IMG/VR virus record: IMGVR_UViG_3300037454_000334
Location: 1 to 64,000 of that record
Direction: 5' to 3' (one strand)
From: a virus
Taxonomy: Duplodnaviria; Caudoviricetes
Length of the DNA: 64,000 nucleotides
A program made the position numbers and the translations under genes. This document shows positions 1 to 64,000 of the stretch, in pieces (positions within the stretch are counted from its first letter, which is position 1; every line of letters begins with the position of its first letter). The notes under the pieces were generated by a model, which was not told where the DNA came from, searched no databases, and saw only the letters and a list, made by a program, of their open reading frames with translations.

Positions 1-64
1 TTTTCTGAGACTTCAAAGCTAAGAATGCTTGCCCACATTTTTTCGTTGTCTATTTTTGCCATAA

Positions 65-322
65 TTATTTATCTTTTTTACTTAAAACATAATCGCAGAA
101 CCACATGGCCAGATAGCAGCCGAGGAAATTGGTTGTCGCCTGGACCGCTATCGCCACCCACAGCTCCGTCTCGGCTATGAACTTGATCACCACGGCGGAG
201 AAGGTGTAGCAGATACAGTTTGCCAAGGATGCAGTCAGCTTGCCCGACTTGATGACCAGGATGCTCCTCACTATATGCAGGAACACGTTGGTCAGGGATA
301 TTATTATGTATAGTGCCAGCAT
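65..322 (-). CDS. small multi-pass membrane protein (DUF5698/UPF0316-like)
   Basis: Hydrophobic helices; likely ATG at 322, just after a GGAGGATTGA junction. Confidence 0.6.
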   Translation of the reverse strand: MLALYIIISLTNVFLHIVRSILVIKSGKLTASLANCICYTFSAVVIKFIAETELWVAIAVQATTNFLGCYLAMWFCDYVLSKKDK

Positions 323-324
323 CG

Positions 325-546
325 TCAATCCTCCTCCCCATGAGTTGCTATATAATCCTCTTCTGTTGCTATTTTGACATAACATAATTCACCATCCCTA
401 CATTCATAAGCTGATTTAACCTCTTGGTCTCTGCCAAGTAATGTTCCCCTATAAAGTGAAATGGCTTCATCAATATTTTGTGCCATAACAATTTTATTAT
501 TAACACTAAACATTTTCATCATCACATAATTTTTCTTCATACTCAT
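325..546 (-). CDS. hypothetical phage protein
   Basis: 73-aa ORF in a tightly packed minus-strand arm. Confidence 0.6.
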   Translation of the reverse strand: MSMKKNYVMMKMFSVNNKIVMAQNIDEAISLYRGTLLGRDQEVKSAYECRDGELCYVKIATEEDYIATHGEED

Positions 547-681
547 TCCTCCTTAATGATTATCAGTTTAACTATTTCTTTGTCTATCACAACTTACCTC
601 CTTTCCAGGCCATGTAGCCTATTACCGCTGCCACTGCTGCTATCGTCAGGATGTGGCAAATGAATCTTTCGTCTGTCATAG

Positions 682-1095
682 TCATTTGTCGTTTCTGTGC
701 TCTAATTCCTTGATTTTCTCATCGAGTCGGTTGTACATGTGGAGCGCCGTAGATTCTAACAGGTATCTTAGCTTGAGGTAGCGCCTGTTGGGGTCCTCGA
801 CATGTCCGAAGATTATTTCATTGGGTGAGTGCATATACCTGAGCGGATTTCGATAAACAGTTATCTTTACGCCATTTTCCGTCTCGAAGCGCAGCCAACT
901 GCCGAACTGCTCATACTTGGTGCCCGTCAGTTCGCAGAACCTCTTCACGCGCTGCTGCAGCGTCTCGCACCGTTCATAATGTTTCAGCCGTTCGCGTATC
1001 TGTTCCAGTTCCTCGCGCAGGGCCTTCTCTTTGCTGGCTTTTCGTTCAGCCTTCCACTCTCCCAGCGTCCTCCGCCTCGTATTCTTCCTACTCAT
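682..1095 (-). CDS. hypothetical phage protein
   Basis: 137-aa ORF; ATG follows GGAGGACTGA-CGA. Confidence 0.7.
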   Translation of the reverse strand: MSRKNTRRRTLGEWKAERKASKEKALREELEQIRERLKHYERCETLQQRVKRFCELTGTKYEQFGSWLRFETENGVKITVYRNPLRYMHSPNEIIFGHVEDPNRRYLKLRYLLESTALHMYNRLDEKIKELEHRNDK

Positions 1096-1098
1096 TCG

Positions 1099-1280
1099 TC
1101 AGTCCTCCTTATGTTTCTTTGCCCACTCCTCGCTAATCTGGTCGAGTTCGTAGATTTCGTCGCGCTCCACGATGCCGTCGCGGGTGATGACGTGTTCATA
1201 GCAGTCGTCCATATCGTCCACATCCTCCACCTCCGGCACGGTGTCGCCACCTCACTCTTTGTCATTTTGTCGTTTGTCAT
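1099..1280 (-). pseudogene. gene remnant (start and acidic C-terminus in different frames)
   Basis: ATG at 1280 has a typical ggcgatATG context, but the protein-like frame DTVPEVEDVDD...KHKED* ending at 1099 is out of frame with it. Confidence 0.45.
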
Positions 1281-1314
1281 ATCGCCTTAGTCCTTTAACA
1301 TTCCAACTTCCTTT
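1275..1314. repeat. 40-bp perfect direct repeat, copy 1 (copy 2 at 9674-9713)
   Basis: tgtcatatcgccttagtcctttaacattccaacttccttt is identical in both places. Confidence 0.95.
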
Positions 1315-1365
1315 TAATCTCTAATGCTTCGTTGTAAGTCATATACGAAATATTGCACCATCACC

Positions 1366-1836
1366 CTACCCTTTCTTTAGGAAGTTCTTGATAAACTTGT
1401 CGTACATCGCGCTGACCTCCTTGGCGGCACTCTCCTCGGTGATGTAGAGCGGTGCCAGGATATCGTCGAGGTTGTCGGCGATGTCGAAACGGAACGTCTC
1501 GGTGAAGAAGGCAATATTGTCGTGATCCTTGATGTCGTTCATGATGATACCCGGATATGGAGCTGACAGCATGACATATCGGCATTCAAGACAGGTCTGT
1601 ACCTTGTCGCTGTCGTCCGCACTGGTCTCGCCATGCACGGAGGCGATATAGTAGGTCACGCCCTTATATCGCTTAAAGCGTTCGCCGTCGGCCTTGAAGA
1701 ACTTCCCACGCAGGTGGCCGTATCGCTCACGGGTTATCTCGTCGATACACTCCGAACGGCGCTTGCGGTTGGCAAACAATTTGCGAACCAAACTCTGCTG
1801 CTTCTTGATCGCAGCCAAATACTCTTCTTGTTTCAT
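1366..1836 (-). CDS. hypothetical phage protein
   Basis: 156-aa ORF with A-rich start context. Confidence 0.7.
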   Translation of the reverse strand: MKQEEYLAAIKKQQSLVRKLFANRKRRSECIDEITRERYGHLRGKFFKADGERFKRYKGVTYYIASVHGETSADDSDKVQTCLECRYVMLSAPYPGIIMNDIKDHDNIAFFTETFRFDIADNLDDILAPLYITEESAAKEVSAMYDKFIKNFLKKG

Positions 1837-1856
1837 AATTTCCTTATTCCTTTATA

Positions 1857-2717
1857 TTATACAAACCGCCAGTTTTTATCAATATCAACTACGGCGACGT
1901 TTTTGGGCATATCGGGCATGACGGTGCGCCAGTCGCAATAGCTGTTCGTGATTGTCACCTGGTGGTAATTGTAGGCAAGAACCTGTATGCCCTTTGAATT
2001 GACCATGTGAGTGACAAAGATACGCCGCTGGCGGTCGGGATAGTGATTGCGCAGCAGTTCGGCTATGGCAGCAAAGGTTCCGCCGCCGTCGCAAAGGTCG
2101 TCGATTACAAGGAACTGCGCCTGCGGATGGCGACCAACGATGTCGTTTACCACCTCGTCGGCATCGTCTTGCAGTTCGAGTGACAGGATTTTTCCAGTTG
2201 ATAGGTCGCGCTTCTTGTGGGCTATGATTTTCGGATGCGCATCACGACTGTACCGCTCGGCAGCTCCTGCGTCTGGATGAACGATGATATCTGTGTCCCA
2301 CACAAGTCCTGGTTTCATATTGATGCCGCAGCGTGCCCAACAGTTGTGTATCTCACGGTCGGTGCGCTCGCTGTGCGGTTCCAATACCTGCACCTTACGT
2401 GCTCCGAGTCGGTTAATGATGTCGGCCACGATACCGAGTGAGAATGCCTCGCCGTAGCTGATGACGCGATCCATTCGCATCGACATGAGGTAGGCAATAT
2501 CGAGGTCGAATACAATCCCCTGCCGATGCAGCACGTCGCCAATCTGCATCAACAGGAAGAGGTCGTCGGGACTGCTGACGCGGCAGCGCACCAGTACGTC
2601 GGACTTGCGGTCGAAATCTTCAATCCATATATGCGGCTCGCCGTCGTTGAATGTCAGCGTGCGGTAGCCAATGTCGCTGCGGTCACTGTGCAGCAGGTTC
2701 AGTGTTAGTTGTTTCAT
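1857..2717 (-). CDS. ribose-phosphate pyrophosphokinase-like protein (candidate Adps of NARP1)
   Basis: FNDGE, YLMSMRMDR, EPHS, PDAGA and the PRT motif VIDDLCDGGGTF; next to a Nampt-like gene. Confidence 0.88.
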   Translation of the reverse strand: MKQLTLNLLHSDRSDIGYRTLTFNDGEPHIWIEDFDRKSDVLVRCRVSSPDDLFLLMQIGDVLHRQGIVFDLDIAYLMSMRMDRVISYGEAFSLGIVADIINRLGARKVQVLEPHSERTDREIHNCWARCGINMKPGLVWDTDIIVHPDAGAAERYSRDAHPKIIAHKKRDLSTGKILSLELQDDADEVVNDIVGRHPQAQFLVIDDLCDGGGTFAAIAELLRNHYPDRQRRIFVTHMVNSKGIQVLAYNYHQVTITNSYCDWRTVMPDMPKNVAVVDIDKNWRFV

Positions 2718-3127
2718 ACTTTTGATTCTTCTTGTTCGGTTATTATGATGTCTAAGATACCGCAGGCTTCTGAAAGTCCTGCACGGTCATCTATCAGGAT
2801 GTTGTAGTAAGGTTTGCGGCAACCTTTGCAGACTATCGGGTTTTCGTTCACGTAGTCGATGCGGATGCCGAAGTGCTGGCAATAATGGCGGATGAACGCC
2901 AGTTTCTCATCGCCCTCATTCGACGTGAGCAGTATCATCTTGTGGCCCTGCTCCGAGCATCGGCGCAACAGACTGATGATGCCGCTGTAATCGAAGCCCT
3001 GGTTGTGATAGTCGAAGATGGTATTGTCAAAATCGAAGGCGACAAACAGGGAACCGTGCGCAGCCAGTTCGCTGCGCAACCGCTCCACTTGCATATCCAT
3101 GTTGATGGGAACCCGTATCATTTCCAC
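2714..3127 (-). CDS. HAD-superfamily phosphatase-like protein
   Basis: Motif I FDFDNT and motif IV LIDDRAG; overlaps both neighbours. Confidence 0.75.
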   Translation of the reverse strand: MEMIRVPINMDMQVERLRSELAAHGSLFVAFDFDNTIFDYHNQGFDYSGIISLLRRCSEQGHKMILLTSNEGDEKLAFIRHYCQHFGIRIDYVNENPIVCKGCRKPYYNILIDDRAGLSEACGILDIIITEQEESKV

Positions 3128-4659
3128 CTATACTTTATAGAATCCTCAATACTCTTGTCAAGGTTGGCGCGAACCTCGGCCAGCGTGAAGTCACGCAGCA
3201 ACTTGCCGTCCTCGAACACCGTCACAAGACAACCGCCCTGCTCTTCCTCGCGGGTCACACCATCCTTGGCATAGTAGCGTCCATGCTCGTCCTGCTCCAC
3301 GCGGATCAGTCCCTTCAGCGAGTTCTTCGTACCGCTGTCGGTCTTGGGCTGCTTGAAGATGTCGTGTCCCTCACCGTTAATCTGACACCACGTAGCCTTG
3401 ATAGCGAATCCCAGCGAGTCGCGGCTCTTATACTGATATGTGAACGAGCCGAAGCCCAGCACGATGTTCGTGGCGGCAAAACCCTTGGCCTCCAGCCGAC
3501 GGTAAATTTCAGCCTGACGGTCGAGCGTGATAGCATCGCCGTAAATCATACCGATGTGCGGGTCGAGCACCTTGTAGCCGGACTCGTTCACCGTGCCACC
3601 GAACATTTCCCACAGCAGTTCGTAGGTGCCGCGCTTCTCGCAGTCGGGAATCTCGTGGATTTCCTGGAACGACATTTCGTCGTCGTAGTCCTTCTGATCC
3701 CATCCGCAGATAATCTTCACGGGGTCGCCGCTGTCGGGACGGATAACCAGACGCCCGTCGCGGCTCATAATCTCCTGTTTCAGCTGCGGCACGATGTTGG
3801 TGATGACATTCCAGTAGTCCCACGTGTCGCTGACGATAGAGAGGAAACCTTGCGGATAGACCTCGGTCAGCAGTCGGCGGTAGGTGTCGAGTTCAGTGTC
3901 CTTGCCACCAGCGCACATCACCGAGTGTTCCGTTGCAGGGACGGTGGCGGCAATCAACTCCTTGTCAGCGTCGGCATTGTAATATGTCTCCAATGCGGCG
4001 ATGGCGGGCAGCGTCTCTGAGCCGTTGAAAGCCGTCATGTGACCCATGCCGCTCATAATGGCCGCCTCGATGCCAGCCATACCGCGCATTGAGAAGTCGT
4101 GACATAGGAATCCGAGGTCGTCGCCGGCAAAGCCCGTCTTCTGGGCATGTTGCATCAGTGCCTTCTTGGCCATGCGTGCCGACGTTGCCGACGTGCAGGG
4201 GAGCCACAGCGATGCGGAGAACAGCGTCTCCAGATAGTTCGTGAGCCAGAAGAAGTCGGGGTGCGTGTTCTCCACCGTCAGCATCGGACAACGGATGGGA
4301 CATACCACACCCTCGGGCAGCGACTTGATGCGGATAGGCAAGTAGCCCAGGTCGTGCAGTTCGGCAATGTGCTCCGTGCCGACATTGTTCTGCGGACCGA
4401 GGAACGTGTCAACACGGCGCTTGAACTCGCCCACCACTTTCTCCTTCGGCTGCTGGAAGAAGCCTTCGTTGAACTGCTTGATAAGATACTCCTTGACGAG
4501 ATACTGCAGTCCAAAGACCACGGCGCCCTCGTCGCCGCCCTTCATCCAGTGAGCCGAGCGCGGCGTCCAGTTACTGTAAACATACTCCGTCCCTTTCGGG
4601 TACTGGTTGCGGTGGCCTAATTTGTAGCCGTCCGTCAACAAAATAGTCTCTTTGTTCAT
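3118..4659 (-). CDS. nicotinamide phosphoribosyltransferase-like protein (candidate Namat of NARP1)
   Basis: LLTDGYKLGH, HDFSMRG, PATEHSVM, SIVSDTWD, VIRPDSGDP and IYGDAIT motifs of the NAMPT family. Confidence 0.93.
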   Translation of the reverse strand: MNKETILLTDGYKLGHRNQYPKGTEYVYSNWTPRSAHWMKGGDEGAVVFGLQYLVKEYLIKQFNEGFFQQPKEKVVGEFKRRVDTFLGPQNNVGTEHIAELHDLGYLPIRIKSLPEGVVCPIRCPMLTVENTHPDFFWLTNYLETLFSASLWLPCTSATSARMAKKALMQHAQKTGFAGDDLGFLCHDFSMRGMAGIEAAIMSGMGHMTAFNGSETLPAIAALETYYNADADKELIAATVPATEHSVMCAGGKDTELDTYRRLLTEVYPQGFLSIVSDTWDYWNVITNIVPQLKQEIMSRDGRLVIRPDSGDPVKIICGWDQKDYDDEMSFQEIHEIPDCEKRGTYELLWEMFGGTVNESGYKVLDPHIGMIYGDAITLDRQAEIYRRLEAKGFAATNIVLGFGSFTYQYKSRDSLGFAIKATWCQINGEGHDIFKQPKTDSGTKNSLKGLIRVEQDEHGRYYAKDGVTREEEQGGCLVTVFEDGKLLRDFTLAEVRANLDKSIEDSIKYRWK

Positions 4660-4687
4660 AATCTTGATTTTTGTTTGTTTGTGATTG

Positions 4688-4978
4688 TTATTCTTTACTG
4701 CCTCTCTTTTTTTTCTCGTCTAAAATTTTCTGGCGCTCCTGATTGAAAGCGTCAAACCGCTGTTGAAGTCTGCTACGACTGCGTTTGGCTTTCACAATCT
4801 GATAGATTACCCATCCGATAAAAATTAAAATGCAGATACAGGCAGGAACCCATAGCGGGGCTGTCACCCACCACCACGACCAGTCAATGACGTGCGTCAG
4901 TTTCAGGACGAGAAACACAATGAACAGCACTCCGCCAAAGCCGAGTCCGCTTGTTGATGAACTTGATTTACTTTCCAT
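4688..4978 (-). CDS. small membrane protein
   Basis: FLVLKLTHVIDWSWWWVTAPLW motif; two TM helices. Confidence 0.75.
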   Translation of the reverse strand: MESKSSSSTSGLGFGGVLFIVFLVLKLTHVIDWSWWWVTAPLWVPACICILIFIGWVIYQIVKAKRSRSRLQQRFDAFNQERQKILDEKKKRGSKE

Positions 4979-5027
4979 GATTCTTTTGTTTTTTAATTTG
5001 TGAATAATTTGTGATAATTTATGTTAC

Positions 5028-5855
5028 TTAAGCTCTCAGTTCCTTCATCTCAAAAGTCTTCAGCATCGTGTAGTGGATGCCGTCAATCTCTGCGTGCCAC
5101 GAATGGTGGTAGTGACCGTAGAGCCAGTTCCTGACGGGGTGACAATGGCGGCGCAGATACTCCAGCAGCGTGTCCATCGTCTCGCGGTCGCGCTTCATAT
5201 CGTCGGGCAGCGTCGGGTCGTTCTCCACCAGGTAAGACAGCCACGTCGGAGGTGTCACGTCCTCGCACATCGACGGCGGGATATGGCTCACCACCGTGTC
5301 GAACGTCCTTCCTATCCTGTCCACCGATGCCAGTGCCGACTCGTCGTAATAGGGTGTCTCAAACGGCCACCAGTCGGCAGGGTCGAAGTTCTTCACCTCG
5401 TCGAGATAACAGATGCCGATGCGCACCCTCGGCCCCTCGTTCTTGGTCAGACTGAACACGGGCTTGTAACTCTCTCGGTTATGCCGGTCAACGCTCGTGG
5501 CACCACCGACACACAGAATCCTCTTGCCGCAGGCCGCCACCATCGAGTAGTCGGGCACGGCTATCCACCGCTCCTTGTTGATCTCCTCGCCGTCGAAGTA
5601 AGCGGGGTTGTCGTGGTTGCCGCGCACAAACACCACCCAACAATTAGCCCGCTCCAGCTTCGGCAGCACCCGTTCGTAAACCGCATCGTAGTAGCCGCGC
5701 CTGTGGAATCCGAAACCGCAGTCGCCTGCCACGATAACCACCGTGTCCGTCATCTGATACATCGTCACCATGCGGTACACCAGCTCGTCGAACTTGCCGT
5801 GGATATCACCACAGACCACCACGCTTTTCGCATCAAAAAAATCGTAAGTGTTCAT
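5028..5855 (-). CDS. calcineurin-like metallophosphoesterase
   Basis: GDIHG, AGDCG, RGNHD, SH and GHYH motifs. Confidence 0.9.
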   Translation of the reverse strand: MNTYDFFDAKSVVVCGDIHGKFDELVYRMVTMYQMTDTVVIVAGDCGFGFHRRGYYDAVYERVLPKLERANCWVVFVRGNHDNPAYFDGEEINKERWIAVPDYSMVAACGKRILCVGGATSVDRHNRESYKPVFSLTKNEGPRVRIGICYLDEVKNFDPADWWPFETPYYDESALASVDRIGRTFDTVVSHIPPSMCEDVTPPTWLSYLVENDPTLPDDMKRDRETMDTLLEYLRRHCHPVRNWLYGHYHHSWHAEIDGIHYTMLKTFEMKELRA

Positions 5856-5896
5856 AATTCCTTATTCTTCTATCGTTGGTTCGTAAGTTTTGATTT

Positions 5897-6667
5897 TCAT
5901 ACCAGCTCCTTTACCATTTTCCTGATATTCTTCACATACCCACGTGTCATTTCGATGAAGTTGACCTCCGGGTTCTTCGAGAGGGCGCAGATGAGCAGCG
6001 GGTTATGCACCACGGCGATGATCTGCGTGTGCGGCTTGTGGAAGTCGAGCACGGCCTTGATATGCCCGATGTTCTCGATGTCGAGGTTCCTGTCGGGCTC
6101 GTCCATCAGGATGGTCCACTCGTCGCCATCGACAATGTGGTCGGCAACGTAATCCGTATAGGGCTTGTAGTTGTCCTTGAACCGCGTGTAGTCGAACGTC
6201 AGGTTCGCGCCCTTGCTGAACATCCTGGCGAAGAGCGCGTTCAGTGCTACGATGACGCCCTCGCCCGTTGACGACTCCCGCTGCCCGCAGAACTCGCTGA
6301 TGGAGTGGTCGTTCTCGAATATCTCGTCGTTGTGCTGCCTCTCCCCCGCATGGCACAGGCGGAACGTGTTGCGCCTATAGTCGGCATACACGTCGGCACC
6401 TGCATACATGTGCTTGTCGTCGCCAAGGCCGAAGCAGATGGCATTGATGTTGTGGTTGAACATACCCGCCGAGCACTCCGACAGGTCCACCAGCAGATAC
6501 TTTCTTATCAGGTTCATCAGCGTGGTCTTGCCGCAGCCGTTCTTGCCGACGATGATGTTCACGCCAGGCTTAAACTCATACGTCTTGCCGTTCTTGAACG
6601 CCCCGAGTCCGCTCAGATACTCGATGGGCGTGTCTTCGTTGTTGTTGATTACCACCTTTGTGATCAT
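5897..6667 (-). CDS. ABC/AAA-type ATPase
   Basis: Walker A GKNGCGKT, signature-like SSTGE, Walker B LMDEPD, H-loop VVHN. Confidence 0.85.
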   Translation of the reverse strand: MITKVVINNNEDTPIEYLSGLGAFKNGKTYEFKPGVNIIVGKNGCGKTTLMNLIRKYLLVDLSECSAGMFNHNINAICFGLGDDKHMYAGADVYADYRRNTFRLCHAGERQHNDEIFENDHSISEFCGQRESSTGEGVIVALNALFARMFSKGANLTFDYTRFKDNYKPYTDYVADHIVDGDEWTILMDEPDRNLDIENIGHIKAVLDFHKPHTQIIAVVHNPLLICALSKNPEVNFIEMTRGYVKNIRKMVKELV

Positions 6668-6763
6668 AATTTCTTTCCTTTTTTATATATTGTCTGTTTT
6701 GTCCGTCGGCACGTGCCAGTTTCGAGATTGGCAAAAGCCGATGCCGTTTTCAGCCCACGAATT

Positions 6764-7297
6764 TCAGAGGTCAAATAATGTCGGTACCTTGCGCTCGACG
6801 GTGACAATGGTGTCGTTGTGGGTACGGCCATGAGGAACGAGCAAAATCTCTTCCATCTCGAAGCCTAACTTCTTGCCGAAGCCGCCTGAGTTCCAACCAC
6901 AACAAATTACTACCCCCCCCGCTTTGATTTTACGGGCTATCTCGCGCTTGATGTCATAGGGGAAGTGGCTTGCGTCTTGCGACATAAAGTCCTCGCAGCC
7001 GATGCCCTGATAGCACTCCTTGACCTGCGTAAGCGAATACGGCGGGTCGAACAGACAGCCGTCATATTGCCCGTCGAGCATCTTGGCGAAGTCGAGAGCG
7101 TGCATGTGGTACTTGGCAGGCTTCTCAGGATTGAGGTCGTTGGTAATCTCTGCTGGAGAGTTCTCGCCAGCGAAGGGGTCTATCCATCCCTTGCCGTCTT
7201 TGACGTATCGGCATATCAGCTGCCGTATCGGTTCAATCGTGAACGTGTGCATCGAGGGCATTGCCCATTGTCTTGTTATCTTCATAATTCGTGTCAA
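6764..7297 (-). CDS. small DNA adenine methyltransferase-like protein
   Basis: IDPFAG SAM-binding motif and DPPY catalytic motif; in-frame G8 tract at 6913-6920. Confidence 0.8.
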   Translation of the reverse strand: MTRIMKITRQWAMPSMHTFTIEPIRQLICRYVKDGKGWIDPFAGENSPAEITNDLNPEKPAKYHMHALDFAKMLDGQYDGCLFDPPYSLTQVKECYQGIGCEDFMSQDASHFPYDIKREIARKIKAGGVVICCGWNSGGFGKKLGFEMEEILLVPHGRTHNDTIVTVERKVPTLFDL

Positions 7298-7387
7298 TTC
7301 GTGAAATTAGTGTTCGTTATCTTTTGCCCCTTGGCGTAAGCCGCTTCCCCGATTGACGGGGACGCTCGAATGTCTTGTGTCCATAGG

Positions 7388-7924
7388 TCAGGGGTGCTTT
7401 TCTTCTAAGTTCATACGACGCAAGATATTACCGTGAACGTCCTCGACGATGGCCATCAGCGGGTCGCCATCTTCCACCTCCACCAGTTCCCACGACTTGT
7501 ACTGCTTGCCGCTCTCGTCGATGAACGAATAAGCCACGGTGGTGGCCACCCCGTCGGCTTCGAGGAAGTTTCTTACCATATCGACCAAGCGGCGGAACAG
7601 CTTTTCCTTTTTCTTGCACGTATCGGCGCAGTTCTGCAAATACATGCGCTCCAGAAACTCCGCATTGAACCTGATGATGTACTTTGGTTTTTCCTTCGGC
7701 TTGATGTACTCCGCGATAGCCTTTGCCACCTGCTCGGTCACATCCACCTTCTCAGGAAAGTCCGACTGTCTGCCGCCCTCATACGGGATGCTGCTGATGT
7801 AGATGCGCCCATTTTCAAAGCGAAGACGGTTGTCGATTTCCACCGTTCTCGATGTCGCACGGCCTGAATATGTTGTACTGCCAATCGTGGTGACGGTTCC
7901 GTTTGGATTGTCTTTGTCTGCCAT
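7388..7924 (-). CDS. hypothetical phage protein
   Basis: ORF; likely start MADKD at 7924. Confidence 0.6.
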   Translation of the reverse strand: MADKDNPNGTVTTIGSTTYSGRATSRTVEIDNRLRFENGRIYISSIPYEGGRQSDFPEKVDVTEQVAKAIAEYIKPKEKPKYIIRFNAEFLERMYLQNCADTCKKKEKLFRRLVDMVRNFLEADGVATTVAYSFIDESGKQYKSWELVEVEDGDPLMAIVEDVHGNILRRMNLEEKHP

Positions 7925-7928
7925 AATT

Positions 7929-8252
7929 CTATTCTTCGATGTTTTCTTTTTCGTCCTCAAACTCAACGATGCCCTTTAAGTCCTCGTCAATCATCTTGAT
8001 GTAGTGCCTCGTTGCGTCGATGCTCTCGCCGATGGATTTCAGCATTGTCTTAGCAGCGATGCTCGGCATCTTACTCATTTCGAAACTAATCCTTTCCACA
8101 GGGGTCACAAACAACACGTATTCCAATGTCACGTTCACCCCGTACTTCTGAATCGCCTTCTGTAAAGCATCGTACTGTTCCCGTATGTGGTCGAGTGTAT
8201 TCTTCGCCTTGACCCTGCGGTCGATTTTGTCTTGTAGTTCTTTCAGTTTCAT
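7929..8252 (-). CDS. hypothetical phage protein
   Basis: ORF after GGAGGACTGA-CCG-ATG. Confidence 0.7.
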   Translation of the reverse strand: MKLKELQDKIDRRVKAKNTLDHIREQYDALQKAIQKYGVNVTLEYVLFVTPVERISFEMSKMPSIAAKTMLKSIGESIDATRHYIKMIDEDLKGIVEFEDEKENIEE

Positions 8253-8255
8253 CGG

Positions 8256-9080
8256 TCAGTCCTCCTTCCTTATTCCTAATATCTCCCTCGCCACGGCCAG
8301 CTTCGGGTCGTTGTCGAACAGACGGCGCGAGTTCTTGCAGCGCATACAGGGACGGAACTGGCGCATGTGGCTGTAGATGGTGTCGGTGGTGTCGGTCGTG
8401 ACGTTGCCGACGCTGGGGCAGAGCCACGACTCGGACAGATGCACGTCGCCGTTGAAATCGACGCAGGGCGAGCACATCTGCGTGTGGCTCTCCAACTGTA
8501 TGCCGTAGCCCTTCGGGTTGCGCACCTGATGGGCTGCCAGCGCCGCATTGAGGCACGAGCAGCGGTAGGGGTTCTTCTCGACCTCCGCCTGGCAGTCGGC
8601 ATTCGTCCGCGCCCGTCCCAGGTCCTGCATCCAGATGTGCTCCTCGTCCACCTTGCAGTGGGGAATCTGCTCCAGCTCCGTGCGCAGGTCTTGGATGTAG
8701 TCGTAGTCCTGATACCACCGCTTGTTGGTATATACCTGCGTGAACAGGTAGCTTTTCAGCCTTGCCACGCGCCACATCATGCGCCGCTTCTTCATGTCCT
8801 CCATCCACGTGCCGTTGGTAGCCACGGCGAACATGATGGGCACGCCCGTCTCGCGCTTCATCTTCTGCGACACGTCGTCGAACCACCTGAGCATCCGCTC
8901 CATGTCTGGGTTCATCGTCGGCTCGCCGCCCGTAATCAGGAACAGGTGCCAGCCCGTCTCGCAGCCGAACCGCACGGCACTCTTAAACGTTTCCAGCGAC
9001 ATCAGCCCGCCGTCCTCACGGCTGTCCTGCAGGCAGTGCGGGCACCCCTCGTCGCATCGGTTTGAAATCTGTATCAGCAT
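8256..9080 (-). CDS. radical SAM protein
   Basis: CDEGCPHC (CxxxCxxC), TGGEP, TNGT; Cys-rich SPASM/twitch-like C-terminus. Confidence 0.88.
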   Translation of the reverse strand: MLIQISNRCDEGCPHCLQDSREDGGLMSLETFKSAVRFGCETGWHLFLITGGEPTMNPDMERMLRWFDDVSQKMKRETGVPIMFAVATNGTWMEDMKKRRMMWRVARLKSYLFTQVYTNKRWYQDYDYIQDLRTELEQIPHCKVDEEHIWMQDLGRARTNADCQAEVEKNPYRCSCLNAALAAHQVRNPKGYGIQLESHTQMCSPCVDFNGDVHLSESWLCPSVGNVTTDTTDTIYSHMRQFRPCMRCKNSRRLFDNDPKLAVAREILGIRKED

Positions 9081-9083
9081 CGG

Positions 9084-9401
9084 TCAGTCCTCCTCGTATT
9101 TGTATGGTTTGCCATTGATACTTACAATATCGCACTGAAATACTGGATTGGGCGGCACGGGCTGACGCTTCTTTGGTTCGCCCTGCTTCGTCAGTTCGGT
9201 GCCGATGTACTTCATGTATGGCACTGGGTGGCCGTGCATGATTATATTCTCTACCTTGATAGTGTGGTAGTGGTCAGTGATGATGTTGCCAGGGTACACG
9301 GGATTATGCTCGCAAGCATAAAGTTTCCTGATGTGATTCTTCTTTTCGTCACACTCCACTTGCAACTCAATCAACTTTTTCTGTAATTCTTCTTTCGTCA
9401 T
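9084..9401 (-). CDS. hypothetical phage protein
   Basis: Packed ORF ending in EED*. Confidence 0.7.
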   Translation of the reverse strand: MTKEELQKKLIELQVECDEKKNHIRKLYACEHNPVYPGNIITDHYHTIKVENIIMHGHPVPYMKYIGTELTKQGEPKKRQPVPPNPVFQCDIVSINGKPYKYEED

Positions 9402-9406
9402 AGTTC

Positions 9407-9679
9407 CTAATAAGCTAAATAAGGTCTTGCGTACTTACTCAATGGCCCGTAGTGTTCGATGTCGGCAGCACGCACAAGCCGCTCACTCTCGGCAACCATC
9501 TTCTCCGTCGCCCTTTTCAGGTCGTTGATGCGGATGAACAGTTCTGTTGCCGGTTTCCCTTTGTCGCGTTCCATGCACTCCTTTTCGAGAAGGTCCATCA
9601 TGCCTTTCAGGTAGCCGATGGCCTCGTTGACCTTATTCACGTCGTCATAGAAATCGCCCGTCATTTTCAAATGTGTCAT
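9407..9679 (-). CDS. hypothetical phage protein
   Basis: Packed ORF. Confidence 0.65.
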   Translation of the reverse strand: MTHLKMTGDFYDDVNKVNEAIGYLKGMMDLLEKECMERDKGKPATELFIRINDLKRATEKMVAESERLVRAADIEHYGPLSKYARPYLAY

Positions 9680-9713
9680 ATCGCCTTAGTCCTTTAACAT
9701 TCCAACTTCCTTT
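9674..9713. repeat. 40-bp perfect direct repeat, copy 2
   Basis: Identical to 1275-1314. Confidence 0.95.
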
Positions 9714-10294
9714 ACTTGCTCGTCCTTGTTTTCTTCCTTGTCAGGCCACCAAACACACGCTGCACTCTCGGCGCGGCTAATCATCCAAGGTTCAATACCT
9801 TTGATAATCTCGTCGTAGTATGCCCACGCAACAGGCAACTGCTTACACCCCTCGCTGTCGTGAAATTCACACTCGGCTGGCCGCACATTGGGAGAGAGGA
9901 ACCGCACGGATTCAAACACGTACTGACCTTTTTTCAAGTCTTTTCTCGTAAGCGCCATCAGCACCCGTCGCTTTCCGGGGCTCTCCGTGGCAGGCTGCCA
10001 TGTGAATGAGGTCGGCTTCATGTCTGGGTATTTGTTATCGACCATCGTAAAAGGTCTCTCCAGTCCGTGTTTCTTATCCCACATCCTCAGTCGCGGACAT
10101 GACACGTCTGGTGTGCAGCCCAACAATACGCCACCGTCAACGTGGCACTCGTAGCCTTTATCGCAGAGCGTGCCCAGCTTGTTGTACTTGCACTTCTCGC
10201 GGAACTTGATGCGCTCCTTTGGCTCCAATATCCATCTGTGCCCGTACTGATTTTTCTTCAGGACCTTGAACTCTATTTGTTTCTTTTCTGCCAT
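9686..10294 (-). CDS. hypothetical phage protein
   Basis: 202-aa ORF. Confidence 0.7.
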   Translation of the reverse strand: MAEKKQIEFKVLKKNQYGHRWILEPKERIKFREKCKYNKLGTLCDKGYECHVDGGVLLGCTPDVSCPRLRMWDKKHGLERPFTMVDNKYPDMKPTSFTWQPATESPGKRRVLMALTRKDLKKGQYVFESVRFLSPNVRPAECEFHDSEGCKQLPVAWAYYDEIIKGIEPWMISRAESAACVWWPDKEENKDEQVKEVGMLKD

Positions 10295-10310
10295 AATTCC
10301 TTTATTTTAT

Positions 10311-10823
10311 TTATTCCTGCGCCGTACTCACAAGGGGGACAGACCCCGTGTGATCCTGTTTCTTATAAAGGTTAGTCAGTCTCCTTGCAATGTACTTCAT
10401 CTGCTTGGGGAATAACTCGCAGGCTTCATCCTCGCTGTCAAGCACCTGGTCCATTTTCCACGCAAGGTCGCCCTTGATGTCCTCAAAAGATTTCACCTGC
10501 TTTAAATCTTCAACAATGCAGTTGATGTCATCTTCATTCCAGCTGCTGACGATCAGCGCGGCATTGAGCAGGCAGCCGCACTCCGCGCAATGGCTGAAAT
10601 GGTCGTTCTCCGGCGACGTTTCTTCATATACCTGATGATAATACTTGCCGCCATCCTCTTTGTCGAGTTCCCTCGCTTTCTCGGTGGCACAGAGATGACA
10701 GTAGTCGCCGTCAATCTCTTCCACCTTGAACCCCTCGCAGTCGTGCTTCTCAATATAGCACACGCTTTCAGGGTCGGAAGCCATTTGCCAGATCTCTTTC
10801 CTGATATCTTCTGATAACTTCAT
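10311..10823 (-). CDS. hypothetical protein with two CxxC pairs (Zn-binding)
   Basis: CHLC ... CAEC. Confidence 0.7.
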   Translation of the reverse strand: MKLSEDIRKEIWQMASDPESVCYIEKHDCEGFKVEEIDGDYCHLCATEKARELDKEDGGKYYHQVYEETSPENDHFSHCAECGCLLNAALIVSSWNEDDINCIVEDLKQVKSFEDIKGDLAWKMDQVLDSEDEACELFPKQMKYIARRLTNLYKKQDHTGSVPLVSTAQE

Positions 10824-10837
10824 CGCTCAGTCCTCCT

Positions 10838-11395
10838 TTATTCGTATTCAATATCAAACTGGTCCTTTGCCAACTTCTTCTTGTCGAAGGCTTGGGGGAT
10901 GGTGTCTCCGCAAAGCAGGAAGTACCGATTGCGATCGGAGTCGTACATCGGTCTGATGTAGTGTGAAACGCCGCGATTGAAATCGGTCATGTGGATGCCG
11001 AACTCGTGCAGCGCATCTTCCGTTACCTCCCACTCTTCGGCCTTCGCGCTGAAAGCCGCCTTGAACTCTTTGCCCTCCTTGGTACGGAGATTTGGCTTCC
11101 AACCGTTCCTCACCTTCGGCATCGGGCGCAACACCTTCTTGTCAATCTTGTCCTCGTCCTCGGGCTTGAAGGTAAACTCTGGCACGAACTTCATGATCGT
11201 ACCCCAGTGGTAGATGCAGGCGGGGCTGACGGGACGTGCGCCTGTCATATGTTCCACCATGTCGTTTGCTTCGTCAAAACTTTTCTTGATCTTGTCGTGC
11301 ATCGCCTTGATAGTCTGTTCAAGTGCAGTGCCTGGTTTTGCTATAATTTCCATAACGCCATTATTTGTTTCGGTTATACATTCTTTCAAGAGCAT
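10838..11395 (-). CDS. hypothetical phage protein
   Basis: ORF; true start may be MEIIAK at 11353. Confidence 0.65.
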   Translation of the reverse strand: MLLKECITETNNGVMEIIAKPGTALEQTIKAMHDKIKKSFDEANDMVEHMTGARPVSPACIYHWGTIMKFVPEFTFKPEDEDKIDKKVLRPMPKVRNGWKPNLRTKEGKEFKAAFSAKAEEWEVTEDALHEFGIHMTDFNRGVSHYIRPMYDSDRNRYFLLCGDTIPQAFDKKKLAKDQFDIEYE

Positions 11396-11879
11396 CGTTC
11401 TGCGCCAGAAGGAAGATACCGTGGCGGCAGAATGTGTCGTAGCAGTCGAACTCGGCCGTACCCTTGCGGCGGTCTTTCAGTTCCTGCAGCCATTCATGGC
11501 CTTCATTTAAATCATCGGCAAGCATGCCTTTATAGAGCGTACCGACCATCGTTTCAAACAGAGCATACCCCTTCTCCAGTTCGATGCGGAACTGCGTCAG
11601 GGTCATTTCCTCGCTCAGTTTGAGGTAGTTCATGCGGTGCTGCTTGATTTCCTTGTGGTCGTAGTCATCCCACTTGCGCCCGTCCTTGGTGATGATATTG
11701 TCGTCATCATCCCGCGTCCAGCATTCGTCGCAGTAGTGCCGTCCCTCGCACTCTATCCAGCCGCACTCGTCGAGAATGGTGGTCGTGAGCGCGTCCTTGT
11801 CGTCCCACCACGTCTCGTCATCAATCAGCCGCCCGCAAGCGTCGCACTTGATGTTATGGAATTGTCTGTCAACTATCAT
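11361..11879 (-). CDS. hypothetical Zn-ribbon protein
   Basis: CDAC ... HYCDEC. Confidence 0.7.
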   Translation of the reverse strand: MIVDRQFHNIKCDACGRLIDDETWWDDKDALTTTILDECGWIECEGRHYCDECWTRDDDDNIITKDGRKWDDYDHKEIKQHRMNYLKLSEEMTLTQFRIELEKGYALFETMVGTLYKGMLADDLNEGHEWLQELKDRRKGTAEFDCYDTFCRHGIFLLAQNDALERMYNRNK

Positions 11880-11882
11880 CGC

Positions 11883-12416
11883 TCAGTCCTCCTTCTTCGC
11901 TTTCACGCAGTCCCTGATTATCTGCTCGGTGATGACGCCGCCATTGGCACGGCTGGAGGCATCCAGTTTCTCCACGTCGAACTCTTCGGCTGAGAACTTG
12001 AACTGAATCCAGTTCGTCTCATATTCGCGGTAGTCGAGCCACGTCTTCGGATCGTCGGTGTCGAGGATGTAGCGCACCATGCGCAGCAGTCGCAAGCCTG
12101 CGGCCTTGGAGGTGATGAATCCTGACACGTCGAATGCCGATGCGCCACGGCTCTTCCAATACTCGCCGACGGCTGGCCGCTCGTCCTTGGGGTCGAATGT
12201 GATTACGTCGGAGCGGAAGAACTCGATACCTGCCGTGGTTCCGTCGCTGCCCCATGCGAGGTAGCCGCTGAACGGGCGGTATTCCTTACGCTCCGTAGAG
12301 TCCTTGATGACAAACTCGACCTCCGACGGGTTTTTGTGATTCAGTTCGCAGTTGTGTACCCAGTCCTCGACCCACTGCTGCAGGTTTGCGAGGGTAATTT
12401 TCTTTTGTTCGTTCAT
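11883..12416 (-). CDS. hypothetical phage protein
   Basis: Likely start MNEQKK at 12416; ends KED*. Confidence 0.7.
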   Translation of the reverse strand: MNEQKKITLANLQQWVEDWVHNCELNHKNPSEVEFVIKDSTERKEYRPFSGYLAWGSDGTTAGIEFFRSDVITFDPKDERPAVGEYWKSRGASAFDVSGFITSKAAGLRLLRMVRYILDTDDPKTWLDYREYETNWIQFKFSAEEFDVEKLDASSRANGGVITEQIIRDCVKAKKED

Positions 12417-12421
12417 ATTGC

Positions 12422-12838
12422 TTACCATTTTATTTCCATATTCCTGATTTCCTCTGGTATGTCGCCGGTGTAGTAAATAGTCTCCGCCGTCCATATATCC
12501 TGCTCGTAGTCGTAGTCGCAGGTGCCTTTGACATACATGAAAGCCGTTGCCTCTGGGTACGGGCATTGTACCACCATCTCCTCCACTGACGGTTTGAAGA
12601 AAAACCGTGTGCCAGTGTGATAGGTCTTAACACGTCCCAACTCACGCAGATAGCCAGTCGGCTTCAGTCTCTTTTTGTCCCAGTTGTACGATGTCGAATG
12701 GATATTGTTGCCGTCCAACCAGTAGCGCATGCCGCCGAGTTCCTGGAAATCCGCTACGGGTCGCAGCGTCTTTGCCCGCTCGATGATCTTCTCTTTCGTC
12801 ATCGCAGCTTCCATGTCCATTAATTCTTTTTCTGTCAT
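12422..12838 (-). CDS. hypothetical phage protein
   Basis: Packed ORF. Confidence 0.7.
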   Translation of the reverse strand: MTEKELMDMEAAMTKEKIIERAKTLRPVADFQELGGMRYWLDGNNIHSTSYNWDKKRLKPTGYLRELGRVKTYHTGTRFFFKPSVEEMVVQCPYPEATAFMYVKGTCDYDYEQDIWTAETIYYTGDIPEEIRNMEIKW

Positions 12839-12852
12839 CGTGTCAGTCCTCC

Positions 12853-13515
12853 TTACACAAAGAAATCCAGTCCGTAGACATCGCCGCGACCCGTCTCGAT
12901 GCAGGTGGCACGAACGCAGATGCTGTCGCCGACGGGGAAGATATTGCTGGGGTTCTCAATCTTATACTTGCGACCGTTGCCGCCTACTGCCTCGCCGCGC
13001 TCCAGAACGTCACGCACCTTCTGGTCATAGATGTCGCTCACCTCCACATGCACACCGTCGTCAAGGCGGATATACACGATGGGATAATGGCCCGTCTCTT
13101 TCATCCACGCCATAATCTGCTCGTTCTGCTCGGTGTTGCTGCGCTTCACCTCCGTACCAGGGATTACGATATCCTCGGAGTCGTAGAACTCTTCCTTGTG
13201 CCTCATGATGGCAGGGATGGCGGGTGCAAATTCCTCTGGCTCATCATTGCCAGAATCTGCCTTGTCAGCATCAGGGATGCGGAAGAATAGGTTAATCTCA
13301 TTATACTCTTCGCCACCGATAATAGGCTCGTCACCGACGGCTTTAGCGATGGTATTCAGTACACTCAGCCACACGTCGCCACCCAGGACCACGGTGCAAT
13401 AGTCGCCGTCGCTGTTCGGTTTAACACTTGCCACGGTTGCGTCGCATTTTTCTTCACTCAATACTTTCTCGACGATTTGTTCAATCTCGCCGATGGTCAT
13501 TTTTCTTTCGTTCAT
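12853..13515 (-). CDS. hypothetical acidic phage protein
   Basis: 220-aa ORF. Confidence 0.7.
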   Translation of the reverse strand: MNERKMTIGEIEQIVEKVLSEEKCDATVASVKPNSDGDYCTVVLGGDVWLSVLNTIAKAVGDEPIIGGEEYNEINLFFRIPDADKADSGNDEPEEFAPAIPAIMRHKEEFYDSEDIVIPGTEVKRSNTEQNEQIMAWMKETGHYPIVYIRLDDGVHVEVSDIYDQKVRDVLERGEAVGGNGRKYKIENPSNIFPVGDSICVRATCIETGRGDVYGLDFFV

Positions 13516-13561
13516 ATCGCCTTTGATTATATGTTATACCATTTTTGTTTCTCTTCGTCGG

Positions 13562-13891
13562 TCACTGCTTTCCTTTCAGTCTTGCATCGAACATCGCCTT
13601 GAGGGCTTCCTCGCCACGTCCCATCTTGATCATCATGTCAGCCACGTGTCCGTCGAAGTCGCTCGACTGCACCACCAGCAGGGCAACGAGCGCCAGGTGC
13701 TTGATCTGCAACGACTGGATGGCCGTTATCTCTATCACCTTGTCGAGCATTCCCCTTTCGCTCCAGCCCTTCTCGCGCAGCTGCGGCAGGTTCACGGCGA
13801 ACTTCTCGCTCGACAGTATCATGCCGTAGATGTACTTGATAAGCGCCGTCTTGTCCTTCAGCAGGTTCACTATATCTATCTGTTCGTTCAT
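13562..13891 (-). CDS. hypothetical phage protein
   Basis: ORF after junction motif. Confidence 0.7.
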   Translation of the reverse strand: MNEQIDIVNLLKDKTALIKYIYGMILSSEKFAVNLPQLREKGWSERGMLDKVIEITAIQSLQIKHLALVALLVVQSSDFDGHVADMMIKMGRGEEALKAMFDARLKGKQ

Positions 13892-13907
13892 ACGTCAGTC
13901 CTCCGTA

Positions 13908-14231
13908 TTAAATTTCGTACTGTTTCCACACGATGCCGTCCTTCCTCAAGGTCAGTTCAACCTCATGGTCTTCGACCTTGAAAAAGACCTCGTGAACGAT
14001 TACCTCATCCTTGATATCTGTCTCGCCTTTTTCGTTTGCGAACGGACAAGCGCCACAATTATGTCCTTTACGACACTTGAGCAGCCTTTTCTTCAGTCTT
14101 TCTTCGCAAGCATCAGATATCCATAAAACGTCGCCTACTCTTGGAAGGAACGGCAGCATTTCCTCTTCTTCGGTTAGGCCGTACATATTCTTGCACTCCC
14201 AGAGACCAATCTTTATCTTCCAGCCTTTCAT
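13908..14231 (-). CDS. hypothetical phage protein
   Basis: ORF after junction motif; CRKGHNCGACPF. Confidence 0.7.
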   Translation of the reverse strand: MKGWKIKIGLWECKNMYGLTEEEEMLPFLPRVGDVLWISDACEERLKKRLLKCRKGHNCGACPFANEKGETDIKDEVIVHEVFFKVEDHEVELTLRKDGIVWKQYEI

Positions 14232-14245
14232 ACGTCAGTCCTCCC

Positions 14246-14722
14246 TTACCTGTAATACATGTCCGCGCTGATGTCGAGAATGCGCTGCTCGATACACTTG
14301 GCTGACACTTCCTGTATATACATGCTGCATACAGCAATACCGCCGTTGTGGATAAGACCTATACGCAGCAGGTTCTGCATCGCCTCCTTGACGGGCGATG
14401 GATAAACGCTGCATACATCTTCTATGGTATGTCCCGTCAATTCTTTGAAAGAGCTACTGTATTCGGCATTCCCCATACATACTGCAGTATAATGACCATA
14501 CCTGCAGAAGTGTGAGCGGTAGTCCTCGATGTACCACAGTGCCTTCTTCAGGTCCTCGATTTCCTTCTCGGCATCCTCCTTGCCCATTTCAGCCTTATTT
14601 CCCGCACGCCAGAGATATTTGATGGCGTTGGCGATGTCGCAGGTGTAGTGGCGGATGATGTCTATACACTCGATGCCAGCGGGATGCTGGTTGTAGTGCT
14701 TCGGATGGTTTACATATTCCAT
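14246..14722 (-). CDS. DUF3310 domain protein
   Basis: VNHPKHY...IECID...NAIKYLWRAG.K...EDLKKALWY signature. Confidence 0.85.
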   Translation of the reverse strand: MEYVNHPKHYNQHPAGIECIDIIRHYTCDIANAIKYLWRAGNKAEMGKEDAEKEIEDLKKALWYIEDYRSHFCRYGHYTAVCMGNAEYSSSFKELTGHTIEDVCSVYPSPVKEAMQNLLRIGLIHNGGIAVCSMYIQEVSAKCIEQRILDISADMYYR

Positions 14723-14741
14723 ATCTTATAAATGTTTGGTT

Positions 14742-15359
14742 CTACATTGTCCCGTTGTCGGGAATAAAAATTCTTTCGGCCTTCACGATGGCGTCCTCGG
14801 CGACACGGCGGCTCCAGTCGACGCGGTACTCGCCCTCCCATCTGTAGCAGCGGACGGTGACGGTGGCGGTGTCGCTCTGCCAGTCAGTCTTTTTCTTCGT
14901 CTTAGGGATAGACGGACGGGCGATGACGGAGGCTGTCGACACACTCAGCGTACTGTCGAGCTCAGCCTGGTTTCGCACACAAAGGGTCACGGCATACTGG
15001 TTCTCGGGATCGAAGCGTGCGAGCACCTGACGGAAATACATCCACGGAGTCTCGTCCATGATATACTCCACGGGCTTGCCGTCCGGCTTCTCGCGGTCGA
15101 TGACATGGCCCTTTAATGGCTTCCAGTCACCTTCGCCGTGCGCATTCTTCAGGTCGAAGCCGCTCCACCCGTCAGGGCGCCACCAACTTCCCAGGTCGCG
15201 CCGCATGATGAACCAGATGTTCCTGCGTTCCTGCTCTGAGCACTGCGGCCACACGCGGTTCACCATGTCCTCATAGACGTTCCAACGGAGGTGGCTGCCG
15301 GCCATGCCGCCCTGCATCCACCACAGCACCTCGTTCCATTCCAGATTCAGCGTGATCAT
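14742..15359 (-). CDS. hypothetical Trp-rich phage protein
   Basis: 205-aa ORF coupled (ATGA) to upstream gene. Confidence 0.7.
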   Translation of the reverse strand: MITLNLEWNEVLWWMQGGMAGSHLRWNVYEDMVNRVWPQCSEQERRNIWFIMRRDLGSWWRPDGWSGFDLKNAHGEGDWKPLKGHVIDREKPDGKPVEYIMDETPWMYFRQVLARFDPENQYAVTLCVRNQAELDSTLSVSTASVIARPSIPKTKKKTDWQSDTATVTVRCYRWEGEYRVDWSRRVAEDAIVKAERIFIPDNGTM

Positions 15360-16450
15360 GGCTGCACCTCCTTCTTTCCGATGGTGATGCGCTTCACGCA
15401 GGATATCTCACCCTGCCAGCCGCGACGCTCCAGCTCCTGCCACAGCTCCTCGTCGGTGAACACCTCAAGGGCGTCCTGGGCAGAATTGCGGGCGGACTCG
15501 TCGGACGGTGCATTCTGGGTGACTGCTGGCGATGTAGGGTTTCGGGGGACTACGGTCTGTGCGAAGGGTGTCGGCTTGACGACCGTCTTCTTGGTCTTGG
15601 CCTTCTTACGTCCGCCCTTCTTCTGCAGCTTCTCGTTGAGACGCTCCTTGAACGTGTCAACTTCATCGGCATTGCACCAATAGAAGCCGGCTGACTTCCT
15701 GAGCAGCTTCGATACGCGGTCGAGGTTGCAGGCGCCGGTCTCACGCTCGGCCTCGCCCATCGTCGGCCACACCTTCACCACCTCCAGCGTCTCTGTGTCG
15801 ATCTGAGCCACAGGGCGGGGCGCACGGCCACGAACATTCTTCTTCTCCTTCGTTTTCATATTCTCTTCGGTTTTAGTTTCTTCTTCGTTGTTGTCTTCAA
15901 AGCTGATGCCTGCACAAGGGTCATCGCTGTTGTCATCGCCATGCCCGTCCTGAGGCGCATTCATGATGGCGTAGGTTAGTTTCCTCACCTTGATCTCCGT
16001 CTCCTTGAACTTCTCGCGCAGCTTGATGGTGTCGACGGACTCCTGCTCCCGCTCCTGCTCCATCGCCCTGCACGGCATGGCGGTCACGGGGTCGATATTG
16101 AGGTCGTTGTCGTTCTCGTCATCATCATCCTGCTCTCGCTTACTCGCAGGGCCTTTCGTGTACTCCATCAGCTCGTCGAAGGAGAAGTCGGGCGCGGGGT
16201 TCACCTCCGGCTCGGCAAAGTTGGCGAACTTCAGCACGTGAATCATCACGCTTGCGGCCTTCGCCTTGACGCTCTCAATCTCGCGCGTCGCAGCCAGCGC
16301 CTCGCCCAGAACCTCTTTCGTATAGTACGAGCATGTCTTGTTCGTGGGCAGCTGGAACCACGCCTTGCGGAACGCATCGCGGGTCTTCTTATACAGCTCG
16401 CTGTTCTGCGACTGCTGCTGCCATCCTTGGTATGCCTGTTGTAAGTTCAT
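15356..16450 (-). CDS. NUMOD1-domain DNA-binding protein, first gene of left arm
   Basis: RPVAQIDTETLEVVKVWPTMGEAERETG...KSAGFYW resembles NUMOD1. Confidence 0.7.
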   Translation of the reverse strand: MNLQQAYQGWQQQSQNSELYKKTRDAFRKAWFQLPTNKTCSYYTKEVLGEALAATREIESVKAKAASVMIHVLKFANFAEPEVNPAPDFSFDELMEYTKGPASKREQDDDDENDNDLNIDPVTAMPCRAMEQEREQESVDTIKLREKFKETEIKVRKLTYAIMNAPQDGHGDDNSDDPCAGISFEDNNEEETKTEENMKTKEKKNVRGRAPRPVAQIDTETLEVVKVWPTMGEAERETGACNLDRVSKLLRKSAGFYWCNADEVDTFKERLNEKLQKKGGRKKAKTKKTVVKPTPFAQTVVPRNPTSPAVTQNAPSDESARNSAQDALEVFTDEELWQELERRGWQGEISCVKRITIGKKEVQP

Positions 16451-16504
16451 CTCTTATACATTATATATATTATATGCGTGATGCGGCACGCTGACCTTTT
16501 CGGC

Positions 16505-16610
16505 TGCAAATTTACAACTTAAATCTGAAAATATCATAATGATAATATCGTTTTAATAATTTTTAAGTTCAATTTTGTTGTTTTTATGGGATTTATTCTA
16601 TAAATTTGCA
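16505..16610. promoter_or_regulatory. divergent Bacteroidetes-type early promoters
   Basis: TAAATTTG -7 boxes on minus (16507-16514) and plus (16601-16608) strands with an AT-rich spacer. Confidence 0.75.
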
Positions 16611-16627
16611 CCCGAATTACGAAACGT

Positions 16628-19336
16628 ATGAGAACAATATTATTATCACACAACAAGACCGCCTACCAGAAGGTGATGCGGGCGTTCGAGACCGCAGACC
16701 GCACCTGCGTGGTCCATCCCACGGGCACGGGCAAGTCGTATTTGATCGCCGCCGTCAGCGAGAGCTACAACCGGGTGCTGATACTCGGCCCGAACACGTT
16801 TGTGCTCGACCAGGTGCATAGCGTATTGAAGTGGCGCAAGCGGGGTATGGAGTATATGACATACCAGACGCTGAATAAGACAGAGGACCCACATACGGAC
16901 TATGACCTGATCTGTCTGGACGAGTTCCACCGTGCCGGTGCTCCTGAGTGGGGAGCTGCCGTGGATCGTCTGCTAGATCTGAACAAGCAGGCAAAGGTGC
17001 TGGGCACGACGGCGACGCACATCCGCTATAAGGATAACGAAAGGAACATGGCCGACGAACTTTTTGGCGGCAATATCGCCTCGCACATTACCATTGCAGA
17101 GGCATGGACGATTTACAATATCCTACCCATACCTCGCTATGTCAGCGGGCTGTTCCGCTGGGACAAGACCGTCGGCGAGGCAGAAGAGCGCATACTTCAT
17201 AGCCGCAGTCTCAGCGAGGATGAGAAGCGCAAACGCATATTCCGTCTGAACAACGCCCGTCTGCACTGGGAATTGTCGTATGGAATGCCTGCTATCTTGA
17301 AAAAACACTTGGATAAGGATGCCCGACGGGTCATCATCTTCTGTGCCCATATCGAAGCCTTGGAACAGATGCGCCAGGAGGTGTTAGGATGGTTCCGCGA
17401 GGCAGGCTTCACTGTGGCCAGTAGCTGCATCATGCACAGCAAATTGACAGACCGCGACCAGCGCGAACAGATGAAGCAGTTTGAGAGCGACAAGGAGGAT
17501 GGTGTGAAGTTGATGTTCTCGGTTGACATGCTCAACGAGGGCATCCATGTGCCAAACGTCAATGCCGTGCTGATGCTGCGAACCACCAGCAGCCGTATCA
17601 TCTACATGCAGCAGATGGGGCGCTGCCTGACAACTGCCAACACCGAGAAGCCGCTGGTGCTCGACATGGTGGACAACATCACTACCACGACGGCCATCAA
17701 GGGCTTACTCGACGAGTTTGACGCGATAGAGATTCCGCAAGCCGAGCACGAAGGCCGCGAACCCCGCAAGTTCGAGGTAAAGGATTACACGCTGGGGGTG
17801 CGTGACTTGATAGAGAAGCTGGTGCAGGACACCTACACCTTAGAGGAACGTCTGCAGATTATCAATGCTTTTGTGGATCATTACGAGCGTCTGCCGAAAG
17901 CCAGTGAGCCAGAATACAAGCATTGGGCGTTCCTGATTAAGTATGCCCGTAACCATCCACAGGTGCAGGCGCTGATGAAACGGTTCCTCAAGGGACTGAC
18001 TCTCGACGAACTCAAGCAACGCATCCGCACCTTTGCCGAAGAGAACGACCGCTGGCCGAAGAAATATATAAAATCCTACTCACCGTCGAAAGAGGAGCGC
18101 AGTCTTAGCTATTACTTTATAAAATATCGTGACGAGCTGCTGCAGGACGACGACTTCCGCAGCCTATACGAATACTACCGCGACAGGGACAAGCTCACGT
18201 TTGACGAGCAATATGCCATCGCTATCGGGTTCTGCCAACGCTACGACCGTCTGCCTACGCTCCCTACAAAGAAGGAACTCAGGGAAAGCGTTACAGACGA
18301 GGAACGGCAGGCCGCTAAAAGTTGGGCGTGGCTGAGAAACAATTTCCCTGATGATGAGCGTGTCAAGGCCATATCACAGGAATACGGCAGGAAGACCTTA
18401 CGCGAGAAGGAAATTAAGCGCCGCGTGAAGTTGCTGACGGCATTTATCACGGAGAAACAGCGGCAGCCGAACAACTACTATCCCGAAGAAGTGCAGCTGT
18501 GTGTCTATATGAACAGTCTGCGCGTTTCTCCATACAACGAGCGGGAGGACGTGAAGGAACTGATACGCCTGGCTGACAGTGTAAAACGCGAAGTGGAAGA
18601 TGCCGACGAACTGGTGGAAGAGTATATACGATTCTGCGAGGCCAACAAGAAAATACCATCCAAGCATTCCAAAGATGCCTACGAGGTCGATTTATACAAA
18701 CGTGTTGAACATCGCAAGACACTCAAGGACAATCCGAGATTCCTTGCTGTGCGCGAGAAATACAAGAAGCAGCGTATGAGCCCTGAAGAAGAGCGACGTA
18801 TCGTCATCGGGCACTGCGAGCAGACTAAGCGTCGCCCCAGCAAGCAAACCAGCAGTGCCGAGGTATATCGTGCATGGCAGAACATCAAACGGACTGACAA
18901 GGACTTCGCTCGTGAGATTCAGGAGAAATACCCTGCGGTCATTGTATGGTCTGACGAAGACACCGAGCGATATGCCGAGCTGATGATTACTTTTGTCAGG
19001 GAGCACAACCGCCGACCAAACGTCAGACTTGATGACCACCGGCTATGCAATATACTCAGTACGTTGCTGAAGGCAAAGGCCGACCATCCTGCCGTCATCC
19101 GCCTGAAGGAAGTGCTCGACCAGTTGCCATCGTACCAAGCTCCGAAGTATTACGACAGAAAGCAGAGCGACCAGCGCAAATGCGCGGATAGGCTTGGCTA
19201 TAAAATCATCAAAGACCGTGGAGAAGACCCTGTCACCAGATATGTCATCTTCTATATGCCGGAAACGAAACGCAATGAACGTTACGAGCGTCGGTGTGCA
19301 GAGGTCGGATTGGAGATTAAGGAATGGAACAAATAA
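16628..19336 (+). CDS. SF2 DExH helicase (ResIII-like) with C-terminal helicase-associated repeats
   Basis: PTGTGKS, DEFH, TAT, MLNEGIH, QQMGR; repeated F...(R/K).P...W units. Confidence 0.88.
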   Translation: MRTILLSHNKTAYQKVMRAFETADRTCVVHPTGTGKSYLIAAVSESYNRVLILGPNTFVLDQVHSVLKWRKRGMEYMTYQTLNKTEDPHTDYDLICLDEFHRAGAPEWGAAVDRLLDLNKQAKVLGTTATHIRYKDNERNMADELFGGNIASHITIAEAWTIYNILPIPRYVSGLFRWDKTVGEAEERILHSRSLSEDEKRKRIFRLNNARLHWELSYGMPAILKKHLDKDARRVIIFCAHIEALEQMRQEVLGWFREAGFTVASSCIMHSKLTDRDQREQMKQFESDKEDGVKLMFSVDMLNEGIHVPNVNAVLMLRTTSSRIIYMQQMGRCLTTANTEKPLVLDMVDNITTTTAIKGLLDEFDAIEIPQAEHEGREPRKFEVKDYTLGVRDLIEKLVQDTYTLEERLQIINAFVDHYERLPKASEPEYKHWAFLIKYARNHPQVQALMKRFLKGLTLDELKQRIRTFAEENDRWPKKYIKSYSPSKEERSLSYYFIKYRDELLQDDDFRSLYEYYRDRDKLTFDEQYAIAIGFCQRYDRLPTLPTKKELRESVTDEERQAAKSWAWLRNNFPDDERVKAISQEYGRKTLREKEIKRRVKLLTAFITEKQRQPNNYYPEEVQLCVYMNSLRVSPYNEREDVKELIRLADSVKREVEDADELVEEYIRFCEANKKIPSKHSKDAYEVDLYKRVEHRKTLKDNPRFLAVREKYKKQRMSPEEERRIVIGHCEQTKRRPSKQTSSAEVYRAWQNIKRTDKDFAREIQEKYPAVIVWSDEDTERYAELMITFVREHNRRPNVRLDDHRLCNILSTLLKAKADHPAVIRLKEVLDQLPSYQAPKYYDRKQSDQRKCADRLGYKIIKDRGEDPVTRYVIFYMPETKRNERYERRCAEVGLEIKEWNK

Positions 19337-19369
19337 ACGATAAACAATCGTGATTCAAAACAAAGGACT

Positions 19370-20281
19370 ATGTATCTGAGCTATTACCAACACCCGGAAC
19401 TGCAGCTGCTCGATGCGGAGCGCTGCGAGGAGTATGTGAGGTCGAAGAAGTGTGAGCTGTGGCTGCTGATGAGTCACGATGTACGAGAGATGCTGATGGC
19501 AGCCAATGGTATAGAAGGCTGCCCACGCGATGAGTTTGTGATCCGTCAGCAGACATTGATGGCCAGTGGACTCCTTGCGAAGAGAATCAAGAACATCTAC
19601 ATGCCGTCCAAGTCATTCGACGAGGCGATGCTGAAATCATCGAAAGCCTTCGGTGACATGCCTGGCACAACGAGCGTATTCCTGGAAGTACAGGAGGACT
19701 GCTGCTTTCTGCTGGACCACGGAAAAACAAAACTGTTCCTCTTCAGTGACGGCAACAACGAGAATGGGCTTCCGCAGTTCGTGATGTTCTGCGTCCAGTT
19801 GCAGGGTGTCATGAACTTCTACGCGGAGTTCTGCATCAACCCGGAAGAGCAGGGGCTCGGCATCTGCTTCGTCTGGAGGCCACAGATAGATGGCTATCTT
19901 GGCGAGGCGAGCAACGACCCGATGTGGAATCAGCCCGACAGCGAGGTTTTGTGGTTGTACTTCCGCCTCATAAACATGTATCTTATCTTCAAGCGCTTCT
20001 CCGACGTGGAGCTGGAGGTGGTGTGCCGTGAGAAGACGCTCAGGAAGTCTGGCATCCTGCACGAGAAGGTGAACAACTTCATGGGCATCAACGTGACGCT
20101 GCTCGACTCGCGCTGGTTCACCACCATCTGCCGCAACGAGGGCTTCGCTGTGCGCGGCCACTTCCGCCTGCAGCCCTACAAGAACAACGGCGTGTGGGAC
20201 CGCAAGATCATCTACATCAATCCCTACACGAAGAACGGCTATCACCGAGTTGCACAGATAGCGAACATTGATAATAAATAA
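19370..20281 (+). CDS. conserved hypothetical phage protein
   Basis: C-terminal VRGHFRLQPY motif; 303 aa. Confidence 0.75.
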   Translation: MYLSYYQHPELQLLDAERCEEYVRSKKCELWLLMSHDVREMLMAANGIEGCPRDEFVIRQQTLMASGLLAKRIKNIYMPSKSFDEAMLKSSKAFGDMPGTTSVFLEVQEDCCFLLDHGKTKLFLFSDGNNENGLPQFVMFCVQLQGVMNFYAEFCINPEEQGLGICFVWRPQIDGYLGEASNDPMWNQPDSEVLWLYFRLINMYLIFKRFSDVELEVVCREKTLRKSGILHEKVNNFMGINVTLLDSRWFTTICRNEGFAVRGHFRLQPYKNNGVWDRKIIYINPYTKNGYHRVAQIANIDNK

Positions 20282-20287
20282 AGCAAT

Positions 20288-21292
20288 ATGAGTAAAGCAT
20301 TAAAGATTCTTTCCCGACCAAAGGGGAATGCCGAGGAATACGGCAAGTGGAGCGTGAACCCGTACAAGGGATGTAGTCACGGCTGTCTGTACTGCTACCT
20401 GAAGAAGGGTGCATGGGCGAACGGCCTGGGCGGTGACACGGCGCAGATGAAGACGGGAGTGGTCAGCGATGAGCACGCCTACCACCTGGCGATGGCAGAG
20501 ATCTTCGAGCACCGTAAGGAAATCATCCGCGACGGCGGGCTGTTCATGACGTTCACAAGTGATCCGTGCGCAGCTGAGACGAGATATTTGTTCTTCCGCA
20601 TTGCGACCCAGGCGACACAACATGATATCCCAGTGACGCTGCTGACGAAGAATGCCGACTTCTTCAAGTACAACACGATAGTAGGTCTTTTCGATGATGC
20701 CAAGCGCCTGGGAGCTCTTCCGAAAGACGAACTCGAAAAGGTCATACTTAATTCTTCGATGTTCAGCGCATTGATTGGGAATTACCCCTATATAAAACAG
20801 CAACTGGCCTTCGGCTGGACGCTGACGGGTCGCGACGAGCTGGAGCCTAACGCTTCGCCCAATGCAGAGCGTATTGCCACGATGAAGTGCATGAGCGACA
20901 AAGGCTACCTGACCTGGGCCTCGATCGAGCCGGTCATCGACTTCAAGTCGTCACTGGAGATGATATGCCAGGCGCTCGAAGCGGGCTGCAAGCACTTCAA
21001 GATCGGTCTGCTGACGGACAGGACCCGTGTCGTCCGCAAGCCGTTCAGCTTCGGCGATCATCATTTCGAGGCATACGACCTGGCTGAGTGCTGCTCGTTC
21101 ACAGGCTATGTGATGGAACTCACCCAGGGCCGCGCAACTGTCTACTGGAAGCAGTCGTTCTATGACTTCCTGCAGGGACCAGACAAGAAGAACCCGCAGC
21201 CTATCCACGGCATGACCGCCTATGAGTTCCTCCACCAGTGGTCCCACTCGGTCGATAAGGACTGGAGCATGTTTAACAATAATAAGGTCTGA
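20288..21292 (+). CDS. radical SAM protein (SplB/Rv2578c-like)
   Basis: NPYKGCSHGCLYCY, TSDP, LLTK, SIEPVI. Confidence 0.85.
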   Translation: MSKALKILSRPKGNAEEYGKWSVNPYKGCSHGCLYCYLKKGAWANGLGGDTAQMKTGVVSDEHAYHLAMAEIFEHRKEIIRDGGLFMTFTSDPCAAETRYLFFRIATQATQHDIPVTLLTKNADFFKYNTIVGLFDDAKRLGALPKDELEKVILNSSMFSALIGNYPYIKQQLAFGWTLTGRDELEPNASPNAERIATMKCMSDKGYLTWASIEPVIDFKSSLEMICQALEAGCKHFKIGLLTDRTRVVRKPFSFGDHHFEAYDLAECCSFTGYVMELTQGRATVYWKQSFYDFLQGPDKKNPQPIHGMTAYEFLHQWSHSVDKDWSMFNNNKV

Positions 21293-21295
21293 CGT

Positions 21296-21700
21296 ATGGC
21301 AAAGAAAAAGAACCAAAAGACATCGACCGAGATACTGCAGGAGATGGCCGACGACTTCGGCAGGATGGCGGAAGACATGAAAGCGCTGATGGAGGGCTAT
21401 ATCGGTCCGACGCAGCAGGAGTATATCGACAAGATCAATGCCAACTGGAACGGCTACAACTTCATCGTCGTATTCGGACACGTGTACCGACTGACCAACG
21501 AGAAGAAATACAAGGAGAACGGTGCCCTGCGCTGTCCGTGCGAGGTGTGCGAACTGAGCGACAAGTGCTGCAAAGACTCAGACCAGACGCTCTGCGGTCT
21601 TCTGAGTGCCGATACCGACGAGTACTTCTACGATGCCGGCGAGCTGGTCATCGACAAGCGCGGCAAGATGAAAGTCGAAAAATGGTATGGTGACAAATAA
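21296..21700 (+). CDS. hypothetical Cys-cluster protein
   Basis: CPCEVCELSDKCC. Confidence 0.7.
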   Translation: MAKKKNQKTSTEILQEMADDFGRMAEDMKALMEGYIGPTQQEYIDKINANWNGYNFIVVFGHVYRLTNEKKYKENGALRCPCEVCELSDKCCKDSDQTLCGLLSADTDEYFYDAGELVIDKRGKMKVEKWYGDK

Positions 21701-21712
21701 AGACTAAGATAT

Positions 21713-21922
21713 ATGGCAAAGAAAGTATTTCTCGGCAACGGACTATCCCGGACGGCGATGGTATTTAAGATTGCGACATTGGGGGGGGTAAAACTGACCG
21801 TGCCGCAGCTGAACAAGATCAAGAATGTCAATCCCCGTCAGCTGGAACGGGTGTATGACGAGGTAGTACGCATGGGCGACCAAGGCAACGCCCGCTTCGC
21901 ATTGAAACTGATATTGAAATAA
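21713..21922 (+). CDS. small hypothetical protein with in-frame G8 tract
   Basis: 69-aa ORF; GGGGGGGGTA at 21781-21790. Confidence 0.6.
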   Translation: MAKKVFLGNGLSRTAMVFKIATLGGVKLTVPQLNKIKNVNPRQLERVYDEVVRMGDQGNARFALKLILK

Positions 21923-21933
21923 AGAGACGGACA

Positions 21934-22215
21934 ATGTTTTCATTATTAGAGCAACATAAAGACGGGTCGTGGTGGTACCACCCTGGGGACACGTTCGATA
22001 CGGAGCAAGAAGTGGAGAAGTGCTTCCAGGAGACTTACTGGTGGGACCCAGAACGTCCACACATGACCTTCGAGCACGACGAGCCGATGTTTCAGGAATA
22101 CAGCACCTGTACGTTTGACTTCAAGACATTTCATTTCGGCGGTATGATCCACTGGCCGAAATCATTGGAAGGAACATTTTTTAAGAAGGAGGGATACTCA
22201 CAGAGTTCCTGTTAA
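21934..22215 (+). CDS. hypothetical phage protein
   Basis: Packed ORF. Confidence 0.65.
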   Translation: MFSLLEQHKDGSWWYHPGDTFDTEQEVEKCFQETYWWDPERPHMTFEHDEPMFQEYSTCTFDFKTFHFGGMIHWPKSLEGTFFKKEGYSQSSC

Positions 22216-22375
22216 AGTTATAAAAGAAGGTACATCAAAAGAAAAATTCATTTAATGAAATGCCCGAAACGGCTAAAGTGACTTTAGCATAATGGAAACC
22301 TAACTTTAGCATTATGCTTTACCCACTAAAGCGCAATGGGCAGGTTTTTGAGGAAATACAAAAAGATATAGCGAT

Positions 22376-22540
22376 ATGGAAATAACGAAGTATCTGTGCG
22401 AGTTCTTTTTCACGAACTTTTGGCATTGGCTCGGGCTGGTGGTTATCCTGTCCGTGATGTTCAAATTCGGGCTGGTGTCGTTCATCACCGACAACTCCAA
22501 GAAAATCGTGAAACAGGACGAAGAAAAAAAGGAGGACTGA
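22376..22540 (+). CDS. small membrane protein (54 aa, not in ORF track)
   Basis: MEITKYLCEFFFTNFWHWLGLVVIL...KKED*; ends in junction motif. Confidence 0.65.
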   Translation: MEITKYLCEFFFTNFWHWLGLVVILSVMFKFGLVSFITDNSKKIVKQDEEKKED

Positions 22541-22543
22541 CGG

Positions 22544-23483
22544 ATGATTGAACTCGACAAGATATACAACGAGGACTGCCTGGTGGGGATGCAGCGCATA
22601 CCAGACGAGACGGTGGACTGCGTAGTGACATCGCCACCCTATTATGCCCTGCGCGACTATGGCGTGGACAAACAGATAGGACTGGAGGCGTCGCTCGATG
22701 AGTATATTGACAAACTGGTAGCGGTGTTCGACGAGGTACGCCGAATACTGAAACCGACGGGTACGCTTTGGCTGAACATCGGCGACTGCTATGCCACAGG
22801 AACGAAAGCCGCCCGAAAGCAAAGCCCGAATCCAGGAGTAGGTGCAAACAATGAAGCGGCGCAAAACTCCGTGCCGCGTCTCGGCAACCCCGACGGATGC
22901 AAGACAAAAGACTTGGTGGGTGTACCTTGGATGCTTGCCTTTGCCCTGCGTCGTAGTGGCTGGTACTTGCGGCAGGACATCATCTGGTAGAAGCCCAATG
23001 CTATGCCCGAATCGGTGAAAGACCGCTGTGTGAAGTCGCACGAATACGTCTTCCTGCTGTCGAAGTCGAAGCGATACTTCATCGACTACGACGCTCTGCG
23101 AGAGCCAGCAGCCACGGGCGAACGTCCTAACGAAACGAACAAACGCAATGTGCAAGTCGAGGTGCCTGGGCATCAGAAGCAGTTCCGTGGCGGCAACCCT
23201 AACGACGGAAAGCGTACCAAGCGCGACGTGTGGTCCATCTGCGTCGAGCCCGGCTATGAAGGTCATCATGCTGCATTCCCTCTCTCGCTGCCACGTCAGT
23301 GTATCCTGCTCGGCTGTCCTACGGGGGGGGGTAATTCTCGACCCTTTCATGGGCTCAGGAACCACCGCCGTCGCCAGCATCATGGAAAAGCGGCACTTCA
23401 TCGGCTTCGAGCTCAACAAGGAGTATTATGACAAGGCTGTAAAGCGCATCCGACATGAACAGCGACAGCCAAGACTGTTTTAA
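22544..23483 (+). pseudogene. beta-class N4/N6 DNA methyltransferase interrupted by TAG (22988-22990) and a G9 frameshift (23323-23331)
   Basis: TSPPY, LWLNIGD, DIIW*KPNAMPESVKDR and HHAAFP, then GGVILDPFMGSGTT in another frame. Confidence 0.88.
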
Positions 23484-23501
23484 ACAAATAAAAGATATGT
23501 T

Positions 23502-23846
23502 ATGAGTACACAACCGACAACAAAGGACATCATGGATACGATTCCATTGACTCCAAGTAAAGGCGAGTGGCAGGCATCCAAAACCTACAACGAAGACGAA
23601 ATGGTGAGATTTGGAGAGGCAGAATATATGCGAGTCTGCAAGAAAGTCGCTGAGAAAAGGCTGAGAACGATGTTTTGGGTTTCGTTTATCGCGATGATAC
23701 TGGTGGGTATGTTTGGACTGGTGCTGCTGATCGCCGGCTGCCACAACATACTTTTAGAAATCTATGGCTGTATGCAATTTGCAACGGTTACAGTTCATGC
23801 CTACTATACCTGGCGGTGTTATAAACAGGATATTTGTATTGATTGA
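23502..23846 (+). CDS. membrane protein
   Basis: Two hydrophobic segments. Confidence 0.65.
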   Translation: MSTQPTTKDIMDTIPLTPSKGEWQASKTYNEDEMVRFGEAEYMRVCKKVAEKRLRTMFWVSFIAMILVGMFGLVLLIAGCHNILLEIYGCMQFATVTVHAYYTWRCYKQDICID

Positions 23847-23996
23847 GATATGGCAAAGGAACAAGAGAAAAGGACGACGCCGGTCGCATCGACGACATCG
23901 CAGCCGCCATGAATCAGAAGGGTAACTGACGAATGATTAAAAATTGACAGAATGGGATTTTGACGAAAAATAGCGAGAAATAGACGTATAGGGCTC

Positions 23997-24062
23997 CCGA
24001 AGAAAAGGTATATCGTTTCCGAAGAAAAGGTATATCGTTTCCGAAGAAACGCAGTATCGTTT
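23997..24062. repeat. three tandem 22-bp iteron-like repeats
   Basis: ccgaagaaaaggtatatcgttt twice, plus degenerate ccgaagaaacgcagtatcgttt, intergenic. Confidence 0.9.
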
Positions 24063-24127
24063 GATTTCGAGGCCAAAAACATCCTTTCCGAGACCGACAA
24101 AAGTTAAAGATAAAAATAATAGACAAT

Positions 24128-24613
24128 ATGAAAGTTATTCAGCGCAATGCGTCCGACGCGGAGATTTTCGGACGGATGATGAAGGCGGCACAGCACGGGA
24201 CGTTCGACGGACTTACGCCTGACAACGGCACACTGCCGCCGCACCTTGACGAGTGCCGGTGGTGGATTGAGCGGTGGGACTGCTTGGCGATACTGACACG
24301 CGACGTGGGCTACCATTCCAGCGGCTGGTGGAAGAATCCCGACTACGAGCGGTGCTATCACCTGAGCGTGTCGTTCCCCGGCGGCTTCAAGCGCAAGGCC
24401 GTGGAGCAACTGTTGAAAGGACTGTTTGGCGACAACCGCCGATGGACGTGGTGCGAGGGGCCTTACACCGCCGAAGGCAAGCAGTGCGGCGTATTCCACT
24501 ACCGACTGTTCTGCGACCCCGCATGGCAGCCGCTGAAGCCACGTGGGGAGGTCTATACCCGCGAGTTCACCGAGGCAGGATGGAAGAGTTATTCAGAATT
24601 GCATCAATTATAA
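24128..24613 (+). CDS. hypothetical phage protein
   Basis: 161 aa; HLSVSF motif. Confidence 0.75.
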   Translation: MKVIQRNASDAEIFGRMMKAAQHGTFDGLTPDNGTLPPHLDECRWWIERWDCLAILTRDVGYHSSGWWKNPDYERCYHLSVSFPGGFKRKAVEQLLKGLFGDNRRWTWCEGPYTAEGKQCGVFHYRLFCDPAWQPLKPRGEVYTREFTEAGWKSYSELHQL

Positions 24614-24633
24614 ACATTTAATTATTTGGCGAT

Positions 24634-25362
24634 ATGAACTACGAAGAACTGACACAGCAAGTAAAGGCGCTGGAAAAGGAACAGAAAGAGATTGAACGGT
24701 CGATTGAGGCAAAAATCCGTCGGCGCGACAAGAAGATTCTTGACCTGAAACTGCAATACATCGAGGAGCATCAGCCGCTGGCGCTGAAACGCTTCCAGCG
24801 GATTAAAGTGAGGGCAAGGGTGACAGAGGCATCGCGCAAGATGTTGACCGATGAAGCCCGCAATGAGAAGAGGTACGCATTGGGAGCTACCTATACCATT
24901 ATAGGAGTGTTTAACAGCTATTTCATTAACGACAACGGAGAGGTTGCGCCCTGCTTCTACGGCAAAGGAGATTATCGTGGCCGCTACGACGAAATACTCT
25001 CCGTGGAGCTGACGGAAAACCAGCCGGAGGGCAACTGCAACAAGTGCCTGAAAGCAAAGGAAGGACATTGCTACATGATGGGCGGCAAGGACATGGGGCA
25101 AAAGTATGCCGTTTGGAAGATTGAGGAAGACAAGATGGTGCCGTGTCCTAAGTACGAAGAAGTGGTCGAAGGTGGCCTCTATGGCATCAAAAGCTGGATA
25201 TATCCAATATATTACCCGAAAGTCACCAAGGTAAGGACTGAGGACGGCAAATGGAAGTATCGCCTCTATGAAGGCAACTGTAACTGCTTCTGCGAATACG
25301 ACGAGCAGCATATAAAGAAATACTATACTCACGAACCACAGAACTACGATGATGACAAATAA
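24634..25362 (+). CDS. hypothetical phage protein
   Basis: 242-aa ORF. Confidence 0.75.
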   Translation: MNYEELTQQVKALEKEQKEIERSIEAKIRRRDKKILDLKLQYIEEHQPLALKRFQRIKVRARVTEASRKMLTDEARNEKRYALGATYTIIGVFNSYFINDNGEVAPCFYGKGDYRGRYDEILSVELTENQPEGNCNKCLKAKEGHCYMMGGKDMGQKYAVWKIEEDKMVPCPKYEEVVEGGLYGIKSWIYPIYYPKVTKVRTEDGKWKYRLYEGNCNCFCEYDEQHIKKYYTHEPQNYDDDK

Positions 25363-25408
25363 CGATATCAAACGGGGTCTAACCCTTTGTGAGAAAAAGG
25401 AATAAGAT

Positions 25409-25672
25409 ATGGCAGCAACAGATTATGTAATTGTGACGGGATGGATGAATGCCTACCTCACGAAGAAAAAGAAGCCCACGAAGAAGGGGCCGCAGACAAT
25501 GAGTGAAGACCGCCGACCCATCACCGAAGGCGAAATGATTGGACTCTTTGAGTTCTATCTGCGCAAATGGTGTGAGGAACATGAAGGCGAGGACACCGTA
25601 GTAATCACCAACAGCGACGGCAAGAAGATATTCGAGGCGACGCTGTTAGATAAGGAGGATAAGGAACTATGA
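25409..25672 (+). CDS. hypothetical phage protein
   Basis: Packed ORF. Confidence 0.7.
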   Translation: MAATDYVIVTGWMNAYLTKKKKPTKKGPQTMSEDRRPITEGEMIGLFEFYLRKWCEEHEGEDTVVITNSDGKKIFEATLLDKEDKEL

Positions 25673-26121
25673 AGTACATTGAAGCAGAGAAAATCACAGC
25701 CGAGATTGATAAGATTATCGACGGGCTGAAAAGAAATTGTAACCCCGACCCATTGGGTACAACGGAAGAATGTTTGGCAGATGCCGAGATTGAGGCACTT
25801 GGGCTGGTGAAGGACATCATCGGTAAGATGAAGCAGGAAGAACCGACACCTCCAGGCATCGAAGAGGAAAGTCAGCGAAAAGGCTGGCTCGACTACGGAC
25901 TGATGATGAGCGAGATTGGATTGCACCGCTACAATGCGATACACCGCATCAAGGAGCACAAGGAGCAGTTCAACCCCCAGGCAGTTCCCGACCTCTATCA
26001 CGTCGCAGAATACTATAAGTCTGTAGGCGCGGAACTAACCTGCTGCTGCCTACAGGCATACGGCAAGGACTTCATCTTCACACAGGATGAGGTAAAGGAA
26101 ATCATCGAGAAGAAGGACTGA
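25669..26121 (+). CDS. hypothetical phage protein
   Basis: Packed ORF. Confidence 0.7.
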   Translation: MKYIEAEKITAEIDKIIDGLKRNCNPDPLGTTEECLADAEIEALGLVKDIIGKMKQEEPTPPGIEEESQRKGWLDYGLMMSEIGLHRYNAIHRIKEHKEQFNPQAVPDLYHVAEYYKSVGAELTCCCLQAYGKDFIFTQDEVKEIIEKKD

Positions 26122-26124
26122 CCA

Positions 26125-26475
26125 ATGATGACCCACGACGAAATTTCACGCTTCTTCAGCGAGGAAGACGTAAAGAAGGCTTTCCAACTACCAGACTGGC
26201 CTGCGGGTACGGAGGTGGTGTGTTATTGCCGCTCTACCGACAGCCGAGACACCATTGAGCAGATAGCCCAGCAGAGGCAGTGGAAGATTGTGAAGTACGT
26301 TCACATCGACGAACTGCCGATAGCCAAGCTCTACGAGCCTGGGCAGGTGATATTCGCCAAGCGCGAGGCGTTGGAGTGGAAAAGAGATTCAACGATGCCG
26401 ACCTACGAAGAATGGCGCAATCAGATGCTGGGCGGTCTGCGTCCGTCGGACTGGGATAGATTCATAGTAAGATAA
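26125..26475 (+). CDS. hypothetical phage protein
   Basis: Packed ORF. Confidence 0.7.
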   Translation: MMTHDEISRFFSEEDVKKAFQLPDWPAGTEVVCYCRSTDSRDTIEQIAQQRQWKIVKYVHIDELPIAKLYEPGQVIFAKREALEWKRDSTMPTYEEWRNQMLGGLRPSDWDRFIVR

Positions 26476-26491
26476 TTAAAAGGAATACGAT

Positions 26492-27256
26492 ATGAAAGAA
26501 GTAACATTATATGGCGGCACGATTGACAGCTGCCTGAAGGGTTTAAGGGAAATGGCCGCTGCCGACGAGAGCGGCGAGGTGTTGAAGGCCGTGTTCAATG
26601 ACAAGTACCTGCTTTCGACCGACACCGACGATGACGCATATCTGCGCATCACGGGCATGACGAAGGCCGAACACGACGAGTACGTGAGGAAGTGGCAGGA
26701 GGACTACGAGGCCAAGCGGAAGGCGCACGAAGCCCGCATCCCCGAACTGACGGAGCACTACCGCAAGGTGGCTCGCGGCGTGATCATCGAGAGCGAACTG
26801 GAGTATTGGGACGAGATAGTGCCCATCCGTCTCGGCGACATCTACCGTGGCATGGAGCTTGACCAGGTGCTCGACTGTGCCAGGGTGATGCGCGACGAGA
26901 CGCTGAGCCGTATAGAGCGACTGCGCAAGGCTTACAAGATTTTCAACGATGCCGGTCACAGCGGCATGTCGGCGGGGCTGACGATGGCGATGCTACGCCG
27001 CTTCTGTCCCGACGGCAACGAGCTGGCCGATGCCTGCAACGAGTCCCGCTACGACCCCGACCACAAGACGAAGCTGTACGTCAGCCGCGACGGTGACGGC
27101 AAGCTGCTCCTGCACTTTGCCTATCCGCATTGGGGCGACAACCACGACTTCCGCAGCCCGAACCAAGTGGAGCTGAACCCGCTGCTGTTCCCGGAGGTGA
27201 AGCCCGGCAGTAGGGTGGAGTACGAGGCAGGAGAGGTGTTTGATACGAATAGATAA
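26492..27256 (+). CDS. hypothetical phage protein
   Basis: 254 aa; GHSGMS motif. Confidence 0.75.
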   Translation: MKEVTLYGGTIDSCLKGLREMAAADESGEVLKAVFNDKYLLSTDTDDDAYLRITGMTKAEHDEYVRKWQEDYEAKRKAHEARIPELTEHYRKVARGVIIESELEYWDEIVPIRLGDIYRGMELDQVLDCARVMRDETLSRIERLRKAYKIFNDAGHSGMSAGLTMAMLRRFCPDGNELADACNESRYDPDHKTKLYVSRDGDGKLLLHFAYPHWGDNHDFRSPNQVELNPLLFPEVKPGSRVEYEAGEVFDTNR

Positions 27257-27267
27257 GGAATACGACA

Positions 27268-27591
27268 ATGACAGATTTTGAGACTGCAATGCTCTCGTTC
27301 CTGCAGGATGCGCAGAACGAGTTTAACAGCGAGAAGGAGGTGGAGCACTTCATCGGGAAGCACGCTCCCAAGTTGATGGAAGCCGCCCGCAAGCAGCTGA
27401 TGGCGGAGATTTGGCACAAGGAGTCGGAACACCCCGGCAACAGGCATCCGTACCCCGTGCTCAATCCAGACGGGGAAATGGCATACGCTTACTACGAGGA
27501 ACTGTGCGGCTGGCAGTTCGACCGGGACTTCAAGCGCAGCACACGTATGCTCTGGCTCGACATCGAGAAGATTTTACCAAAGGAGGACTGA
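27268..27591 (+). CDS. hypothetical phage protein
   Basis: Packed ORF ending KED*. Confidence 0.7.
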   Translation: MTDFETAMLSFLQDAQNEFNSEKEVEHFIGKHAPKLMEAARKQLMAEIWHKESEHPGNRHPYPVLNPDGEMAYAYYEELCGWQFDRDFKRSTRMLWLDIEKILPKED

Positions 27592-27594
27592 CGT

Positions 27595-27720
27595 ATGTGC
27601 GACCCAAATAATTCGCTCTACCGAGAGTATATCCACTATAAGGCTTTAGAAGCTGACTGTGGGATAGTATCTTCAACGACGTTTGAAGAGTGGCTTACAA
27701 ACCGCCGCAAGAATAAATAA
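27595..27720 (+). CDS. small hypothetical protein (41 aa)
   Basis: ATG after junction motif; fills the gap exactly. Confidence 0.5.
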   Translation: MCDPNNSLYREYIHYKALEADCGIVSSTTFEEWLTNRRKNK

Positions 27721-27737
27721 TTAAAAGGAATACGACA

Positions 27738-28133
27738 ATGAGCAACATTAACGACATTCCCACATTCGAGGTGCCAAAGCCTGACCCTGAACTGATGCGT
27801 GTCCCAAAAATCACGATGAAGACACGTCTTCGATTGGAGCGTAAGTATGGCATTGAGGTCAATCGCAGACTGCCGCGACGGCTGAAGAAGGCGGCGAGGC
27901 ACGTGGACTTCGAGGTGTGCGACATGCAGCCGATGGCGGACGTGTCGGCGGACGATCGCAGCGTGGTCATGCGGCTCGACGTGGACTACCGCGTGAGGAT
28001 GCGTCCGGCGGGCTACCCTCGGACGCGGCAGGTGCAGCGGTTCGTCGCCCTCTTCCGCCGCAAGTTGGGGCAGGACGGCGACAAAGGCCCCCAGTGCGAA
28101 TACACCGACTGCCCGCTGTGCAACGGGAACTGA
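27738..28133 (+). CDS. hypothetical basic protein
   Basis: Packed ORF. Confidence 0.65.
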   Translation: MSNINDIPTFEVPKPDPELMRVPKITMKTRLRLERKYGIEVNRRLPRRLKKAARHVDFEVCDMQPMADVSADDRSVVMRLDVDYRVRMRPAGYPRTRQVQRFVALFRRKLGQDGDKGPQCEYTDCPLCNGN

Positions 28134-28169
28134 AAAGGAATTATAAACATTTTAATAAATTTAGGCGAA

Positions 28170-28508
28170 ATGATTTGCAAGAATTGTGGAACAAGAATGG
28201 TGCGTGACACCTCAAAGGTGCTTACGTCGATACCGCCGCAGTATGAGTACAAGTGCGCGAAATGCGGCTGTATGGCTTATGGAACGATTGAAGCCGATTG
28301 GAATGATGCCTATGGGCAGGAGTCGATAGAGGACATCCTTACAGGCAAGAACGAGAAGCCGACCAATGCCGTAGAGCAGATGATTGGCTTTCTGACCTCT
28401 CCGATAGCAAGGCGCAAGGGCGTGACGATTTCTTCCGACGACTGCGCTGTATGGGCTGACGAGCTGAAGAACTTTTTAGCGGGTAAGGAGCCGACACCGA
28501 TGGTATGA
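28170..28508 (+). CDS. Zn-ribbon protein
   Basis: CKNCG...LTSIPPQYEYKCAKCG. Confidence 0.75.
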   Translation: MICKNCGTRMVRDTSKVLTSIPPQYEYKCAKCGCMAYGTIEADWNDAYGQESIEDILTGKNEKPTNAVEQMIGFLTSPIARRKGVTISSDDCAVWADELKNFLAGKEPTPMV

Positions 28509-28957
28509 AGAATCTGCATCAAGACTTTTACAAGGTCGCGTTCCTGCTGGCAGGATTGTCAGCACTCCACGTTGCAATGGCGAATTGGCTTGGTTTTGCC
28601 GTTCAGTTGATAATTGCGCTTTTCTTTGCTTGCTTGGGCTTTGCCGTACAAGGTAAGAACAAGAGAGACGAAGAGAAGCGTGAGATTGCCGCTCGTGCAG
28701 AAGCGTTTGAGCAATTTCGTGCGGCCTGCGAAAAGAAATGCGAGGAAGCAAAGAATGACCCCGAACATTACGGCGAGCGTCCAGTAGTCCTCGACTTCGG
28801 CAACGGCATCAAGATTCCCGTTCCGTTGAAGACCCCAGGTAAAAACTGGCAGGTAGGCTTCTATGAGCAGAAGGAGGGCACCATATTGCCGTATCTGCAT
28901 GAGACCGACAAGCCGGAGGAGCCAGACTATAACATTAAAAAGGAAAGCGAAGTATGA
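28505..28957 (+). CDS. membrane protein
   Basis: Two N-terminal TM helices. Confidence 0.7.
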   Translation: MKNLHQDFYKVAFLLAGLSALHVAMANWLGFAVQLIIALFFACLGFAVQGKNKRDEEKREIAARAEAFEQFRAACEKKCEEAKNDPEHYGERPVVLDFGNGIKIPVPLKTPGKNWQVGFYEQKEGTILPYLHETDKPEEPDYNIKKESEV

Positions 28958-29022
28958 CAAGAATCATCAAATTCAGAGGAAAGACAGAGGGCGGCGAGTG
29001 GATAAATGGAAATCATGGATAA
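28954..29022 (+). pseudogene. YopX-family N-terminal remnant
   Basis: MTRIIKFRGKTEGGEWINGNHG* matches the YopX start motif IKFRGK...GEW..G, then stops. Confidence 0.6.
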
Positions 29023-29039
29023 ACAGAAAGACGGAGATA

Positions 29040-29470
29040 TGAAACAGACAGAAGAAATCAAGGCGATGATTCGCGAGATGATGAATCAGGAGATGGAGAA
29101 CTTCAAGGAGGCCGTCAGCAACGGCGAGGCTGAGGAAACGGCTTCCCCCGTGGTCTATGGGATGCTGCAAGTGCTGATGGCGAAAATCGAAGCGATGCCG
29201 AAGGTATGGCACAAGCCTGACGAAGAACCAGACCGCACACGAGAGCCTATACTCCGGTTACATCGTGATATGTCGGCTGGTACGCTGTTCTTCAGTATGA
29301 TGAAAAGCGAGGAAGAGGTGCAGATGATGATGGAGGGCATCGTGGCATGGTGTTACTTTGAAGACTTGTTGCCACAATGGATTAAGGTTTACGACTATGA
29401 CAAGCTGAATACAAAGAAGGGTGTGATACGCGACGATGAATTGGATAGCAATATGACAAAGGAGGACTGA
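29040..29470 (+). CDS. hypothetical phage protein
   Basis: ORF ending KED*. Confidence 0.7.
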
Positions 29471-29473
29471 ACT

Positions 29474-29908
29474 ATGCAACCACACATACAATACACAACC
29501 GCTGACTTCGCGCACATCGCAGCGACGGAGTTTGCGGACTACGGGTTTCACTTGACGCAGAAGTGGCAGCACTGCAAGCGCATTACAGAGCGCGACTACC
29601 GCAATGCCTATATCCTTTGGGCGATGCGGAGGTTCGGCGATGTGGACGTGGCGCGGGAGTTCCTCGACTATGCCATGCCTGACATGTTCGACCCCGTTTG
29701 TGACATCAACGGACTGCGCATGAGCCAGCTCAAAGCGATGGACAAGGAGCAGATGACTGAGCGTGTCCGTACCGACGTGCGGAACCTTGCCTTAGCAGCA
29801 AGATGCGACATCAAGACGGCCTGGGATAAGTTGGAGCGGCTGATGCCCGACCTGTACGACTACAGGCCAGTGACCGACGAAGAGAAACAAAAATGGTATT
29901 ACATATAA
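29474..29908 (+). CDS. hypothetical phage protein
   Basis: Packed ORF. Confidence 0.7.
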   Translation: MQPHIQYTTADFAHIAATEFADYGFHLTQKWQHCKRITERDYRNAYILWAMRRFGDVDVAREFLDYAMPDMFDPVCDINGLRMSQLKAMDKEQMTERVRTDVRNLALAARCDIKTAWDKLERLMPDLYDYRPVTDEEKQKWYYI

Positions 29909-29919
29909 TCAATGGCGAT

Positions 29920-30468
29920 ATGAAGAAAGAAGAACCGAAGAAAGGCTACGAATCACTCACTGCTTCATACAGGTATTGGGCTGAGCGTGAGCCTGGCCGC
30001 AAGGACGAATGGAAACAAAAGTATGAATGGGCACTGGGGCGAGCCCAGCAATATGCAGACCGTCTCGGTGTAACACGTGACGAGGTACTGGCTGTATGGG
30101 AACAGGAACGCGACTACTGGTATGTGAACTACTATCAGGAGAGCAATCAGCCCGACTTGACGAGGCGTAATGTGGTGACACTGGAGCAGTGGGAGGCCGA
30201 GGGTGAAAGGCTCTATGGCAAGAACCACCTCGAATGGCGGTTTAGATGCCCCACCTGCGGCCATATACAAACACCACAAGAGTTCAAAACCGCAGGCATC
30301 GATCCGCACAAGGCTTATCAGAGCTGCGCCTCACGCTACGGGCTGGGTGGCGAGAGTACCTGTAAATGGACCGTCTGTGGACTGCTAATAACAGGCGGTC
30401 GCTACGTCATCGACGCCCGCTACAGTCCGCGACTGATATTCGAGTTTGCAGATAAAAAGGAGGACTGA
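29920..30468 (+). CDS. hypothetical protein (VVA0879-like, Cys motifs)
   Basis: WRFRCPTCGH...QSCASR...CKW. Confidence 0.65.
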   Translation: MKKEEPKKGYESLTASYRYWAEREPGRKDEWKQKYEWALGRAQQYADRLGVTRDEVLAVWEQERDYWYVNYYQESNQPDLTRRNVVTLEQWEAEGERLYGKNHLEWRFRCPTCGHIQTPQEFKTAGIDPHKAYQSCASRYGLGGESTCKWTVCGLLITGGRYVIDARYSPRLIFEFADKKED

Positions 30469-30471
30469 GCG

Positions 30472-30819
30472 ATGACCGACGAGCAGAAGCGTGAGCATAT
30501 AAGTTTCCTCTACAGGCAGCTTGACACCTGCGGGCAGATAATTGCAGAGACGGAGCCAGGGCCAGAGCGGTCGAGGTACAATCGTGAGTATCGAGGCATC
30601 GTCAATGCCCTGCGCAGACTGGAACCCGAGAAGTGGAAAGACTATCCCGTGCTCCGTCAGCACACCACTGAGGGGCGGAACGAGATGGTACAGAAGTTTC
30701 TCGCCACCCACCGCTGTCCGAAGTGCGGCGGCGAGTTCAAACAGACCCGCAGCGGTTCGTTTCGCATCGTCTGCCAGCAGTGTGGACAAAAAGCACAATT
30801 AAAACGCAGAAATAAATAA
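30472..30819 (+). CDS. Zn-ribbon protein
   Basis: CPKCGG...CQQCG. Confidence 0.7.
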   Translation: MTDEQKREHISFLYRQLDTCGQIIAETEPGPERSRYNREYRGIVNALRRLEPEKWKDYPVLRQHTTEGRNEMVQKFLATHRCPKCGGEFKQTRSGSFRIVCQQCGQKAQLKRRNK

Positions 30820-30837
30820 CTTAAAAGGAATACGACA

Positions 30838-31278
30838 ATGACAGAGAAGAAATTAAAGTATGCCTTCGGTACGAGCGACACGCACTGCGAGGCTGACCTC
30901 TTCGACACGATCGAAGAAGTGATTGAGTATGCACAAGCGTCATGGGACAATAAGGACGGCAACCCGTTCGACGAGGACTGCGACTACTCTGATTGCATCT
31001 ACGTTGGAACGGCTGAGACCTACGAGCCTGCCGACTTTGCGCCATCGTTGGACGATATAGCCGACCAGATGACGGACAAGTTCTACTGCGACCACAACAT
31101 CGACGACGATGCCGACGTGCACTACTACAAGAAAGAGGAAGCACAAAAGGAGTGGCGCGAGTTCATCAACAAGTATTTCGACATCCCTTGCACCATTATT
31201 GCCAACTGGAACGTCGGTATCTACGACCTGAAAGAGCACAAGTGGGTGGAGAGGTACGACAAGAAGCAGGAGGACTGA
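30838..31278 (+). CDS. acidic hypothetical protein
   Basis: Packed ORF. Confidence 0.7.
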   Translation: MTEKKLKYAFGTSDTHCEADLFDTIEEVIEYAQASWDNKDGNPFDEDCDYSDCIYVGTAETYEPADFAPSLDDIADQMTDKFYCDHNIDDDADVHYYKKEEAQKEWREFINKYFDIPCTIIANWNVGIYDLKEHKWVERYDKKQED

Positions 31279-31281
31279 CCC

Positions 31282-31758
31282 ATGAAACGAATTATCAATT
31301 ACATCAAGCAATGGATGGCTCTACGGGATCGGGAGAAGGCCGTGGCCAAGTTGGAAAGGGAGATGCAAGACCGTATGACCTGCATCGACGAGAAGATGGC
31401 ACTGAGGGAAGTGACCGATGTCTATGCCAAGTATGTCTGCATGATGCACGGCTGGCGAGACAGCATCGGCAATTATGTAGGCGACGAGTTCTGCGAGGTC
31501 AGCCTGTCGTTTATGAACGGCTACGTCAAGGCACTGCACGACAACGGGCTGGAGTTCCAGAACGGACTGGTAAAGAAGCGCGACATCACGGAGGTAATGC
31601 CGAGCGGTGCGCTCGACTACTACCGCAAGGATGCCATTCGTGACACCAAGCGCGAGTGTATCGCCGCCCTCGAAAAGGTGATGGCGAAGTACGAAACATC
31701 GAAAGCCAACATCAACACTATTGTCAGCGCTTTCAGGAAAGAGATCAAGGAGGACTGA
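31282..31758 (+). CDS. hypothetical phage protein
   Basis: Packed ORF. Confidence 0.7.
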   Translation: MKRIINYIKQWMALRDREKAVAKLEREMQDRMTCIDEKMALREVTDVYAKYVCMMHGWRDSIGNYVGDEFCEVSLSFMNGYVKALHDNGLEFQNGLVKKRDITEVMPSGALDYYRKDAIRDTKRECIAALEKVMAKYETSKANINTIVSAFRKEIKED

Positions 31759-31788
31759 CACGGAAATAATTAAAAAATCATAGAGATT

Positions 31789-32073
31789 ATGGAAATTGAC
31801 ATTGATATTGACGACATCATCATGTCGTGCAGCAAGCTGGAGAAGAAAGACCTCTACAAGGCACTGCTGGAGGACGGCGACGTGATCAGTGAGAAAGAAA
31901 AGATGCAGAAGGAGTACGAGGAACGGCAGGCTGAGGAGTTTCACCTGATGCAGACCCTCGAAGCCATGAGCCGGTACGAACTGAAACAGACGCTGTGCAA
32001 TCTGCTTGGCGTGGCAACATACTTGGACGAAGCGGCACTCCGCAAGGCATTGGAACCGATAATCAAGGCATAA
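31789..32073 (+). CDS. hypothetical phage protein
   Basis: Packed ORF. Confidence 0.7.
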   Translation: MEIDIDIDDIIMSCSKLEKKDLYKALLEDGDVISEKEKMQKEYEERQAEEFHLMQTLEAMSRYELKQTLCNLLGVATYLDEAALRKALEPIIKA

Positions 32074-32161
32074 GACAATATGAAGTGAAGGGATGTATAT
32101 GTCGACGGATAAGATAGATAATATTATAGATAAAGTTTTTAAAAAGTTGAAGGAATAAGAT

Positions 32162-32614
32162 ATGCCAGGCAGACATAAAATTTGTTTATTCGGTATGGTT
32201 GGGGGTTACACGAGAGGTCCGATCGAGGCCGTAGTGACGAGCGGCAGTGATATCTTGTCGCTGGCTGACGAGGGTATGCGGCAGGAACCGCCAAAGGACG
32301 CATCCGATACGCCGTTCACCATCAAGGCTGTCGTGGCCGATCAGGAAATCGGCAGTTTAGTAAAGAAATTGGCCAGCAGCTGGTACTTCTCCCGCAAGGA
32401 GGTGAAGCGGATGCAATACTTTGTCACTCACGGCCACATCGTTTATCTGAAGTATCCAGTGGATGTCGGAACGTGCGTTGTGACCATCTACACGCCGCGA
32501 CAACTTCGGCTGCAGCTGGAAAAGACTCATTACCTCCGCACGGATTGGAGTGCCATGATTGCAGGTTATAGTCTTACGAATAGATATCATACAAATAAAA
32601 AGAAAAAGAAATAA
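32162..32614 (+). CDS. hypothetical phage protein
   Basis: Packed ORF. Confidence 0.65.
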   Translation: MPGRHKICLFGMVGGYTRGPIEAVVTSGSDILSLADEGMRQEPPKDASDTPFTIKAVVADQEIGSLVKKLASSWYFSRKEVKRMQYFVTHGHIVYLKYPVDVGTCVVTIYTPRQLRLQLEKTHYLRTDWSAMIAGYSLTNRYHTNKKKKK

Positions 32615-32620
32615 AAGATT

Positions 32621-33154
32621 ATGGAACTGATATTTAAACCACAAGACTTGATGGTAGGCGATTGGGTGCTCCATCATGGGGTGCCGCACCTTGTCGTTGG
32701 AATCGATTGCCTGGAACTGAAGACATGGCAATCGGTCAACCGCTGCGCCCTGTCAAAATTCGTCGGTTATGACGAGGTGAAGCCCATACCCATCAGTCCA
32801 GACTACCTGAAGCTCTTCGGTTTCACGCAGGCCGACAGCGAAAGCGATTGGCTGGAAGGGAATGTATGGAAGATAACGTTCGACGACAAAGATGTCGAAG
32901 ACCACGAGGCTTGCGAATTCATGTTCTCATGGACGGAGGACAAATATAGGGATCGCAGTTACAAGACCATCTTCAGAGGCTACGGTGACACCCCGTGCTT
33001 CCGCTTTGATGCCATCAGCGACATACAGCACTTCTTTTATCAGGAGAGCCGCTGCCCAATGCCGCTCAGCTGTCATCCGCAACCGATGCCAGTCAGCGAC
33101 GAAGCCAGGCGATTCCTTGACGGACTGAAGAAGAAACAGCTATATACAAAATAA
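32621..33154 (+). CDS. hypothetical phage protein
   Basis: DLMVGDWV...VKPIPI motif common in Bacteroidetes phages. Confidence 0.7.
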   Translation: MELIFKPQDLMVGDWVLHHGVPHLVVGIDCLELKTWQSVNRCALSKFVGYDEVKPIPISPDYLKLFGFTQADSESDWLEGNVWKITFDDKDVEDHEACEFMFSWTEDKYRDRSYKTIFRGYGDTPCFRFDAISDIQHFFYQESRCPMPLSCHPQPMPVSDEARRFLDGLKKKQLYTK

Positions 33155-33159
33155 AAAGT

Positions 33160-33372
33160 ATGATGGATAAGAAATTTATTATTGATTTGTCGCTCATTAT
33201 CGCCTATGTGGTGATATATATTCCTCTGTATTTTGTCCATACGGCGTATTATGACTACCAGGTGATGATCTTGTACCTGTTGAGTGGTATGTTAGCAGGT
33301 TTCTGTTTTAGAAATATCATCCGATACCATAAAGATGAGAAGAAGAAAGATAAAGATATAAATACTATATAA
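33160..33372 (+). CDS. small AT-rich membrane protein
   Basis: Two TM helices. Confidence 0.6.
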   Translation: MMDKKFIIDLSLIIAYVVIYIPLYFVHTAYYDYQVMILYLLSGMLAGFCFRNIIRYHKDEKKKDKDINTI

Positions 33373-33379
33373 GAAGATT

Positions 33380-33595
33380 ATGGATGAAGATAGAATTATC
33401 AAGAGAGACGAGAATGGCAAATGCGTGTCAGTGTCGATGGAGTTGTATGCGGATGAGTTTGTTTTTGAAAATCCCGAAATACAATTTGACATGGGTGCAT
33501 ATATGGAAGGATTTGGCTTTGAAGAGTTGCTTGAAGGCTGCACCGAGGACGATGATATAACACTAGTTATTGAAGTAAGAAAGAAGAAAAAATGA
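33380..33595 (+). CDS. small acidic protein
   Basis: Last ORF of the right arm. Confidence 0.6.
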   Translation: MDEDRIIKRDENGKCVSVSMELYADEFVFENPEIQFDMGAYMEGFGFEELLEGCTEDDDITLVIEVRKKKK

Positions 33596-33761
33596 CGTTT
33601 GTAAATAATAATGATATGGATACATAATATGGCCAAAACGGGCCTAAAAAGTTTGTATAGTAATCAAATAGGAAGTTTCTTTCTCAATCAAACCACCCGC
33701 TTCATTGAGATACAAGTTATTCAGCCTATTGAGAGGCAAATTTAGAATATGGTAGAAATGT

Positions 33762-33811
33762 AAAAGAAAAAACCGCCCGCAGCGGTCTCGGTGATGGAGA
33801 CGTGCGGGCGG
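33762..33811 (-). terminator. intrinsic terminator ending late transcription
   Basis: ccgcccgca...tgcgggcgg stem followed by a U-run on the minus strand. Confidence 0.75.
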
Positions 33812-33836
33812 AAACACCTCAATAAGTAAAAACCAG

Positions 33837-35315
33837 TTATTTCTTGACGCTGGCGCGTTGAGACTGCTTGCTGGTAGCCTTTGGCTGAGCCTTCTTAGCA
33901 GCATTGAGTTTACTATTAACCTTCGGTTGACCCTGCTCACGCTCGGAAGAGTCGATGCCAGCATCACTCTTCGCTCGCTTAATCGCAGCGTTTTCCTCTT
34001 CTATATACTGAACATAGGGATAATAGTTCTTGGCTTCTTCCTCGCCGATGAGCTCGACCAGTCGCGGATATTTGACTTCCTTGGCGGTCTTCAATCGTGC
34101 GTCACTCGCAGGCTTATCCTTACGCTTCAGATATCTAAGGATGTCGGAGATTTCCTCTTTCTTTGCTTCCTCAGCTTTCATCTTCGCGGCATATTCGGGA
34201 TTCTCCTGCTCGATGATGGCCTTGATGCGCATATCGAGTTCGGGCGAGCGCAGTTTCTCGTAGTAAGGTCGGCAGATGTGCGACACCTTCACGAGATCGA
34301 CGCCTTTGAAGCGACGGAGGAATTTATCGCGATAGGGTTCATCGTTTTGTAAGCGATAGAAAACGGTGGCCAACTCTTCGTCGACGGCGGCATAGATGGC
34401 GAGGTAGCCCTCGACGGCCTCCTTGGCCTGCTGGGCGTAGGGCTCTATCTCTTCGGGCGCAGCGCCCATGTCGCCCATCGTCTTAGCACGCTCGGATGCA
34501 CTCTCGGCGGTGACGCGCAGGCCACGAACCATCTCGATGCGCTTCTTCAGGTCGTCGGAGCAGAGCCAGGCGAGGTCACTGAGGCGCAGGCGGTCCTGCT
34601 CGATGCGGTCCTGATAGACCTCGGACATCGTGGGGCATGGTAAACCGCTCTGCGACACAGAGGGGTCAGGCACTTTTGTGCCGTCGGTGTCAGCAGCAGA
34701 AGTGCCAGACCCCGCAGAGTCGCTGCCAGTTCCCCCTGATTCACCGAAGAGCGATGGATTCTGGCGGTCATATTCGGCTTTCTTGGCGGCCTTCTCGGCG
34801 GCCACTTCGGCATTGTTCTTCTCACGGGGAGCCTTGTCGCTGACGATGACGTCGATGCCCATCAGGCGGGCGATGACCATCTGCTTCTCCATCTCGGGAT
34901 CAGTAGGTCGCTGCATCTCGATACCGTTCTTACGGGCTTCGACCTCGGCGGCAGACGGGCGTCCGCGTCGGCGGGCCGGTACCGACGGGGCAACCAGAGC
35001 GTAGGTATGGCCGTCACTGCCCTGCAGCGCGAGACCCTTGGATATCTCGCCCTTGATCTTCTCGACGTAGATGCGCAGTCGGTGGGCACGGGCGGCATAG
35101 TCGCCGTAGCGCACGGCCTTGTCCACGAAGTCGCGGGCAAACTGGAAGGCATACAGCAGCTGCAGGCCTGTCTCCATGTCCTTGCGAGAAGATTGTTCCC
35201 AGGCATCGCCTATCCGCTCCAACACCGGCAGCTTGTCGTTGATGAACTTTGTAAGGTCTGTGACGTAGCTGAGCTGCTCGTCGGGCGTCATCTGTGTGTA
35301 GAGTTTCTGTTCCAT
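33837..35315 (-). CDS. hypothetical late protein (helical, AT-hook-like RRRGRP)
   Basis: 492-aa ORF with its own late promoter. Confidence 0.8.
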   Translation of the reverse strand: MEQKLYTQMTPDEQLSYVTDLTKFINDKLPVLERIGDAWEQSSRKDMETGLQLLYAFQFARDFVDKAVRYGDYAARAHRLRIYVEKIKGEISKGLALQGSDGHTYALVAPSVPARRRGRPSAAEVEARKNGIEMQRPTDPEMEKQMVIARLMGIDVIVSDKAPREKNNAEVAAEKAAKKAEYDRQNPSLFGESGGTGSDSAGSGTSAADTDGTKVPDPSVSQSGLPCPTMSEVYQDRIEQDRLRLSDLAWLCSDDLKKRIEMVRGLRVTAESASERAKTMGDMGAAPEEIEPYAQQAKEAVEGYLAIYAAVDEELATVFYRLQNDEPYRDKFLRRFKGVDLVKVSHICRPYYEKLRSPELDMRIKAIIEQENPEYAAKMKAEEAKKEEISDILRYLKRKDKPASDARLKTAKEVKYPRLVELIGEEEAKNYYPYVQYIEEENAAIKRAKSDAGIDSSEREQGQPKVNSKLNAAKKAQPKATSKQSQRASVKK

Positions 35316-35339
35316 AAGTCGTTGATTTGATTACACATG

Positions 35340-35373
35340 CAAAATTACCACCTTTTTATTTATATAATGGGAC
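35340..35373 (-). promoter_or_regulatory. late promoter GTCCCA-N20-TAATTTTG
   Basis: Same architecture at six loci. Confidence 0.75.
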
Positions 35374-35394
35374 TTCCCTGGCGGTTGGCGACAC

Positions 35395-35426
35395 AAAAAC
35401 CCCCGCATCAGCTCGTGGTGCGGGGG
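35395..35426 (-). terminator. intrinsic terminator
   Basis: cccccgca/tgcggggg stem plus U-run. Confidence 0.75.
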
Positions 35427-35535
35427 CAAAACTAGCATAAATCAAGTCAACTTCTATGAAACCAATTCAGTTTGATTCTTATGTTAGTGAGAGTTGTCAG
35501 GGTTCGTCGTCGGGTTCTTGTTCAGCCGGTTGTTC

Positions 35536-35565
35536 AGCCGGAGCGTTGCCGGCGGTTATTCCCCC
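35536..35565 (-). promoter_or_regulatory. predicted -1 ribosomal frameshift signal
   Basis: GGGGGAA-TAA-CC-GCCGG-N7-CCGGC-T, matching 36563-36592. Confidence 0.75.
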
Positions 35566-36095
35566 ATCAGAGAATCCCATCCACCCTGCTGCGGCTCAGT
35601 CACGTAGAGCAGAGGATACTTCACGGGTTTCAGGTGGAACTCGCAAGTAGCCTGACGGTCAGAGTCTGCGGTGTCACCGGTGTCACCGGCGATGCCACCG
35701 TTGTCAGCCTCGCAGCGACGGTTCGGGTCGTACATAATCAGGCTGTCATCGCCATCCTTCACGATGAAGAACAAGTCGAGGTTGTTCAGCGCACGGCCGG
35801 CCTTCGAGAAGGTCTTGTTCAGAGACTCGATGACAATGGTGATTCCGAGGTCGTAGCCCTTGCGGGGGCCAAGGCTTGAGAAGCTGATCTTCTGGGCCTC
35901 GTTCTTACCCTGAATCTTATAAAGTCCCTTACCGCTGGCGAAGGTCGGCGTGCTGTACACGTTCTCATCTGCGGTCAGGGGAGCGGCCAGGTCAGATTTA
36001 ATACCGACATAGACGTCGGCGCTGATGCCAGCCAGATTCTCCAAGCACTCGTCGGCTTTGAGAATGTTCATCATTGTTGGACAATTCTGTGCCAT
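35556..36095 (-). CDS. probable major tail (tube) protein; predicted -1 frameshift extension to 35497
   Basis: Beta-rich 179 aa downstream of capsid; ends in a GGGGGAATAA frameshift cassette. Confidence 0.55.
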   Translation of the reverse strand: MAQNCPTMMNILKADECLENLAGISADVYVGIKSDLAAPLTADENVYSTPTFASGKGLYKIQGKNEAQKISFSSLGPRKGYDLGITIVIESLNKTFSKAGRALNNLDLFFIVKDGDDSLIMYDPNRRCEADNGGIAGDTGDTADSDRQATCEFHLKPVKYPLLYVTEPQQGGWDSLMGE

Positions 36096-36132
36096 ATTGA
36101 TAAATTTTTGTGTTGGTTACTACTATTAAACG

Positions 36133-36191
36133 AAAAGGGAGGGAGCCCATCGGCGGGCGATATTGCGCTTCGGGGCTCCCCTACCCCCTTT
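36133..36191 (-). terminator. intrinsic terminator after capsid extension
   Basis: gggagccc/gggctccc stem flanked by A/T runs. Confidence 0.7.
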
Positions 36192-36199
36192 GAGAGATT

Positions 36200-36590
36200 C
36201 TAGCCGTCCAGGTCGGTGTCCTCACCGCCGCCCTGACCTACGTCAGCCGTTGGCGTGATAGTCACCAGGATTCCGGCTTCGTTGCCTTCGGCATCGTACA
36301 GCGGATACTTGGTCTCACCGTCGGCTGCTGCCGTTGCGATGATGTAGAACTTGCGTCCTACCCACTCGGCTACCGAGTTCTCCTTCACCTCGACCTCGAT
36401 GAACTCCTGTTCGCCGAAGGTCTTTTTCTCGCCTGTGGTCTCTGCGACGCCAGTGGCGTACTCAGTCTGACCGTCGGCGCTGTATGAAGTGAAGTTGTAC
36501 GTTACCTTTTCGGGTACCTGCGGCTCGGGCTGTGGCTCGGGCTCTGGTGCAGGCGTTTGATTAGCCGGGTCGCCTCCGGCGGTTATTCCC
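36200..36590 (-). CDS. -1 frame C-terminal extension of capsid protein (PE linker plus acidic beta domain)
   Basis: Open frame GITAGGDPANQTPAPEPEPQPEPQ...EDTDLDG* with no ATG of its own; begins at the slippery site. Confidence 0.75.
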
Positions 36591-36592
36591 CC
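36563..36592 (-). promoter_or_regulatory. predicted -1 ribosomal frameshift signal
   Basis: Slippery G-run, stop codon, then 5-bp GC stem with 7-nt loop. Confidence 0.8.
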
Positions 36593-37839
36593 GAGAAAAT
36601 GGCTACGATGGCCATAGGATCACCTGTGGCAACGATGTTGATCGTTGCAGAGGTCTGTCCGTTTGACCACTTCACGAAGTTCTTGCCGGTCTTCGGTGTG
36701 GCGGTCAGTGTCAGGGTTGTGCCCTTGGCTACCTCAGTACCACTTGGGATGGTCTCCTGACCGTTCTTGATAACCACGTCACCGAGGGTAGCGTCGTTGG
36801 CGGTCACGTAAACGGCATCCTTGGTGTAGTCACCAGAGTTGAACGACATCTCGGCAGCACCACCATTGGTCACGAATGCGCGGCCAGTGGGATCAACGAG
36901 CATGAAGCCGAAGATACCCTGGATCTGCATCACGAGGTCCTTGGTGTCGCGAGAGGGCTCGGGAACGACGTTGACGAAGCTGTCGTCAGACTCGTTGTTC
37001 ACACCCAGCACGAGGTTGCCCTCGATGGTTGCGAATGCGAGTGTTCCCTTGTAGTCATCTACGGGGATGAAGGTACGCTTAGAGTGTCCGGGCAGCTTGA
37101 AGTTGCCGTTGTCAAGCCACTGAGCGCCCTGGTGTGAGCGGTGCTTCTGCTCGAAGGCGTCGGCAATGGCGAGAGCGTCCTCACGAACGAGATAGACGTT
37201 CACGTTCTGCTTCTTCAGTGCGGGGCTCCATGAGTTCTCCCACTTCACGTAGTTGTCGTAAGCGGCAGAGTCGCCCTCGCTCTGGGGAGCGTCGAACAGG
37301 CCAGAGGGGATGAGATTCTTGGCAGCCTGGTTGACAGTGCCGTCGTTGATGTCAACCAACATCACGGTGAGCAGACCGTCGAAGAGGTTCATCTCCTCGT
37401 TGTCGCTGGCAGCGTCACCACCGATAATGTTGTTGAAGATGTCCTGAGAGAACAGCTTGGCCTGCTCGGTCATGAACTCCTCGGTCTTCTCAAAGTGCAT
37501 AGCGGCATTGCCGTTGATGCTGATGTTACCTGGCTTCTCCTTGAAGTCATCCTCGTTACAGCGAATGCGGTGAACGCAGATGTTCGCCGTCAGCTTACGA
37601 GAGAAGAGGTAGCCGAGCTTCGACTCCTTGACGTTACCGACTTCCTTCTTGCGGGTCTGACCACCCTTGCCTGCGAAGACAGTCTTGGTCATCTGGTGCT
37701 GTACACCCGTCTCGACCTTGATGCCGAGGCGATCCAACTCGTCCTTCATATAGTATGCAGGACCGAACACGATGTTCGGAGAGAGCTTGTTGGCTACGCT
37801 CTGTACATTCTCCAAACCGATGAATTTTTCGTTTGCCAT
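36583..37839 (-). CDS. probable major capsid protein with C-terminal Ig/InlB-B-repeat-like domain
   Basis: Directly after protease/scaffold; C-terminal GTTLTLTATPKTGKNFVKWSNG. Confidence 0.7.
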   Translation of the reverse strand: MANEKFIGLENVQSVANKLSPNIVFGPAYYMKDELDRLGIKVETGVQHQMTKTVFAGKGGQTRKKEVGNVKESKLGYLFSRKLTANICVHRIRCNEDDFKEKPGNISINGNAAMHFEKTEEFMTEQAKLFSQDIFNNIIGGDAASDNEEMNLFDGLLTVMLVDINDGTVNQAAKNLIPSGLFDAPQSEGDSAAYDNYVKWENSWSPALKKQNVNVYLVREDALAIADAFEQKHRSHQGAQWLDNGNFKLPGHSKRTFIPVDDYKGTLAFATIEGNLVLGVNNESDDSFVNVVPEPSRDTKDLVMQIQGIFGFMLVDPTGRAFVTNGGAAEMSFNSGDYTKDAVYVTANDATLGDVVIKNGQETIPSGTEVAKGTTLTLTATPKTGKNFVKWSNGQTSATINIVATGDPMAIVAIFSGE

Positions 37840-37895
37840 AGTTGTTAAAAATGTGTTGGTGAATAATGATGTTATTTAAAAAGTTTTTGTGTTGG

Positions 37896-39668
37896 TTACT
37901 TACCGTGCTCCTCGTTCCACTTCTTCTCCAGCTCGCGGTTCTTATCATAAGAGAGAGCGGGGTCATAGACGTACTGGTTCACTACCACTTGTGGAGCTTC
38001 TGCACCGCCGCCGTTATTCTTTGGGGCAGCACCAGCCTGTGCGCCTTGACCGGGGTCGTTCTGGAGCTCAGTGAGCTGGGCGTTCAGGTCTGTAATCTGC
38101 TGGTCGCGCTCGGCGATGGTGTTCTCGGCGGTCGTCAGGGACTCCTTTGCACCGTTCACGTCGGCCTGCAACTGCTCAATCTGAGCCTTCTGTCCCTCGA
38201 TGTCATGCTGCAGGTTGCCGATGGTCTCCTCCTTGGCGGTGATGTCCTGCTCCTGATCGGCGATCTTGGCATTCAGATCCTCGATGGCCTTGCTGTGCTC
38301 AGCGTTCAGGTCGTCGATGGCCTTGCTGTGCTCAGCGTTCAGGTCGTCGATGGCCTTCTGGTGCTCGGCGTTCAGGTTCTCCACTGCCTGTGCGTTCTCA
38401 GTCTTGATGGTCAAGATCTGAGCGTTCAGGTTGTCCTTCTCTGCGGTCAGGCTCTCTACCAATGCCAGTGCATCGGCTTTCTCCTTCTGCAAAGCCTCGA
38501 TGTTTGTCTGAAGAGTGTCGAGCAGTGAGGTGTTCATGTAAACACCGTCTGCATCCACCTTCTCAAACTTGCCGTCAGCAGCTCCTGCCAACTGTGCAAT
38601 AATCTGATAATTCTCTGTCATAATACTGTTATTTGTTGGTGAAATAATGTTGTTCTGTTTTGCGAGATTGACGCCACGGACTTTTGCCTTCTTGGTATCA
38701 ATCTCTGGCAGTTTGCCGAGTTTGCGGCCTGCTGTGCGCTCGATGGGCTTTTCCACGCCGTCTGCCACTGCAAAGGCACGGGATACGAGATCGCCGAGCA
38801 GCATCTGACCGTCGCAGAGGATGCCCATCACATCTTTGGCGTTGAACATCTTGCCTTTCAGGTGCTCGTCCACGTCGGCATTCGGGAAAGCAGCCTTCAT
38901 GTCTGCACGGAACTCCTCGCCGAGTTTCTTCAGCTCCTCGATGAGCAGCGTAGCGTCATCGTCTTCGGCGATATCGCGCATCTCCTTATTCTTATCAACG
39001 CTCTCGGGGTCGTAATACTCGCGGTAGGTCTCGCCCGTGTACTGGTTCTTCTCGCCGTTCTTCTGCGTGAAGAAGCTGGCCATCACGCCGACGCAGCCGA
39101 GCTGATCCATCAGGTTCACAACATACACCTCGTCGCAGAGCGAAGCCTTGTACTCGCCAGCCGATGCGCACAGGCCGTCAATAAGATCATAGACGCGCTG
39201 GCCACGGGCATGGGCATAGTCAATACCCATCTGGAAATCGTTCTTTGCCCAAGCACTACCGCCAGGGGTGTTGGTAATGAAGATGTGTGCGCGGCAATAC
39301 TTATTGTCGGCAGCCTTCATCATCCAGTCGCGGATTTCCTTTGAGCCGTAAGAACAAGCACCACCGTTGCGTGTAATAGGTCCGTCGATTGGCATGATGT
39401 TTACGAATGGTACCTGCAGCTGCTTCAGGTAGTCGATACCAGCCCAAGAGTCGTAGGTCGGCAGCACATCACCGTCCTGTGTGACCTCATACTCACGGAA
39501 GATGTCGGCGCCAGCCATGCTCATCGCCATCGGTCTGCGCTTCTCGCGGTCAATGCCGAGCATCGTATGGTTCTGGCTGTTATACATCACCGTGGGCAGG
39601 ATGCCATGCACGAACGATGGCAGTATCATCCATTCCTTGTTGGTGTAGATTTCTAAAAGTCCGTTCAT
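37896..39668 (-). CDS. S49 family prohead protease fused to coiled-coil scaffold
   Basis: IDGPITR, NTPGG, GLCASAG, GCVGV; long heptad C-terminus. Confidence 0.85.
   Translation of the reverse strand: MNGLLEIYTNKEWMILPSFVHGILPTVMYNSQNHTMLGIDREKRRPMAMSMAGADIFREYEVTQDGDVLPTYDSWAGIDYLKQLQVPFVNIMPIDGPITRNGGACSYGSKEIRDWMMKAADNKYCRAHIFITNTPGGSAWAKNDFQMGIDYAHARGQRVYDLIDGLCASAGEYKASLCDEVYVVNLMDQLGCVGVMASFFTQKNGEKNQYTGETYREYYDPESVDKNKEMRDIAEDDDATLLIEELKKLGEEFRADMKAAFPNADVDEHLKGKMFNAKDVMGILCDGQMLLGDLVSRAFAVADGVEKPIERTAGRKLGKLPEIDTKKAKVRGVNLAKQNNIISPTNNSIMTENYQIIAQLAGAADGKFEKVDADGVYMNTSLLDTLQTNIEALQKEKADALALVESLTAEKDNLNAQILTIKTENAQAVENLNAEHQKAIDDLNAEHSKAIDDLNAEHSKAIEDLNAKIADQEQDITAKEETIGNLQHDIEGQKAQIEQLQADVNGAKESLTTAENTIAERDQQITDLNAQLTELQNDPGQGAQAGAAPKNNGGGAEAPQVVVNQYVYDPALSYDKNRELEKKWNEEHGK
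38281..38379. repeat. three 33-bp tandem repeats (DLNAEHSKAID) in scaffold
   Basis: Direct inspection. Confidence 0.85.
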
Positions 39669-39702
39669 AAATCCTTATGTGATTTTTAATTTCAACTGAC
39701 GG

Positions 39703-39734
39703 CAAAGGTAATGTATGCGCGATTTTAATGGGAC
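39703..39734 (-). promoter_or_regulatory. late promoter GTCCCA-N18-TACCTTTG
   Basis: Upstream of head operon. Confidence 0.7.
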
Positions 39735-39936
39735 TTGTTTTTCGCCGCGAAAAAGCGTTTTTCGGGCAAAAACGCGATTAAGCGAGTGGATAGGAAAAAA
39801 CATGGCCGACGCTCTCGCGCCAGCCATGCCTCATGTTTTTACCAAATTAATTACTCATTATTTACTGACTTCAAAAATTGTACCGCCCCGCATCCTCGCG
39901 GACTCTACGGGCGGTCCCTGTGTACAATTATAACTA

Positions 39937-40425
39937 TCATGTTCGTCGTGTAATCCTTATCATGTTCGACAGCGACTTCATCGACACCTTCACCGTCTGC
40001 TTCTGCTCGCCTCCGAACTGGTCCTCGACGGAGACAGACGACGTATTGGGAAGGGCATACAGCAGGAACTCGGTACCGGCCACCGTGCGCAGTACGGCGT
40101 GGAAGTCCACACCTTCAAGCAGTCCCTGGGCCTCGCGTACCTCTTCGTAGCCGTACTGCACGGGAATCTGAAGGTCGTGGTTGCGCAGATAGCCTGATGC
40201 CTGTGTCTTCCCCTGCGTCTTCAGCGTCGGCGCATTCATCTGAGCCGTAATACCGGAAGCCGAGTCGTTCACGTCGAGCGTCATCGACGGGGAACCGATG
40301 ACACAGCTGTTCATCGTCACTATCTCCGGAACGTTGAACGGAACAGGCATCGAACAGACCGATGCCTTGACCAGGTCGATGTGCGTCACCTCGCTGAGGA
40401 ATATCTCACTACAATTCTCCATCAT
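39937..40425 (-). CDS. hypothetical virion-associated protein
   Basis: Likely start MMENCSE; beta-rich; adjacent to head genes. Confidence 0.6.
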   Translation of the reverse strand: MMENCSEIFLSEVTHIDLVKASVCSMPVPFNVPEIVTMNSCVIGSPSMTLDVNDSASGITAQMNAPTLKTQGKTQASGYLRNHDLQIPVQYGYEEVREAQGLLEGVDFHAVLRTVAGTEFLLYALPNTSSVSVEDQFGGEQKQTVKVSMKSLSNMIRITRRT

Positions 40426-40609
40426 CACACCTATTATATTATATATATTGCCGCTTATGCCTCCCGAAAAACCACCGAAAAAAGCCTTTGTACAACATGC
40501 GGACACGTTTTGGGGGACATTCGGACGGTTATTTAACTTCTTTTATAGTTCACATTAACTTTCATTCGTACACCTCTTATAAAAGTGCGTAACAAGCCTA
40601 TGACATAGG

Positions 40610-40993
40610 TCAATCGCCGTTATAGGGGTCTATCTCCGACTTGGCTGCTTCATCGGGCTGTCGCGTCTCGATGTCCGAGTTGTTGACGGCCGACGGACTG
40701 TCGCCTTCAGGCAGTTCCTTCTTCACAGGATTGCCGTTGCGGTCATACCCTTGCGTAAACTTACAGGCGAACATCGCACCAGCGGGAACGGCAACCAGAT
40801 ACGGCTCGATATTAAGCCACCAGTCGTGCGGCTGGATGCCTGCCAGGGCCATCGACTCGTGGGCGGCCAGGGCGGTGCCGCTGATCAAGCCGCAGACCCA
40901 CATCATGCGCTTGAAGAACCTAGGCATGGCGTTCTGCCAGCGGCTCTTCAACTCCTTCCAGAAATCCTGCATCGTCTTCATATTACAAACCAA
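40610..40993 (-). CDS. putative holin
   Basis: WKELKSRWQNAMPRFFK followed by two TM helices. Confidence 0.6.
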   Translation of the reverse strand: MVCNMKTMQDFWKELKSRWQNAMPRFFKRMMWVCGLISGTALAAHESMALAGIQPHDWWLNIEPYLVAVPAGAMFACKFTQGYDRNGNPVKKELPEGDSPSAVNNSDIETRQPDEAAKSEIDPYNGD

Positions 40994-40994
40994 T

Positions 40995-41318
40995 CTATTG
41001 TTGTCGCTGAACTTTTACGCCTGGATCGGATATCAGTATCAGGTTTGACAAGCCCTTGACCTCTGATAAGAGACCTTGGATATCAGTCCGCACGCCTCCC
41101 ACCTGCTCAATCATCTTCTTTTCGAGCGAGTTCATCTTATCCAATAATCCATCCTGTTTAATTGAGTGAGAGTCGATACGCTTCTGCTGGCTTTCGACAG
41201 TCTTTTCGAGAATGGCCACACGGGTGCGAAGGTTATGAACCCAACCCACCAATCCGACAATCCCAGCGAGTAGCACCGGGAGCAGATAGGGCCAGAGATC
41301 TGTCATTACACTATTCAT
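40995..41318 (-). CDS. membrane-anchored coiled-coil lysis-module protein
   Basis: N-terminal TM then heptads; start MNSVMTD at 41318. Confidence 0.6.
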   Translation of the reverse strand: MNSVMTDLWPYLLPVLLAGIVGLVGWVHNLRTRVAILEKTVESQQKRIDSHSIKQDGLLDKMNSLEKKMIEQVGGVRTDIQGLLSEVKGLSNLILISDPGVKVQRQQ

Positions 41319-41341
41319 TTGCCTGTTTCTGTTTTTTTCTG

Positions 41342-41375
41342 CAAAGATAAGCAGCGTGGCGCTTCGCTTTGGGAT
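41342..41375 (-). promoter_or_regulatory. late promoter variant ATCCCA-N20-TATCTTTG
   Basis: Upstream of holin-like genes. Confidence 0.6.
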
Positions 41376-41406
41376 ATAAGACAGGCGAAAAGGCATATAT
41401 ACGGGC

Positions 41407-41446
41407 AAAAGCGGGGCAAGGCGGCCGTTGGACCGCCCCACCCCGC
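41407..41446 (-). terminator. terminator of Cys-rich operon
   Basis: gcgggg..gcgg/ccgc..ccccgc stem plus U-run. Confidence 0.6.
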
Positions 41447-41475
41447 CGACCATTCACGGCGATATGGAATGGAAG

Positions 41476-41748
41476 TCATTTCCTGGCAAAGAGCTTGCCA
41501 AGGAGCCAGAAGGCCGAGGTGGTAAGCACGTTCGCGGCGACGTCGCTGCCGAAGGCCGTGTACCATCGGTCTCGGTCGGCATGCTCCACCAGGCGCTCCA
41601 GGTGCTGCTGGTTCCGCTGAATCGCCCGCAGGATCTCGTCATTGCTCTTGTTCTGCATCGTCATCATCACGAAGAGTCGTTTCTCCTCGTCGCTCATCTT
41701 GTCATAGATGCGCTCAAGGAGCATCCTGCGGGCGACGGCTCTGTCCAT
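41476..41748 (-). CDS. hypothetical protein (Cys-rich operon gene 9)
   Basis: Coupled ORF; amphipathic C-terminus. Confidence 0.7.
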   Translation of the reverse strand: MDRAVARRMLLERIYDKMSDEEKRLFVMMTMQNKSNDEILRAIQRNQQHLERLVEHADRDRWYTAFGSDVAANVLTTSAFWLLGKLFARK

Positions 41749-42251
41749 TACACACCGAAGTATGAGCGGATATCATACACACCGTCCTTGTCGCGGAGTG
41801 TCTTCATCGCCATCTTGTAGCAGGCAGCGATGATGTCCTTGTCGGTAGGCGTGAGCGGCTTGCCGAGCAGGGCGGCTATCTCCTCTCCGAAGTCGGAGTA
41901 CATCTTGTTCATCTCCACCCACAGGGCGCAGCTGTTGTAGTACGGCATGTCCTCGATGGGCAGGCCGAACGACTGCATCGCGTTCTTCCATGTGTCGCGG
42001 CTCCAAGGGGCCTTTGGATCCATGCCGGCAACAATCTTCTCGGCCTCCTTCGGCGTGAGGTACTGCTTCCACTTGATGGCCTCCAGCTTGTCTATCATCT
42101 CCTCGGCCACGTCGGGCTTCGTCTGGATGAGATAGTCCATCATCTCGTTCATCACACGGCCGAAAGCCATCATGTTCTTTGGGTCACGGCTGTTGGCCAT
42201 GTATTCGTATAGACCTGTATAGCGGTCTCTCAATTCTTGCGGTATAGTCAT
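41748..42251 (-). CDS. conserved hypothetical helical protein (operon gene 8)
   Basis: YLTPKEAEKIV...LWVEMNKMYSD...LRDKDG...IRSYF. Confidence 0.75.
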   Translation of the reverse strand: MTIPQELRDRYTGLYEYMANSRDPKNMMAFGRVMNEMMDYLIQTKPDVAEEMIDKLEAIKWKQYLTPKEAEKIVAGMDPKAPWSRDTWKNAMQSFGLPIEDMPYYNSCALWVEMNKMYSDFGEEIAALLGKPLTPTDKDIIAACYKMAMKTLRDKDGVYDIRSYFGV

Positions 42252-42339
42252 CTTATTTTCTATTTTAATTCGATTTTAAGCCGATTCAAACCGCCTTATT
42301 TCCAGGATTTCTGCGAAAACAAGCGGAAAACGGCGATTT

Positions 42340-42513
42340 TTATTTCTTATTTTGACGTTTAGGCGCCTGTTTCGGCGGCTTTTCCGTTTTTATTTCGGAT
42401 TCATGCTTTGACTGCTGAACCTGAACCTGAGCCGCTGGGCACATCGGGCACGGCGTCTGAGGGACTGATCGCGTCGGTGTCGGCTGGGTCTGCTGTTGGA
42501 TAAATCTTTCCAT
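42340..42513 (-). CDS. 57-aa Gln/Pro-rich CPMC peptide (operon gene 7, not in ORF track)
   Basis: MERFIQQQTQPTPTRSVPQTPCPMCP...RQNKK* overlaps the 3' end of the upstream gene. Confidence 0.5.
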   Translation of the reverse strand: MERFIQQQTQPTPTRSVPQTPCPMCPAAQVQVQQSKHESEIKTEKPPKQAPKRQNKK

Positions 42514-42784
42514 ATACCTTTATATATAAGTGGTCGATGATTCCCATGAAGAGGTCGAGCCAGATGGCCGACCAGGCTGAGAGGAAGGATACCGCGAGCG
42601 AGGTGACGACGCCGAGACCGCCGACAAGGCAGTAGCAGAGCACTGCCCAGAAGCTGAAGCACTTCACACAACTGACAATCGGCAGCCGCTGACGGACGAC
42701 CGACGCGACCGCATCTATCAGCCCGAGATGGTTGGCGGCGGTGCAGGCGAACACGATGCACGCGATATCCTGAAGGTTCATCAT
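42401..42784 (-). CDS. membrane protein with CxxC (DUF1360-like; operon gene 6)
   Basis: SCVKCFSFW between TM helices. Confidence 0.65.
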   Translation of the reverse strand: MMNLQDIACIVFACTAANHLGLIDAVASVVRQRLPIVSCVKCFSFWAVLCYCLVGGLGVVTSLAVSFLSAWSAIWLDLFMGIIDHLYIKVYGKIYPTADPADTDAISPSDAVPDVPSGSGSGSAVKA

Positions 42785-43248
42785 GCGCCGGCAGTCACTT
42801 CGATGCTGGTGGTGAGGGCTATCTGGTTGGTGCATGGACGTGTGCCCTGGCAGCAGCCACAGCCGTTGTTGATGTAATACTTGATGGGCTTCGGGCTTGC
42901 CTTCACCTCACCGATGGTCAGCGTGGGCTGGGTGGCCGACGTGCATGGCAGGCAGCACTGGTAGCTGACGTACTCCGTGCGTGGCTCGCAGCTTCCGCAG
43001 GGGCAATAAGTCACGGTGCCCGACACCAGGCACTCCTGACAATACATCGAGTTACCCACGTCGATGGGCTGACCTACGGCGGCTACACTGAGGCTGGCGA
43101 TGACGGGGCGGGCGGGGTCGCTGAGCGCCATCTTGCGGCCTCCGCATGTGTAGTGCGTCAGACCGAGCGTGTACACTCCCGCTGTCGGGGTGGACATCAG
43201 GAAGTCAGGATTGTCCTGTCCGTTCCTGCAGTTACAGTTACAATTCAT
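42781..43248 (-). CDS. Cys-rich protein (16 Cys in 155 aa; operon gene 5)
   Basis: CNCNC, CQEC, CPCGSC, CCLPC, CGCC. Confidence 0.75.
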   Translation of the reverse strand: MNCNCNCRNGQDNPDFLMSTPTAGVYTLGLTHYTCGGRKMALSDPARPVIASLSVAAVGQPIDVGNSMYCQECLVSGTVTYCPCGSCEPRTEYVSYQCCLPCTSATQPTLTIGEVKASPKPIKYYINNGCGCCQGTRPCTNQIALTTSIEVTAGA

Positions 43249-43317
43249 AATCGTTTTGTTTTTGTGTTAATTATCTCGGGAGTCTTTGACTGCGCCACTC
43301 CCACCTTGCGCTATGTC

Positions 43318-43635
43318 TTATTCAGCTGCATCGGGCTCCTTCGCGAACTCCTTGGGGAAGAGCTCTGGCTCAACTGTGTTGGGGTCGAAGACGGCTGCCT
43401 CGCTCGACTGGATGGCCTCTATCTTCGTGGCGAGGTCTTTTACCGATCCTTGCATGGCTTCTATCTGACCTTGCATACTGGCCAATGTCTCCATGACCTT
43501 ATCCAGCACCATCATGTTCGAGTATGCGTGCTGCGATGCACAATACTGACGCTGTGCGGGAATGCACTTCAGGCAGTTGCCAGGGCACTTGTACTGCGGC
43601 TGCTGGGCCTGCTGGTTCTGATTTGTCTGTTCCAT
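43318..43635 (-). CDS. Cys-cluster plus coiled-coil protein (operon gene 4)
   Basis: CPGNCLKC...YC. Confidence 0.7.
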   Translation of the reverse strand: MEQTNQNQQAQQPQYKCPGNCLKCIPAQRQYCASQHAYSNMMVLDKVMETLASMQGQIEAMQGSVKDLATKIEAIQSSEAAVFDPNTVEPELFPKEFAKEPDAAE

Positions 43636-43710
43636 ATTGCAAATGTTATTTCTGTTTTATTCTCAAGACTTGTCTGTCGTTCAATGACTTAGAGATCGTC
43701 TTTTCAAATC

Positions 43711-43929
43711 TCATTTGAAGTATTCGCAAATCCTGTTCCTTACTATCGGGTTCTTGTCCCAGTTGGCGATGGCCTTTGCCGCCTTCTCCGCCGTGACAGC
43801 GCGACCCTGACGAGCATGATAGCCGATAAAAGCAACGATAGCCATACGCAGATCCTCCACTTCGCGCTCGTCGTAGGCATACACCTCGAAGCTGATGGGG
43901 AACACCTTGATTTCCTTCTTCTCATCCAT
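43711..43929 (-). CDS. hypothetical protein (operon gene 3)
   Basis: Packed ORF. Confidence 0.65.
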   Translation of the reverse strand: MDEKKEIKVFPISFEVYAYDEREVEDLRMAIVAFIGYHARQGRAVTAEKAAKAIANWDKNPIVRNRICEYFK

Positions 43930-43940
43930 TTTGCCGTGAA

Positions 43941-44324
43941 TTAACTGTTACTGACTGGTTGGTTGATGGGCGGCAGGTCCACCGTCGGTGCGGGCGGCTC
44001 CGGCGTCGGGATTACGCCGCGGTTGGCGATGACCTGCTGCACATACTGGTATGCCTGCTGAATGGACGGGCCGTTCTCCTTCAGCCAGTCCATGACGGCG
44101 TTGACTGTCTGGGCGGTGTTCTGCTGCCATGTCAGTGGCACGGGGTCCTGATCGGGCAGGTCTGGCATGTCCGATGCGAAGAAGTCGTACAGCTCCTTCG
44201 CCTCCTTCAGGTCGCCCTTGGCGCAGAAGAGGCACTGCAGCTTCAGGCTGCTCTTGCTCGTTGCTCTTAGTCCCTGGTTCACCATCTGTAACCTCCGTTT
44301 CTTCTTCCCATAGTTCCATATCAT
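43941..44324 (-). CDS. hypothetical protein (operon gene 2)
   Basis: Likely start MIWNYG at 44324. Confidence 0.65.
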   Translation of the reverse strand: MIWNYGKKKRRLQMVNQGLRATSKSSLKLQCLFCAKGDLKEAKELYDFFASDMPDLPDQDPVPLTWQQNTAQTVNAVMDWLKENGPSIQQAYQYVQQVIANRGVIPTPEPPAPTVDLPPINQPVSNS

Positions 44325-44414
44325 ATTGCCGTGATTTGATGTTGGAAATGAGGGGCGGCATCCCTCAAGCATCCTTCACTATGCGTTACCGGTTAGCCGC
44401 CACCTCAAATCACT

Positions 44415-44969
44415 TTAGCCGTTGCAGCAGCCGCCGGGGCAAGAACAGGGCTGGGGAGCCGAGTACAGGCTGACGGGTGTCGGGTTCAGCGATGCGCGAC
44501 CAGTCACGAAGTCGGAGTAGGTCTGCGTCATCACGCTGTTCACGGCGCTCAGTTCAGCAGCCTGCTGTGCAGAGAGCGTTCCCTGCTGACTGCCGCTCAC
44601 GGTGTCGTTGACAGTCTGGGTGATGGTCTGGTCGCCAGCGATGCGCTCCTGACGCTCAGCAGCAAACAGGTTGGTCAACTGGTCGAGCTGACGCTGTGTG
44701 GCGCCGTTCTGCAGGGTTGCAATCTCCTTGGCGGCGAGAGCAACCTCCTTGGCCTGGTTGGCCTTGGCATTGCCGTACATACCACCGAAGAGCCATGCGC
44801 CTACGCCAACTGCCGTGCCGACAGTGCCGAGAACAAGTCCTGCAACTCCGATACCACTGGTGTGGTTCTTCTGCTGCATGTAACCGACTTTGTACTGCTC
44901 GTAAGGAGAGAGTCCCTCTTTCGAGTCCATCCCACGGAGCATCATCAAATCATTAGCATCTAAAGCCAT
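44415..44969 (-). CDS. Gly-zipper TM plus coiled-coil protein with Cys-rich tail (operon gene 1)
   Basis: GIGVAGLVLGTVGTAVGVG; C-terminal CSCPGGCCNG. Confidence 0.75.
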   Translation of the reverse strand: MALDANDLMMLRGMDSKEGLSPYEQYKVGYMQQKNHTSGIGVAGLVLGTVGTAVGVGAWLFGGMYGNAKANQAKEVALAAKEIATLQNGATQRQLDQLTNLFAAERQERIAGDQTITQTVNDTVSGSQQGTLSAQQAAELSAVNSVMTQTYSDFVTGRASLNPTPVSLYSAPQPCSCPGGCCNG

Positions 44970-45150
44970 AATCTTAATGTTTTTGTGTTAGTGAAAAATT
45001 GAAGAACGGGACTTTCCCGTCCGCTTGCAAAATTCGGCAATAAACGGCCTCGGACAAAGAAAATCCACACCTCTTTAGGCTCACTTTTCAAGCCTAAGAA
45101 GCGCATAGTCCCAAATCATCCGTCCGACGATGATACCTTTGCCTACGACT

Positions 45151-45168
45151 CGGGTATACCGGTGCAGA
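45151..45168. repeat. left copy of imperfect inverted repeat (right copy 45689-45707)
   Basis: cgggtataccggtgcaga versus reverse complement cgggtaaaaccggtgcaga. Confidence 0.7.
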
Positions 45169-45224
45169 CAAACATTGTCAAACCCTTTAAAACATGAGGA
45201 AAGGAACGAATATGATTACATAAC

Positions 45225-45380
45225 AAAATAACAGGGGCTTGCCTTGGTGTCAGCAAGGCTCGCCCCCTTTCAGTCTGCGGTCTCCTTCGCTGTTATGTCC
45301 ATTGGACGGCGTGTTCACAAGGAGGCACGCAGACTTTTGGTGATCGTTAACATCAGGCTTTGCAGGTCGTTTGATGCAAA
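45225..45380 (-). ncRNA. candidate structured antisense sRNA
   Basis: Minus-strand TAACTTTG box at 45387-45394; long hairpins; terminator-like hairpin 45233-45268 plus U-rich tail. Confidence 0.4.
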
Positions 45381-45411
45381 CGGCTGCAAAGTTAACCAAA
45401 AGTATCAATCA

Positions 45412-45651
45412 ATGGACACAATCTTCGACCATATTGAACCTTTTGAGGATTTCTTAACACTCCTCGCACGCAATAAGGTCTCTGTCGGCGACGTGAAGTA
45501 TTTCCCGGCCTACCGTGAATATCTTCACAGACGCTTCGTCGACAAGGACCTGTATTACAACTGCGTCGATGAGCTGTCGGAGAAATACGGCTTGAGACCT
45601 GGCACGTTCAGGACCAAGATCAGGCTGTTCTCGGAAGAGTTCAAAAAATAA
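45412..45651 (+). CDS. small HTH DNA-binding protein
   Basis: YYNCVDELSEKYGLRPGTFRTKIRLF HTH-like; ATG at 45412. Confidence 0.7.
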   Translation: MDTIFDHIEPFEDFLTLLARNKVSVGDVKYFPAYREYLHRRFVDKDLYYNCVDELSEKYGLRPGTFRTKIRLFSEEFKK

Positions 45652-45688
45652 GCCCGCTGCTTAACAAAGTTTAGCAGTCAGAGAGATT

Positions 45689-45707
45689 TCTGCACCGGTT
45701 TTACCCG
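45689..45707. repeat. right copy of imperfect inverted repeat
   Basis: See 45151-45168. Confidence 0.7.
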
Positions 45708-45868
45708 CTTTTTTGTATAAAAAATTGCTAATTGCTTGCAACTTCCGTTTTATTTGCGTATATTTGCGTCGTGGTTCTCCCTCCAAGGAGGTATTCTCTT
45801 GCGATGGCTGGTAATTTTCAGCCTGATTTTGGAAATAATCCTGAATTTAATACAAAAAACACCGAAAA

Positions 45869-47047
45869 ATGGAATCAAAAATCCGCTACCATTTGTGCTA
45901 TAACTACGGTAAGAAACTCAATGCTGACGGACGCTCTCCGGTGGCCGTCGAGGCACGTCAGGGCACCAAGAGAATATACCTGTCGACACAGGTTATGCTC
46001 TTCCCATATCAATGGAACAACGGGAAGGTCGTCAACCACCCGAATGCGTCTAAGCTGACCGTCTGGCTCTTCAGACGGATGCACGAGATTGAGGAGATCG
46101 AGCTCGACTCACTGCTCAACGACAAACCGATGCTGCTCTCTCAGCTGAAGCAGGCCGTCAGGTCCGGTTCCAAGCCGTCGGCATCCATAGAGGAGTTCGT
46201 GAATGCCGTCATCGAGCCGAGCAACCGCAGCCGCCAGACCAAGGATGCCTATCACACGCTGGCCCGCGAGACCGAGAAATACGACAAGAAGACGAAGATG
46301 AACACCATCGACCACGACTGGATTGAGCGGTGGCGTACCACGATGCTGCAGCAGGGATTGTCGGAGAACACCGTCAAAGGACGTCTGAAGATGCTACACT
46401 GCCTGACGCAGGAGGCCATCAAGCGCGATCTCCTGAGTCAGGACCCCTTCAAATGGATTGTCATTGGCAACATGACGCCGAAGCAGGAGTTCCTGACCAA
46501 GGGCGAGCTCCGCAAGATAGAGCGGGTCCGTCTGACGGGCAAGGAGGCGAAGGTGCGCGACCTGTTCCTGCTCGGGGTATATACAGGCCTCAGATGGAGC
46601 GACCTGACCACGCTTGAGGAAGCCGACATCAGCGGCGGCATCATTCGCAAACGGATGTATAAGACGAAGCGTGACGTCACCATCCCCATCAAGACGCTCT
46701 TCTGGGGCAAGGGCCAGGAAATCGTCGACCGCTACCAGCCGATCACCAGGCTCTGCAAATGCGTAAAATGCAACTCCACCGGCAACCGGATTATTCAGGC
46801 CATCGCTGAACGCATCGGCATCAAACAGCGCGTCCACTTCCACCTCGCCCGCAAGACATGCTCAACAATGCTCAACGCCCTCGGCCTACCGACGAACGAC
46901 ATCACAAGCATCCTTGGCCACGCCAAAATTGAGACCACCCAAAAATACTATATCTTCGGTAAAGAAGAATCGCTCATCAAATCTGCAAAGAAACTATTCA
47001 AACAACAAAAAGAGTCGCCTATCGAGACTGATATCGAACAAGAGTAG
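45869..47047 (+). CDS. tyrosine recombinase/integrase (Bacteroidetes arm-binding type)
   Basis: TGLRWSD, HLARKT and LGH..I.TTQKY catalytic residues; N-terminal arm and SAM-like domains. Confidence 0.93.
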   Translation: MESKIRYHLCYNYGKKLNADGRSPVAVEARQGTKRIYLSTQVMLFPYQWNNGKVVNHPNASKLTVWLFRRMHEIEEIELDSLLNDKPMLLSQLKQAVRSGSKPSASIEEFVNAVIEPSNRSRQTKDAYHTLARETEKYDKKTKMNTIDHDWIERWRTTMLQQGLSENTVKGRLKMLHCLTQEAIKRDLLSQDPFKWIVIGNMTPKQEFLTKGELRKIERVRLTGKEAKVRDLFLLGVYTGLRWSDLTTLEEADISGGIIRKRMYKTKRDVTIPIKTLFWGKGQEIVDRYQPITRLCKCVKCNSTGNRIIQAIAERIGIKQRVHFHLARKTCSTMLNALGLPTNDITSILGHAKIETTQKYYIFGKEESLIKSAKKLFKQQKESPIETDIEQE

Positions 47048-47069
47048 CGTGATCCAACAGACCGGAAAT

Positions 47070-47582
47070 TCAATGCACCGCATCGGCAGCAACCATGGTT
47101 ATATAACAGATAGCTTCCGCCAACAGGCAGATACCGAAATTAATACGGACAAGAAAATACTTCATACTCTTACTCCTCCAACTAACGACAAGAAACAATG
47201 AAGCTGTCAGCCACAATAGACACCACCATAAACAGGCAACGAAGACACATACCTGTGACATCAGTCCAGCGGCAAATGCCCCAACATAATGCCACCGGCG
47301 AGTCTCTGACTGGAATAATGGCCACGCACCGACGAACACAATGCAGACCACGGTTATAAAACCCAAATAGCCACAGCCCTTTTTATCCAAAATCTCAATC
47401 ATTGGGGCGGTAGTGAAAATACCCACAAACCACAGCCAAAACGTCCACAACCACCGCCAGCCGCCTTTAGGCAGCACATAAACCATTGCGGAGATGCTAT
47501 CAGGAAGACCTTTCAGCTTCCAAATAGTGGCGCCCATATAGGACACCACTAAAAGGATTGAGAGTATTATTACAGTCATCAT
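47070..47582 (-). CDS. multi-pass membrane protein
   Basis: Five to six hydrophobic segments; GLPDSISA motif. Confidence 0.7.
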   Translation of the reverse strand: MMTVIILSILLVVSYMGATIWKLKGLPDSISAMVYVLPKGGWRWLWTFWLWFVGIFTTAPMIEILDKKGCGYLGFITVVCIVFVGAWPLFQSETRRWHYVGAFAAGLMSQVCVFVACLWWCLLWLTASLFLVVSWRSKSMKYFLVRINFGICLLAEAICYITMVAADAVH

Positions 47583-47587
47583 TGAGA

Positions 47588-48142
47588 CTACTTCTCTGCA
47601 TTAGATGCCTGTGCAGGCTGAGGAAAAAGTTCCTCGTATGGCTCCCATTCGATAGAATCCTTACGAGCCCATCCGTCAGACAGCGTTTGGTTAATATAGG
47701 CAACAGCCTTGATATAGAAGTCGTCAGCATCCTCCATTGTCTCAAAAGTATGATACACTGGCAAACCATCCTCTGTTTCACCCATCTTGAATGTAACAGG
47801 TAACGTGGCGCCATTCTTTTGTACAGCCAGGTCATAGGCTGATTTGAAGTTAAACTGATTCTCAGTAGAGAGCCATACAGGAATAACCTCTTCAGAACCG
47901 ACAGGCGACCACGTAAATCCTGAAATAATAATCTCATCAGTCTGCGCATTGATGTCACCAAAAATTGCGTCCTTTACCATCTGCAGCGTCAACTGAGAAC
48001 ACTGTGTCTTGGGAATATAGATTTCATACCACTCATACAGGTTCTTTCCTGCAACCTTCTTTAGATCGTAACCGATGACGATGCGCGAATTTTCTTCGCG
48101 AACGAGCGAGAAGTCGCTCTTTTTTCCACTCATTTTGTTCAT
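47588..48142 (-). CDS. DUF4376-like tail-associated protein
   Basis: VWLSTENQFNFKSAYDLAVQ..GATLPVTFKMG...GWARKDSI. Confidence 0.7.
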   Translation of the reverse strand: MNKMSGKKSDFSLVREENSRIVIGYDLKKVAGKNLYEWYEIYIPKTQCSQLTLQMVKDAIFGDINAQTDEIIISGFTWSPVGSEEVIPVWLSTENQFNFKSAYDLAVQKNGATLPVTFKMGETEDGLPVYHTFETMEDADDFYIKAVAYINQTLSDGWARKDSIEWEPYEELFPQPAQASNAEK

Positions 48143-49409
48143 AATCCTGTTGTTTTAATAAATTAATAAAATATTGATGTCGTTCTGTAATCTTTGTCAT
48201 ATCCTCACTGAACACACCGAGCCGCATAAACTCTGCTCGAAAGAAAAGTTCTCGGCGAAGGCGGAAAGAAGCCGTATGAGAGAATATACCGAGATAGGAG
48301 CTGATAGTACGCAGCATCTTGTCGGCGGTAGTTTTGCCTCCTGCCAGACTGTTTGTTGGACGAGACATTGAAAGCCACTTTGGACGCAGTGACGGATGTG
48401 TCAGATAGAAGATGTTTCTTCTGATGCGCCGCAAAGTGTGATTCGATACATAAGTGCGCCATGGCTTGATAAAAGCACCGAGGAATTCTACACCATGATG
48501 TACCTCGCTGACTTCGAGTTTGCCCATGTGTAGTTCCAAACCAAGTTCCTGAAACAGGAATGATCTGATCCGAGTCACGAGCGACAACAACCACTCCTTG
48601 TTGGCACTGATGACTACCGAATCGTCTACATAACGTCCGTAGTTCTTGCATTTCAGTACTCGCTTCATAAACTGGTCGAAGATATTGAGATAGACGTTCG
48701 AGAAAAGCTGTGAGGTCAGATTGCCAATTGGAAGCCCGAGCCCGTCCTCTGTCTTCAGCAGGCTCTTGGCAGGATCTAGATCTACCCATCCCTCCAGCGA
48801 ACCGACAATAACACAGTTCTCCTTTGGATTCAACAGTGCAATCTCCGCTGTGAGCCAACATAAAAAGTCGATGTCTAGTCTGTCTGACCATCTCTCGATA
48901 GAGTGTCTGCATATACGATGCATAGCCATCTTCCTGAGCGAAGCGGTTGCTATCTCCAACAATTTTTTCCTGACGATGTGCATAAAGTAACCTCGGATAT
49001 CCAGGTGCATCGCATAACAAGGACACTGCCAGTTTCTCGACTCGCGGCGCAACATATCCGTTACCCGATTTATACCATAATGAGTACCGCGTCCAGGCAC
49101 ACAACTGTAGGAGTCCTGAATAAATGTACGCTCGTAGAGCTCGTGCGTGTAGTTGTAATAAAGGTGATGAACGATGCGGTCGCGAAACATAGCAGCAAAT
49201 ATTTCGCGCTTCTTCGGATATTCCACAATAAAGCACTTCGATGGCTGAGCCACATAACGACGACTGATGAGGTCGTCGCATAATTGCTCCATGTTCGTCT
49301 TTAAGTCGGACTCCCACTTCACGACATACGACATCATACCCTTGCCACGACGTGCATCGTAGTATGCAGCAAACAAATCGCGCAGAAGTTGTTGCCTTGT
49401 AAGCGTCAT
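48033..49409 (-). CDS. DGR reverse transcriptase
   Basis: KKREIFAAMFRDRIVHH, LDIRGYF, GLPIGNLTSQLFSNVYL, YGRYVDD, EFLG; TR directly upstream. Confidence 0.95.
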   Translation of the reverse strand: MTLTRQQLLRDLFAAYYDARRGKGMMSYVVKWESDLKTNMEQLCDDLISRRYVAQPSKCFIVEYPKKREIFAAMFRDRIVHHLYYNYTHELYERTFIQDSYSCVPGRGTHYGINRVTDMLRRESRNWQCPCYAMHLDIRGYFMHIVRKKLLEIATASLRKMAMHRICRHSIERWSDRLDIDFLCWLTAEIALLNPKENCVIVGSLEGWVDLDPAKSLLKTEDGLGLPIGNLTSQLFSNVYLNIFDQFMKRVLKCKNYGRYVDDSVVISANKEWLLSLVTRIRSFLFQELGLELHMGKLEVSEVHHGVEFLGAFIKPWRTYVSNHTLRRIRRNIFYLTHPSLRPKWLSMSRPTNSLAGGKTTADKMLRTISSYLGIFSHTASFRLRRELFFRAEFMRLGVFSEDMTKITERHQYFINLLKQQDYEQNEWKKERLLARSRRKFAHRHRLRSKEGCRKEPV

Positions 49410-49434
49410 CTTTCATCACCGACATTATAAAAAA

Positions 49435-49802
49435 TTAAGAAAGAAAAGGAGCTTGTCCAGAAAGGAGTGCTGAACCGCGCGGACCGAGAAGCCGTTGAAC
49501 CGATTGTTGTTGTTCTGCGGGTTGACACCACCAGAGTTGAAGTTCAAGTTCCGACCATTCGTGGCGGAGTTGAGCGAAGCAGCCCAGTAGTTGCCGTTCG
49601 AGCCGCGGTTGTTCCAAGACGTGCCATTGCCGTTGCCTGAGCACGGAAAAATGGCACAAGCGATCGTCACCTGATACGACGTTCCGAAGGGGTTGTACAA
49701 GACAAGACCATCGGAGGTCTTTGATTTTTCCTGCGGCTCGGAGCCACAAGACGGACGACCTATGAACTACGTGTCTGAACCGCATCCTTTTCTTTTCCTT
49801 AT
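49435..49802 (-). ncRNA. predicted DGR RNA (leader, TR and spacer) closed by a terminal stem
   Basis: 5' AAAGAAAAGGA pairs with 3' UCCUUUUCUUU; internal hairpins. Confidence 0.6.
49470..49651 (-). repeat. DGR template repeat (TR), 182 bp
   Basis: Ungapped match to 50540-50721 with 17 mismatches, 16 at TR adenines; AAC-rich. Confidence 0.97.
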
Positions 49803-49806
49803 TATA

Positions 49807-50409
49807 TTAGAACAATGCGGAGCACTGCCGTTTGAGTATTCGCAGCACTTTCAAAGCCTCATTGGGCGTAATGTCCTCTACAGGTAATGCCACTATCTGC
49901 GCTAGGATATCGCTCATACGCATCGGTTGATTCTTTGTTCCCGTCAGCGGAAGCAAATCATCCGCAGGGATGTCCTTGCCTGTCGGTTGCTTGTCATCAC
50001 CTTTTATAGGAAACTGTTTCTTCCATTCAGAGAACTGCTGTATGAGAGAATCATAACTCATCTCGCCAAGCGATGGCGGAAGTTCAATGGCAACATCAAT
50101 TAAGGTGTCGCTAACAGGCTTGAAACTAATCTGGTTATCATTGGGTATGAACTTTGCAAGCGACGTGACAGGGAAACCGACAAAGATGATGGTGCCGCTC
50201 GAAGACTTTACCTCCTTATGCACGGGCTTCAGACGATGGGAACTCGTCTGTGCTATCTGATCATCGGTAACAGCAAACTCACGACAAAGCCATGCGCTCC
50301 ATTCGTAGGCTTTATAGGTATTCCCCTCACGAAACAAATGAATAACATTCCAATGCTCTGTACCCTCACGCTGTTTCTCGACCTCAAAGATTTCCTTATA
50401 TGATGCCAT
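49807..50409 (-). CDS. DGR accessory protein, MutS domain I-like (MSL class)
   Basis: IHLFREGNTYKAYEWSAWL...FVGFP resembles the MutS N-terminal mismatch-binding domain; sits between VR and TR. Confidence 0.75.
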   Translation of the reverse strand: MASYKEIFEVEKQREGTEHWNVIHLFREGNTYKAYEWSAWLCREFAVTDDQIAQTSSHRLKPVHKEVKSSSGTIIFVGFPVTSLAKFIPNDNQISFKPVSDTLIDVAIELPPSLGEMSYDSLIQQFSEWKKQFPIKGDDKQPTGKDIPADDLLPLTGTKNQPMRMSDILAQIVALPVEDITPNEALKVLRILKRQCSALF

Positions 50410-50467
50410 AACAAATTCTATTTATTGATATTTGCCTTTGAATCATCATTCCCGCTGTCTCTGCGCT

Positions 50468-50484
50468 CGCCGCTTGGAGCGGCG
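50468..50484. other. GC hairpin downstream of VR (DGR target-recognition element)
   Basis: CGCCGCT-TGG-AGCGGCG inside a longer imperfect palindrome at about 50443-50509. Confidence 0.7.
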
Positions 50485-50536
50485 GCTACAGAGCCTGCGT
50501 GAACGATGATATTGGTAACTTCTTGGTGACACGTAG

Positions 50537-51715
50537 TTACTGAACCGCGCGGACCGAGAAGCCGTAGAACCGATTGCCGTTGTACTGCGGGTAGACACCA
50601 CCAGAGCGGAAGAGCAAGTACCGACCATTCGTGGCGGAGTAGAGCGCAGCAGCCCAGTAGCTGCCGCGCGAGCCGCGGTTGTTCCAAGACGTGCCATCGC
50701 CGTCGCCTGAGCACGGAAAAAAGAGTTTCTTTCCGTTAATCTTAGACTTCAAATAGATACCCACTATACTATTAACTGTCACGAGCTTGTTGGCAGTCGA
50801 TGTCGGAATGGTTGTCGTACCGTCAGCCTGCAGATACTCTATGTTATTGAAAAGCTCAGCATATTCATCGGTGGTAGGCATGCGCCATGGCGCACCAAGA
50901 TTGGCACGGGCGGCATCCATAGACGGTGGAATATTACCAGTGAGAGCTGCTCCTGGTGTTGATGCGTAAGGGCCGTCGTTACTGCTTCCCCAGTCGTAGG
51001 TGAACGACGATGCGTTGGCAGGGTTATGACCTTCTGTGTTACCCCATGAGAAGAACGTACACTCATACTGGTACTCTGATGCGGCAAAACCATTTGCCTG
51101 TGTCACGTCGATATTCTTCTTAGCCCACTTCAAGCCACTAGGCAGACCCATGTCAACCCAAAGCTCACTATCATCGTCACTCTGCTCCAGTCCGCCCATA
51201 CAGATGACGTTATAGTTCGTACCGTCATAGACAAAGGTCACGGTGGTACGTGGACGAATAACACCTGGCTGTATTGCTGAACCATTGATAACAATCGGCT
51301 TTGCGCCTTGGGCATTGATATTAAGCGTAGCTCCAGCTATGTTCACACCATTCTGGAAGAATACGCTAACGGGTACGTTCTTCAGTAGAATATAATGAGC
51401 CAGCGTAACTGTCTTCGCAGCGGTTGTAGCTGCCGTTGAACAAGAGCCGAGGCCACTTCCCGCATAAGCCATGTCGCTCGTGATGTTGTCAATCTTTGTT
51501 CCCTGTGCGGCAGTGGCGAAGTCGCTCGGCTTCTTTCCGCTGTCTGTAGGATTACCATTTCCATCCAATCCAGCGAAATTTCCACTGGTAGGATTGTTTA
51601 CTTTGTCGGCCTTTCCTTGCGCGATAAGTGTGGTCTGCTGTGCCATCGTCTCCATGGCGGTGGCAATGCGCTGCTGCGTGGCGTCGAGATTAATTGGGGA
51701 TGTAATTTCTGACAT
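50537..51715 (-). CDS. DGR target: tail fibre/receptor-binding protein with C-terminal CLec-fold VR
   Basis: WVDMGLPSGLKWA, WRMPT..E..EL, terminal GFSVRAV; VR at 3' end. Confidence 0.9.
   Translation of the reverse strand: MSEITSPINLDATQQRIATAMETMAQQTTLIAQGKADKVNNPTSGNFAGLDGNGNPTDSGKKPSDFATAAQGTKIDNITSDMAYAGSGLGSCSTAATTAAKTVTLAHYILLKNVPVSVFFQNGVNIAGATLNINAQGAKPIVINGSAIQPGVIRPRTTVTFVYDGTNYNVICMGGLEQSDDDSELWVDMGLPSGLKWAKKNIDVTQANGFAASEYQYECTFFSWGNTEGHNPANASSFTYDWGSSNDGPYASTPGAALTGNIPPSMDAARANLGAPWRMPTTDEYAELFNNIEYLQADGTTTIPTSTANKLVTVNSIVGIYLKSKINGKKLFFPCSGDGDGTSWNNRGSRGSYWAAALYSATNGRYLLFRSGGVYPQYNGNRFYGFSVRAVQ
50540..50721 (-). repeat. DGR variable repeat (VR)
   Basis: A-to-N substituted copy of TR. 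Confidence 0.97.
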
Positions 51716-51742
51716 AATCTTGAATATTTTAGAATGTTAATA

Positions 51743-52180
51743 CTATGTCGTAGTGTATGTCTGGCAGAGTTGTCCATTGACTACCGATAAACCATAGGCA
51801 TCTACATAATCCTTCACCTTGGTTGGCACGGCTGGTGTCTTGATGTCCGATGTGGAGACTGCGCCTTCCAGTGTTGCGTTGTAGGCATTGGCCTCGGCTG
51901 TGGAGAGCGTGTCGCCGGCCTCCTTCTCTGCGCCGGTGATGGCCTCGTTATAGGCCGCAGCCTGCTCGGCGGTCAGCGGGTCGGTCGAGTTGAGTGCGCC
52001 CGTCAGCAGTGCGTTGTAGGCGTCGGCCTCCGACTGCGTGTAGTAGACGGCCTCCGACGTGTTGGGGATGCCGATCATCTCACCGGTGTATCGCTGCATG
52101 ACCTTCTCGACATGCTTCATCATGCCACCAAGGGTGACGGCATCTGTCTTCTGTTCTGGTGTAATCGAGTTCTGTGACAT
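51743..52180 (-). CDS. tail-fibre-associated protein with EA.AYN repeats
   Basis: Three AYNA-like repeats; own late promoter. Confidence 0.7.
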   Translation of the reverse strand: MSQNSITPEQKTDAVTLGGMMKHVEKVMQRYTGEMIGIPNTSEAVYYTQSEADAYNALLTGALNSTDPLTAEQAAAYNEAITGAEKEAGDTLSTAEANAYNATLEGAVSTSDIKTPAVPTKVKDYVDAYGLSVVNGQLCQTYTTT

Positions 52181-52205
52181 AATCCTTCTGTTTTTGTTGA
52201 TACTA

Positions 52206-52239
52206 CAAAATTAAATTCGTGCCGGATTCAAAATGGGAC
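52206..52239 (-). promoter_or_regulatory. late promoter GTCCCA-N20-TAATTTTG
   Basis: Drives the DGR-target operon. Confidence 0.75.
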
Positions 52240-52243
52240 AACC

Positions 52244-52402
52244 CTACTGCGACGGGGCGACGGTGAAGACAATCTCCTCGGCAGCGGCCTCACATTCGGC
52301 ATCGCTGGCAACAGTCGTCGACGGGAACTCGGCCCGCATCTTCTGCCTGAACCGTTCAAGGCGGCGGACCGTTACATACTTCGTTGGGTTTGTTAGTGCC
52401 AT
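52244..52402 (-). CDS. 52-aa mini-protein made of two motifs shared with neighbours
   Basis: N-terminus resembles the 52478-53437 start; C-terminus resembles the 54959-55858 end. Confidence 0.65.
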   Translation of the reverse strand: MALTNPTKYVTVRRLERFRQKMRAEFPSTTVASDAECEAAAEEIVFTVAPSQ

Positions 52403-52477
52403 ATCTCTTTCGTTTTTTATGTGAATACTTAGTAACTCCGTGTGGAGTCGAACCACACGGAGCCGATGGGAAAGAGA

Positions 52478-53437
52478 TTAAGCGAAGATCTCGTCGATGT
52501 CGTTGTCGGAGCACTCCAACAGGTTGTCGAGCTTCTCCTTGTCGGTAGCCAACATCAGACCGTTGGTGCCGCCTGTGCCAGAGGTAGAGGCAGACACGTT
52601 GGGAACGGTCTTCTTGTGTACGGTGATCTCACCGTTGGTGTCCTGTGTCACGCTGTCGACGAAGGTCGTGTCGTTGCCGCTGGTGGTGGCGTCGCTGTCA
52701 GCAACAGCATCCTGCTTGATCTTGTAGTCGCTGTGCTTGTGACCAGAGTCAACGGGGTTGCCGTTGGCGTCGAAGGCGGCGAAGTTGCCCTCCACGGCGT
52801 CGGCGTCGATGGTAGCCAGGTCGGTGGCTGCGATGCCGGCGTCAACGAGGTTGCCGTTAGCGTCGAGCTTGGCGATGTTGCCAGCAGTAGCAGAAGCCAC
52901 CTTGTCAGCCTTTCCAGAGATATCCTGGTGGGCAACGAGAACGTCCTGAGAAAGACCGCTCTTCAGCTGGATGTTCTTCTTGGTGGCGTCGCCAGATACG
53001 TCCGTGATGGACATCTCGCTCTTCAAGGCATAACCGCTCAGGTCATACATACCGGCGAAGATGTCATACTTGTAGACGCCAGTCGAAGGATTGGCGATGT
53101 ACACGTTGGCACCTGCGGGGATGCTGTGGCCAGCGCCCTCCACGAAGTCGGCTGTCGTGGTGAAGGCATCGGAGATGTTATACATGAAACCGACATTGGC
53201 GGCTACGAGGTCGGTCGTAGGATCAAGACCTGCGAAAGCCTTCGTTCCCTTGGGGACGATGCTTGAAGGCAGGGCCTGGATCTTGCCGAGCAACTCAGCG
53301 AGAGCAGCCTCTACGGTTTCTGCGTTAAGACCTGTGATGGCGCTGATGGCCTGGGTCTGATACTTGGCAGCCAATTTTGTTTCAAAACGCTGCAATCTCT
53401 GTACGCTAACGTACTTTGTTGGATTTGTTAGAGCCAT
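52478..53437 (-). CDS. tail/head fibre protein
   Basis: KADKV...GNIAKLDANGN repeats; GLM...DKEKLD fibre motif. Confidence 0.75.
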   Translation of the reverse strand: MALTNPTKYVSVQRLQRFETKLAAKYQTQAISAITGLNAETVEAALAELLGKIQALPSSIVPKGTKAFAGLDPTTDLVAANVGFMYNISDAFTTTADFVEGAGHSIPAGANVYIANPSTGVYKYDIFAGMYDLSGYALKSEMSITDVSGDATKKNIQLKSGLSQDVLVAHQDISGKADKVASATAGNIAKLDANGNLVDAGIAATDLATIDADAVEGNFAAFDANGNPVDSGHKHSDYKIKQDAVADSDATTSGNDTTFVDSVTQDTNGEITVHKKTVPNVSASTSGTGGTNGLMLATDKEKLDNLLECSDNDIDEIFA

Positions 53438-53522
53438 AATGCAAAACAAATTTTAGTTAATAAATCTAGTGAACTATGCTGAGATTTCGTCTCATTCAAT
53501 TTTTGTGTCGGTGGTGCGCAGA

Positions 53523-53804
53523 TTATTTAGTCTTGCGCGGTTTTCTAGGTGGCTTCTTATTAGCGGCATTGGATGGCTTTGTCTCGACACGCATGGTGAC
53601 GAAGAGCTGACCATCACCGTCCTGCATCAGCAGCTTGGTCTGGCCCGACTCCTTGCAGTAGTCAACGAAGAACTCGGTATACATCGTCATAATCTCCTCG
53701 CCGCTGATCTTGTGCTTGTCTGCACTCAGCGAGCCATCTTTCCGCTCTCGGGCGGCATAGAAGCCGTCTTCAGTTCTGAACAATTCAATTTCCTTCTGTT
53801 TCAT
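53523..53804 (-). CDS. hypothetical protein
   Basis: Packed ORF. Confidence 0.65.
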   Translation of the reverse strand: MKQKEIELFRTEDGFYAARERKDGSLSADKHKISGEEIMTMYTEFFVDYCKESGQTKLLMQDGDGQLFVTMRVETKPSNAANKKPPRKPRKTK

Positions 53805-53818
53805 AATATCGCCTTAAT

Positions 53819-54118
53819 TTATTGTTGGTTTTTGAAGATGCTGTCGATATCGTCATCGGCGGCCTCGATGTTCGGGTCGAGGTCTTCCTGATGCACGCCG
53901 CCGTCCTTGATCTGCTCGGTATCAACGCTGTCCTTGGGGAGGACGTCGATGGTCGAGCCTTCCGGGAAGCGGATGACGAGGTGGCGCTTACCGACGATCG
54001 AGCCTACGAGCATGTTCTGCCCGTCCACCTTTTTATAGTAATAGCGCTGGTTGCCCTCCTGGATGGACTCAAGTCCCTTGAAGTCCTCGGGCAAGTAACT
54101 TGGATATTCTTTTGCCAT
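53819..54118 (-). CDS. hypothetical virion protein
   Basis: SVDTEQIKDGGV..EDL fibre-like motif; C-terminal DDDIDSIF. Confidence 0.65.
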   Translation of the reverse strand: MAKEYPSYLPEDFKGLESIQEGNQRYYYKKVDGQNMLVGSIVGKRHLVIRFPEGSTIDVLPKDSVDTEQIKDGGVHQEDLDPNIEAADDDIDSIFKNQQ

Positions 54119-54133
54119 ATTATTGATCTAAAA

Positions 54134-54889
54134 CTAATCTCCTTCTTCTTCCTGCATCTCGTCGGGGAAGCCGCCGGAGCCGCCTGTGGCGGGGTTGTCG
54201 AAGATCTCGTCGATATCCGAGTCGTCGGCCTCATTCTCGTCCTGGATGTCCTCTATCTCGTCGATCACGGTCGTATCGTCGCTGATGCCACGCATCACGT
54301 CCATCAGCTCGGGGATGGTGTTCACCTGCTCGTTGGGTTCCTTGCCTTCCATCAGCTTGAGGAACTCATCCCCCTTCATCTTCATCTTTACCTTTCCCAT
54401 ATTCTCTACGATTTCTGAAATGTCATTGCTGAACTGGATGCGGTAGCCCTCGGCGGTCAGGACGTAGTTGCCGTCACAGTCTGCAAGGTAATCCTCACCG
54501 TCGACATATACCGACCATACCTGCTCGTACTCGACAGGGCACTGCTCCGGATGGTGCTTCTGGCGACTGGTCTCCATGCAGCCCTCACGGCAGACGAACA
54601 GCTCCTGACGGTCTGTCCACACACGGCGCTGCTTGTCGTAGTCCTCGTCCTCGTAGGCCCCGATGAAGACGGCGTAGTGCGTGCCCTCCTTGACGTTCTC
54701 CATCGCGAAGTACCACCGTGCCTCTGAGTCGTAGAAGCAGTCGTCCTTCTTGATGCGGGCCACGACGCGGCCATACTGGTTCTTCACCACTATCTCGAAG
54801 TAGTCGCGGGCGAGGTTGAAGTCGTCCTTTGTCGTTGTGACACGGAACTTCAGGTCGTTGCCGGGGTTGCAGGCGGGTATCGTTGTCAT
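54134..54889 (-). CDS. hypothetical virion protein
   Basis: Acidic; DSDIDEIF motif. Confidence 0.7.
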   Translation of the reverse strand: MTTIPACNPGNDLKFRVTTTKDDFNLARDYFEIVVKNQYGRVVARIKKDDCFYDSEARWYFAMENVKEGTHYAVFIGAYEDEDYDKQRRVWTDRQELFVCREGCMETSRQKHHPEQCPVEYEQVWSVYVDGEDYLADCDGNYVLTAEGYRIQFSNDISEIVENMGKVKMKMKGDEFLKLMEGKEPNEQVNTIPELMDVMRGISDDTTVIDEIEDIQDENEADDSDIDEIFDNPATGGSGGFPDEMQEEEGD

Positions 54890-54920
54890 ATTTATGATTT
54901 TCGATTTTTGATTTCTACTC

Positions 54921-54954
54921 CAAAGTTATGATTAGGCCGATTTCAAAATGGGAC
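54921..54954 (-). promoter_or_regulatory. late promoter GTCCCA-N20-TAACTTTG
   Basis: Conserved architecture. Confidence 0.75.
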
Positions 54955-54958
54955 AACC

Positions 54959-55858
54959 TTACGACAAGGGTGCGACGGTGAAGACAATCTCCTCGGCTGC
55001 CTGCTCACAAAGCTCGTAGGAGGCGAAGGTCAACTTATCCTGTTTTTCAGCAAAAGCGTTGTAAAGCCCTCCAGACTTCACAGCGTGATCTGAGTCCTCC
55101 GTCGGCTCATCATCGAAGGCGATATGCTCCAGCACCATCTGCGCCAGGGCTTCCTTCTCAGCCTCTGTCATGCTCTCCCAGTCGAGGTCGTCGCCCTTGG
55201 CATACGGCCCCTTAGTATATTGTTCGGTCGTGATGTCGTAGGTGTACCAGTAGTTCACGTCGCCGGGATGCGCTGCCGTGCCGTCGGCTACATAGGGTGG
55301 ATGTCCGTTCCAGGCCTCGCAAAGTCCTGCGGCAGTGGTGGCACGAGATGTGGCGGCGGTAGCGTCGGCCTTCAGGTCAGCCCATTCCTTCTGAACACCA
55401 CTTCCCTCGCTCTGCTCGGTAGGAGCCTCGCCGAACCAGTGGTTCCAGATGTAACGCACACCCGTCGGCAGGAGGTCGCTGAACCAGTGATCCCAAAGGT
55501 AGCGTACACCCGTCTGCAGAACATCGCTGAACCAGTCGCTGAAGGTCTTCTGCACACCGCTGTTCGCGTCTGTACCGAACCATGTGTCGAAGTCCGTGCG
55601 AACCTGCTGGCCGACTGCGACAGCCGCACGGCCACCATCGGTCATCGCCTGCCAGTAGAGGGCGCCGTAGGTCACGTCATCCGGGGCGATGCCCGATATC
55701 TCGATGGCCCTACCCTGTGCGTCGAGAGCCTTACAAACCCATGAGTCATGGGCATAGAGTACAACATGGTTCAGCGTATAGGTCGCTGTCGGTGAATAAG
55801 GGCCGCGTGGCAGCATACCGGCCGGGCCTACATCTGATACAAATACTTGAGTTGCCAT
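54959..55858 (-). CDS. tail-associated protein
   Basis: N-terminal carbohydrate-binding-like RGPYSPTATY..NHVV; W-repeats; PTEDSDHAVKSGG. Confidence 0.7.
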   Translation of the reverse strand: MATQVFVSDVGPAGMLPRGPYSPTATYTLNHVVLYAHDSWVCKALDAQGRAIEISGIAPDDVTYGALYWQAMTDGGRAAVAVGQQVRTDFDTWFGTDANSGVQKTFSDWFSDVLQTGVRYLWDHWFSDLLPTGVRYIWNHWFGEAPTEQSEGSGVQKEWADLKADATAATSRATTAAGLCEAWNGHPPYVADGTAAHPGDVNYWYTYDITTEQYTKGPYAKGDDLDWESMTEAEKEALAQMVLEHIAFDDEPTEDSDHAVKSGGLYNAFAEKQDKLTFASYELCEQAAEEIVFTVAPLS

Positions 55859-55868
55859 ATCTGTTTTT

Positions 55869-55907
55869 ATTTACGATTTACGGATTTACGATTTACCATT
55901 TACGATT

Positions 55908-55908
<1 letters not shown>
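55869..55908. repeat. intergenic 7-bp tandem repeat (atttacg) x5
   Basis: Direct inspection. Confidence 0.8.
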
Positions 55909-57821
<1,913 letters not shown>

Positions 57822-57846
57822 AGTCTGTTGTTTTTGTTTCTGAAAG

Positions 57847-57880
57847 CAAATTTATATAAGGTTTGAAATAAAAGTGGGAC
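57847..57880 (-). promoter_or_regulatory. late promoter GTCCCA-N20-TAAATTTG
   Basis: Conserved architecture. Confidence 0.75.
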
Positions 57881-57914
57881 AACCCCCTGCCGAGGGCTGC
57901 CGCCACCAGTGTGA

Positions 57915-60900
57915 TTATGTACCCATGTAGCTCCAGTACCATTTGTAGTCGTAGTACACAAGTTCTGCGCGGTCGTAGTCATCGAGAGGCACCTGTGTCT
58001 CACTCTGGTAATCGCCGTCAACGACTATTCTGTCAGAACCCTGCACCTTGATGTAGATACCGTCGTCCAGGTTCTTGACGGTGATGACCTTCCCGTTGTG
58101 CGGATTATTGGGCAGGTAGATGTCACGTGTCCCCTTTCCAGCAATCACATAGTCATCATATTCATCCAGGGTGACATTGCCGGCACTGTCGGATATCTTC
58201 CTGATGGCACGACCCGCATAGAAGGGCGTCCATCCTTCACGCTTGTGCCACCGCTCCAGCTGCACGCCGGACGAGCCGTGGATGATGCGGAAGCCGTCCT
58301 GCGAGCCTCTTGAATAGAGGCCCTTGGTGTCGAGGATGGTGACGTTGGTCTCGCTCGAGCTCTGCGATTCCGAGCCGGAGTTGATCTTCACAAAAGCTCC
58401 GCCAACGCCGTTCGTCTGGAAGTCGTTGGCATAAACCTTGCCTGTCTTTCCGTCGACGGCGAAATTCGGGATGAAGGCGGAGGCAGAGCTCATATCGTTC
58501 GGGTTGAACCTCTGATAGCTGGAGGAGTCGTATCCGTTCACCTTGCCGTACTGCGATATCATCCAGTCACCATTAATGATGAACGAACCAAGATAGGCCG
58601 AGTCGGCAAACGTCACCTTCGTCATGAAATACTCGAAGACGGAGGTCATCTGCTCCCAGCCTGCTGCCGTCTGTGTGTCAGGCTCTGTCGTGTTTGCGCC
58701 AGAGGACTTGACATTCATCCAGAAGCTCGCTCCGTGCTTGACATAATAGCCGACAGTGGTGGTGTTCTCAATGGCTACGTAAGGATTTGACCCAGGCCCG
58801 CAGTCAACACCCCACACGCCGAGGTAGCGGTACCAGAGGCCTGTCTTGCCTTGGGATCCGGTGTCGCCTGTCAGGCGGACATACGACCAATCTGTATAGA
58901 TTCCGGTTGACGGGTTGTAAGTATGGGTACGCTGCCATACGAACGGCTTGTATACCGACGGCAACGGAGCTACAGATACCCAGTCGGACTCCCGGCAGTC
59001 TGCAGGCATTGCGCCGTCCTGTGCCGTCTTGTAGGCACTGAGGGCATACTGTTTCTCCTCGTATACCCCTTGTGGGCCCTGTGGTCCTGGCACGGTACTG
59101 GCATCGCCGGGGTCGCCCTTTGACCCGTCCCTGACGACCGGTATGGTCTCACGGTCGAGAATGGCGCCGTTTTTGAACAGCGCGAGGTACACGTTATCGT
59201 CGGAGACGAGGGCCTGAAGTTGGTTGGCGGGATTCAAGGCCGACCAGTCTTTCTCTGACGAATCCGACGCCGGCATCTTGCTCGTGCTGTACCGGACGGT
59301 CACGCCAAGCGACGACAGGTTAGCGCTGGTGGCGTCCTTGCTGTCGCTGCTGGAGCCGTCGATCTTCACCACCTTCAGCGAGAGGACCGGCGGGTTGTTG
59401 AGCGTGTTGTCATCGTTCCTCTTACACGGCAGCGCCGAGTGCGACGGCGACAGCTGGTAGAGGGCGTCCATCTTCGCCGCCGTGACGGTGAACACGGCCT
59501 TGTAAACGACGTCGTTGTATGAATAGCTGATCTCGATCTCATAGGAGTCGTTCATCGTCCTGCCTGCGAAGAATCCCCACGACAGCTTCTTCCCTTTCCC
59601 GGAAGCGGAGGCCGTGAACGTTGCCACTGGAGTCTGGCCTGTTGTGACGGGGCCTCCGGTGACGCTGATGCCTTTCCCCGTGCTCGGGTTGACGGCAGCG
59701 GCGCTGATGTCCACCTCCTTCGACCCGTCGTACAGGCTGACGACGGTCTCCACGGTGCGCGCCAGCGTCACCTTGCCGTCGCTGCTGGTCAGGACGGAGT
59801 CCATCTCGTTCGAGATGTCGAGCTTGGAGACGTTCTTCCCGTTCTCACCGTCCTTGATGACAGGCACCGTCTCCCGGTCGAGCAGCACGCCGGAGGAGTT
59901 GAACATGGCGATGAAGACGCTTGGGACGGAGCTGATGGCCTGATAGCTGTTGTCGGCAGGCCATGGGGATCCGCCTGATGCCGATGTCGGCATGCCGGAC
60001 GTGCTGTAGCGCACGATGACGCCCAGGTCCGTCAGCTTGTCGGCTATGGCGTCCAGCTCCTCGGTGCTCGCACCGTCGACCTTCACCACCTTCAGCGAGA
60101 GTGCCGGCGGGTCGTTGAGCGTGTTGTCTGCCTTCCTGGTGCATGGCAGCGCCGAGAGGGAGGGCGACAGCTGGTAGATGGGCTGGCCCTTCGACGGGGC
60201 GATGGTTATCACGGAAGTGTAGACCGTCCCCGTGTCTGGGTCCGGGTACCTGTAGTTGACCTTGACCTCCAGTGCGTTTTTCATGGAGAAGTTCTTGGTG
60301 ATCTTGAACGTCAGCTTCAAGCCCTTCCCTTCCTGCTCTTTTGGATATGGCGTCAGGCCGCCATCTGTCCACAGCTTGTTATCCTTGAGGGTTATCTCCG
60401 TCGTTCCATCAAACAGGCGGGCTATGGTTGTTATTATGCGTTCCTCCGTCACCAGCCCATTGGCGTCCGTCTGTACCATGTCCATCTCGTTCGACAGGTC
60501 GAGGCGGATGTTGCTGTCGCCGTAGTGGCTCCAGAGAGCCATCTTGCCCGAGTACTTCTCCCACTGGCGCTGGCCCTGGGAGGCGCCGGTCGTTGCCGGG
60601 GCAGCCTTGGTGCGCTTGGAAACCCACTCGTAGGGGTATTCGCGGCTGACGCCTGCAGGGTCGTCGGTACACTCGACGTTGCCAGAGAGCGACCCTCCGC
60701 TGGCCAGCGGCAGGTATTCGTCGTCGAGGTAGGTGCGGCCCCTGGAGTCCGTGCGGCTGTCCGCGCTGGCGACGATGGCCGGGGCGACGCTGGTCTTGGT
60801 GCGGATGTAGACGTACTCCATGCCGTCGCCGTCCTGCCCATTCTTCCCCCACTTGCTCCATATCCTCGGAGCGGAGAAGTCGCCCCAGGTGTGGCCGCCG

Positions 60901-63900
60901 GTGAAGCTGCCGGCACCCGTCGTGGCGGAGCTCTTGCGCTCCGACACCCATTCGAACGGGTTGGCGAGGCTGACGCCGGAGGGGTTGTCGGTCCAGCCGC
61001 TCGGAACGTAGTCGTCCACCGTCCTGTCCTGCGGGTTGGCGGGCGAGCCAGGGTTGTCTTCGGTGCTCGTCAGCTTGTAGACGTACTCCACGCCAGCGCC
61101 GTCCTCGCCCTTCGTGCCGCGAACGGCGGAGACGTGGTAGTGGTCCTCATAGGGGTAGTCCTTGCCGTTGTACCTGTAGCGCTCCGTGTCGGCGTCGTCC
61201 TTCGGCGTGGAGTAGAGCGTTCTCGTCCAGTTCCACTGGTAGGGCAGTGCCTCGCTCGGGGCGCGCTCGTACTTCTCGTCACCCCAGACCTGGACGTCGT
61301 CGAAGCCACTGGTGGGGATGACGCCGTAGGTGTTCTTGTCGTTGATGTCGGATGGCACGAGGATGCTGCTGCTGACGGGCGTCTGGCTCGATGACAGGGC
61401 GTAGAGCTCTATCACGCCGGCGATGCCGCGCGAGGCGTCGCCGATGCAGACGGGCTTGGTGGCGTACTCGGTGCCCATGCCGTCGACCCTCTGCTCAAAG
61501 TTCCACAGGTACCTGTCGGCGCTGCCCTCCTGGAAAGCGGGCCGCGAGGTCTTCCACAGCGTGGTGTTGATGTTCGGCTTCGACGCGGTGGCTGCCGCCA
61601 GCCTCCAGTTCTCGGCGGCCGGGTCGGAGGCGTTGTACCAGCGGATGCCGCACTGGTCGTAGGTCGTGCCGCCGAAGGCCGTGGCGAAGTCGGCGCTGCT
61701 GCGCAGGCAGTAGTACTCCTCCTGTCCGATCTGGCCGTCCTGGCCGATGCGCGAGCAGCGGTAGTTCACCAGGTCCGGCACGATCTTCGGCGTGCCGTCG
61801 TCGTTCCAGGCCTCGTACTTGACGACGGTCTTCTCCCACACGTTCCATCCCTGCATCTGGCCGACGCCGCCGTTGGCGGTGGCCGCCTCGCCGAAGGTGT
61901 TGTACCACTTCGCCTGCGTGCCGGCACGGTCCCAGCCGGAGTCGCCGGGCTTGGGGTAGGTGTCCGTCGAGGCGTTGACGACCAGCTCGGTGTTGCTCGT
62001 GGCGAGGTAGTAGGAGTCGATCTCCTCGATGCCGTCGCCGTCGATGCCCCAGCGGCTGACGCTGTACTCTCGCGTCGGCTCGCGGTCGGGGTCGTTGGGG
62101 TCGTCGTAGTATATCGTCGTGCGCGTCCACAGGTACTTGCCCATGCTCACGCCGGTGGCGGCGATGGTGGCCTTCCAGTCCGCAGAGTCGTCCGCCGGGT
62201 GGTTCAGGCCGTCCAGCGAGGCGGCGTAGTGGATCTTGCTGTCGACGATCTCCGTACCCTTGGAAACCTCCCTGAGCCACAGGTCGTTGTCCTTGGACGG
62301 CTCGCTGTAGGTATAGAGCCTTATCTTATAGACCGTCTGCCCGCCGACCTTTCCCGTGGCGTAGTAGTGGTCGGTGCCCGTGACGACCTCGTCGTCGGCG
62401 GTGTGGACGGAGTAGGTGAAGTTGCCCTCTCCGTACTCTATGTCCTCGACCTGCCACTGCTGGTATTCCGTGCCGTTGGCCGTCTCCCAGATGTAGTTGT
62501 CGAGGACCTGGCAGAGCCAGATGGAGCCCTTCCACGACACGCGGTCGTACCAATGGTAGCGCGTGTTCGGCGTCCACTCGCTCCTCTCCAGGGGGACGGG
62601 GAACTCATAGCCGGAATCGTCGAGGAGCTTGAATGCCTTCGAGCGGACGAGGAACTGCTCGGGGGACATCTCCCAGACTAGGCAGTTCTCGAACGAGAAG
62701 GTGTGGATGCCACGGTAGCCCTTGATAGCGGGCGGGTGGTTATCTGAGCCGGAGGTATAGAGACTGACGACATTCATGCGCGACTCGTCCGTGCGGTTTC
62801 CGATACATACAATGGTGTCGCCGGCCACGGGGATGCCGCTGCCGCCGTCGCGGAACGAGCGCTTCTCGTTGTCGGTGTAGGCGTGCCGGCGTCCCTGCGA
62901 GTCGGTGTAGTTCCATCCCTCGTAGGGCAGGTCGACAAAGTCGTATGCGTGCCCGTCCTCAAGCTTCTCCGAGCCAACATTAGTCACCAGTCTCCAGTAG
63001 TAGGCGGTCTCAAACGGACCCTCGATTGTTGTGTAGTCCGGCATTGGGGTGGCTGGGTCATCATTAAAGTGGTCCTCTTTCCAGTTGTAAGTGTTCTTAC
63101 GCTTGTTCTGCGAGGAAATAGCCTTGTTGAAGGTCTGGCACCTGGGCTGGTCGCCGACCTTCCACCAGTTGCGTGTGGCGGTGGTGCCGTTGTCGGCGAG
63201 AAGGTAACATCGGAAGTGGTGCACGCGGCTCCACTCGTCGTCGGACAGCTGTCGGCGGATGCGTTTGCGGGCAGCGTAGTTGAACACGCGCCCAAGGAAG
63301 GCGAAGCGCTTCAGCAGGAACGGCACCTTCATCACGGTGTAGCCAAGCGCCTCGTCGTTCTCGTCCATGTACTCCACGCGGTAGATGACGGAGCCTGCGG
63401 GCGAGTAGTGGTTGTTGCCGCCCACAAAGGTCTCCTCACGAATCTCCAGTTCCATGAAGGTGGCCTTCTTGCGCACCTTCAGGAAGTCGATTTCGAGCTC
63501 CGAGCCGCCCTCGCCGTTGTCGTTGGTCAGACGGAAGCCCGAGCCGTCGAGCAGACCGCTCTGGTAGTTATGCGAGCGCAGGTCGTCGATGTAGCCTTTG
63601 ATGGCATCGAGCGTACCCGTCACGTTCAGGTTGTGGATGGTCGCCTGTGCGGCCTCCAGGAAATTGAACACGGCATGGTTGATGGTCTTGATGAAGTCGA
63701 CCGTCCCGTCGGCCAGCAGCTTCCACCACGTGCCGTCGCCACCGGCATCGTAGGCCTCGTCGGAGTTCAGGCGGCCCGTGTCGATAGGTTCCTCCCACTC
63801 ACGGAAGGTATAGCCACTCTCGACGATATGGCCCGAGATGATGCCCTGCAGCCACACATAGTAATAATCCTCGTTGCCCACCTGCTCGCCGGCCTCGTTC

Positions 63901-64000
63901 ATGCCGTAGATGTCGAGTTCCTCGTCAGGGAAGCTGACGATGGCCTCGGTGCCCACCTCCTCGCTGCGGGGGATGGCCACACAGACGTACTTGTGCGTCT
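57915..64000 (-). CDS. giant tail/host-specificity protein (>2021 aa, 5' end outside window)
   Basis: Frame open to window edge; LEIDFLKVRKKATF motif, GxDGxGxEYVY repeats, two tandem SNEMD...ETVPV domains. Confidence 0.85.
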   Translation of the reverse strand, partial: THKYVCVAIPRSEEVGTEAIVSFPDEELDIYGMNEAGEQVGNEDYYYVWLQGIISGHIVESGYTFREWEEPIDTGRLNSDEAYDAGGDGTWWKLLADGTVDFIKTINHAVFNFLEAAQATIHNLNVTGTLDAIKGYIDDLRSHNYQSGLLDGSGFRLTNDNGEGGSELEIDFLKVRKKATFMELEIREETFVGGNNHYSPAGSVIYRVEYMDENDEALGYTVMKVPFLLKRFAFLGRVFNYAARKRIRRQLSDDEWSRVHHFRCYLLADNGTTATRNWWKVGDQPRCQTFNKAISSQNKRKNTYNWKEDHFNDDPATPMPDYTTIEGPFETAYYWRLVTNVGSEKLEDGHAYDFVDLPYEGWNYTDSQGRRHAYTDNEKRSFRDGGSGIPVAGDTIVCIGNRTDESRMNVVSLYTSGSDNHPPAIKGYRGIHTFSFENCLVWEMSPEQFLVRSKAFKLLDDSGYEFPVPLERSEWTPNTRYHWYDRVSWKGSIWLCQVLDNYIWETANGTEYQQWQVEDIEYGEGNFTYSVHTADDEVVTGTDHYYATGKVGGQTVYKIRLYTYSEPSKDNDLWLREVSKGTEIVDSKIHYAASLDGLNHPADDSADWKATIAATGVSMGKYLWTRTTIYYDDPNDPDREPTREYSVSRWGIDGDGIEEIDSYYLATSNTELVVNASTDTYPKPGDSGWDRAGTQAKWYNTFGEAATANGGVGQMQGWNVWEKTVVKYEAWNDDGTPKIVPDLVNYRCSRIGQDGQIGQEEYYCLRSSADFATAFGGTTYDQCGIRWYNASDPAAENWRLAAATASKPNINTTLWKTSRPAFQEGSADRYLWNFEQRVDGMGTEYATKPVCIGDASRGIAGVIELYALSSSQTPVSSSILVPSDINDKNTYGVIPTSGFDDVQVWGDEKYERAPSEALPYQWNWTRTLYSTPKDDADTERYRYNGKDYPYEDHYHVSAVRGTKGEDGAGVEYVYKLTSTEDNPGSPANPQDRTVDDYVPSGWTDNPSGVSLANPFEWVSERKSSATTGAGSFTGGHTWGDFSAPRIWSKWGKNGQDGDGMEYVYIRTKTSVAPAIVASADSRTDSRGRTYLDDEYLPLASGGSLSGNVECTDDPAGVSREYPYEWVSKRTKAAPATTGASQGQRQWEKYSGKMALWSHYGDSNIRLDLSNEMDMVQTDANGLVTEERIITTIARLFDGTTEITLKDNKLWTDGGLTPYPKEQEGKGLKLTFKITKNFSMKNALEVKVNYRYPDPDTGTVYTSVITIAPSKGQPIYQLSPSLSALPCTRKADNTLNDPPALSLKVVKVDGASTEELDAIADKLTDLGVIVRYSTSGMPTSASGGSPWPADNSYQAISSVPSVFIAMFNSSGVLLDRETVPVIKDGENGKNVSKLDISNEMDSVLTSSDGKVTLARTVETVVSLYDGSKEVDISAAAVNPSTGKGISVTGGPVTTGQTPVATFTASASGKGKKLSWGFFAGRTMNDSYEIEISYSYNDVVYKAVFTVTAAKMDALYQLSPSHSALPCKRNDDNTLNNPPVLSLKVVKIDGSSSDSKDATSANLSSLGVTVRYSTSKMPASDSSEKDWSALNPANQLQALVSDDNVYLALFKNGAILDRETIPVVRDGSKGDPGDASTVPGPQGPQGVYEEKQYALSAYKTAQDGAMPADCRESDWVSVAPLPSVYKPFVWQRTHTYNPSTGIYTDWSYVRLTGDTGSQGKTGLWYRYLGVWGVDCGPGSNPYVAIENTTTVGYYVKHGASFWMNVKSSGANTTEPDTQTAAGWEQMTSVFEYFMTKVTFADSAYLGSFIINGDWMISQYGKVNGYDSSSYQRFNPNDMSSASAFIPNFAVDGKTGKVYANDFQTNGVGGAFVKINSGSESQSSSETNVTILDTKGLYSRGSQDGFRIIHGSSGVQLERWHKREGWTPFYAGRAIRKISDSAGNVTLDEYDDYVIAGKGTRDIYLPNNPHNGKVITVKNLDDGIYIKVQGSDRIVVDGDYQSETQVPLDDYDRAELVYYDYKWYWSYMGT

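Follow-up and report, generated by a model that had tools for sequence, protein, structure and literature searches.

The question raised by this locus is why a single 10-nt word, composed of GGAGG, AC, and TGA, should stand between so many unrelated genes of one phage. The window analyzed here comprises the first 64,000 nt of IMG/VR record IMGVR_UViG_3300037454_000334, part of a 106,914-bp contig from an uncultured rumen phage whose host is probably a member of the Prevotellaceae (Prevotella-type bacteria), an assignment that indirectly supports the Bacteroidetes host assumed in the first-pass annotation. That annotation proposed either a translational stop-restart element or a recombination joint for single-gene cassettes. 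Two questions, Shine-Dalgarno (SD) use in Bacteroidia and module exchange at short linkers, become testable on one small element.

Placement and anatomy of the junction 10-mer

The exact 10-mer occurs 14 times, against 0.14 expected and a maximum of 1 in dinucleotide-preserving shuffles, which supplies the enrichment statistics suggested in the first-pass annotation. All 14 copies are in sense orientation at gene boundaries (Table 1), with coordinates and strands as first described, and all lie within the first 32 kb of the contig; the remaining 75 kb contains zero additional exact copies, in agreement with the earlier remark that none was seen in the late region. Versions with one or two mismatches are at chance level overall (60 found versus 60.7 expected), so the enrichment belongs to the exact word. 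The two variants listed earlier, at 325 and 26112, are both real, each 3 nt before an ATG.

Table 1. Junction sites and the divergent promoter region, by position in the window (G-numbers are related phage records)
Feature	Position	Strand	Junction	Further observations
One-letter variant (C to T)	325..334	-	3 nt before ATG of 65-322	
Junction 10-mer	1099..1108	-	TGA closes small ORF 1099-1239; N3, then ATG of 682-1095	
Junction 10-mer	8256..8265	-	TGA is stop of radical-SAM gene 8256-9080; N3, ATG of 7929-8252	
Junction 10-mer	9084..9093	-	TGA is stop of 9084-9401; N3, ATG of 8256-9080	
Junction 10-mer, redundant stop	10827..10836	-	TAA of 10838-11395 is 1 nt before; N3, ATG of 10311-10823	Upstream gene end joined to a different gene in G004
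Junction 10-mer	11883..11892	-	TGA is stop of 11883-12566; N3, ATG of 11361-11879	Orthologues of downstream gene preceded by one-letter motif variants
Junction 10-mer, redundant stop	12843..12852	-	TAA of 12853-13515 abuts; 4 nt, ATG of 12422-12838	In G004, another upstream gene precedes this downstream gene
Junction 10-mer, redundant stop	13895..13904	-	TAA of 13908-14231 is 3 nt before; N3, ATG of 13562-13891	
Junction 10-mer, redundant stop	14235..14244	-	TAA of 14246-14722 is 1 nt before; N3, ATG of 13908-14231	Upstream gene is DUF3310/nucleotide-kinase-like
Divergent promoter region	16500..16610	.	Between the two motif-bearing arms; one TAnnTTTG per arm	
Junction 10-mer	22531..22540	+	TGA is stop of 22376-22540; N3, ATG of 22544-22990	Downstream gene is a DNA methyltransferase N-terminal fragment; its first codons repeat those of contig gene 75304-76080
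One-letter variant (second G to A)	26112..26121	+	Stop of 25669-26121; N3, ATG of 26125-26475	G to A weakens GGAGG; orthologous junctions have exact motif in G002, another variant in G004/G010
Junction 10-mer	27582..27591	+	TGA is stop of 27268-27591; N3, ATG of 41-codon ORF 27595-27720	ORF follows a different upstream gene in G001
Junction 10-mer	29461..29470	+	TGA is stop of 29006-29470; N3, ATG of 29474-29908	In G004, another upstream gene precedes this downstream gene
Junction 10-mer	30459..30468	+	TGA is stop of 29893-30468; N3, ATG of 30472-30819	
Junction 10-mer	31269..31278	+	TGA is stop of 30838-31278; N3, ATG of 31282-31758	Homologues of upstream gene end joined to two other downstream genes in G004 and G005
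10-mer without ATG	31749..31758	+	Ends gene 31282-31758; 30-nt A-rich host-type leader, then gene 31789-32073	Same gene end in G010 is followed by ATG at N3

The junctions are laid out as AA, GGAGG, AC, TGA, a spacer of 2 to 5 nt, and ATG. Judged from its letters, the 10-mer is a perfect SD-like box at canonical spacing, fused to the upstream gene's stop codon. The start codon follows after exactly 3 nt in 12 of 14 copies, as had been claimed, after 4 nt at 12843, and not at all at 31749. TGA is the stop of the upstream gene at 10 of the 14 sites, and the in-frame triplets preceding it read as the KED, EED, or QED termini noted earlier at most sites, clade-wide. At the four sites described as having a redundant stop (10827, 12843, 13895, and 14235), the upstream gene had indeed already ended at a TAA 0 to 3 nt before the 10-mer.

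Leaders bearing GGAGG are concentrated in the two arms (17 of 61, versus 2 of 96 elsewhere in the contig). At the start of each arm, the first gene is preceded by a host-type leader lacking an SD, and the divergent region at 16.5 kb was the sole place where TAnnTTTG elements (Bacteroidota -7 type) were seen. The arm proteins are mostly ORFans, and an SbcCD-like nuclease pair is encoded in one arm. The motif changes orientation at ~16.5 kb, at the cumulative GC skew minimum, as might be expected of an orientation-dependent DNA signal read relative to replication (Chi-like or KOPS-like). However, gene orientation flips at the same place and confounds the comparison, and such a signal needs neither a distance of 2 to 5 nt to ATG (62 of 67 copies in the clade) nor an upstream stop inside the word; we regard this explanation as scarcely credible. 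No dyad partner accompanies the 10-mer, whose reverse complement is present only as the motif of the other arm.

Conservation of the junction in related phages

Exact copies were found in 9 of 11 related records, for a clade total of 67 (the 14 described here and 53 in eight uncultured relatives), and these stand between unrelated genes; reversed-word controls gave 0 to 2 per record. No other 10-mer is as common in the leaders of the clade (54, versus 15 to 19 for the next class). An ATG lies 2 to 6 nt downstream in 62 of 67 copies (mode, 3 nt), while four copies end a gene with no ATG after them. According to gene calls made in this analysis, TGA is the upstream stop in 52 of 67 copies, and nearly all others have an upstream stop no more than ~8 nt ahead of the motif. 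The flanking consensus is AA before the 10-mer and C after it; A occupies position -1 of GGAGG in 54 of 67 copies and position -2 in 47 of 67, which extends the box to AAGGAGG. The distance from the end of GGAGG to ATG is 7 to 10 nt in 61 of 67 copies (mode, 8), within the 5 to 10 nt taken as SD spacing. Two further properties of SD-assisted termination-reinitiation junctions were found, namely, a stop near the start and complementarity to the anti-SD, the latter judged against the canonical anti-SD of all Bacteroidetes (PMC3155529) and not against the host's own 16S rRNA. For 53 of the 54 motif leaders, a gene on the same strand lies within 40 nt upstream, so that no first gene of an operon is led by the motif.

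The reading that we favor, at about an even chance, is that the 10-mer is a standard stop-restart connector that doubles as a portable border for single-gene cassettes. In the polycistronic transcripts of the two divergent accessory arms, the junction would do three jobs in 13 to 15 nt: the 10-mer would provide the upstream gene with its final two codons and its UGA stop, place a perfect AAGGAGG box 7 to 10 nt ahead of the next AUG, and set that AUG 2 to 5 nt past the stop. A ribosome finishing gene n would then be passed straight to gene n+1 (termination-reinitiation coupling), presumably with GGAGG pairing to 16S rRNA. The position, orientation, spacing, embedded stop, and absence from promoter-proximal genes all fit the stop-restart part of this reading. 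Coupling through +3-nt stop/start spacing or through SD-assisted reinitiation is established, as exemplified by Escherichia coli rplK/rplA, with its +3-nt spacing, and by Haloferax volcanii, in which the SD works for reinitiation but not in 5' UTRs (PMC12548453, PMC6728339). The phage junctions resemble these systems in having stop and start 2 to 5 nt apart, GGAGG in or just after the end of the upstream coding sequence, and the motif only at operon-internal genes. They differ in that dozens of unrelated junctions share one invariant 10-mer, that the host lineage is the one group reported to be SD-blind for initiation and reinitiation, and that the part after GGAGG is conserved even where the stop is redundant.

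A simpler explanation is that the word is an ordinary strong ribosome-binding site plus stop, made common by duplication and descent within one phage lineage. The combination of SD, stop, and ATG does arise by chance in many phages (at least 117 single hits in IMG/VR), and even Bacteroides phage B40-8 has one similar leader. However, 2,193 of 2,211 instance pairs among the 67 copies lack a similar flank, and the word is kept in relatives whose helicase is only 50 to 55% identical; its frequency in Prevotellaceae MAG chromosomes is at background, and GGAGG occurs in just 2 of 46 B40-8 leaders and 2 of 96 non-arm leaders. Unrelated flanks together with cross-clade conservation largely refute this explanation, which we consider very improbable.

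The 10-mer is also conserved as a unit beyond what an SD and a stop require. AC fills both free positions in 56 of 72 SD-NN-stop junctions, the redundant stop is kept in 14 of 20 GGAGG leaders, and where GGAGG has decayed, the GGACTGA half remains. This last observation is explained neither by SD pairing nor by the requirement for a stop, and the earlier contention that ACTGA is more than a stop codon is upheld by both the redundant stops and the decayed boxes.

Such conservation, extending to the GGACTGA half alone, might suggest that a sequence-specific factor (a phage endoribonuclease or a translational repressor) recognizes the word in RNA, so that it would act as a timing switch by which the arm transcripts are shut off or processed together. 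T4 RegB cuts GGAG in the ribosome-binding sites of early mRNAs, and T4 RegA is a translational repressor. Like RegB targets, the phage motif is a GGAG-containing ribosome-binding site limited to one temporal or positional gene class: it is confined to the two transcription arms, absent from the other 75 kb, and always in sense orientation, and the mostly ORFan arm proteins could include such a factor. Unlike RegB targets, the conserved word is 10 nt long with the stop codon included, and no RegB homologue was detected; PF10715 (RegB family) had no match in five records, which is weak evidence since the control genomes had no match either. No Rfam family and no conserved local structure were found at the motif, and an RNA target would explain neither the built-in upstream stop nor the spacing of 2 to 5 nt to ATG. 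We consider this alternative rather unlikely.

A perfect SD-like box in a reportedly SD-blind lineage

Reporters in Prevotella bryantii were unresponsive to SD sequences (PMC3155529), and ribosomes of Bacteroidia sequester the anti-SD (PMC7797042, PMC9976891, PMC13000453). Bacteroidia retain the 16S anti-SD but hide it, and only rpsU in Flavobacteriales is known to use an SD (PMC9976891, PMC13000453). Since host ribosomes are reported to be SD-blind, a conserved perfect SD-like box is odd, and the published behavior of Prevotella and Flavobacterium ribosomes (PMC3155529, PMC7797042) argues against the stop-restart reading, as do two observations made here: the phage encodes no bS21, and even rpsU lacks an SD in three Prevotellaceae MAGs.

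The closest parallel is the leader of Flavobacteriales rpsU, which encodes bS21 and likewise carries a perfect SD where standard ribosomes cannot see it. That SD is read by ribosomes lacking bS21, which shows that a subpopulation with a free anti-SD can exist in Bacteroidia (PMC9976891, PMC13000453). The two cases differ in that rpsU is one autoregulated host gene with a 5' leader, while the phage motif serves many genes and lies at internal junctions. It is conceivable, though we think it improbable, that the clade relies on or creates ribosomes with a free anti-SD, giving the accessory-gene block a privileged, host-orthogonal translation channel. Candidates may include bS21-poor, phage-modified, or post-termination ribosomes, and the arrangement would mirror, in reverse, that of phages with a bS21 gene of their own. 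A perfect SD conserved at about one-quarter of the clade's accessory-gene junctions would offer evidence from nature that SD pairing can be of consequence in these cells, perhaps solely at reinitiation or solely during infection, and the junction would also serve as a ready-made reporter and as a candidate part for polycistronic expression in Bacteroidota.

Gene-content breaks and cassette exchange

Since the same word closes and opens many unrelated genes, the connector would also be a portable boundary for cassette exchange among coinfecting relatives. Cassettes carrying the majority word could recombine with the largest number of partners, and the word would thereby stay uniform. A comparison of related phages, the check suggested in the first-pass annotation, located gene-content breakpoints at the motif with nucleotide precision. 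In the 18 informative instance pairs with a similar flank, similarity was upstream only in 10, downstream only in 7, and on both sides in 1; in the 17 one-sided pairs, identity ends 0 to 2 nt after the motif or begins 0 to 3 nt before it. Of the blastn HSPs at motif sites, 62 end there and 1 continues across, versus 150 and 29 at other arm junctions (P = 0.0014). Homologues of both flanking genes keep the motif ~45 to 49% of the time, versus a background of 7 to 9%. Protein adjacency is conserved in 3 of 122 comparisons at motif junctions versus 34 of 493 at other arm junctions (P = 0.09), comparisons that are not independent of one another. Nearly every gene boundary in the arms is a breakpoint between relatives, so motif junctions are only modestly more shuffled than others. 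The proposal of a shared recombination joint therefore stands as to the breaks at the motif and falls short in that most other arm boundaries break too. In terms of sequence comparison, the motif is a cassette boundary and at most a candidate cause of exchange.

The word might instead be primarily a DNA-level recombination linker (a Botstein-type module connector), a short identical border at which phage or host recombination machinery could swap any cassette. It would then look like a ribosome-binding site by inheritance or as a secondary matter, and the likeness would be idle in an SD-blind host. The precision of the breaks would suit such a linker, as would the dominance of the exact word over its own variants, which homogenization by frequent exchange predicts, the retention of the full 10-mer where its stop is unused, the four copies that end genes without an ATG, the SbcCD-like nuclease pair, and the reported indifference of the host to SDs (PMC3155529, PMC7797042). 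However, an arbitrary linker has no need to match the 16S tail as a perfect 7-nt complement, set at canonical distance from ATG (62 of 67 copies), and arm junctions without the motif are nearly as mosaic. Each gene pair has its own spacer beside the motif; this spacer is not co-inherited with either flank, including the downstream gene, contrary to the prediction of a crossover inside the 10-mer. In addition, a length of 10 bp is very small, and Pfam revealed neither a single-strand annealing recombinase nor RecA. We consider a primary linker unlikely. The shortness of 10 bp for homologous exchange, the lack of a recombinase match, the pair-specific spacer, and the modest excess of breaks at the motif also weigh against the recombination part of the stop-restart reading, in which the 10 bp may guide crossover. 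Module exchange at short shared linkers is an old idea with few clean examples; here, dozens of single-gene cassettes without relation to one another share the same 10-nt border, where the breaks between relatives fall at nucleotide resolution. In practice, the motif marks where cassettes end and where genes truly start in ORFan-rich regions of Bacteroidota phages from rumen and gut.

Among known mobile elements, the promoter-early stem-loops (PeSLs) of T4-type phages are regulatory cassettes found at the borders of indels and replacements (PMC2839356, PMC4122927). The phage 10-mer is similarly a repeated, conserved expression signal bounding small accessory genes in hyperplastic regions, and differences between related phages start and stop at it. 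PeSLs, in contrast, span tens of bases with a promoter and a terminator-like stem-loop, while the 10-mer has neither and appears to be a translational rather than a transcriptional signal that overlaps the upstream coding sequence. No early promoter was found in the junction, in which 13 to 15 nt leave no room for one, and no stem-loop was found at the motif (unpaired probability of 0.55 versus 0.60 at other junctions; P = 0.19), where the flanks are unrelated. Integron cassettes are also promoterless single genes in arrays with a conserved element at each boundary. The phage cassette ends differ in lacking an attC-type imperfect inverted repeat, and no IntI/attI/Pc platform was seen next to the motif-bearing arms. 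The genes scanned beyond 33.8 kb do include a tyrosine integrase (Phage_integrase/Arm-DNA-bind_5), apparently of phage/Bacteroidota type, which lies outside the arms.

Distribution and anatomy of the junction word

Many gene boundaries in the two divergent accessory-gene arrays ("arms") of the first ~34 kb are marked by a word of GGAGG, AC, and TGA, preceded by AA (here, the 10-mer). The first-pass annotation had listed 14 exact copies, and all 14 were recovered at the same positions, where dinucleotide-preserving shuffles predict 0.14. Versions with one or two mismatches stayed at chance level (60 found versus 60.7 expected), so the enrichment belongs to the exact word only. The annotation had seen none in the late region, and we found zero further copies in the rest of the 106,914-bp contig, an IMG/VR virus record of which the window covers the first 64 kb. 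According to our own heuristic dicodon-based gene calls, on which all gene boundaries in this analysis depend, every copy lies in sense orientation at a gene end, and 12 of 14 have an ATG 3 nt further on, as had been proposed. The spacing is 4 nt at 12843, and at 31749 a 30-nt A-rich leader separates the 10-mer from the next gene. The TGA is the stop of the upstream gene at 10 window sites; at 10827, 12843, 13895, and 14235, the upstream gene had indeed already stopped, with TAA 0 to 3 nt earlier. Both variants noted earlier, at 325 and 26112, were confirmed; their position relative to genes is that of the exact copies.

Coordinates of junction words and associated features (window positions unless marked as contig positions)
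Feature	Position	Strand	Remark
10-mer, minus-arm copies	1099 to 14244	-	eight exact matches
10-mer, plus-arm copies	22531 to 31758	+	six exact matches
Second stereotyped junction, 11-mer	26480-26490, 27255-27265, 27725-27735, 30825-30835	+	0 expected by shuffling
Divergent TAnnTTTG elements, one facing each arm	16500-16610	both directions	
NAMPT (513 aa) adjoining phosphoribosyltransferase-like gene (286 aa)	1857-4659	-	
Methyltransferase fragment, 148 aa, behind the 10-mer at 22531	22544-22990	+	
Full-length methyltransferase gene, ordinary leader	contig 75304-76080	-	

A helicase search returned nine related viral contigs (43 to 79% identity), and a pattern match added a tenth. Eight of these relatives carry exact copies (14, 11, 8, 5, 5, 5, 3, and 2), and only two short fragments lack them; the reversed word, used as a control, occurs 0 to 2 times per record. 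Other large rumen-type phage contigs also hold a few copies, and among the matches listed in an IMG/VR pattern scan, occurrences in other phages were mostly single and chance-like. Across the eleven genomes of the clade (the window contig plus the ten relatives; 1,144 genes called), there are 67 exact copies with a flanking consensus of AA before and C after. ATG lies 2 to 6 nt downstream of 62 (41 at 3 nt, 14 at 4 nt, 6 at 2 nt, and 1 at 6 nt), and in 52 the upstream gene, as called, stops at the TGA. Of all 10-mers within 24 nt ahead of a gene start, this word is the most frequent, with 54 cases in nine genomes, compared to 15 to 19 for the next class. A same-strand gene ends within 40 nt upstream in 53 of these 54 leaders, which means that the 10-mer is never the leader of an operon's first gene. 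The second commonest leader word, an 11-mer with its 15 to 19 copies in 4 to 5 genomes, sits in an A-rich leader of ~20 nt directly before four plus-arm ATGs and looks like a host-type counterpart of the 10-mer connector that lacks a Shine-Dalgarno (SD) box.

GGAGG occurs 6 to 11 nt before the start in 89 of 1,142 leaders, and in 72 of the 89, it is directly followed by two free letters and then TGA or TAA. The free pair is AC in 56 of the 72 (1/16 expected). Aspartate codons before the stop are GAC rather than GAT at 54:4, versus 70:30 genome-wide, and codon bias accounts for the AC excess in part only. This ratio also rules out selection on the C-terminal amino acid alone, as does retention of the word at untranslated sites. 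The favored stop of these genomes is TAA (54%), not TGA (31%). Where the upstream gene has already stopped, a stop triplet is kept at the motif position in 14 of 20 GGAGG leaders (~5% expected); there are also orthologous junctions in which GGAGG has decayed and the second half is retained, and ~31 leaders have the last seven motif letters before ATG with the first three missing. Because redundant stops are kept and the second half outlives GGAGG, the 10-mer is conserved as a unit, which upholds the earlier view that ACTGA is more than a stop codon. SD pairing does not explain this second half, and a requirement for a stop codon does not explain it either. That ACTGA prolongs the pairing with the 16S tail past CCUCC was discounted on inspection of the Bacteroidia tail sequence by eye, and a prfB-like +1 frameshift was rejected by inference, because the codon before the stop is unable to re-pair in the +1 frame.

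The conserved second half, together with confinement to the two arms, would suit an RNA target of a RegB- or RegA-like factor. We regard this as unlikely. No Rfam family is present in 1 to 34 kb, local RNA structure does not differ between the motif and other junctions, and a search for the RegB family, whose control was uninformative, gave no match. A replication-oriented DNA signal is very improbable, as its orientation is confounded with that of the genes and the fixed distance to ATG would be left unexplained.

Gene exchange at arm junctions

Nearly all pairs of motif instances (2,193 of 2,211) have no common flank. Ten pairs share only the upstream flank (36 nt at 92 to 100% identity), seven only the downstream flank, and one both; in the one-sided pairs, identity stops 0 to 2 nt past the motif or starts 0 to 3 nt ahead of it. 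The end of one upstream gene has a different downstream partner in each of three phages. Ordinary common descent of a ribosome-binding site plus stop is contradicted by these unrelated flanks, and we give it little credence.

The first-pass annotation had proposed checking whether gene-content breakpoints between related phages fall at the motif. They do, but nearly all arm gene boundaries are mosaic too, and the motif is only modestly more so. In blastn comparisons, 62 alignments end and 1 runs through at 53 motif sites, versus 150 and 29 at 185 other tight arm junctions (P = 0.0014) and 12 and 165 at random intragenic positions. At the protein level, the two neighbors stay together in 3 of 122 genome comparisons for motif junctions versus 34 of 493 for the other junctions of the arms (P = 0.09), or 3 of 42 versus 31 of 146 per junction (P = 0.04), and local alignment, used to class junction pairs since 12-mer sharing was too insensitive, gives 2 of 77 versus 10 of 93 two-sided pairs (P = 0.07); all of these contrasts come from few, related genomes that are not phylogenetically independent and from our own gene calls.

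Homologues of the upstream and of the downstream gene keep an exact or variant motif in 45 to 49% of cases (background, 7 to 9%), so the word travels with either neighbor. The spacer of 2 to 5 nt between the 10-mer and ATG is C/G-rich (e.g., 12839-12842, 27592-27594, and 29471-29473) and no other part of the junction is hypervariable: the spacer differs in 9 of 9 pairs with a common upstream gene and comparable spacer and in 5 of 7 pairs with a common downstream gene (90 to 100% identical), while the adjoining 36 to 50 nt are 90 to 100% identical on one side. Either the joint may be physically made at the spacer, or the spacer may be retuned after each new junction. The arm fragment and the full-length copy of the methyltransferase gene are identical over their first 24 nt, and the point at which the arm copy was fused to the connector is precisely its start codon.

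A pure DNA linker for recombination would account for the uniformity of the word and for copies without ATG but leaves SD mimicry at the correct distance unexplained; it is possible, though on balance doubtful. No RecT, Erf, Rad52, or RecA family was among the Pfam hits of the scanned proteins (60 aa or longer in the arms, 90 aa or longer at 64 to 101 kb, and three genes at 34 to 50 kb, so that only a minority of the genes between 34 and 64 kb was covered).

Translational reading and host

In its position, orientation, AAGGAGG box, spacing, built-in stop, and restriction to internal genes, the 10-mer junction looks, from sequence, like a site of termination-reinitiation. There is precedent both for a stop/start spacing of +3 nt and for reinitiation assisted by an SD, and in Haloferax, the SD is effective for reinitiation but not at 5' untranslated regions (PMC12548453, PMC6728339). 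Bacteroidia start selection relies on upstream adenines (PMC13000457); since the motif leader is G-rich and lacks them, de novo initiation at the motif should be poor. What speaks against this reading is the host. In Bacteroidia ribosomes, the anti-SD is sequestered by bS21, bS18, and bS6 (PMC7797042, PMC9976891, PMC13000453), Prevotella bryantii reporters are indifferent to the SD (PMC3155529), the prfB frameshift SD is largely unused too (PMC10798248), and Bacteroidetes genomes lack SDs at leading genes and at overlapping pairs (PMC6728339). The rpsU gene has no SD in three Prevotellaceae metagenome-assembled genomes (MAGs), and no bS21 gene was found in the phage. Since a neutral sequence would drift between unrelated genes in phages with helicases 50% identical, something reads the 10-mer. 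The recombination machinery could do so, as could ribosomes in a state that leaves the anti-SD free, or some other factor. In the cultured Bacteroides phage B40-8, GGAGG occurs in only 2 of 46 leaders; in one of these two, at 2226-2250 of that genome, a box, TGA, 3 nt, and ATG are arranged as in the 10-mer junctions, with no gene annotated just upstream.

In its working, the element would resemble translational coupling junctions as well as mobile boundaries of the PeSL type (PMC2839356, PMC4122927), although it lacks two defining features of PeSLs, the promoter and the stem-loop, and also the attC feature of integrons. Coupling junctions and mobile boundaries are already known, and the 10-mer element is a variant of these; what is uncommon is that a perfect SD is conserved although the host lineage is SD-blind. 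The searched literature does not mention the 10-mer in a phage context.

Assignment of the host to Prevotellaceae draws on MAG binning and on promoter and leader style, evidence that is indirect but consistent. Relatives of the capsid protein (94% and 47% identity) are on contigs binned into rumen Prevotellaceae MAGs, the helicase-adjacent promoter resembles the rpsU-upstream promoter of those MAGs, and GGAGG occurs in only 2 of 96 leaders outside the arms. A terminase search in bacterial genomes gave no match. The 10-mer is at background frequency in MAG chromosomes, save for one Prevotellaceae MAG (G017) in which 8 of 12 copies are clustered on contigs C74 and C76, four each on a single strand; these contigs probably come from a related phage whose fragments were binned together with the host. 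Among GenBank phages, neither a near-identity DNA search with the arms nor tblastn with the major capsid protein found a match, and therefore no cultured relative is present there.

Gene content of the contig

The arms diverge from 16.45 to 16.63 kb, and the first gene of each has an SD-less leader. The five letters after the plus-arm TAnnTTTG are identical to those after the rpsU-upstream element in two Prevotellaceae MAGs (L184 and L185). Identified arm genes encode a 902-aa SF2 helicase, two radical-SAM proteins, an SbcCD-like nuclease pair, methyltransferase fragments, and NAMPT with its phosphoribosyltransferase-like neighbor, alongside several dozen small ORFans. The NAMPT pair could form a module for NAD+ salvage, of the type proposed to let phages counter NAD-depleting defense systems. 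Outside the arms are structural genes, a DGR reverse transcriptase, and DnaN; no tRNA genes were found. Genes scanned at 64 to 101 kb plus three at 34 to 50 kb include, beyond 33.8 kb, a Rep3-type initiator, a ParA-type ATPase, and a tyrosine integrase whose arm-binding domain is of the Bacteroidota type, which together suggest a temperate or plasmid-like lifestyle. The same contig encodes a Tad2-like protein in its 64- to 101-kb part and, in the arms, a small ORFan with a weak match to Tad3.

Follow-up and report, generated by a model that had tools for sequence, protein, structure and literature searches.

A shared heptamer, stop and hairpin cassette at the ends of the capsid and tail-tube genes of a probable rumen Prevotella phage, a candidate signal for programmed -1 frameshifting

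Genes and cassettes at the locus

The window analysed here comprises positions 1 to 64,000 (64,000 nucleotides) of the 106,914-bp virus record IMGVR_UViG_3300037454_000334 (Duplodnaviria; Caudoviricetes), from an uncultured cattle-rumen phage with a probable Prevotella (Bacteroidota) host. Blastn and tblastn searches of the GenBank phages (50,697 deposited phage genomes) found no relative of this lineage. Three consecutive genes on the minus strand are considered. The first (37896..39668) encodes a 590-aa probable prohead protease fused to a coiled-coil scaffold. Pfam and PHROGs gave coiled-coil matches only for this protein, its orthologue in locus L061 has a weak Peptidase_S49 match, and the protease assignment otherwise comes from reading the sequence by eye. 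The second gene (36583..37839), 3' of the protease/scaffold gene, encodes a 418-aa protein whose AlphaFold model (pLDDT 83.6) gave 338 Foldseek matches in the PDB at E<=1e-3, the best at 2e-9. Every match listed is an HK97-type capsid protein or an encapsulin, including the capsids of HK97, T5, DT57C and phi29. The model thus supports assignment as an HK97-fold major capsid protein; the capsid core matched no family in Pfam or PHROGs and nothing in the PDB by sequence. The C-terminus, from about residue 340 to 418, is a Flg_new_2 / InlB B-repeat domain (Flg_new_2 E 1.7e-6).

The third gene (35556..36095) lies directly after the capsid gene and encodes a 179-aa protein. With its AlphaFold model (pLDDT 82.3) as query, nearly all of the top 50 VIA-align matches are tail-tube, Hcp or injection-system tube proteins (Z 8.7-6.2), among them the tail tubes of phage 80alpha (Z 8.7) and SPP1 (Z 8.6) and lambda gpV (Z 8.0). 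These alignments cover about 120-123 of 160 residues at 3.3-3.4 A; Foldseek alone gave a weak match (E 6.5e-3). The modelled structure supports a tail-tube/Hcp fold, and sequence searches of Pfam, PHROGs and the PDB returned neither a family nor a structure. The 'capsid' and 'tail tube' labels given to the two genes in an earlier note on this DNA, made by reading the sequence, are thereby supported by structure models, in the absence of a Pfam or PHROGs family match for either. The next gene (492 aa) has no Pfam or PHROGs family match, and a collagen-like tail-fibre gene lies about 20 kb from the tail-tube gene.

Both the capsid gene and the tail-tube gene terminate in G_GGG_GAA, a stop codon, two nucleotides and a GC hairpin (5-bp stem, 7-nt loop). 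The capsid gene ends in TCG GGG GAA TAA CC GCCGG AGGCGAC CCGGC T, with the heptamer at 36586..36592, the 0-frame stop directly 3' of it at 36583..36585 and the hairpin GCCGG-AGGCGAC-CCGGC at 36564..36580. Similarly, the tail-tube gene ends in ATG GGG GAA TAA CC GCCGG CAACGCT CCGGC T, with the heptamer at 35559..35565 and the hairpin GCCGG-CAACGCT-CCGGC at 35537..35553. That the two genes share an identical end cassette, as the earlier note had claimed, was confirmed: the 17-mer GGGGGAATAACCGCCGG is common to both gene ends and occurs at no other site in the window, and the full cassette pattern has just these two sites across the entire virus record. GCCGG-N7-CCGGC was found twice against an expectation of 0.07, and none of 100 shuffles reached two. 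GGGGGAA itself is not rare (5 observed vs 5.9 expected); only the two cassette copies stand in the G_GGG_GAA phase of a gene. The whole signal, proposed here as a recoding signal, is 29 nt long.

The -1 frame extensions

Downstream of the capsid cassette the -1 frame is open for 130 residues (36200..36592), to a stop at 36200-36202. The +1 frame closes within 7 codons. A terminator-like hairpin with a T run, read from the sequence and conserved in relatives, follows at 36133..36190. Two expectations, an open frame of about 130 aa and its closure just before a terminator, were thus borne out. In the extension, the junction is followed by a Pro/Glu/Gln linker, then by a conserved domain of about 88 aa (at about 36248-36511), and lastly by an acidic end. 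The domain has homologues in 136 cluster representatives (44 of them at E<=1e-10), proteins of 84-4275 aa in which it mostly lies at the very C-terminus. A crAss_AuxCP capsid protein (PF25650, E 4.7e-39) carries it in frame behind a P/E linker, and it is also in frame on a distant homologue of the present capsid protein (hhalign E 1.5e-4). By its homologues, then, the capsid extension is real protein sequence. It matched no Pfam family, Ig families included, no PHROGs family and no PDB entry by sequence. Among the best 120 homologues of the capsid protein (249-436 aa; lengths 229-732 aa searched), none is an in-frame fused capsid. The extension was also compared with the capsid's own Flg_new_2 domain as a possible duplicate, which was rejected (hhalign probability 0.1%).

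The extension has an open frame that overlaps the end of the 0-frame gene and is conserved without a start of its own. In the window copy no start codon precedes the domain; 9 of 17 distinct capsid cassettes have no ATG, GTG or TTG before it in the -1 frame, and locus L034 has none in the whole frame. These counts bear on the proposal that the extension is a separate protein, made either by termination-reinitiation at an overlapping AUG/AUA (A-UGA / A-UAA) or by initiation within the frame, for example at GTG 36388. Variants with a TGA stop do read ATG over the stop (AATGA) in the -1 frame, gene callers annotate a separate gene, and G-rich runs can serve as Shine-Dalgarno (SD)-like sequences in Escherichia coli (PMC4066793). 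However, the same spot reads ATA in the TAA and TAG variants. GTG 36388 lies in the middle of the domain and shifts or disappears in relatives, so that independent translation of 36200-36388, which the earlier note had named as a finding that would count against recoding, is unlikely. A separate product would also begin with a long flexible linker having nothing to tether, and the free 22-residue acidic peptide that the tail copy would yield makes little sense. Elsewhere the domain is a C-terminal appendage. Nor was an SD sequence seen by eye upstream of the capsid or tail-tube genes, as expected for the inferred Bacteroidota host. Separate translation is therefore considered very improbable.

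The -1 frame of the tail-tube gene closes at a stop at 35497-35499, giving an acidic, Pro-rich extension (35497..35565) that translates as GG followed by ITAGNAPAEQPAEQEPDDEP. An acidic tail of 21 aa had been claimed; the open acidic frame stood, at 22 residues. Rich in proline and acidic residues, the extension looks like a linker, not a beta strand, and has no folded domain. In relatives, five further tail cassettes are followed by extensions similar in character and 23-29 residues long, and another is cut off by its contig end. A terminator-like hairpin with a T run, again read from the sequence, follows at 35395..35427. The tail extension could be a functionless remnant.

Co-occurrence of cassette and extension in relatives

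The capsid comparison covered 44 related capsid loci, 16 with the cassette and 28 without. In 15 of the 16 cassette loci the -1 open reading frame (ORF) runs for at least 101 codons, and in the sixteenth it is open for 60 codons up to the contig end. In contrast, the -1 ORFs of the 28 cassette-less loci span 2-35 codons (one has 83), with the terminator right after the stop. The element that follows the capsid extension is the same conserved element that lies directly 3' of the capsid stop in the cassette-less relatives, and its placement after the extension rather than after the capsid stop was counted in favour of frameshifting. At the tail-tube loci, all six distinct cassette copies have an open acidic extension, vs none in about 27 cassette-less relatives; two of the latter end in GGT GAG/GAA TAA, with the G run absent and no extension. 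Conservation in related phages, a check that the earlier note had proposed, was thus found, with cassette and -1 extension occurring together in 16/16 capsid loci (vs 0/28 without the cassette) and 6/6 tail-tube loci.

Presence and absence of the cassette, mapped on the capsid tree (36 rows), required eight changes, of which the starred branches force at least seven. The cassette with its extension therefore behaves as a mobile module. A unit of 314-422 nt, made up of slip site, stop, hairpin, linker and cargo, moves as a whole; it lies between the final codons and the terminator of the gene, and the same cassette carries at least two unrelated extensions. Exchange of the module by recombination has left many of the cassettes near-identical, and shared recent ancestry therefore accounts for part of the conservation.

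Such mobility is also what would be expected if there were no recoding and the cassette were a recombination joint or scar for swapping modules, with the out-of-frame extensions as silent cargo or decaying remnants. The module is clearly swapped between divergent capsid genes, a palindromic GC-rich hairpin could be a recombination hot spot, and the tail copies hold just a linker-like remnant. Silent sequence would decay, however, whereas the capsid extensions are open for 91-139 codons in all distinct copies recovered, with the domain recognisable at E down to 1e-62. Moreover, the phase NNG GGG GAA stop survives changes in both the preceding amino acid and the stop codon, and the stem covaries, which goes beyond simple conservation. 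On these grounds a joint that serves recombination without recoding is very unlikely.

The slip site and its codons

G_GGG_GAA does not fit the canonical X_XXY_YYZ pattern for tandem re-pairing, and here the analysis agrees with the earlier note. The P-site GGG codon would re-pair perfectly on GGG in the -1 frame, and re-pairing of the A-site GAA on GGA needs a G-U pair at the middle position. The heptamer is invariant in 22 distinct cassettes; the base before its GGG codon is G in 22/22, such that the preceding codon is always NNG, though it encodes any of five amino acids (S, A, V, L or M). The stop codon varies among TAA, TAG and TGA across cassettes, always at the same position. In the capsid gene the cassette GGG is the sole GGG among 37 Gly codons, and GAA is a minor Glu codon (3/25). 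The tail-tube cassette likewise has the sole GGG of 17 Gly codons and the sole GAA of 9 Glu codons. CAA is also a minor codon (7% of Gln), and both GAA and CAA are invariant in the cassette. Among roughly 60 loci examined, every GGGGGAAT-stop is followed by the hairpin. Rare invariant codons and the constant NNG support selection at the nucleotide level. Two unrelated viral contigs, L069 and L071, matched the pattern without the gene context and were set aside as chance. No tRNA genes were found in the window, and hence no phage-encoded shifty tRNA there.

The G run raises the alternative of transcriptional slippage, in which the polymerase would add one G to G5 in some transcripts and normal translation would give a ..SGG-ITAG.. 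fusion. The conserved element does have a homopolymer run, and one added G opens exactly the right frame. Productive transcriptional slippage in bacteria usually needs at least nine A or T, and G5 falls far below such runs. Slippage would also leave unexplained the invariant AA, the directly adjoining stop and the covarying hairpin at a fixed 5 nt. A Logan RNA-library contig over 36554-36807 carries unedited G5 across the capsid junction, with no inserted base; contigs drop rare variants and the contig may be carried-over DNA, so that a minor edited species is compatible with it. A second RNA-library contig covers part of the capsid extension; neither contig says anything on expression. Slippage by the polymerase is accordingly judged a very improbable origin of the fusion.

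The hairpin

The stem begins exactly 5 nt past the heptamer in every copy, within the spacer of about 5-9 nt expected of a downstream structure. It is fully (100%) paired in 19 distinct copies, in which the closing pair is GC (13), UA (5) or CG (1), and the RNAalifold prediction is exactly the 5-bp stem. At locus L074 the fourth stem pair is changed from G-C to A-U with pairing kept; in all there are three compensatory stem variants. Because these compensatory changes bring amino-acid substitutions (A to S or P; A to D or G; G to S; P to L), what is conserved is the RNA pairing and not the peptide. The hairpin energy is modest (-8.6 to -10.4 kcal/mol; -8.8 to -10.2 kcal/mol for the hairpin of the capsid gene), and 81-nt windows around the two copies fold no better than shuffles (z 0.29 and -0.57); the minimum-energy fold of the 81-nt tail window does not even use the stem. 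Energy alone thus gives no support, and the earlier description of the hairpin as a selected RNA structure stands on the comparison with relatives, which supports the stem.

A pseudoknot in the capsid copies is a speculative addition. Its 3' arm would be CGCC at 36552..36555 on the minus strand, pairing with loop bases 36571-36574 (GGCG). In two types of capsid cassette, loop bases 2-5 can pair with positions +9 to +12 counted from the end of the stem, and the pairing is kept through two double changes (GGCG/CGCC vs GAUG/CAUC). Neither the TCCGG family nor the CCCGG copy fits this scheme, and most tail copies do not fit either.

Proposed mechanism

Taken as a whole, the sequence evidence points to programmed -1 ribosomal frameshifting in two late genes, at their 3' ends, a reading to which a probability of about 0.75 is assigned. 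A ribosome on the capsid or tail-tube mRNA would arrive at G_GGG_GAA with the 5-bp GC hairpin, 5 nt downstream, positioned at the mRNA entrance. The Gly-tRNA would move one base back, from GGG to GGG, with perfect re-pairing, and the Glu-tRNA from GAA would re-pair on GGA with one middle G-U. Ribosomes that do not slip would stop at the next codon and release the short protein ending in ..GE, and those that slip would continue in the -1 frame. On the capsid, the slip product would gain the Pro/Glu linker and the domain of about 88 aa, which may serve the capsid proteins of Bacteroidota phages as a module for surface display. On the tail tube it would gain the acidic Pro-rich tail of 22 residues. 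Head and tail would then each contain extended subunits as a fixed minority. That ribosomes slip, how efficiently they do so and which residue (G or E) stands at the junction are all inferred; the junction ..SGG-ITAG.. given in the earlier note would hold only if the Gly-tRNA slips alone, since a tandem slip would give ..SGE-ITAG...

The claim of a portable recoding signal is supported by the co-occurrence in relatives, the at least seven changes on the tree, the two unrelated extensions, the stem covariation and the missing starts. That the signal decorates both head and tail subunits fared unevenly: decoration of the head is the better supported of the two, and decoration of the tail is weaker because the tail extension has no folded domain. 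A broader reading, held with a little less than even confidence, is that of a self-contained plug-in recoding module. Non-canonical slip site, adjoining stop and minimal hairpin, perhaps with a pseudoknot in the capsid copies, would move with their cargo and function at the 3' end of any structural gene that is strongly expressed. In rumen Prevotella phages, a set fraction of subunits would thereby present surface domains that can be interchanged.

Comparison with known systems

Frameshift-added extensions on both head and tail proteins are, as an idea, already known. C-terminal domains added to capsid or tail proteins in this way are established in T3, A2, A118, A500 and PSA (PMC5009743), and likewise in SPP1, in which a frameshift beside the stop of the tail-tube gene gives gp17.1 and a minority extended form, gp17.1*, in a ratio of 3:1 (PMC6316719, PMC8718954). 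The present phage resembles SPP1 in that recoding would occur at the very end of the tail-tube gene, and its 179-aa protein matches the SPP1 fold (Z 8.6). The two differ in that SPP1 uses a +1 shift on CCC at CCC_UAA to add an 87-residue FN3 domain, whereas here a -1 shift on G_GGG_GAA with a hairpin would add a 22-residue tail extension without a domain.

The major tail protein of Lactobacillus phage A2 also has a frameshifted long form. The Listeria phages PSA, A118 and A500 use frameshifting to make longer versions of their major capsid protein and also of their major tail protein (PMC5009743). As in PSA, A118, A500 and A2, the head and tail genes of a single phage would be recoded near their 3' ends to give minor extended forms. 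However, those phages use different signals on the two genes, +1 or -1, with a pseudoknot or a stop (PMC5009743), whereas in this phage the same cassette stands on both genes and is mobile across a phage lineage. Gene 10 of T7 and T3 (10A/10B) yields a longer, minor capsid protein by a -1 shift close to its end, the T3 extension being Ig-like (PMC5009743). The direction of the proposed shift and its place in the major capsid gene are alike; the slip site and the extension family are different, the T7/T3 host is enterobacterial, and the T7/T3 signal is not shared with a tail gene.

Ig-like decoration domains are promiscuous among phages and some are frameshift-added (Fraser et al., 2006, as cited in PMC5009743); the latter, a review, treats their in-frame or out-of-frame landing as chance. 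Here too a small domain moves among structural proteins, in frame or behind a proposed frameshift site. Unlike those domains, the present one, by sequence search alone, has no Pfam Ig match, and the recoding signal travels with the cargo.

Among bacterial signals, dnaX and IS3/IS911 combine A_AAA_AAG with a downstream hairpin or pseudoknot, and in E. coli the tetramer G_GG.G showed no true -1 shifting, its signal having been ascribed to SD-like initiation (PMC4066793). The latter result weighs against the proposed slip. The cassette shares with dnaX and IS3/IS911 the layout of heptamer, short spacer and downstream structure. It differs from them in a G-rich heptamer with a non-canonical second half, a minimal 5-bp stem and a probable Prevotella host. 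To our knowledge, frameshift signals of Bacteroidota have been little studied.

Implications

Although decoration by frameshifting is known, its signals have been studied in just a small number of phages, those of Firmicutes and enterobacteria. The novelty lies in a compact, easily tested 29-nt signal from an uncultured rumen Bacteroidota phage lineage, which forms a single mobile unit with its cargo and is used again on a second gene. This linkage and re-use argue that sub-stoichiometric display is selected and is not an accident of out-of-frame insertion. If the plug-in module is real, the recoding signal, and not just the domain, would be the unit of horizontal exchange, and Bacteroidota ribosomes would shift efficiently at a site that has yet to show -1 shifting in E. 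coli.

Gene callers at present either overlook the extension or annotate it as a small gene of its own. If confirmed, the cassette would add a non-canonical slip site to the known repertoire, provide a simple annotation rule for hidden long capsid forms in gut and rumen viromes, and offer a small natural part for setting protein ratios in Bacteroidota.

The two virion genes

The window belongs to a 106,914-bp IMG/VR virus record with a completeness estimate of 65%, and the sequencing runs that contain its sequence are bovine gut or rumen metagenomes. No sequence-family match to the capsid core or the tail-tube protein was found in Pfam, PHROG or PDB sequence searches, and no relatives were found among GenBank phages. 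Both proteins were settled at the level of predicted fold. The model of the 418-aa protein (37839..36583; capsid, tail-tube and cassette features are on the minus strand throughout) has a pLDDT of 83.6 and 338 Foldseek matches at E ≤ 1e-3 (best 2e-9), and those listed are all HK97-type capsid proteins or encapsulins, so that its modelled fold identifies it as a capsid protein; a Flg_new_2 domain lies at its C-terminus. The next gene (36095..35556) encodes a 179-aa protein whose model (pLDDT 82.3) likewise identifies a tail-tube protein, as essentially all of the top 50 structural alignments are to tail-tube or Hcp-type proteins (phage 80alpha, Z 8.7; SPP1, Z 8.6; lambda gpV, Z 8.0). Upstream of the capsid gene lies a gene for a coiled-coil protein, and a weak Peptidase_S49 match in its orthologue is consistent with a protease-scaffold gene.

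Shine-Dalgarno sequences were absent by eye upstream of both genes. The 16-mer GTAACCAACACAAAAA occurs about 45 nt before the capsid start (37884-37899, minus strand) and 10 nt before the tail-tube start (36105-36120, minus strand), with no further copy in the window even at two mismatches (0.01 expected); possibly, the two most abundant virion genes share it as a leader or late-promoter element. Strings resembling it, AACCAACACAA, lie 3' of the tail-tube gene in two related loci, L032 and L040. Elsewhere on the minus strand are a nicotinamide phosphoribosyltransferase gene (3118-4659; phrog_448, E 3e-200), predicted to be an auxiliary NAD-salvage gene of the phage, and a collagen-like tail-fibre gene (55908-57821; matches to many tail-fibre PHROGs, with E values as low as 5e-54). 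The latter adjoins a very long ORF (57915-63980, minus strand; 2021 aa or more) that runs past the window end.

A shared cassette and its distribution

Both genes end in five G, AA, TAA, CC, a GCCGG-7-nt loop-CCGGC hairpin and a T. The earlier note had claimed that one cassette ends both genes and that the -1 frame is open after each, and both points are borne out. The full pattern occurs only in these two copies in the whole record, and the 17-mer common to the gene ends has no other copy within the window, where the hairpin pattern occurs twice against 0.07 expected. GGGGGAA is not rare per se (5 copies vs 5.9 expected); judged from gene coordinates, only the capsid and tail-tube copies are in phase as G_GGG_GAA. 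The -1 frame is open for 130 residues beyond the capsid gene (36200..36592) and for 22 beyond the tail-tube gene (35497..35565), and the +1 frame closes in seven codons or fewer.

Conservation in related phages, which the earlier note had named as a check, was found. Related capsid loci collected from metagenomes and IMG/VR numbered 44, of which 16 end in NNG GGG GAA followed by a stop, two more nucleotides and the hairpin; in 15 of the 16 the -1 ORF spans 101 codons or more, and in the last it stays open over the 60 codons that remain before the contig end. In the 28 loci without the G run, the -1 ORF is 2-35 codons long (83 in one), and a conserved terminator-like element stands directly 3' of the capsid stop. 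That element follows the extension stop in the window (36133-36190, minus strand), and the capsid or extension stop in L001, L020, L030, L035 and others; it reads AAGGGG..AGGGAG.., a conserved loop with ATATCGCCC ..CTCCCTCCC and TTT, and nearly all relatives have it 3' of the capsid unit, at capsid identities down to ~47%.

On a capsid tree built on the N-terminal 335 residues, cassette presence or absence requires eight changes, of which the starred branches force at least seven, and several sister pairs differ. The related loci L001 and L030 are identical through ..ATC TTC, after which L001 continues TCG GGG GAA TAG plus the module and L030 GCC GAG GAG TAG plus the terminator. The inserted module, 314-422 nt, lies between the last capsid codons and the terminator. 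These changes support the idea of a portable signal, its recoding activity being putative. Five extra capsid genes, picked for unusual ..GE ends, all carried the cassette, one of them (L060) with a 91-residue extension unrelated to the others. No in-frame capsid-extension fusion was found among the best 120 capsid homologues (249-436 aa, with 229-732 aa searched), ~55 of which end in GE.

Six distinct tail-tube cassettes were found. Five have extensions of 22-29 residues that are acidic and rich in Pro, Ser and Glu, and the sixth is cut by the contig end; none of ~27 cassette-less tail-tube relatives has a comparable extension. Two of the latter end in GGT GAG or GGT GAA, then TAA, and thus the G run matters rather than the peptide ..GE.

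Signal conservation and probable mechanism

In 22 distinct cassettes, GGGGGAA, the T of the stop codon and A.CAA after the stem are invariant. The stop codon keeps its position but may be TAA, TAG or TGA, and the codon before GGG is TCG, GCG, GTG, TTG or ATG, G-ending throughout with a variable amino acid. The four inner stem pairs are constant except in one copy (L074, fourth pair A-U, elsewhere G-C), and the closing pair is G-C in 13, U-A in 5 and C-G in 1, never unpaired. These changes alter the encoded residues; therefore pairing is preserved, not the peptide. That the cassette is a silent recombination scar is very unlikely, since such a scar would account neither for a covarying stem nor for extension ORFs without decay.

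RNAalifold predicts the cassette stem and no other structure. At -8.6 to -10.4 kcal/mol the stem is weak, its folding energy is not significant against shuffled sequences, and a second stem forming a pseudoknot, supported by two cassette types only, is speculation. Outside the cassette no Gly codon is GGG in either the capsid gene (37 Gly codons) or the tail gene (17), and GAA is the minor codon for Glu; the CAA that is constant after the stem accounts for only 7% of Gln codons across seven window genes. Codon use thus supports selection on the cassette at the nucleotide level.

The layout is that of bacterial -1 frameshift sites, in which a heptamer is followed, after a spacer (here 5 nt), by a structure, and programmed -1 ribosomal frameshifting is the probable reading (roughly three chances in four). 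In the five-G run, Gly-tRNA would shift from GGG back onto GGG, which would explain why the base before the GGG codon is always G, and Glu-tRNA on GAA would re-pair on GGA. The latter needs one G-U and thus makes the slip site non-canonical, as had been noted from the sequence; in E. coli, G_GG.G is not truly shifty (PMC4066793). Non-slipping ribosomes would terminate at once. The junction proposed earlier, ..SGG-I.., would arise if Gly-tRNA slipped alone before the A site was filled, but a tandem slip, then left out, would give ..SGE-I... Transcriptional slippage in the G run could in principle open the same frame, but it has little probability: a 5-G run is short, the fixed stop and hairpin would be unaccounted for, and one RNA-library contig is without an edit.

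The extension and its annotation

Translation of the extension as a separate protein is highly improbable, as a start codon is absent in most copies. Nine of 17 capsid cassettes lack any ATG, GTG or TTG from the nearest -1 stop upstream to the domain, and one locus (L034) has none anywhere in the -1 frame. In TGA variants (L060-L062, L005, L023, L028), the -1 frame reads ATG over the stop (AATGA), a by-product of the stop variant, and for this reason gene callers treat the extension as an overlapping gene in its own right (89-116 aa). At other loci, they predict a -1 ORF overlapping the capsid end (P0123). Both kinds of call are probably annotation errors that public protein sets carry.

Three parts make up the capsid extension: a junction (GG I/M x A/S/P G), a Pro/Glu/Gln linker whose length varies and an ~88-residue domain. 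The domain matched 136 cluster representatives, in proteins of 84-4275 residues and usually at the extreme C-terminus. A crAss001-type auxiliary capsid protein (PF25650, E 4.7e-39) carries it in frame behind a P/E linker, and a distant capsid-family homologue (hhalign E 1.5e-4, probability 51%) also has it in frame. Being C-terminal and in frame on capsid-type proteins, it appears to be a capsid-surface module of Bacteroidota phages. Sequence comparison rejected the idea that it duplicates the Flg_new_2 domain of the capsid protein itself.

Four giant proteins of 2451-4275 aa (P0137, P0141, P0144, P0149), without Pfam families, end in the same domain. Their cluster members come from Prevotella sp. 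MAGs, on contigs 100-200 kb long, and are named as hypothetical proteins; the host is therefore probably Prevotella. The different cargo behind the same cassette in L060 (2754-3029, plus strand) is a Gly/Asp/Thr-rich low-complexity stretch, then a ~45-aa Tyr/Thr-rich segment, with no Pfam match.

Relation to known systems

Head and tail proteins are both recoded in Lactobacillus phage A2. The same is reported for Listeria phages PSA, A118 and A500 (PMC5009743), and is likewise proposed here. C-terminal domains added by frameshifting are an established feature of T3/T7 gene 10, phage A2 and Listeria phages A118, A500 and PSA (PMC5009743), and of SPP1 gp17.1* (PMC6316719, PMC8718954). What is new is the single identical cassette on both the capsid and the tail-tube gene, the putative non-canonical slip site and the setting, an uncultured Bacteroidota phage lineage, in which signal and cargo appear to be linked in one mobile unit, repeatedly gained or lost.

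Follow-up and report, generated by a model that had tools for sequence, protein, structure and literature searches.

The window analysed here, a 64,000-nucleotide stretch of DNA from a virus of the Caudoviricetes, contains a hypermutation cassette, a diversity-generating retroelement (DGR), whose elements all lie on the minus strand. Read 5' to 3' on that strand, the cassette consists of a target gene, an accessory gene, a 155-nt leader, the template repeat (TR), a 60-nt spacer, and the RT gene. The features to which we refer below are the following, in the same order.

50537..51715, minus strand: target gene, 392 aa, with the variable repeat (VR) at its 3' end and a weak Fib_succ_major match at the C terminus
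50539..50537, minus strand: TAA stop of the target gene
50540..50721, minus strand: VR, 182 nt, 91% identical to TR, with 16 of 17 mismatches at TR adenines
50528..50538, minus strand: proposed guide target in the IMH-like flank 3' of VR; it comprises the last two bases (AA) of the TAA stop and the 9 nt after them, is exactly complementary to the leader guide, and co-varies with it
50515..50540, minus strand: local hairpin of the VR flank (arms 50535-50540 and 50515-50520), the 5' arm of which overlaps the guide target
50459..50493, minus strand: interrupted, G+C-rich hairpin with no T run, about 45 nt after VR, read from the sequence
49807..50409, minus strand: accessory gene, 200 aa, no Pfam family and no Avd; N-terminal ~100 residues possibly MutS domain I-like
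49774..49795, minus strand: 5' strand of P1, the leader:spacer closing helix, containing the 9-nt copy of the TR/VR end (49775-49783)
49765..49775, minus strand: guide, 11 nt, the proposed cis-priming strand, complementary to the VR 3' flank
49750..49764, minus strand: conserved motif directly 3' of the guide, comprising the linker CAUA and the 5' strand of P2 (49753-49760)
49639..49768, minus strand: structured leader RNA domain with the P2 closing stem, inner hairpins, and a conserved GGAAAAA
49662-49670, minus strand: 3' strand of P2, about 10 nt before TR
49470..49651, minus strand: TR
49440..49469, minus strand: flank 3' of TR, with an IMH*-like, degenerate version of the guide target and then the 3' strand of P1 (49440-49461)
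48033..49409, minus strand: DGR reverse transcriptase, 458 aa, RVT_1

The cassette has the properties expected of a DGR. TR and VR differ almost exclusively at TR adenines, both in the window and across the clade of related elements defined below (A-fraction 0.92). The RT gene adjoins TR, which ends 60 nt ahead of the RT start, and the RT itself matches RVT_1 (E = 2.7e-11) and has more than 5000 homologues. [quoted passage not shown] One VR was found in the 106.9-kb IMG/VR contig from which the window derives. The relatives of this element reside in phage genomes of 75–135 kb, several of which have terminal repeats, and come mostly from rumen-type metagenomes. When the cassette DNA was compared with a phage collection there was no match, and the closest RTs were at most 38% identical, so no cultured phage is a near relative. 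An ORF of 184 aa (47588-48142, minus strand) shares about 110 nt with the RT gene at the 3' end of the latter, and has a match to DUF4376 that falls just under the Pfam gathering cut-off (24.4 versus 25 bits).

Published MSL-type (MutS-like) DGRs carry avd as well. We scanned five cassette proteins, including the accessory protein, against Pfam and found no match to the Avd family. The accessory protein matched no Pfam family, and none of its approximately 100 homologues has been named. In an AF2 model (pLDDT 80), residues 3-101 aligned to MutS/MSH domain I in the top 41 rows of the structural comparison (Z 3.9-5.7, rmsd of about 3 Å over about 80 residues), and a Foldseek search with the model gave E-values of 0.07 or weaker. 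The resemblance of the modelled N-terminal domain to MutS domain I is suggestive only. The protein also contains a disordered segment (residues 138-157) and a helical pair at its C terminus.

Complementarity between the leader and the VR flank

A first-pass annotation of the window had described a leader sequence of 11 nt, about 115 nt upstream of TR, that is the reverse complement of bases following VR and overlaps a 9-nt copy of the last bases of VR and TR. Both elements are present as described. The 11-mer, GACACGTAGTT, lies at 49765-49775 (minus strand), 114-124 nt upstream of the TR start (49651), and its exact reverse complement at 50528-50538 begins one base past the end of the VR/TR homology and includes the AA of the TAA stop. 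The 9-mer, GCGGTTCAG, occurs three times: in the leader (49775-49783), at the TR end (49470-49478), and at the VR end (50540-50548). The arrangement had been called very unlikely to arise by chance, which does not hold for the window on its own. The same 3.9 kb contains further perfect inverted repeats of 11-14 nt; at least two matches of the 11-mer with at most one mismatch were obtained in 12 of 100 shuffles, and the three matches of the 9-mer (0.55 expected) were reached by 2 of 100. Judged within the window alone, the 11-nt inverted repeat is not beyond chance, and its significance derives from its position and from its behaviour in related loci.

We gathered 297 loci through alignments of the RT and the accessory protein (a locus search with a single protein gave just one locus) and located TR, VR, and their junctions by script. 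Loci in which the RT is at least about 45% identical to that of the window are referred to as the clade. Of 62 clade loci, 56 have the leader motif CA.AG(G/A)-N6-GTC, which is absent from all of 67 distant DGRs, and the bases directly 5' of this motif (which begins CAUAGG in the window) are the exact reverse complement of the post-VR sequence. For each of 110 guide/VR pairs we determined the longest exactly complementary run between the guide and the flank of its own VR; these runs had a mean length of 11.05 nt (median 11), and 89% were at least 8 nt long. Permuted pairings (10,000) gave a mean of 5.43 (sd 0.17, maximum 6.04), and random windows from the same loci a mean of 4.3.

The matched sequences themselves are diverse, with 77 distinct strings among the 110 pairs, and the register is fixed in 61 of 86 loci, such that the 3' end of the guide abuts the motif and the target begins at the AA of TAA. 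Guide and flank change together in tree order: we counted 23 both-sided changes, in 8 of 22 phylogenetically independent (sister) pairs, and the window and L002 differ at 6 of 11 positions, on both sides. The first-pass annotation had proposed looking for just such compensatory change between leader and post-VR sequence in homologous DGRs. These results support a role of the 11-nt element as a guide that recognizes the VR 3' junction by base pairing, and they give what appears to be the first comparative evidence of RNA base pairing marking a DGR target. A fossil duplication with micro-inversion, which had been offered as an alternative, is excluded by the 77 co-varying variants.

Not every match is long and uninterrupted, and interior mismatches and bulges occur in some of them. 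Twelve VRs have an exact match of only 5-7 nt, yet their mismatches are still A-biased (A-fraction 0.92), so recognition either tolerates a short guide or draws on other determinants. In several of these twelve, a longer complement is broken by a mismatch or bulge, and in one (L199) the motif was mis-detected, the covariance model described below placing it 43 nt upstream of the regular-expression position. The complement is only 5-6 nt long in L241, L268, L087, and L015. We found no correlation between the length of the guide match and the A-bias of the VR mismatches.

Two further arrangements were noted. At L227 (10530-10580), the flank complement spans 16 nt and includes 2 mismatches; relative to the motif it is displaced by 23 nt in the 5' direction, and an insert occupies the gap. 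In L302 and L303 (from the record of L003), L200, and L221, complementarity to the flank continues past a 1-2-nt bulge into the leader copy of the TR end, and the paired region may therefore exceed the exact run.

Three elements have two VRs (L001, L176, and L267), and they carry the complement after every VR. The second VR of L267 is on the opposite strand, about 7 kb beyond the RT gene, and 15 of its 15 mismatches are at TR adenines. The 48.8-kb record of L003 yielded a single VR, on the other strand at a distance of 6.6 kb, with all 22 mismatches at TR adenines; there a 9-nt match directly follows CAG, inside an ORF rather than at a stop. Both of these VRs in trans are genuine targets. We searched 16 whole viral records for more VRs and found mostly one VR in each; the L048 record is a fragment without its VR.

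The match could in principle be a consequence of homing rather than a selector of its target. If the leader were the primer and each homing event copied primer sequence into the flank by conversion, guide and flank would come to agree passively. The matches are indeed mostly perfect and their ends sharp, and placement of the primer against the flank is what the RNA-cDNA hybrid model leads one to expect (Naorem et al., 2017; PMC5703328). Such an imprint is, however, difficult to reconcile with match lengths that vary between loci from 6 to 18 nt, with the two VRs of L001, which match different, overlapping parts of the guide, with those of L176, which match over 15 and 11 nt, or with the interior mismatches and bulges; moreover, the IMH of Bordetella phage BPP-1 is not converted (PMC5703328). 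We consider this explanation unlikely.

Alternatively, the complementarity might reflect pairing between two RNAs. Covariation does not separate RNA:RNA from RNA:DNA pairing, and G:U pairs are not enriched at the helix ends (9 GU-type versus 16 AC-type of 86), so the pairing molecules are not identifiable from sequence alone. The canonical layout also has target, accessory gene, and TR on one strand, and a stop codon within the paired site. Against this, the opposite-strand VRs of L267 and the L003 record share no transcript with the guide and still have the match at the VR end. This excludes pairing inside a single transcript with the accessory gene looped out, the other alternative that had accompanied the initial description. 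In addition, the flanks of duplicated targets diverge immediately past the matched part, and regulation offers no logic for a site that is limited to VR-bearing genes. RNA-RNA pairing is thus an improbable account of the complementarity.

Fit of the guide to the VR and TR flanks

The guide target had been said not to follow TR. We found that a degenerate version of it does: the TR flank is a copy of the target shifted by one base, in which the C of the motif faces the G of the terminal CAG and two conserved mismatches stand at fixed positions. The shift and the two fixed mismatches result in weaker pairing with the guide. Out of 12 positions, 10.6 fit the guide in the VR flank and 6.9 in the TR flank, and the predicted duplex has a free energy of -17.05 kcal/mol with the VR flank versus -10.36 kcal/mol with the TR flank, the VR flank being the better partner in 71 of 81 loci (p = 2e-11). 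The proposed primer strand can thus pair with both flanks, better with the VR IMH than with IMH* after TR, and this contrast is the IMH/IMH* relation. These observations support the proposal that the guide tells VR from TR. As first put forward, that proposal combined discrimination by the 11-mer with pairing to both DNA strands; the former is upheld by the covariation, by the match at every VR including those in trans, and by the stabler VR duplex, and the latter is not, as discussed below.

Could selection act solely on the guide:TR-flank duplex, for priming in cis, with the VR flank matching merely through its homology to the TR flank? Partial complementarity of the TR flank to the guide is seen in nearly all loci, and BPP-1 needs just 4 bp by the active site (Handa et al., 10.1101/2023.10.23.563531). 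This explanation predicts a better fit at TR, however, and the reverse was observed in the 71 loci mentioned above, which makes it very unlikely.

Many VR flanks can fold a hairpin of their own over the distal part of the guide target, and we count this against the guide reading. A stem of at least 5 bp is present in 35 of 77 flanks and is rare in shuffles, and the 5' arm of the hairpin overlaps the (distal) guide target in 46 of 77. The hairpin might compete with the guide, or it might be opened by it. The second hairpin of the window, at 50459..50493, is a possible cruciform or stem-loop as in other DGR targets; L001 has a G+C-rich hairpin like it at approximately 3020-3050.

Architecture of the leader RNA

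The leader is organized around two helices. In P1, the 22 nt that lie 5' of the guide pair with the post-TR spacer, and this helix recurs across the clade (-17.2 kcal/mol with a leader's own spacer versus -11.8 kcal/mol across loci). In P2, the partner of the GG-N5-C segment of the leader motif is a conserved strand some 10 nt ahead of TR; P2 comprises 8 pairs, 5 of which show 11-20 double changes, and it closes a domain of about 100-130 nt that contains two hairpins and an invariant GGAAAAA. The CA.AG motif, which is invariant and sits directly 3' of the guide, opens P2. A scan of 49300-50700 against Rfam gave nothing relevant at E <= 1 and no family above its gathering threshold. We built a covariance model of the leader domain from 41 sequences; it found 13 further clade loci and had no match in about 80 distant DGR loci or in BPP-1. 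The TR end can also fold back, GUUCAG pairing with the spacer strand CUGGAC, which pairs with the leader copy as well (49440-49478). The fold-back and leader:spacer helices are mutually exclusive and so may constitute a conformational switch.

The 9-nt direct copy of the TR end is part of the 5' strand of P1. Across the clade this copy tracks the TR/VR ends beyond chance (longest shared string 5.73 versus 4.32 +/- 0.13 for permuted pairs), and in some loci, such as L019 and L041, it changes along with variant VR ends. Such behaviour might be expected of the bipartite guide that had been envisaged by analogy with IS110 bridge RNAs, in which the 9-nt copy would engage the bottom strand at the VR end, and the 11-mer the top strand of the flank. 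The likeness to a bridge RNA is that a non-coding RNA of a mobile element specifies a DNA site through base pairing. In the clade, however, only one strand of the site is matched consistently, and universal covariation is confined to the flank complement. The copy has a partner in cis, the spacer, and it is weak or missing in subclades that retain the guide (for example L013, L016, and L017), so that the half supposed to contact the second strand is a cis helix strand and is dispensable in places. Because no linker separates the two halves, both duplexes would presumably be unable to form on a duplex site without gross distortion. The clade has no donor-binding loop, and we noticed no IS110-type recombinase among the cassette genes examined. 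We regard a bridge-like bipartite guide as highly improbable.

We give virtually no credence to the idea that the complementary segments are DNA inverted repeats for site-specific inversion of the accessory gene: an 8-18-bp inverted repeat does flank about 750 bp, but its sequence is not conserved, there is no recombinase, the same arm is found at second and remote VRs, and one arm always starts exactly at the VR end.

Comparison with known systems and a proposed model for priming and targeting

The first-pass annotation knew of no description of such a guide. A related proposal does exist for BPP-1, in which the RNA primer was suggested to pair better with IMH than with IMH* (Naorem et al., 2017; PMC5703328). 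We read the BPP-1 sequence directly and found that Sp48-56 is perfectly complementary to 9 nt of the VR IMH and at 6 of 9 positions to the TR IMH*, in agreement with that work and with the TR:Sp duplex of a cryo-EM preprint (Handa et al., 10.1101/2023.10.23.563531). In BPP-1, the primer strand is followed by two bases and then by a duplex whose partner sits just 5' of TR (10.1101/2023.10.23.563531). Marker transfer in BPP-1 placed the information boundary upstream of the initiation site, and recognition was ascribed to IMH and a DNA stem-loop (PMC5703328), which we count against the guide reading.

The two systems are alike in three respects. One stretch of the DGR RNA can form a perfect duplex with IMH, after VR, and an imperfect one with IMH*, after TR; a short linker (four bases before P2 in the window, two bases in BPP-1) leads into a duplex partnered just 5' of TR; and distal sequences on either side of TR pair together. 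They differ in that the strand is 114-124 nt upstream of TR in the window, whereas in BPP-1 it is in the downstream spacer, the order being permuted. The match in the window clade is also longer, at 8-18 nt, and begins at the stop codon, beyond the end of the VR/TR homology, and the window cassette lacks Avd. Finally, the pairing in the window clade is backed by covariation in approximately 110 elements, whereas that in BPP-1 is a proposal from one sequence. A scan for exact matches between the spacer strand and the VR 3' region in 49 distant DGRs gave no signal (6.0 versus 5.9 across loci), although this crude measure would miss short imperfect duplexes. The primer region of BPP-1 (L299, 2830-2840, minus strand) contains AAUAGGU and the window contains CAUAGGU at 49758-49764 (minus strand), a similarity that may be due to chance.

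In DGRs that depend on IMH and a downstream DNA stem-loop (Guo et al., 2011; PMC3240598), as in the clade, a cis element directly 3' of VR marks the recipient, and many clade flanks carry a hairpin too. The clade flank, however, is set by complementarity to the RNA, and its hairpin overlaps the paired site instead of following it. The logic is also reminiscent of group II intron EBS/IBS pairing and of retroviral primer binding, in that the RNA of a retroelement recognizes a DNA target by short pairing beside the site at which cDNA is joined. Unlike a group II intron, the window DGR has no ribozyme and no reverse splicing, and it transfers the template repeat, not the element itself.

We propose, with moderate confidence, that the 11-nt leader element is the primer and guide strand of the window DGR's RNA, such that the primer of a permuted DGR RNA doubles as a target guide. 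In cis, P1 and the guide:TR-flank duplex would together form the template:primer duplex. The nucleotide at the boundary between the guide and CAUA would be placed opposite the CAG at the TR end, and we infer that cDNA synthesis starts there. P2 would be the topological counterpart of the BPP-1 'cPRT Stop' duplex. Because primer, short linker, and a duplex partnered just 5' of TR occur in the same order, the RNA core resembles a circularly permuted BPP-1 RNA in which the primer precedes TR rather than following it. In the permuted core, the primer:flank duplex would be left open and extended by P1, and the "stop" duplex would be closed by the structured domain.

The cDNA made in this way, joined to the RNA, would run colinearly with the antisense strand across VR and its flank. 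Beside VR, the guide would then anneal to the sense strand, probably when this strand is unpaired, and the cDNA would anneal to the same strand. The resulting RNA:DNA hybrid, which we presume to be needed for homing, would make VR rather than TR the target and set the boundary of integration on the 3' side, as IMH has been said to do, and the better fit of the guide to VR than to TR would give the process its direction. In E. coli, cDNA is reported to favour the lagging-strand template (PMC12875486), which is the strand that the guide would bind, and we count this in favour of the guide model.

How DGR cDNA finds and enters VR was still called unknown in work from 2026 (PMC12875486), and IMH has been defined genetically, without a mechanism attached. 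The window DGR appears to follow the DGR cis-priming/IMH principle in a new, permuted form, and its RNA combines this permuted architecture with a new structured domain that Rfam lacks. With its 77 guide/flank variants and its targets in trans, the clade amounts to a natural compensatory-mutation experiment, which turns the BPP-1 proposal into a testable general rule. More tentatively, and as a possibility that falls a little short of probable, the site that receives mutagenised cDNA in this Avd-less clade with a putatively MutS-like accessory protein may be determined mainly by a programmable RNA guide, 8-18 nt long, which would be the primer strand of a permuted RNA and would pair with the DNA flanking each VR. 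If this is true, then a new guide, or a guide complement placed behind any TR-homologous sequence, would retarget hypermutation in cis or in trans, and the guide suggests a simple handle with which to retarget DGR mutagenesis.
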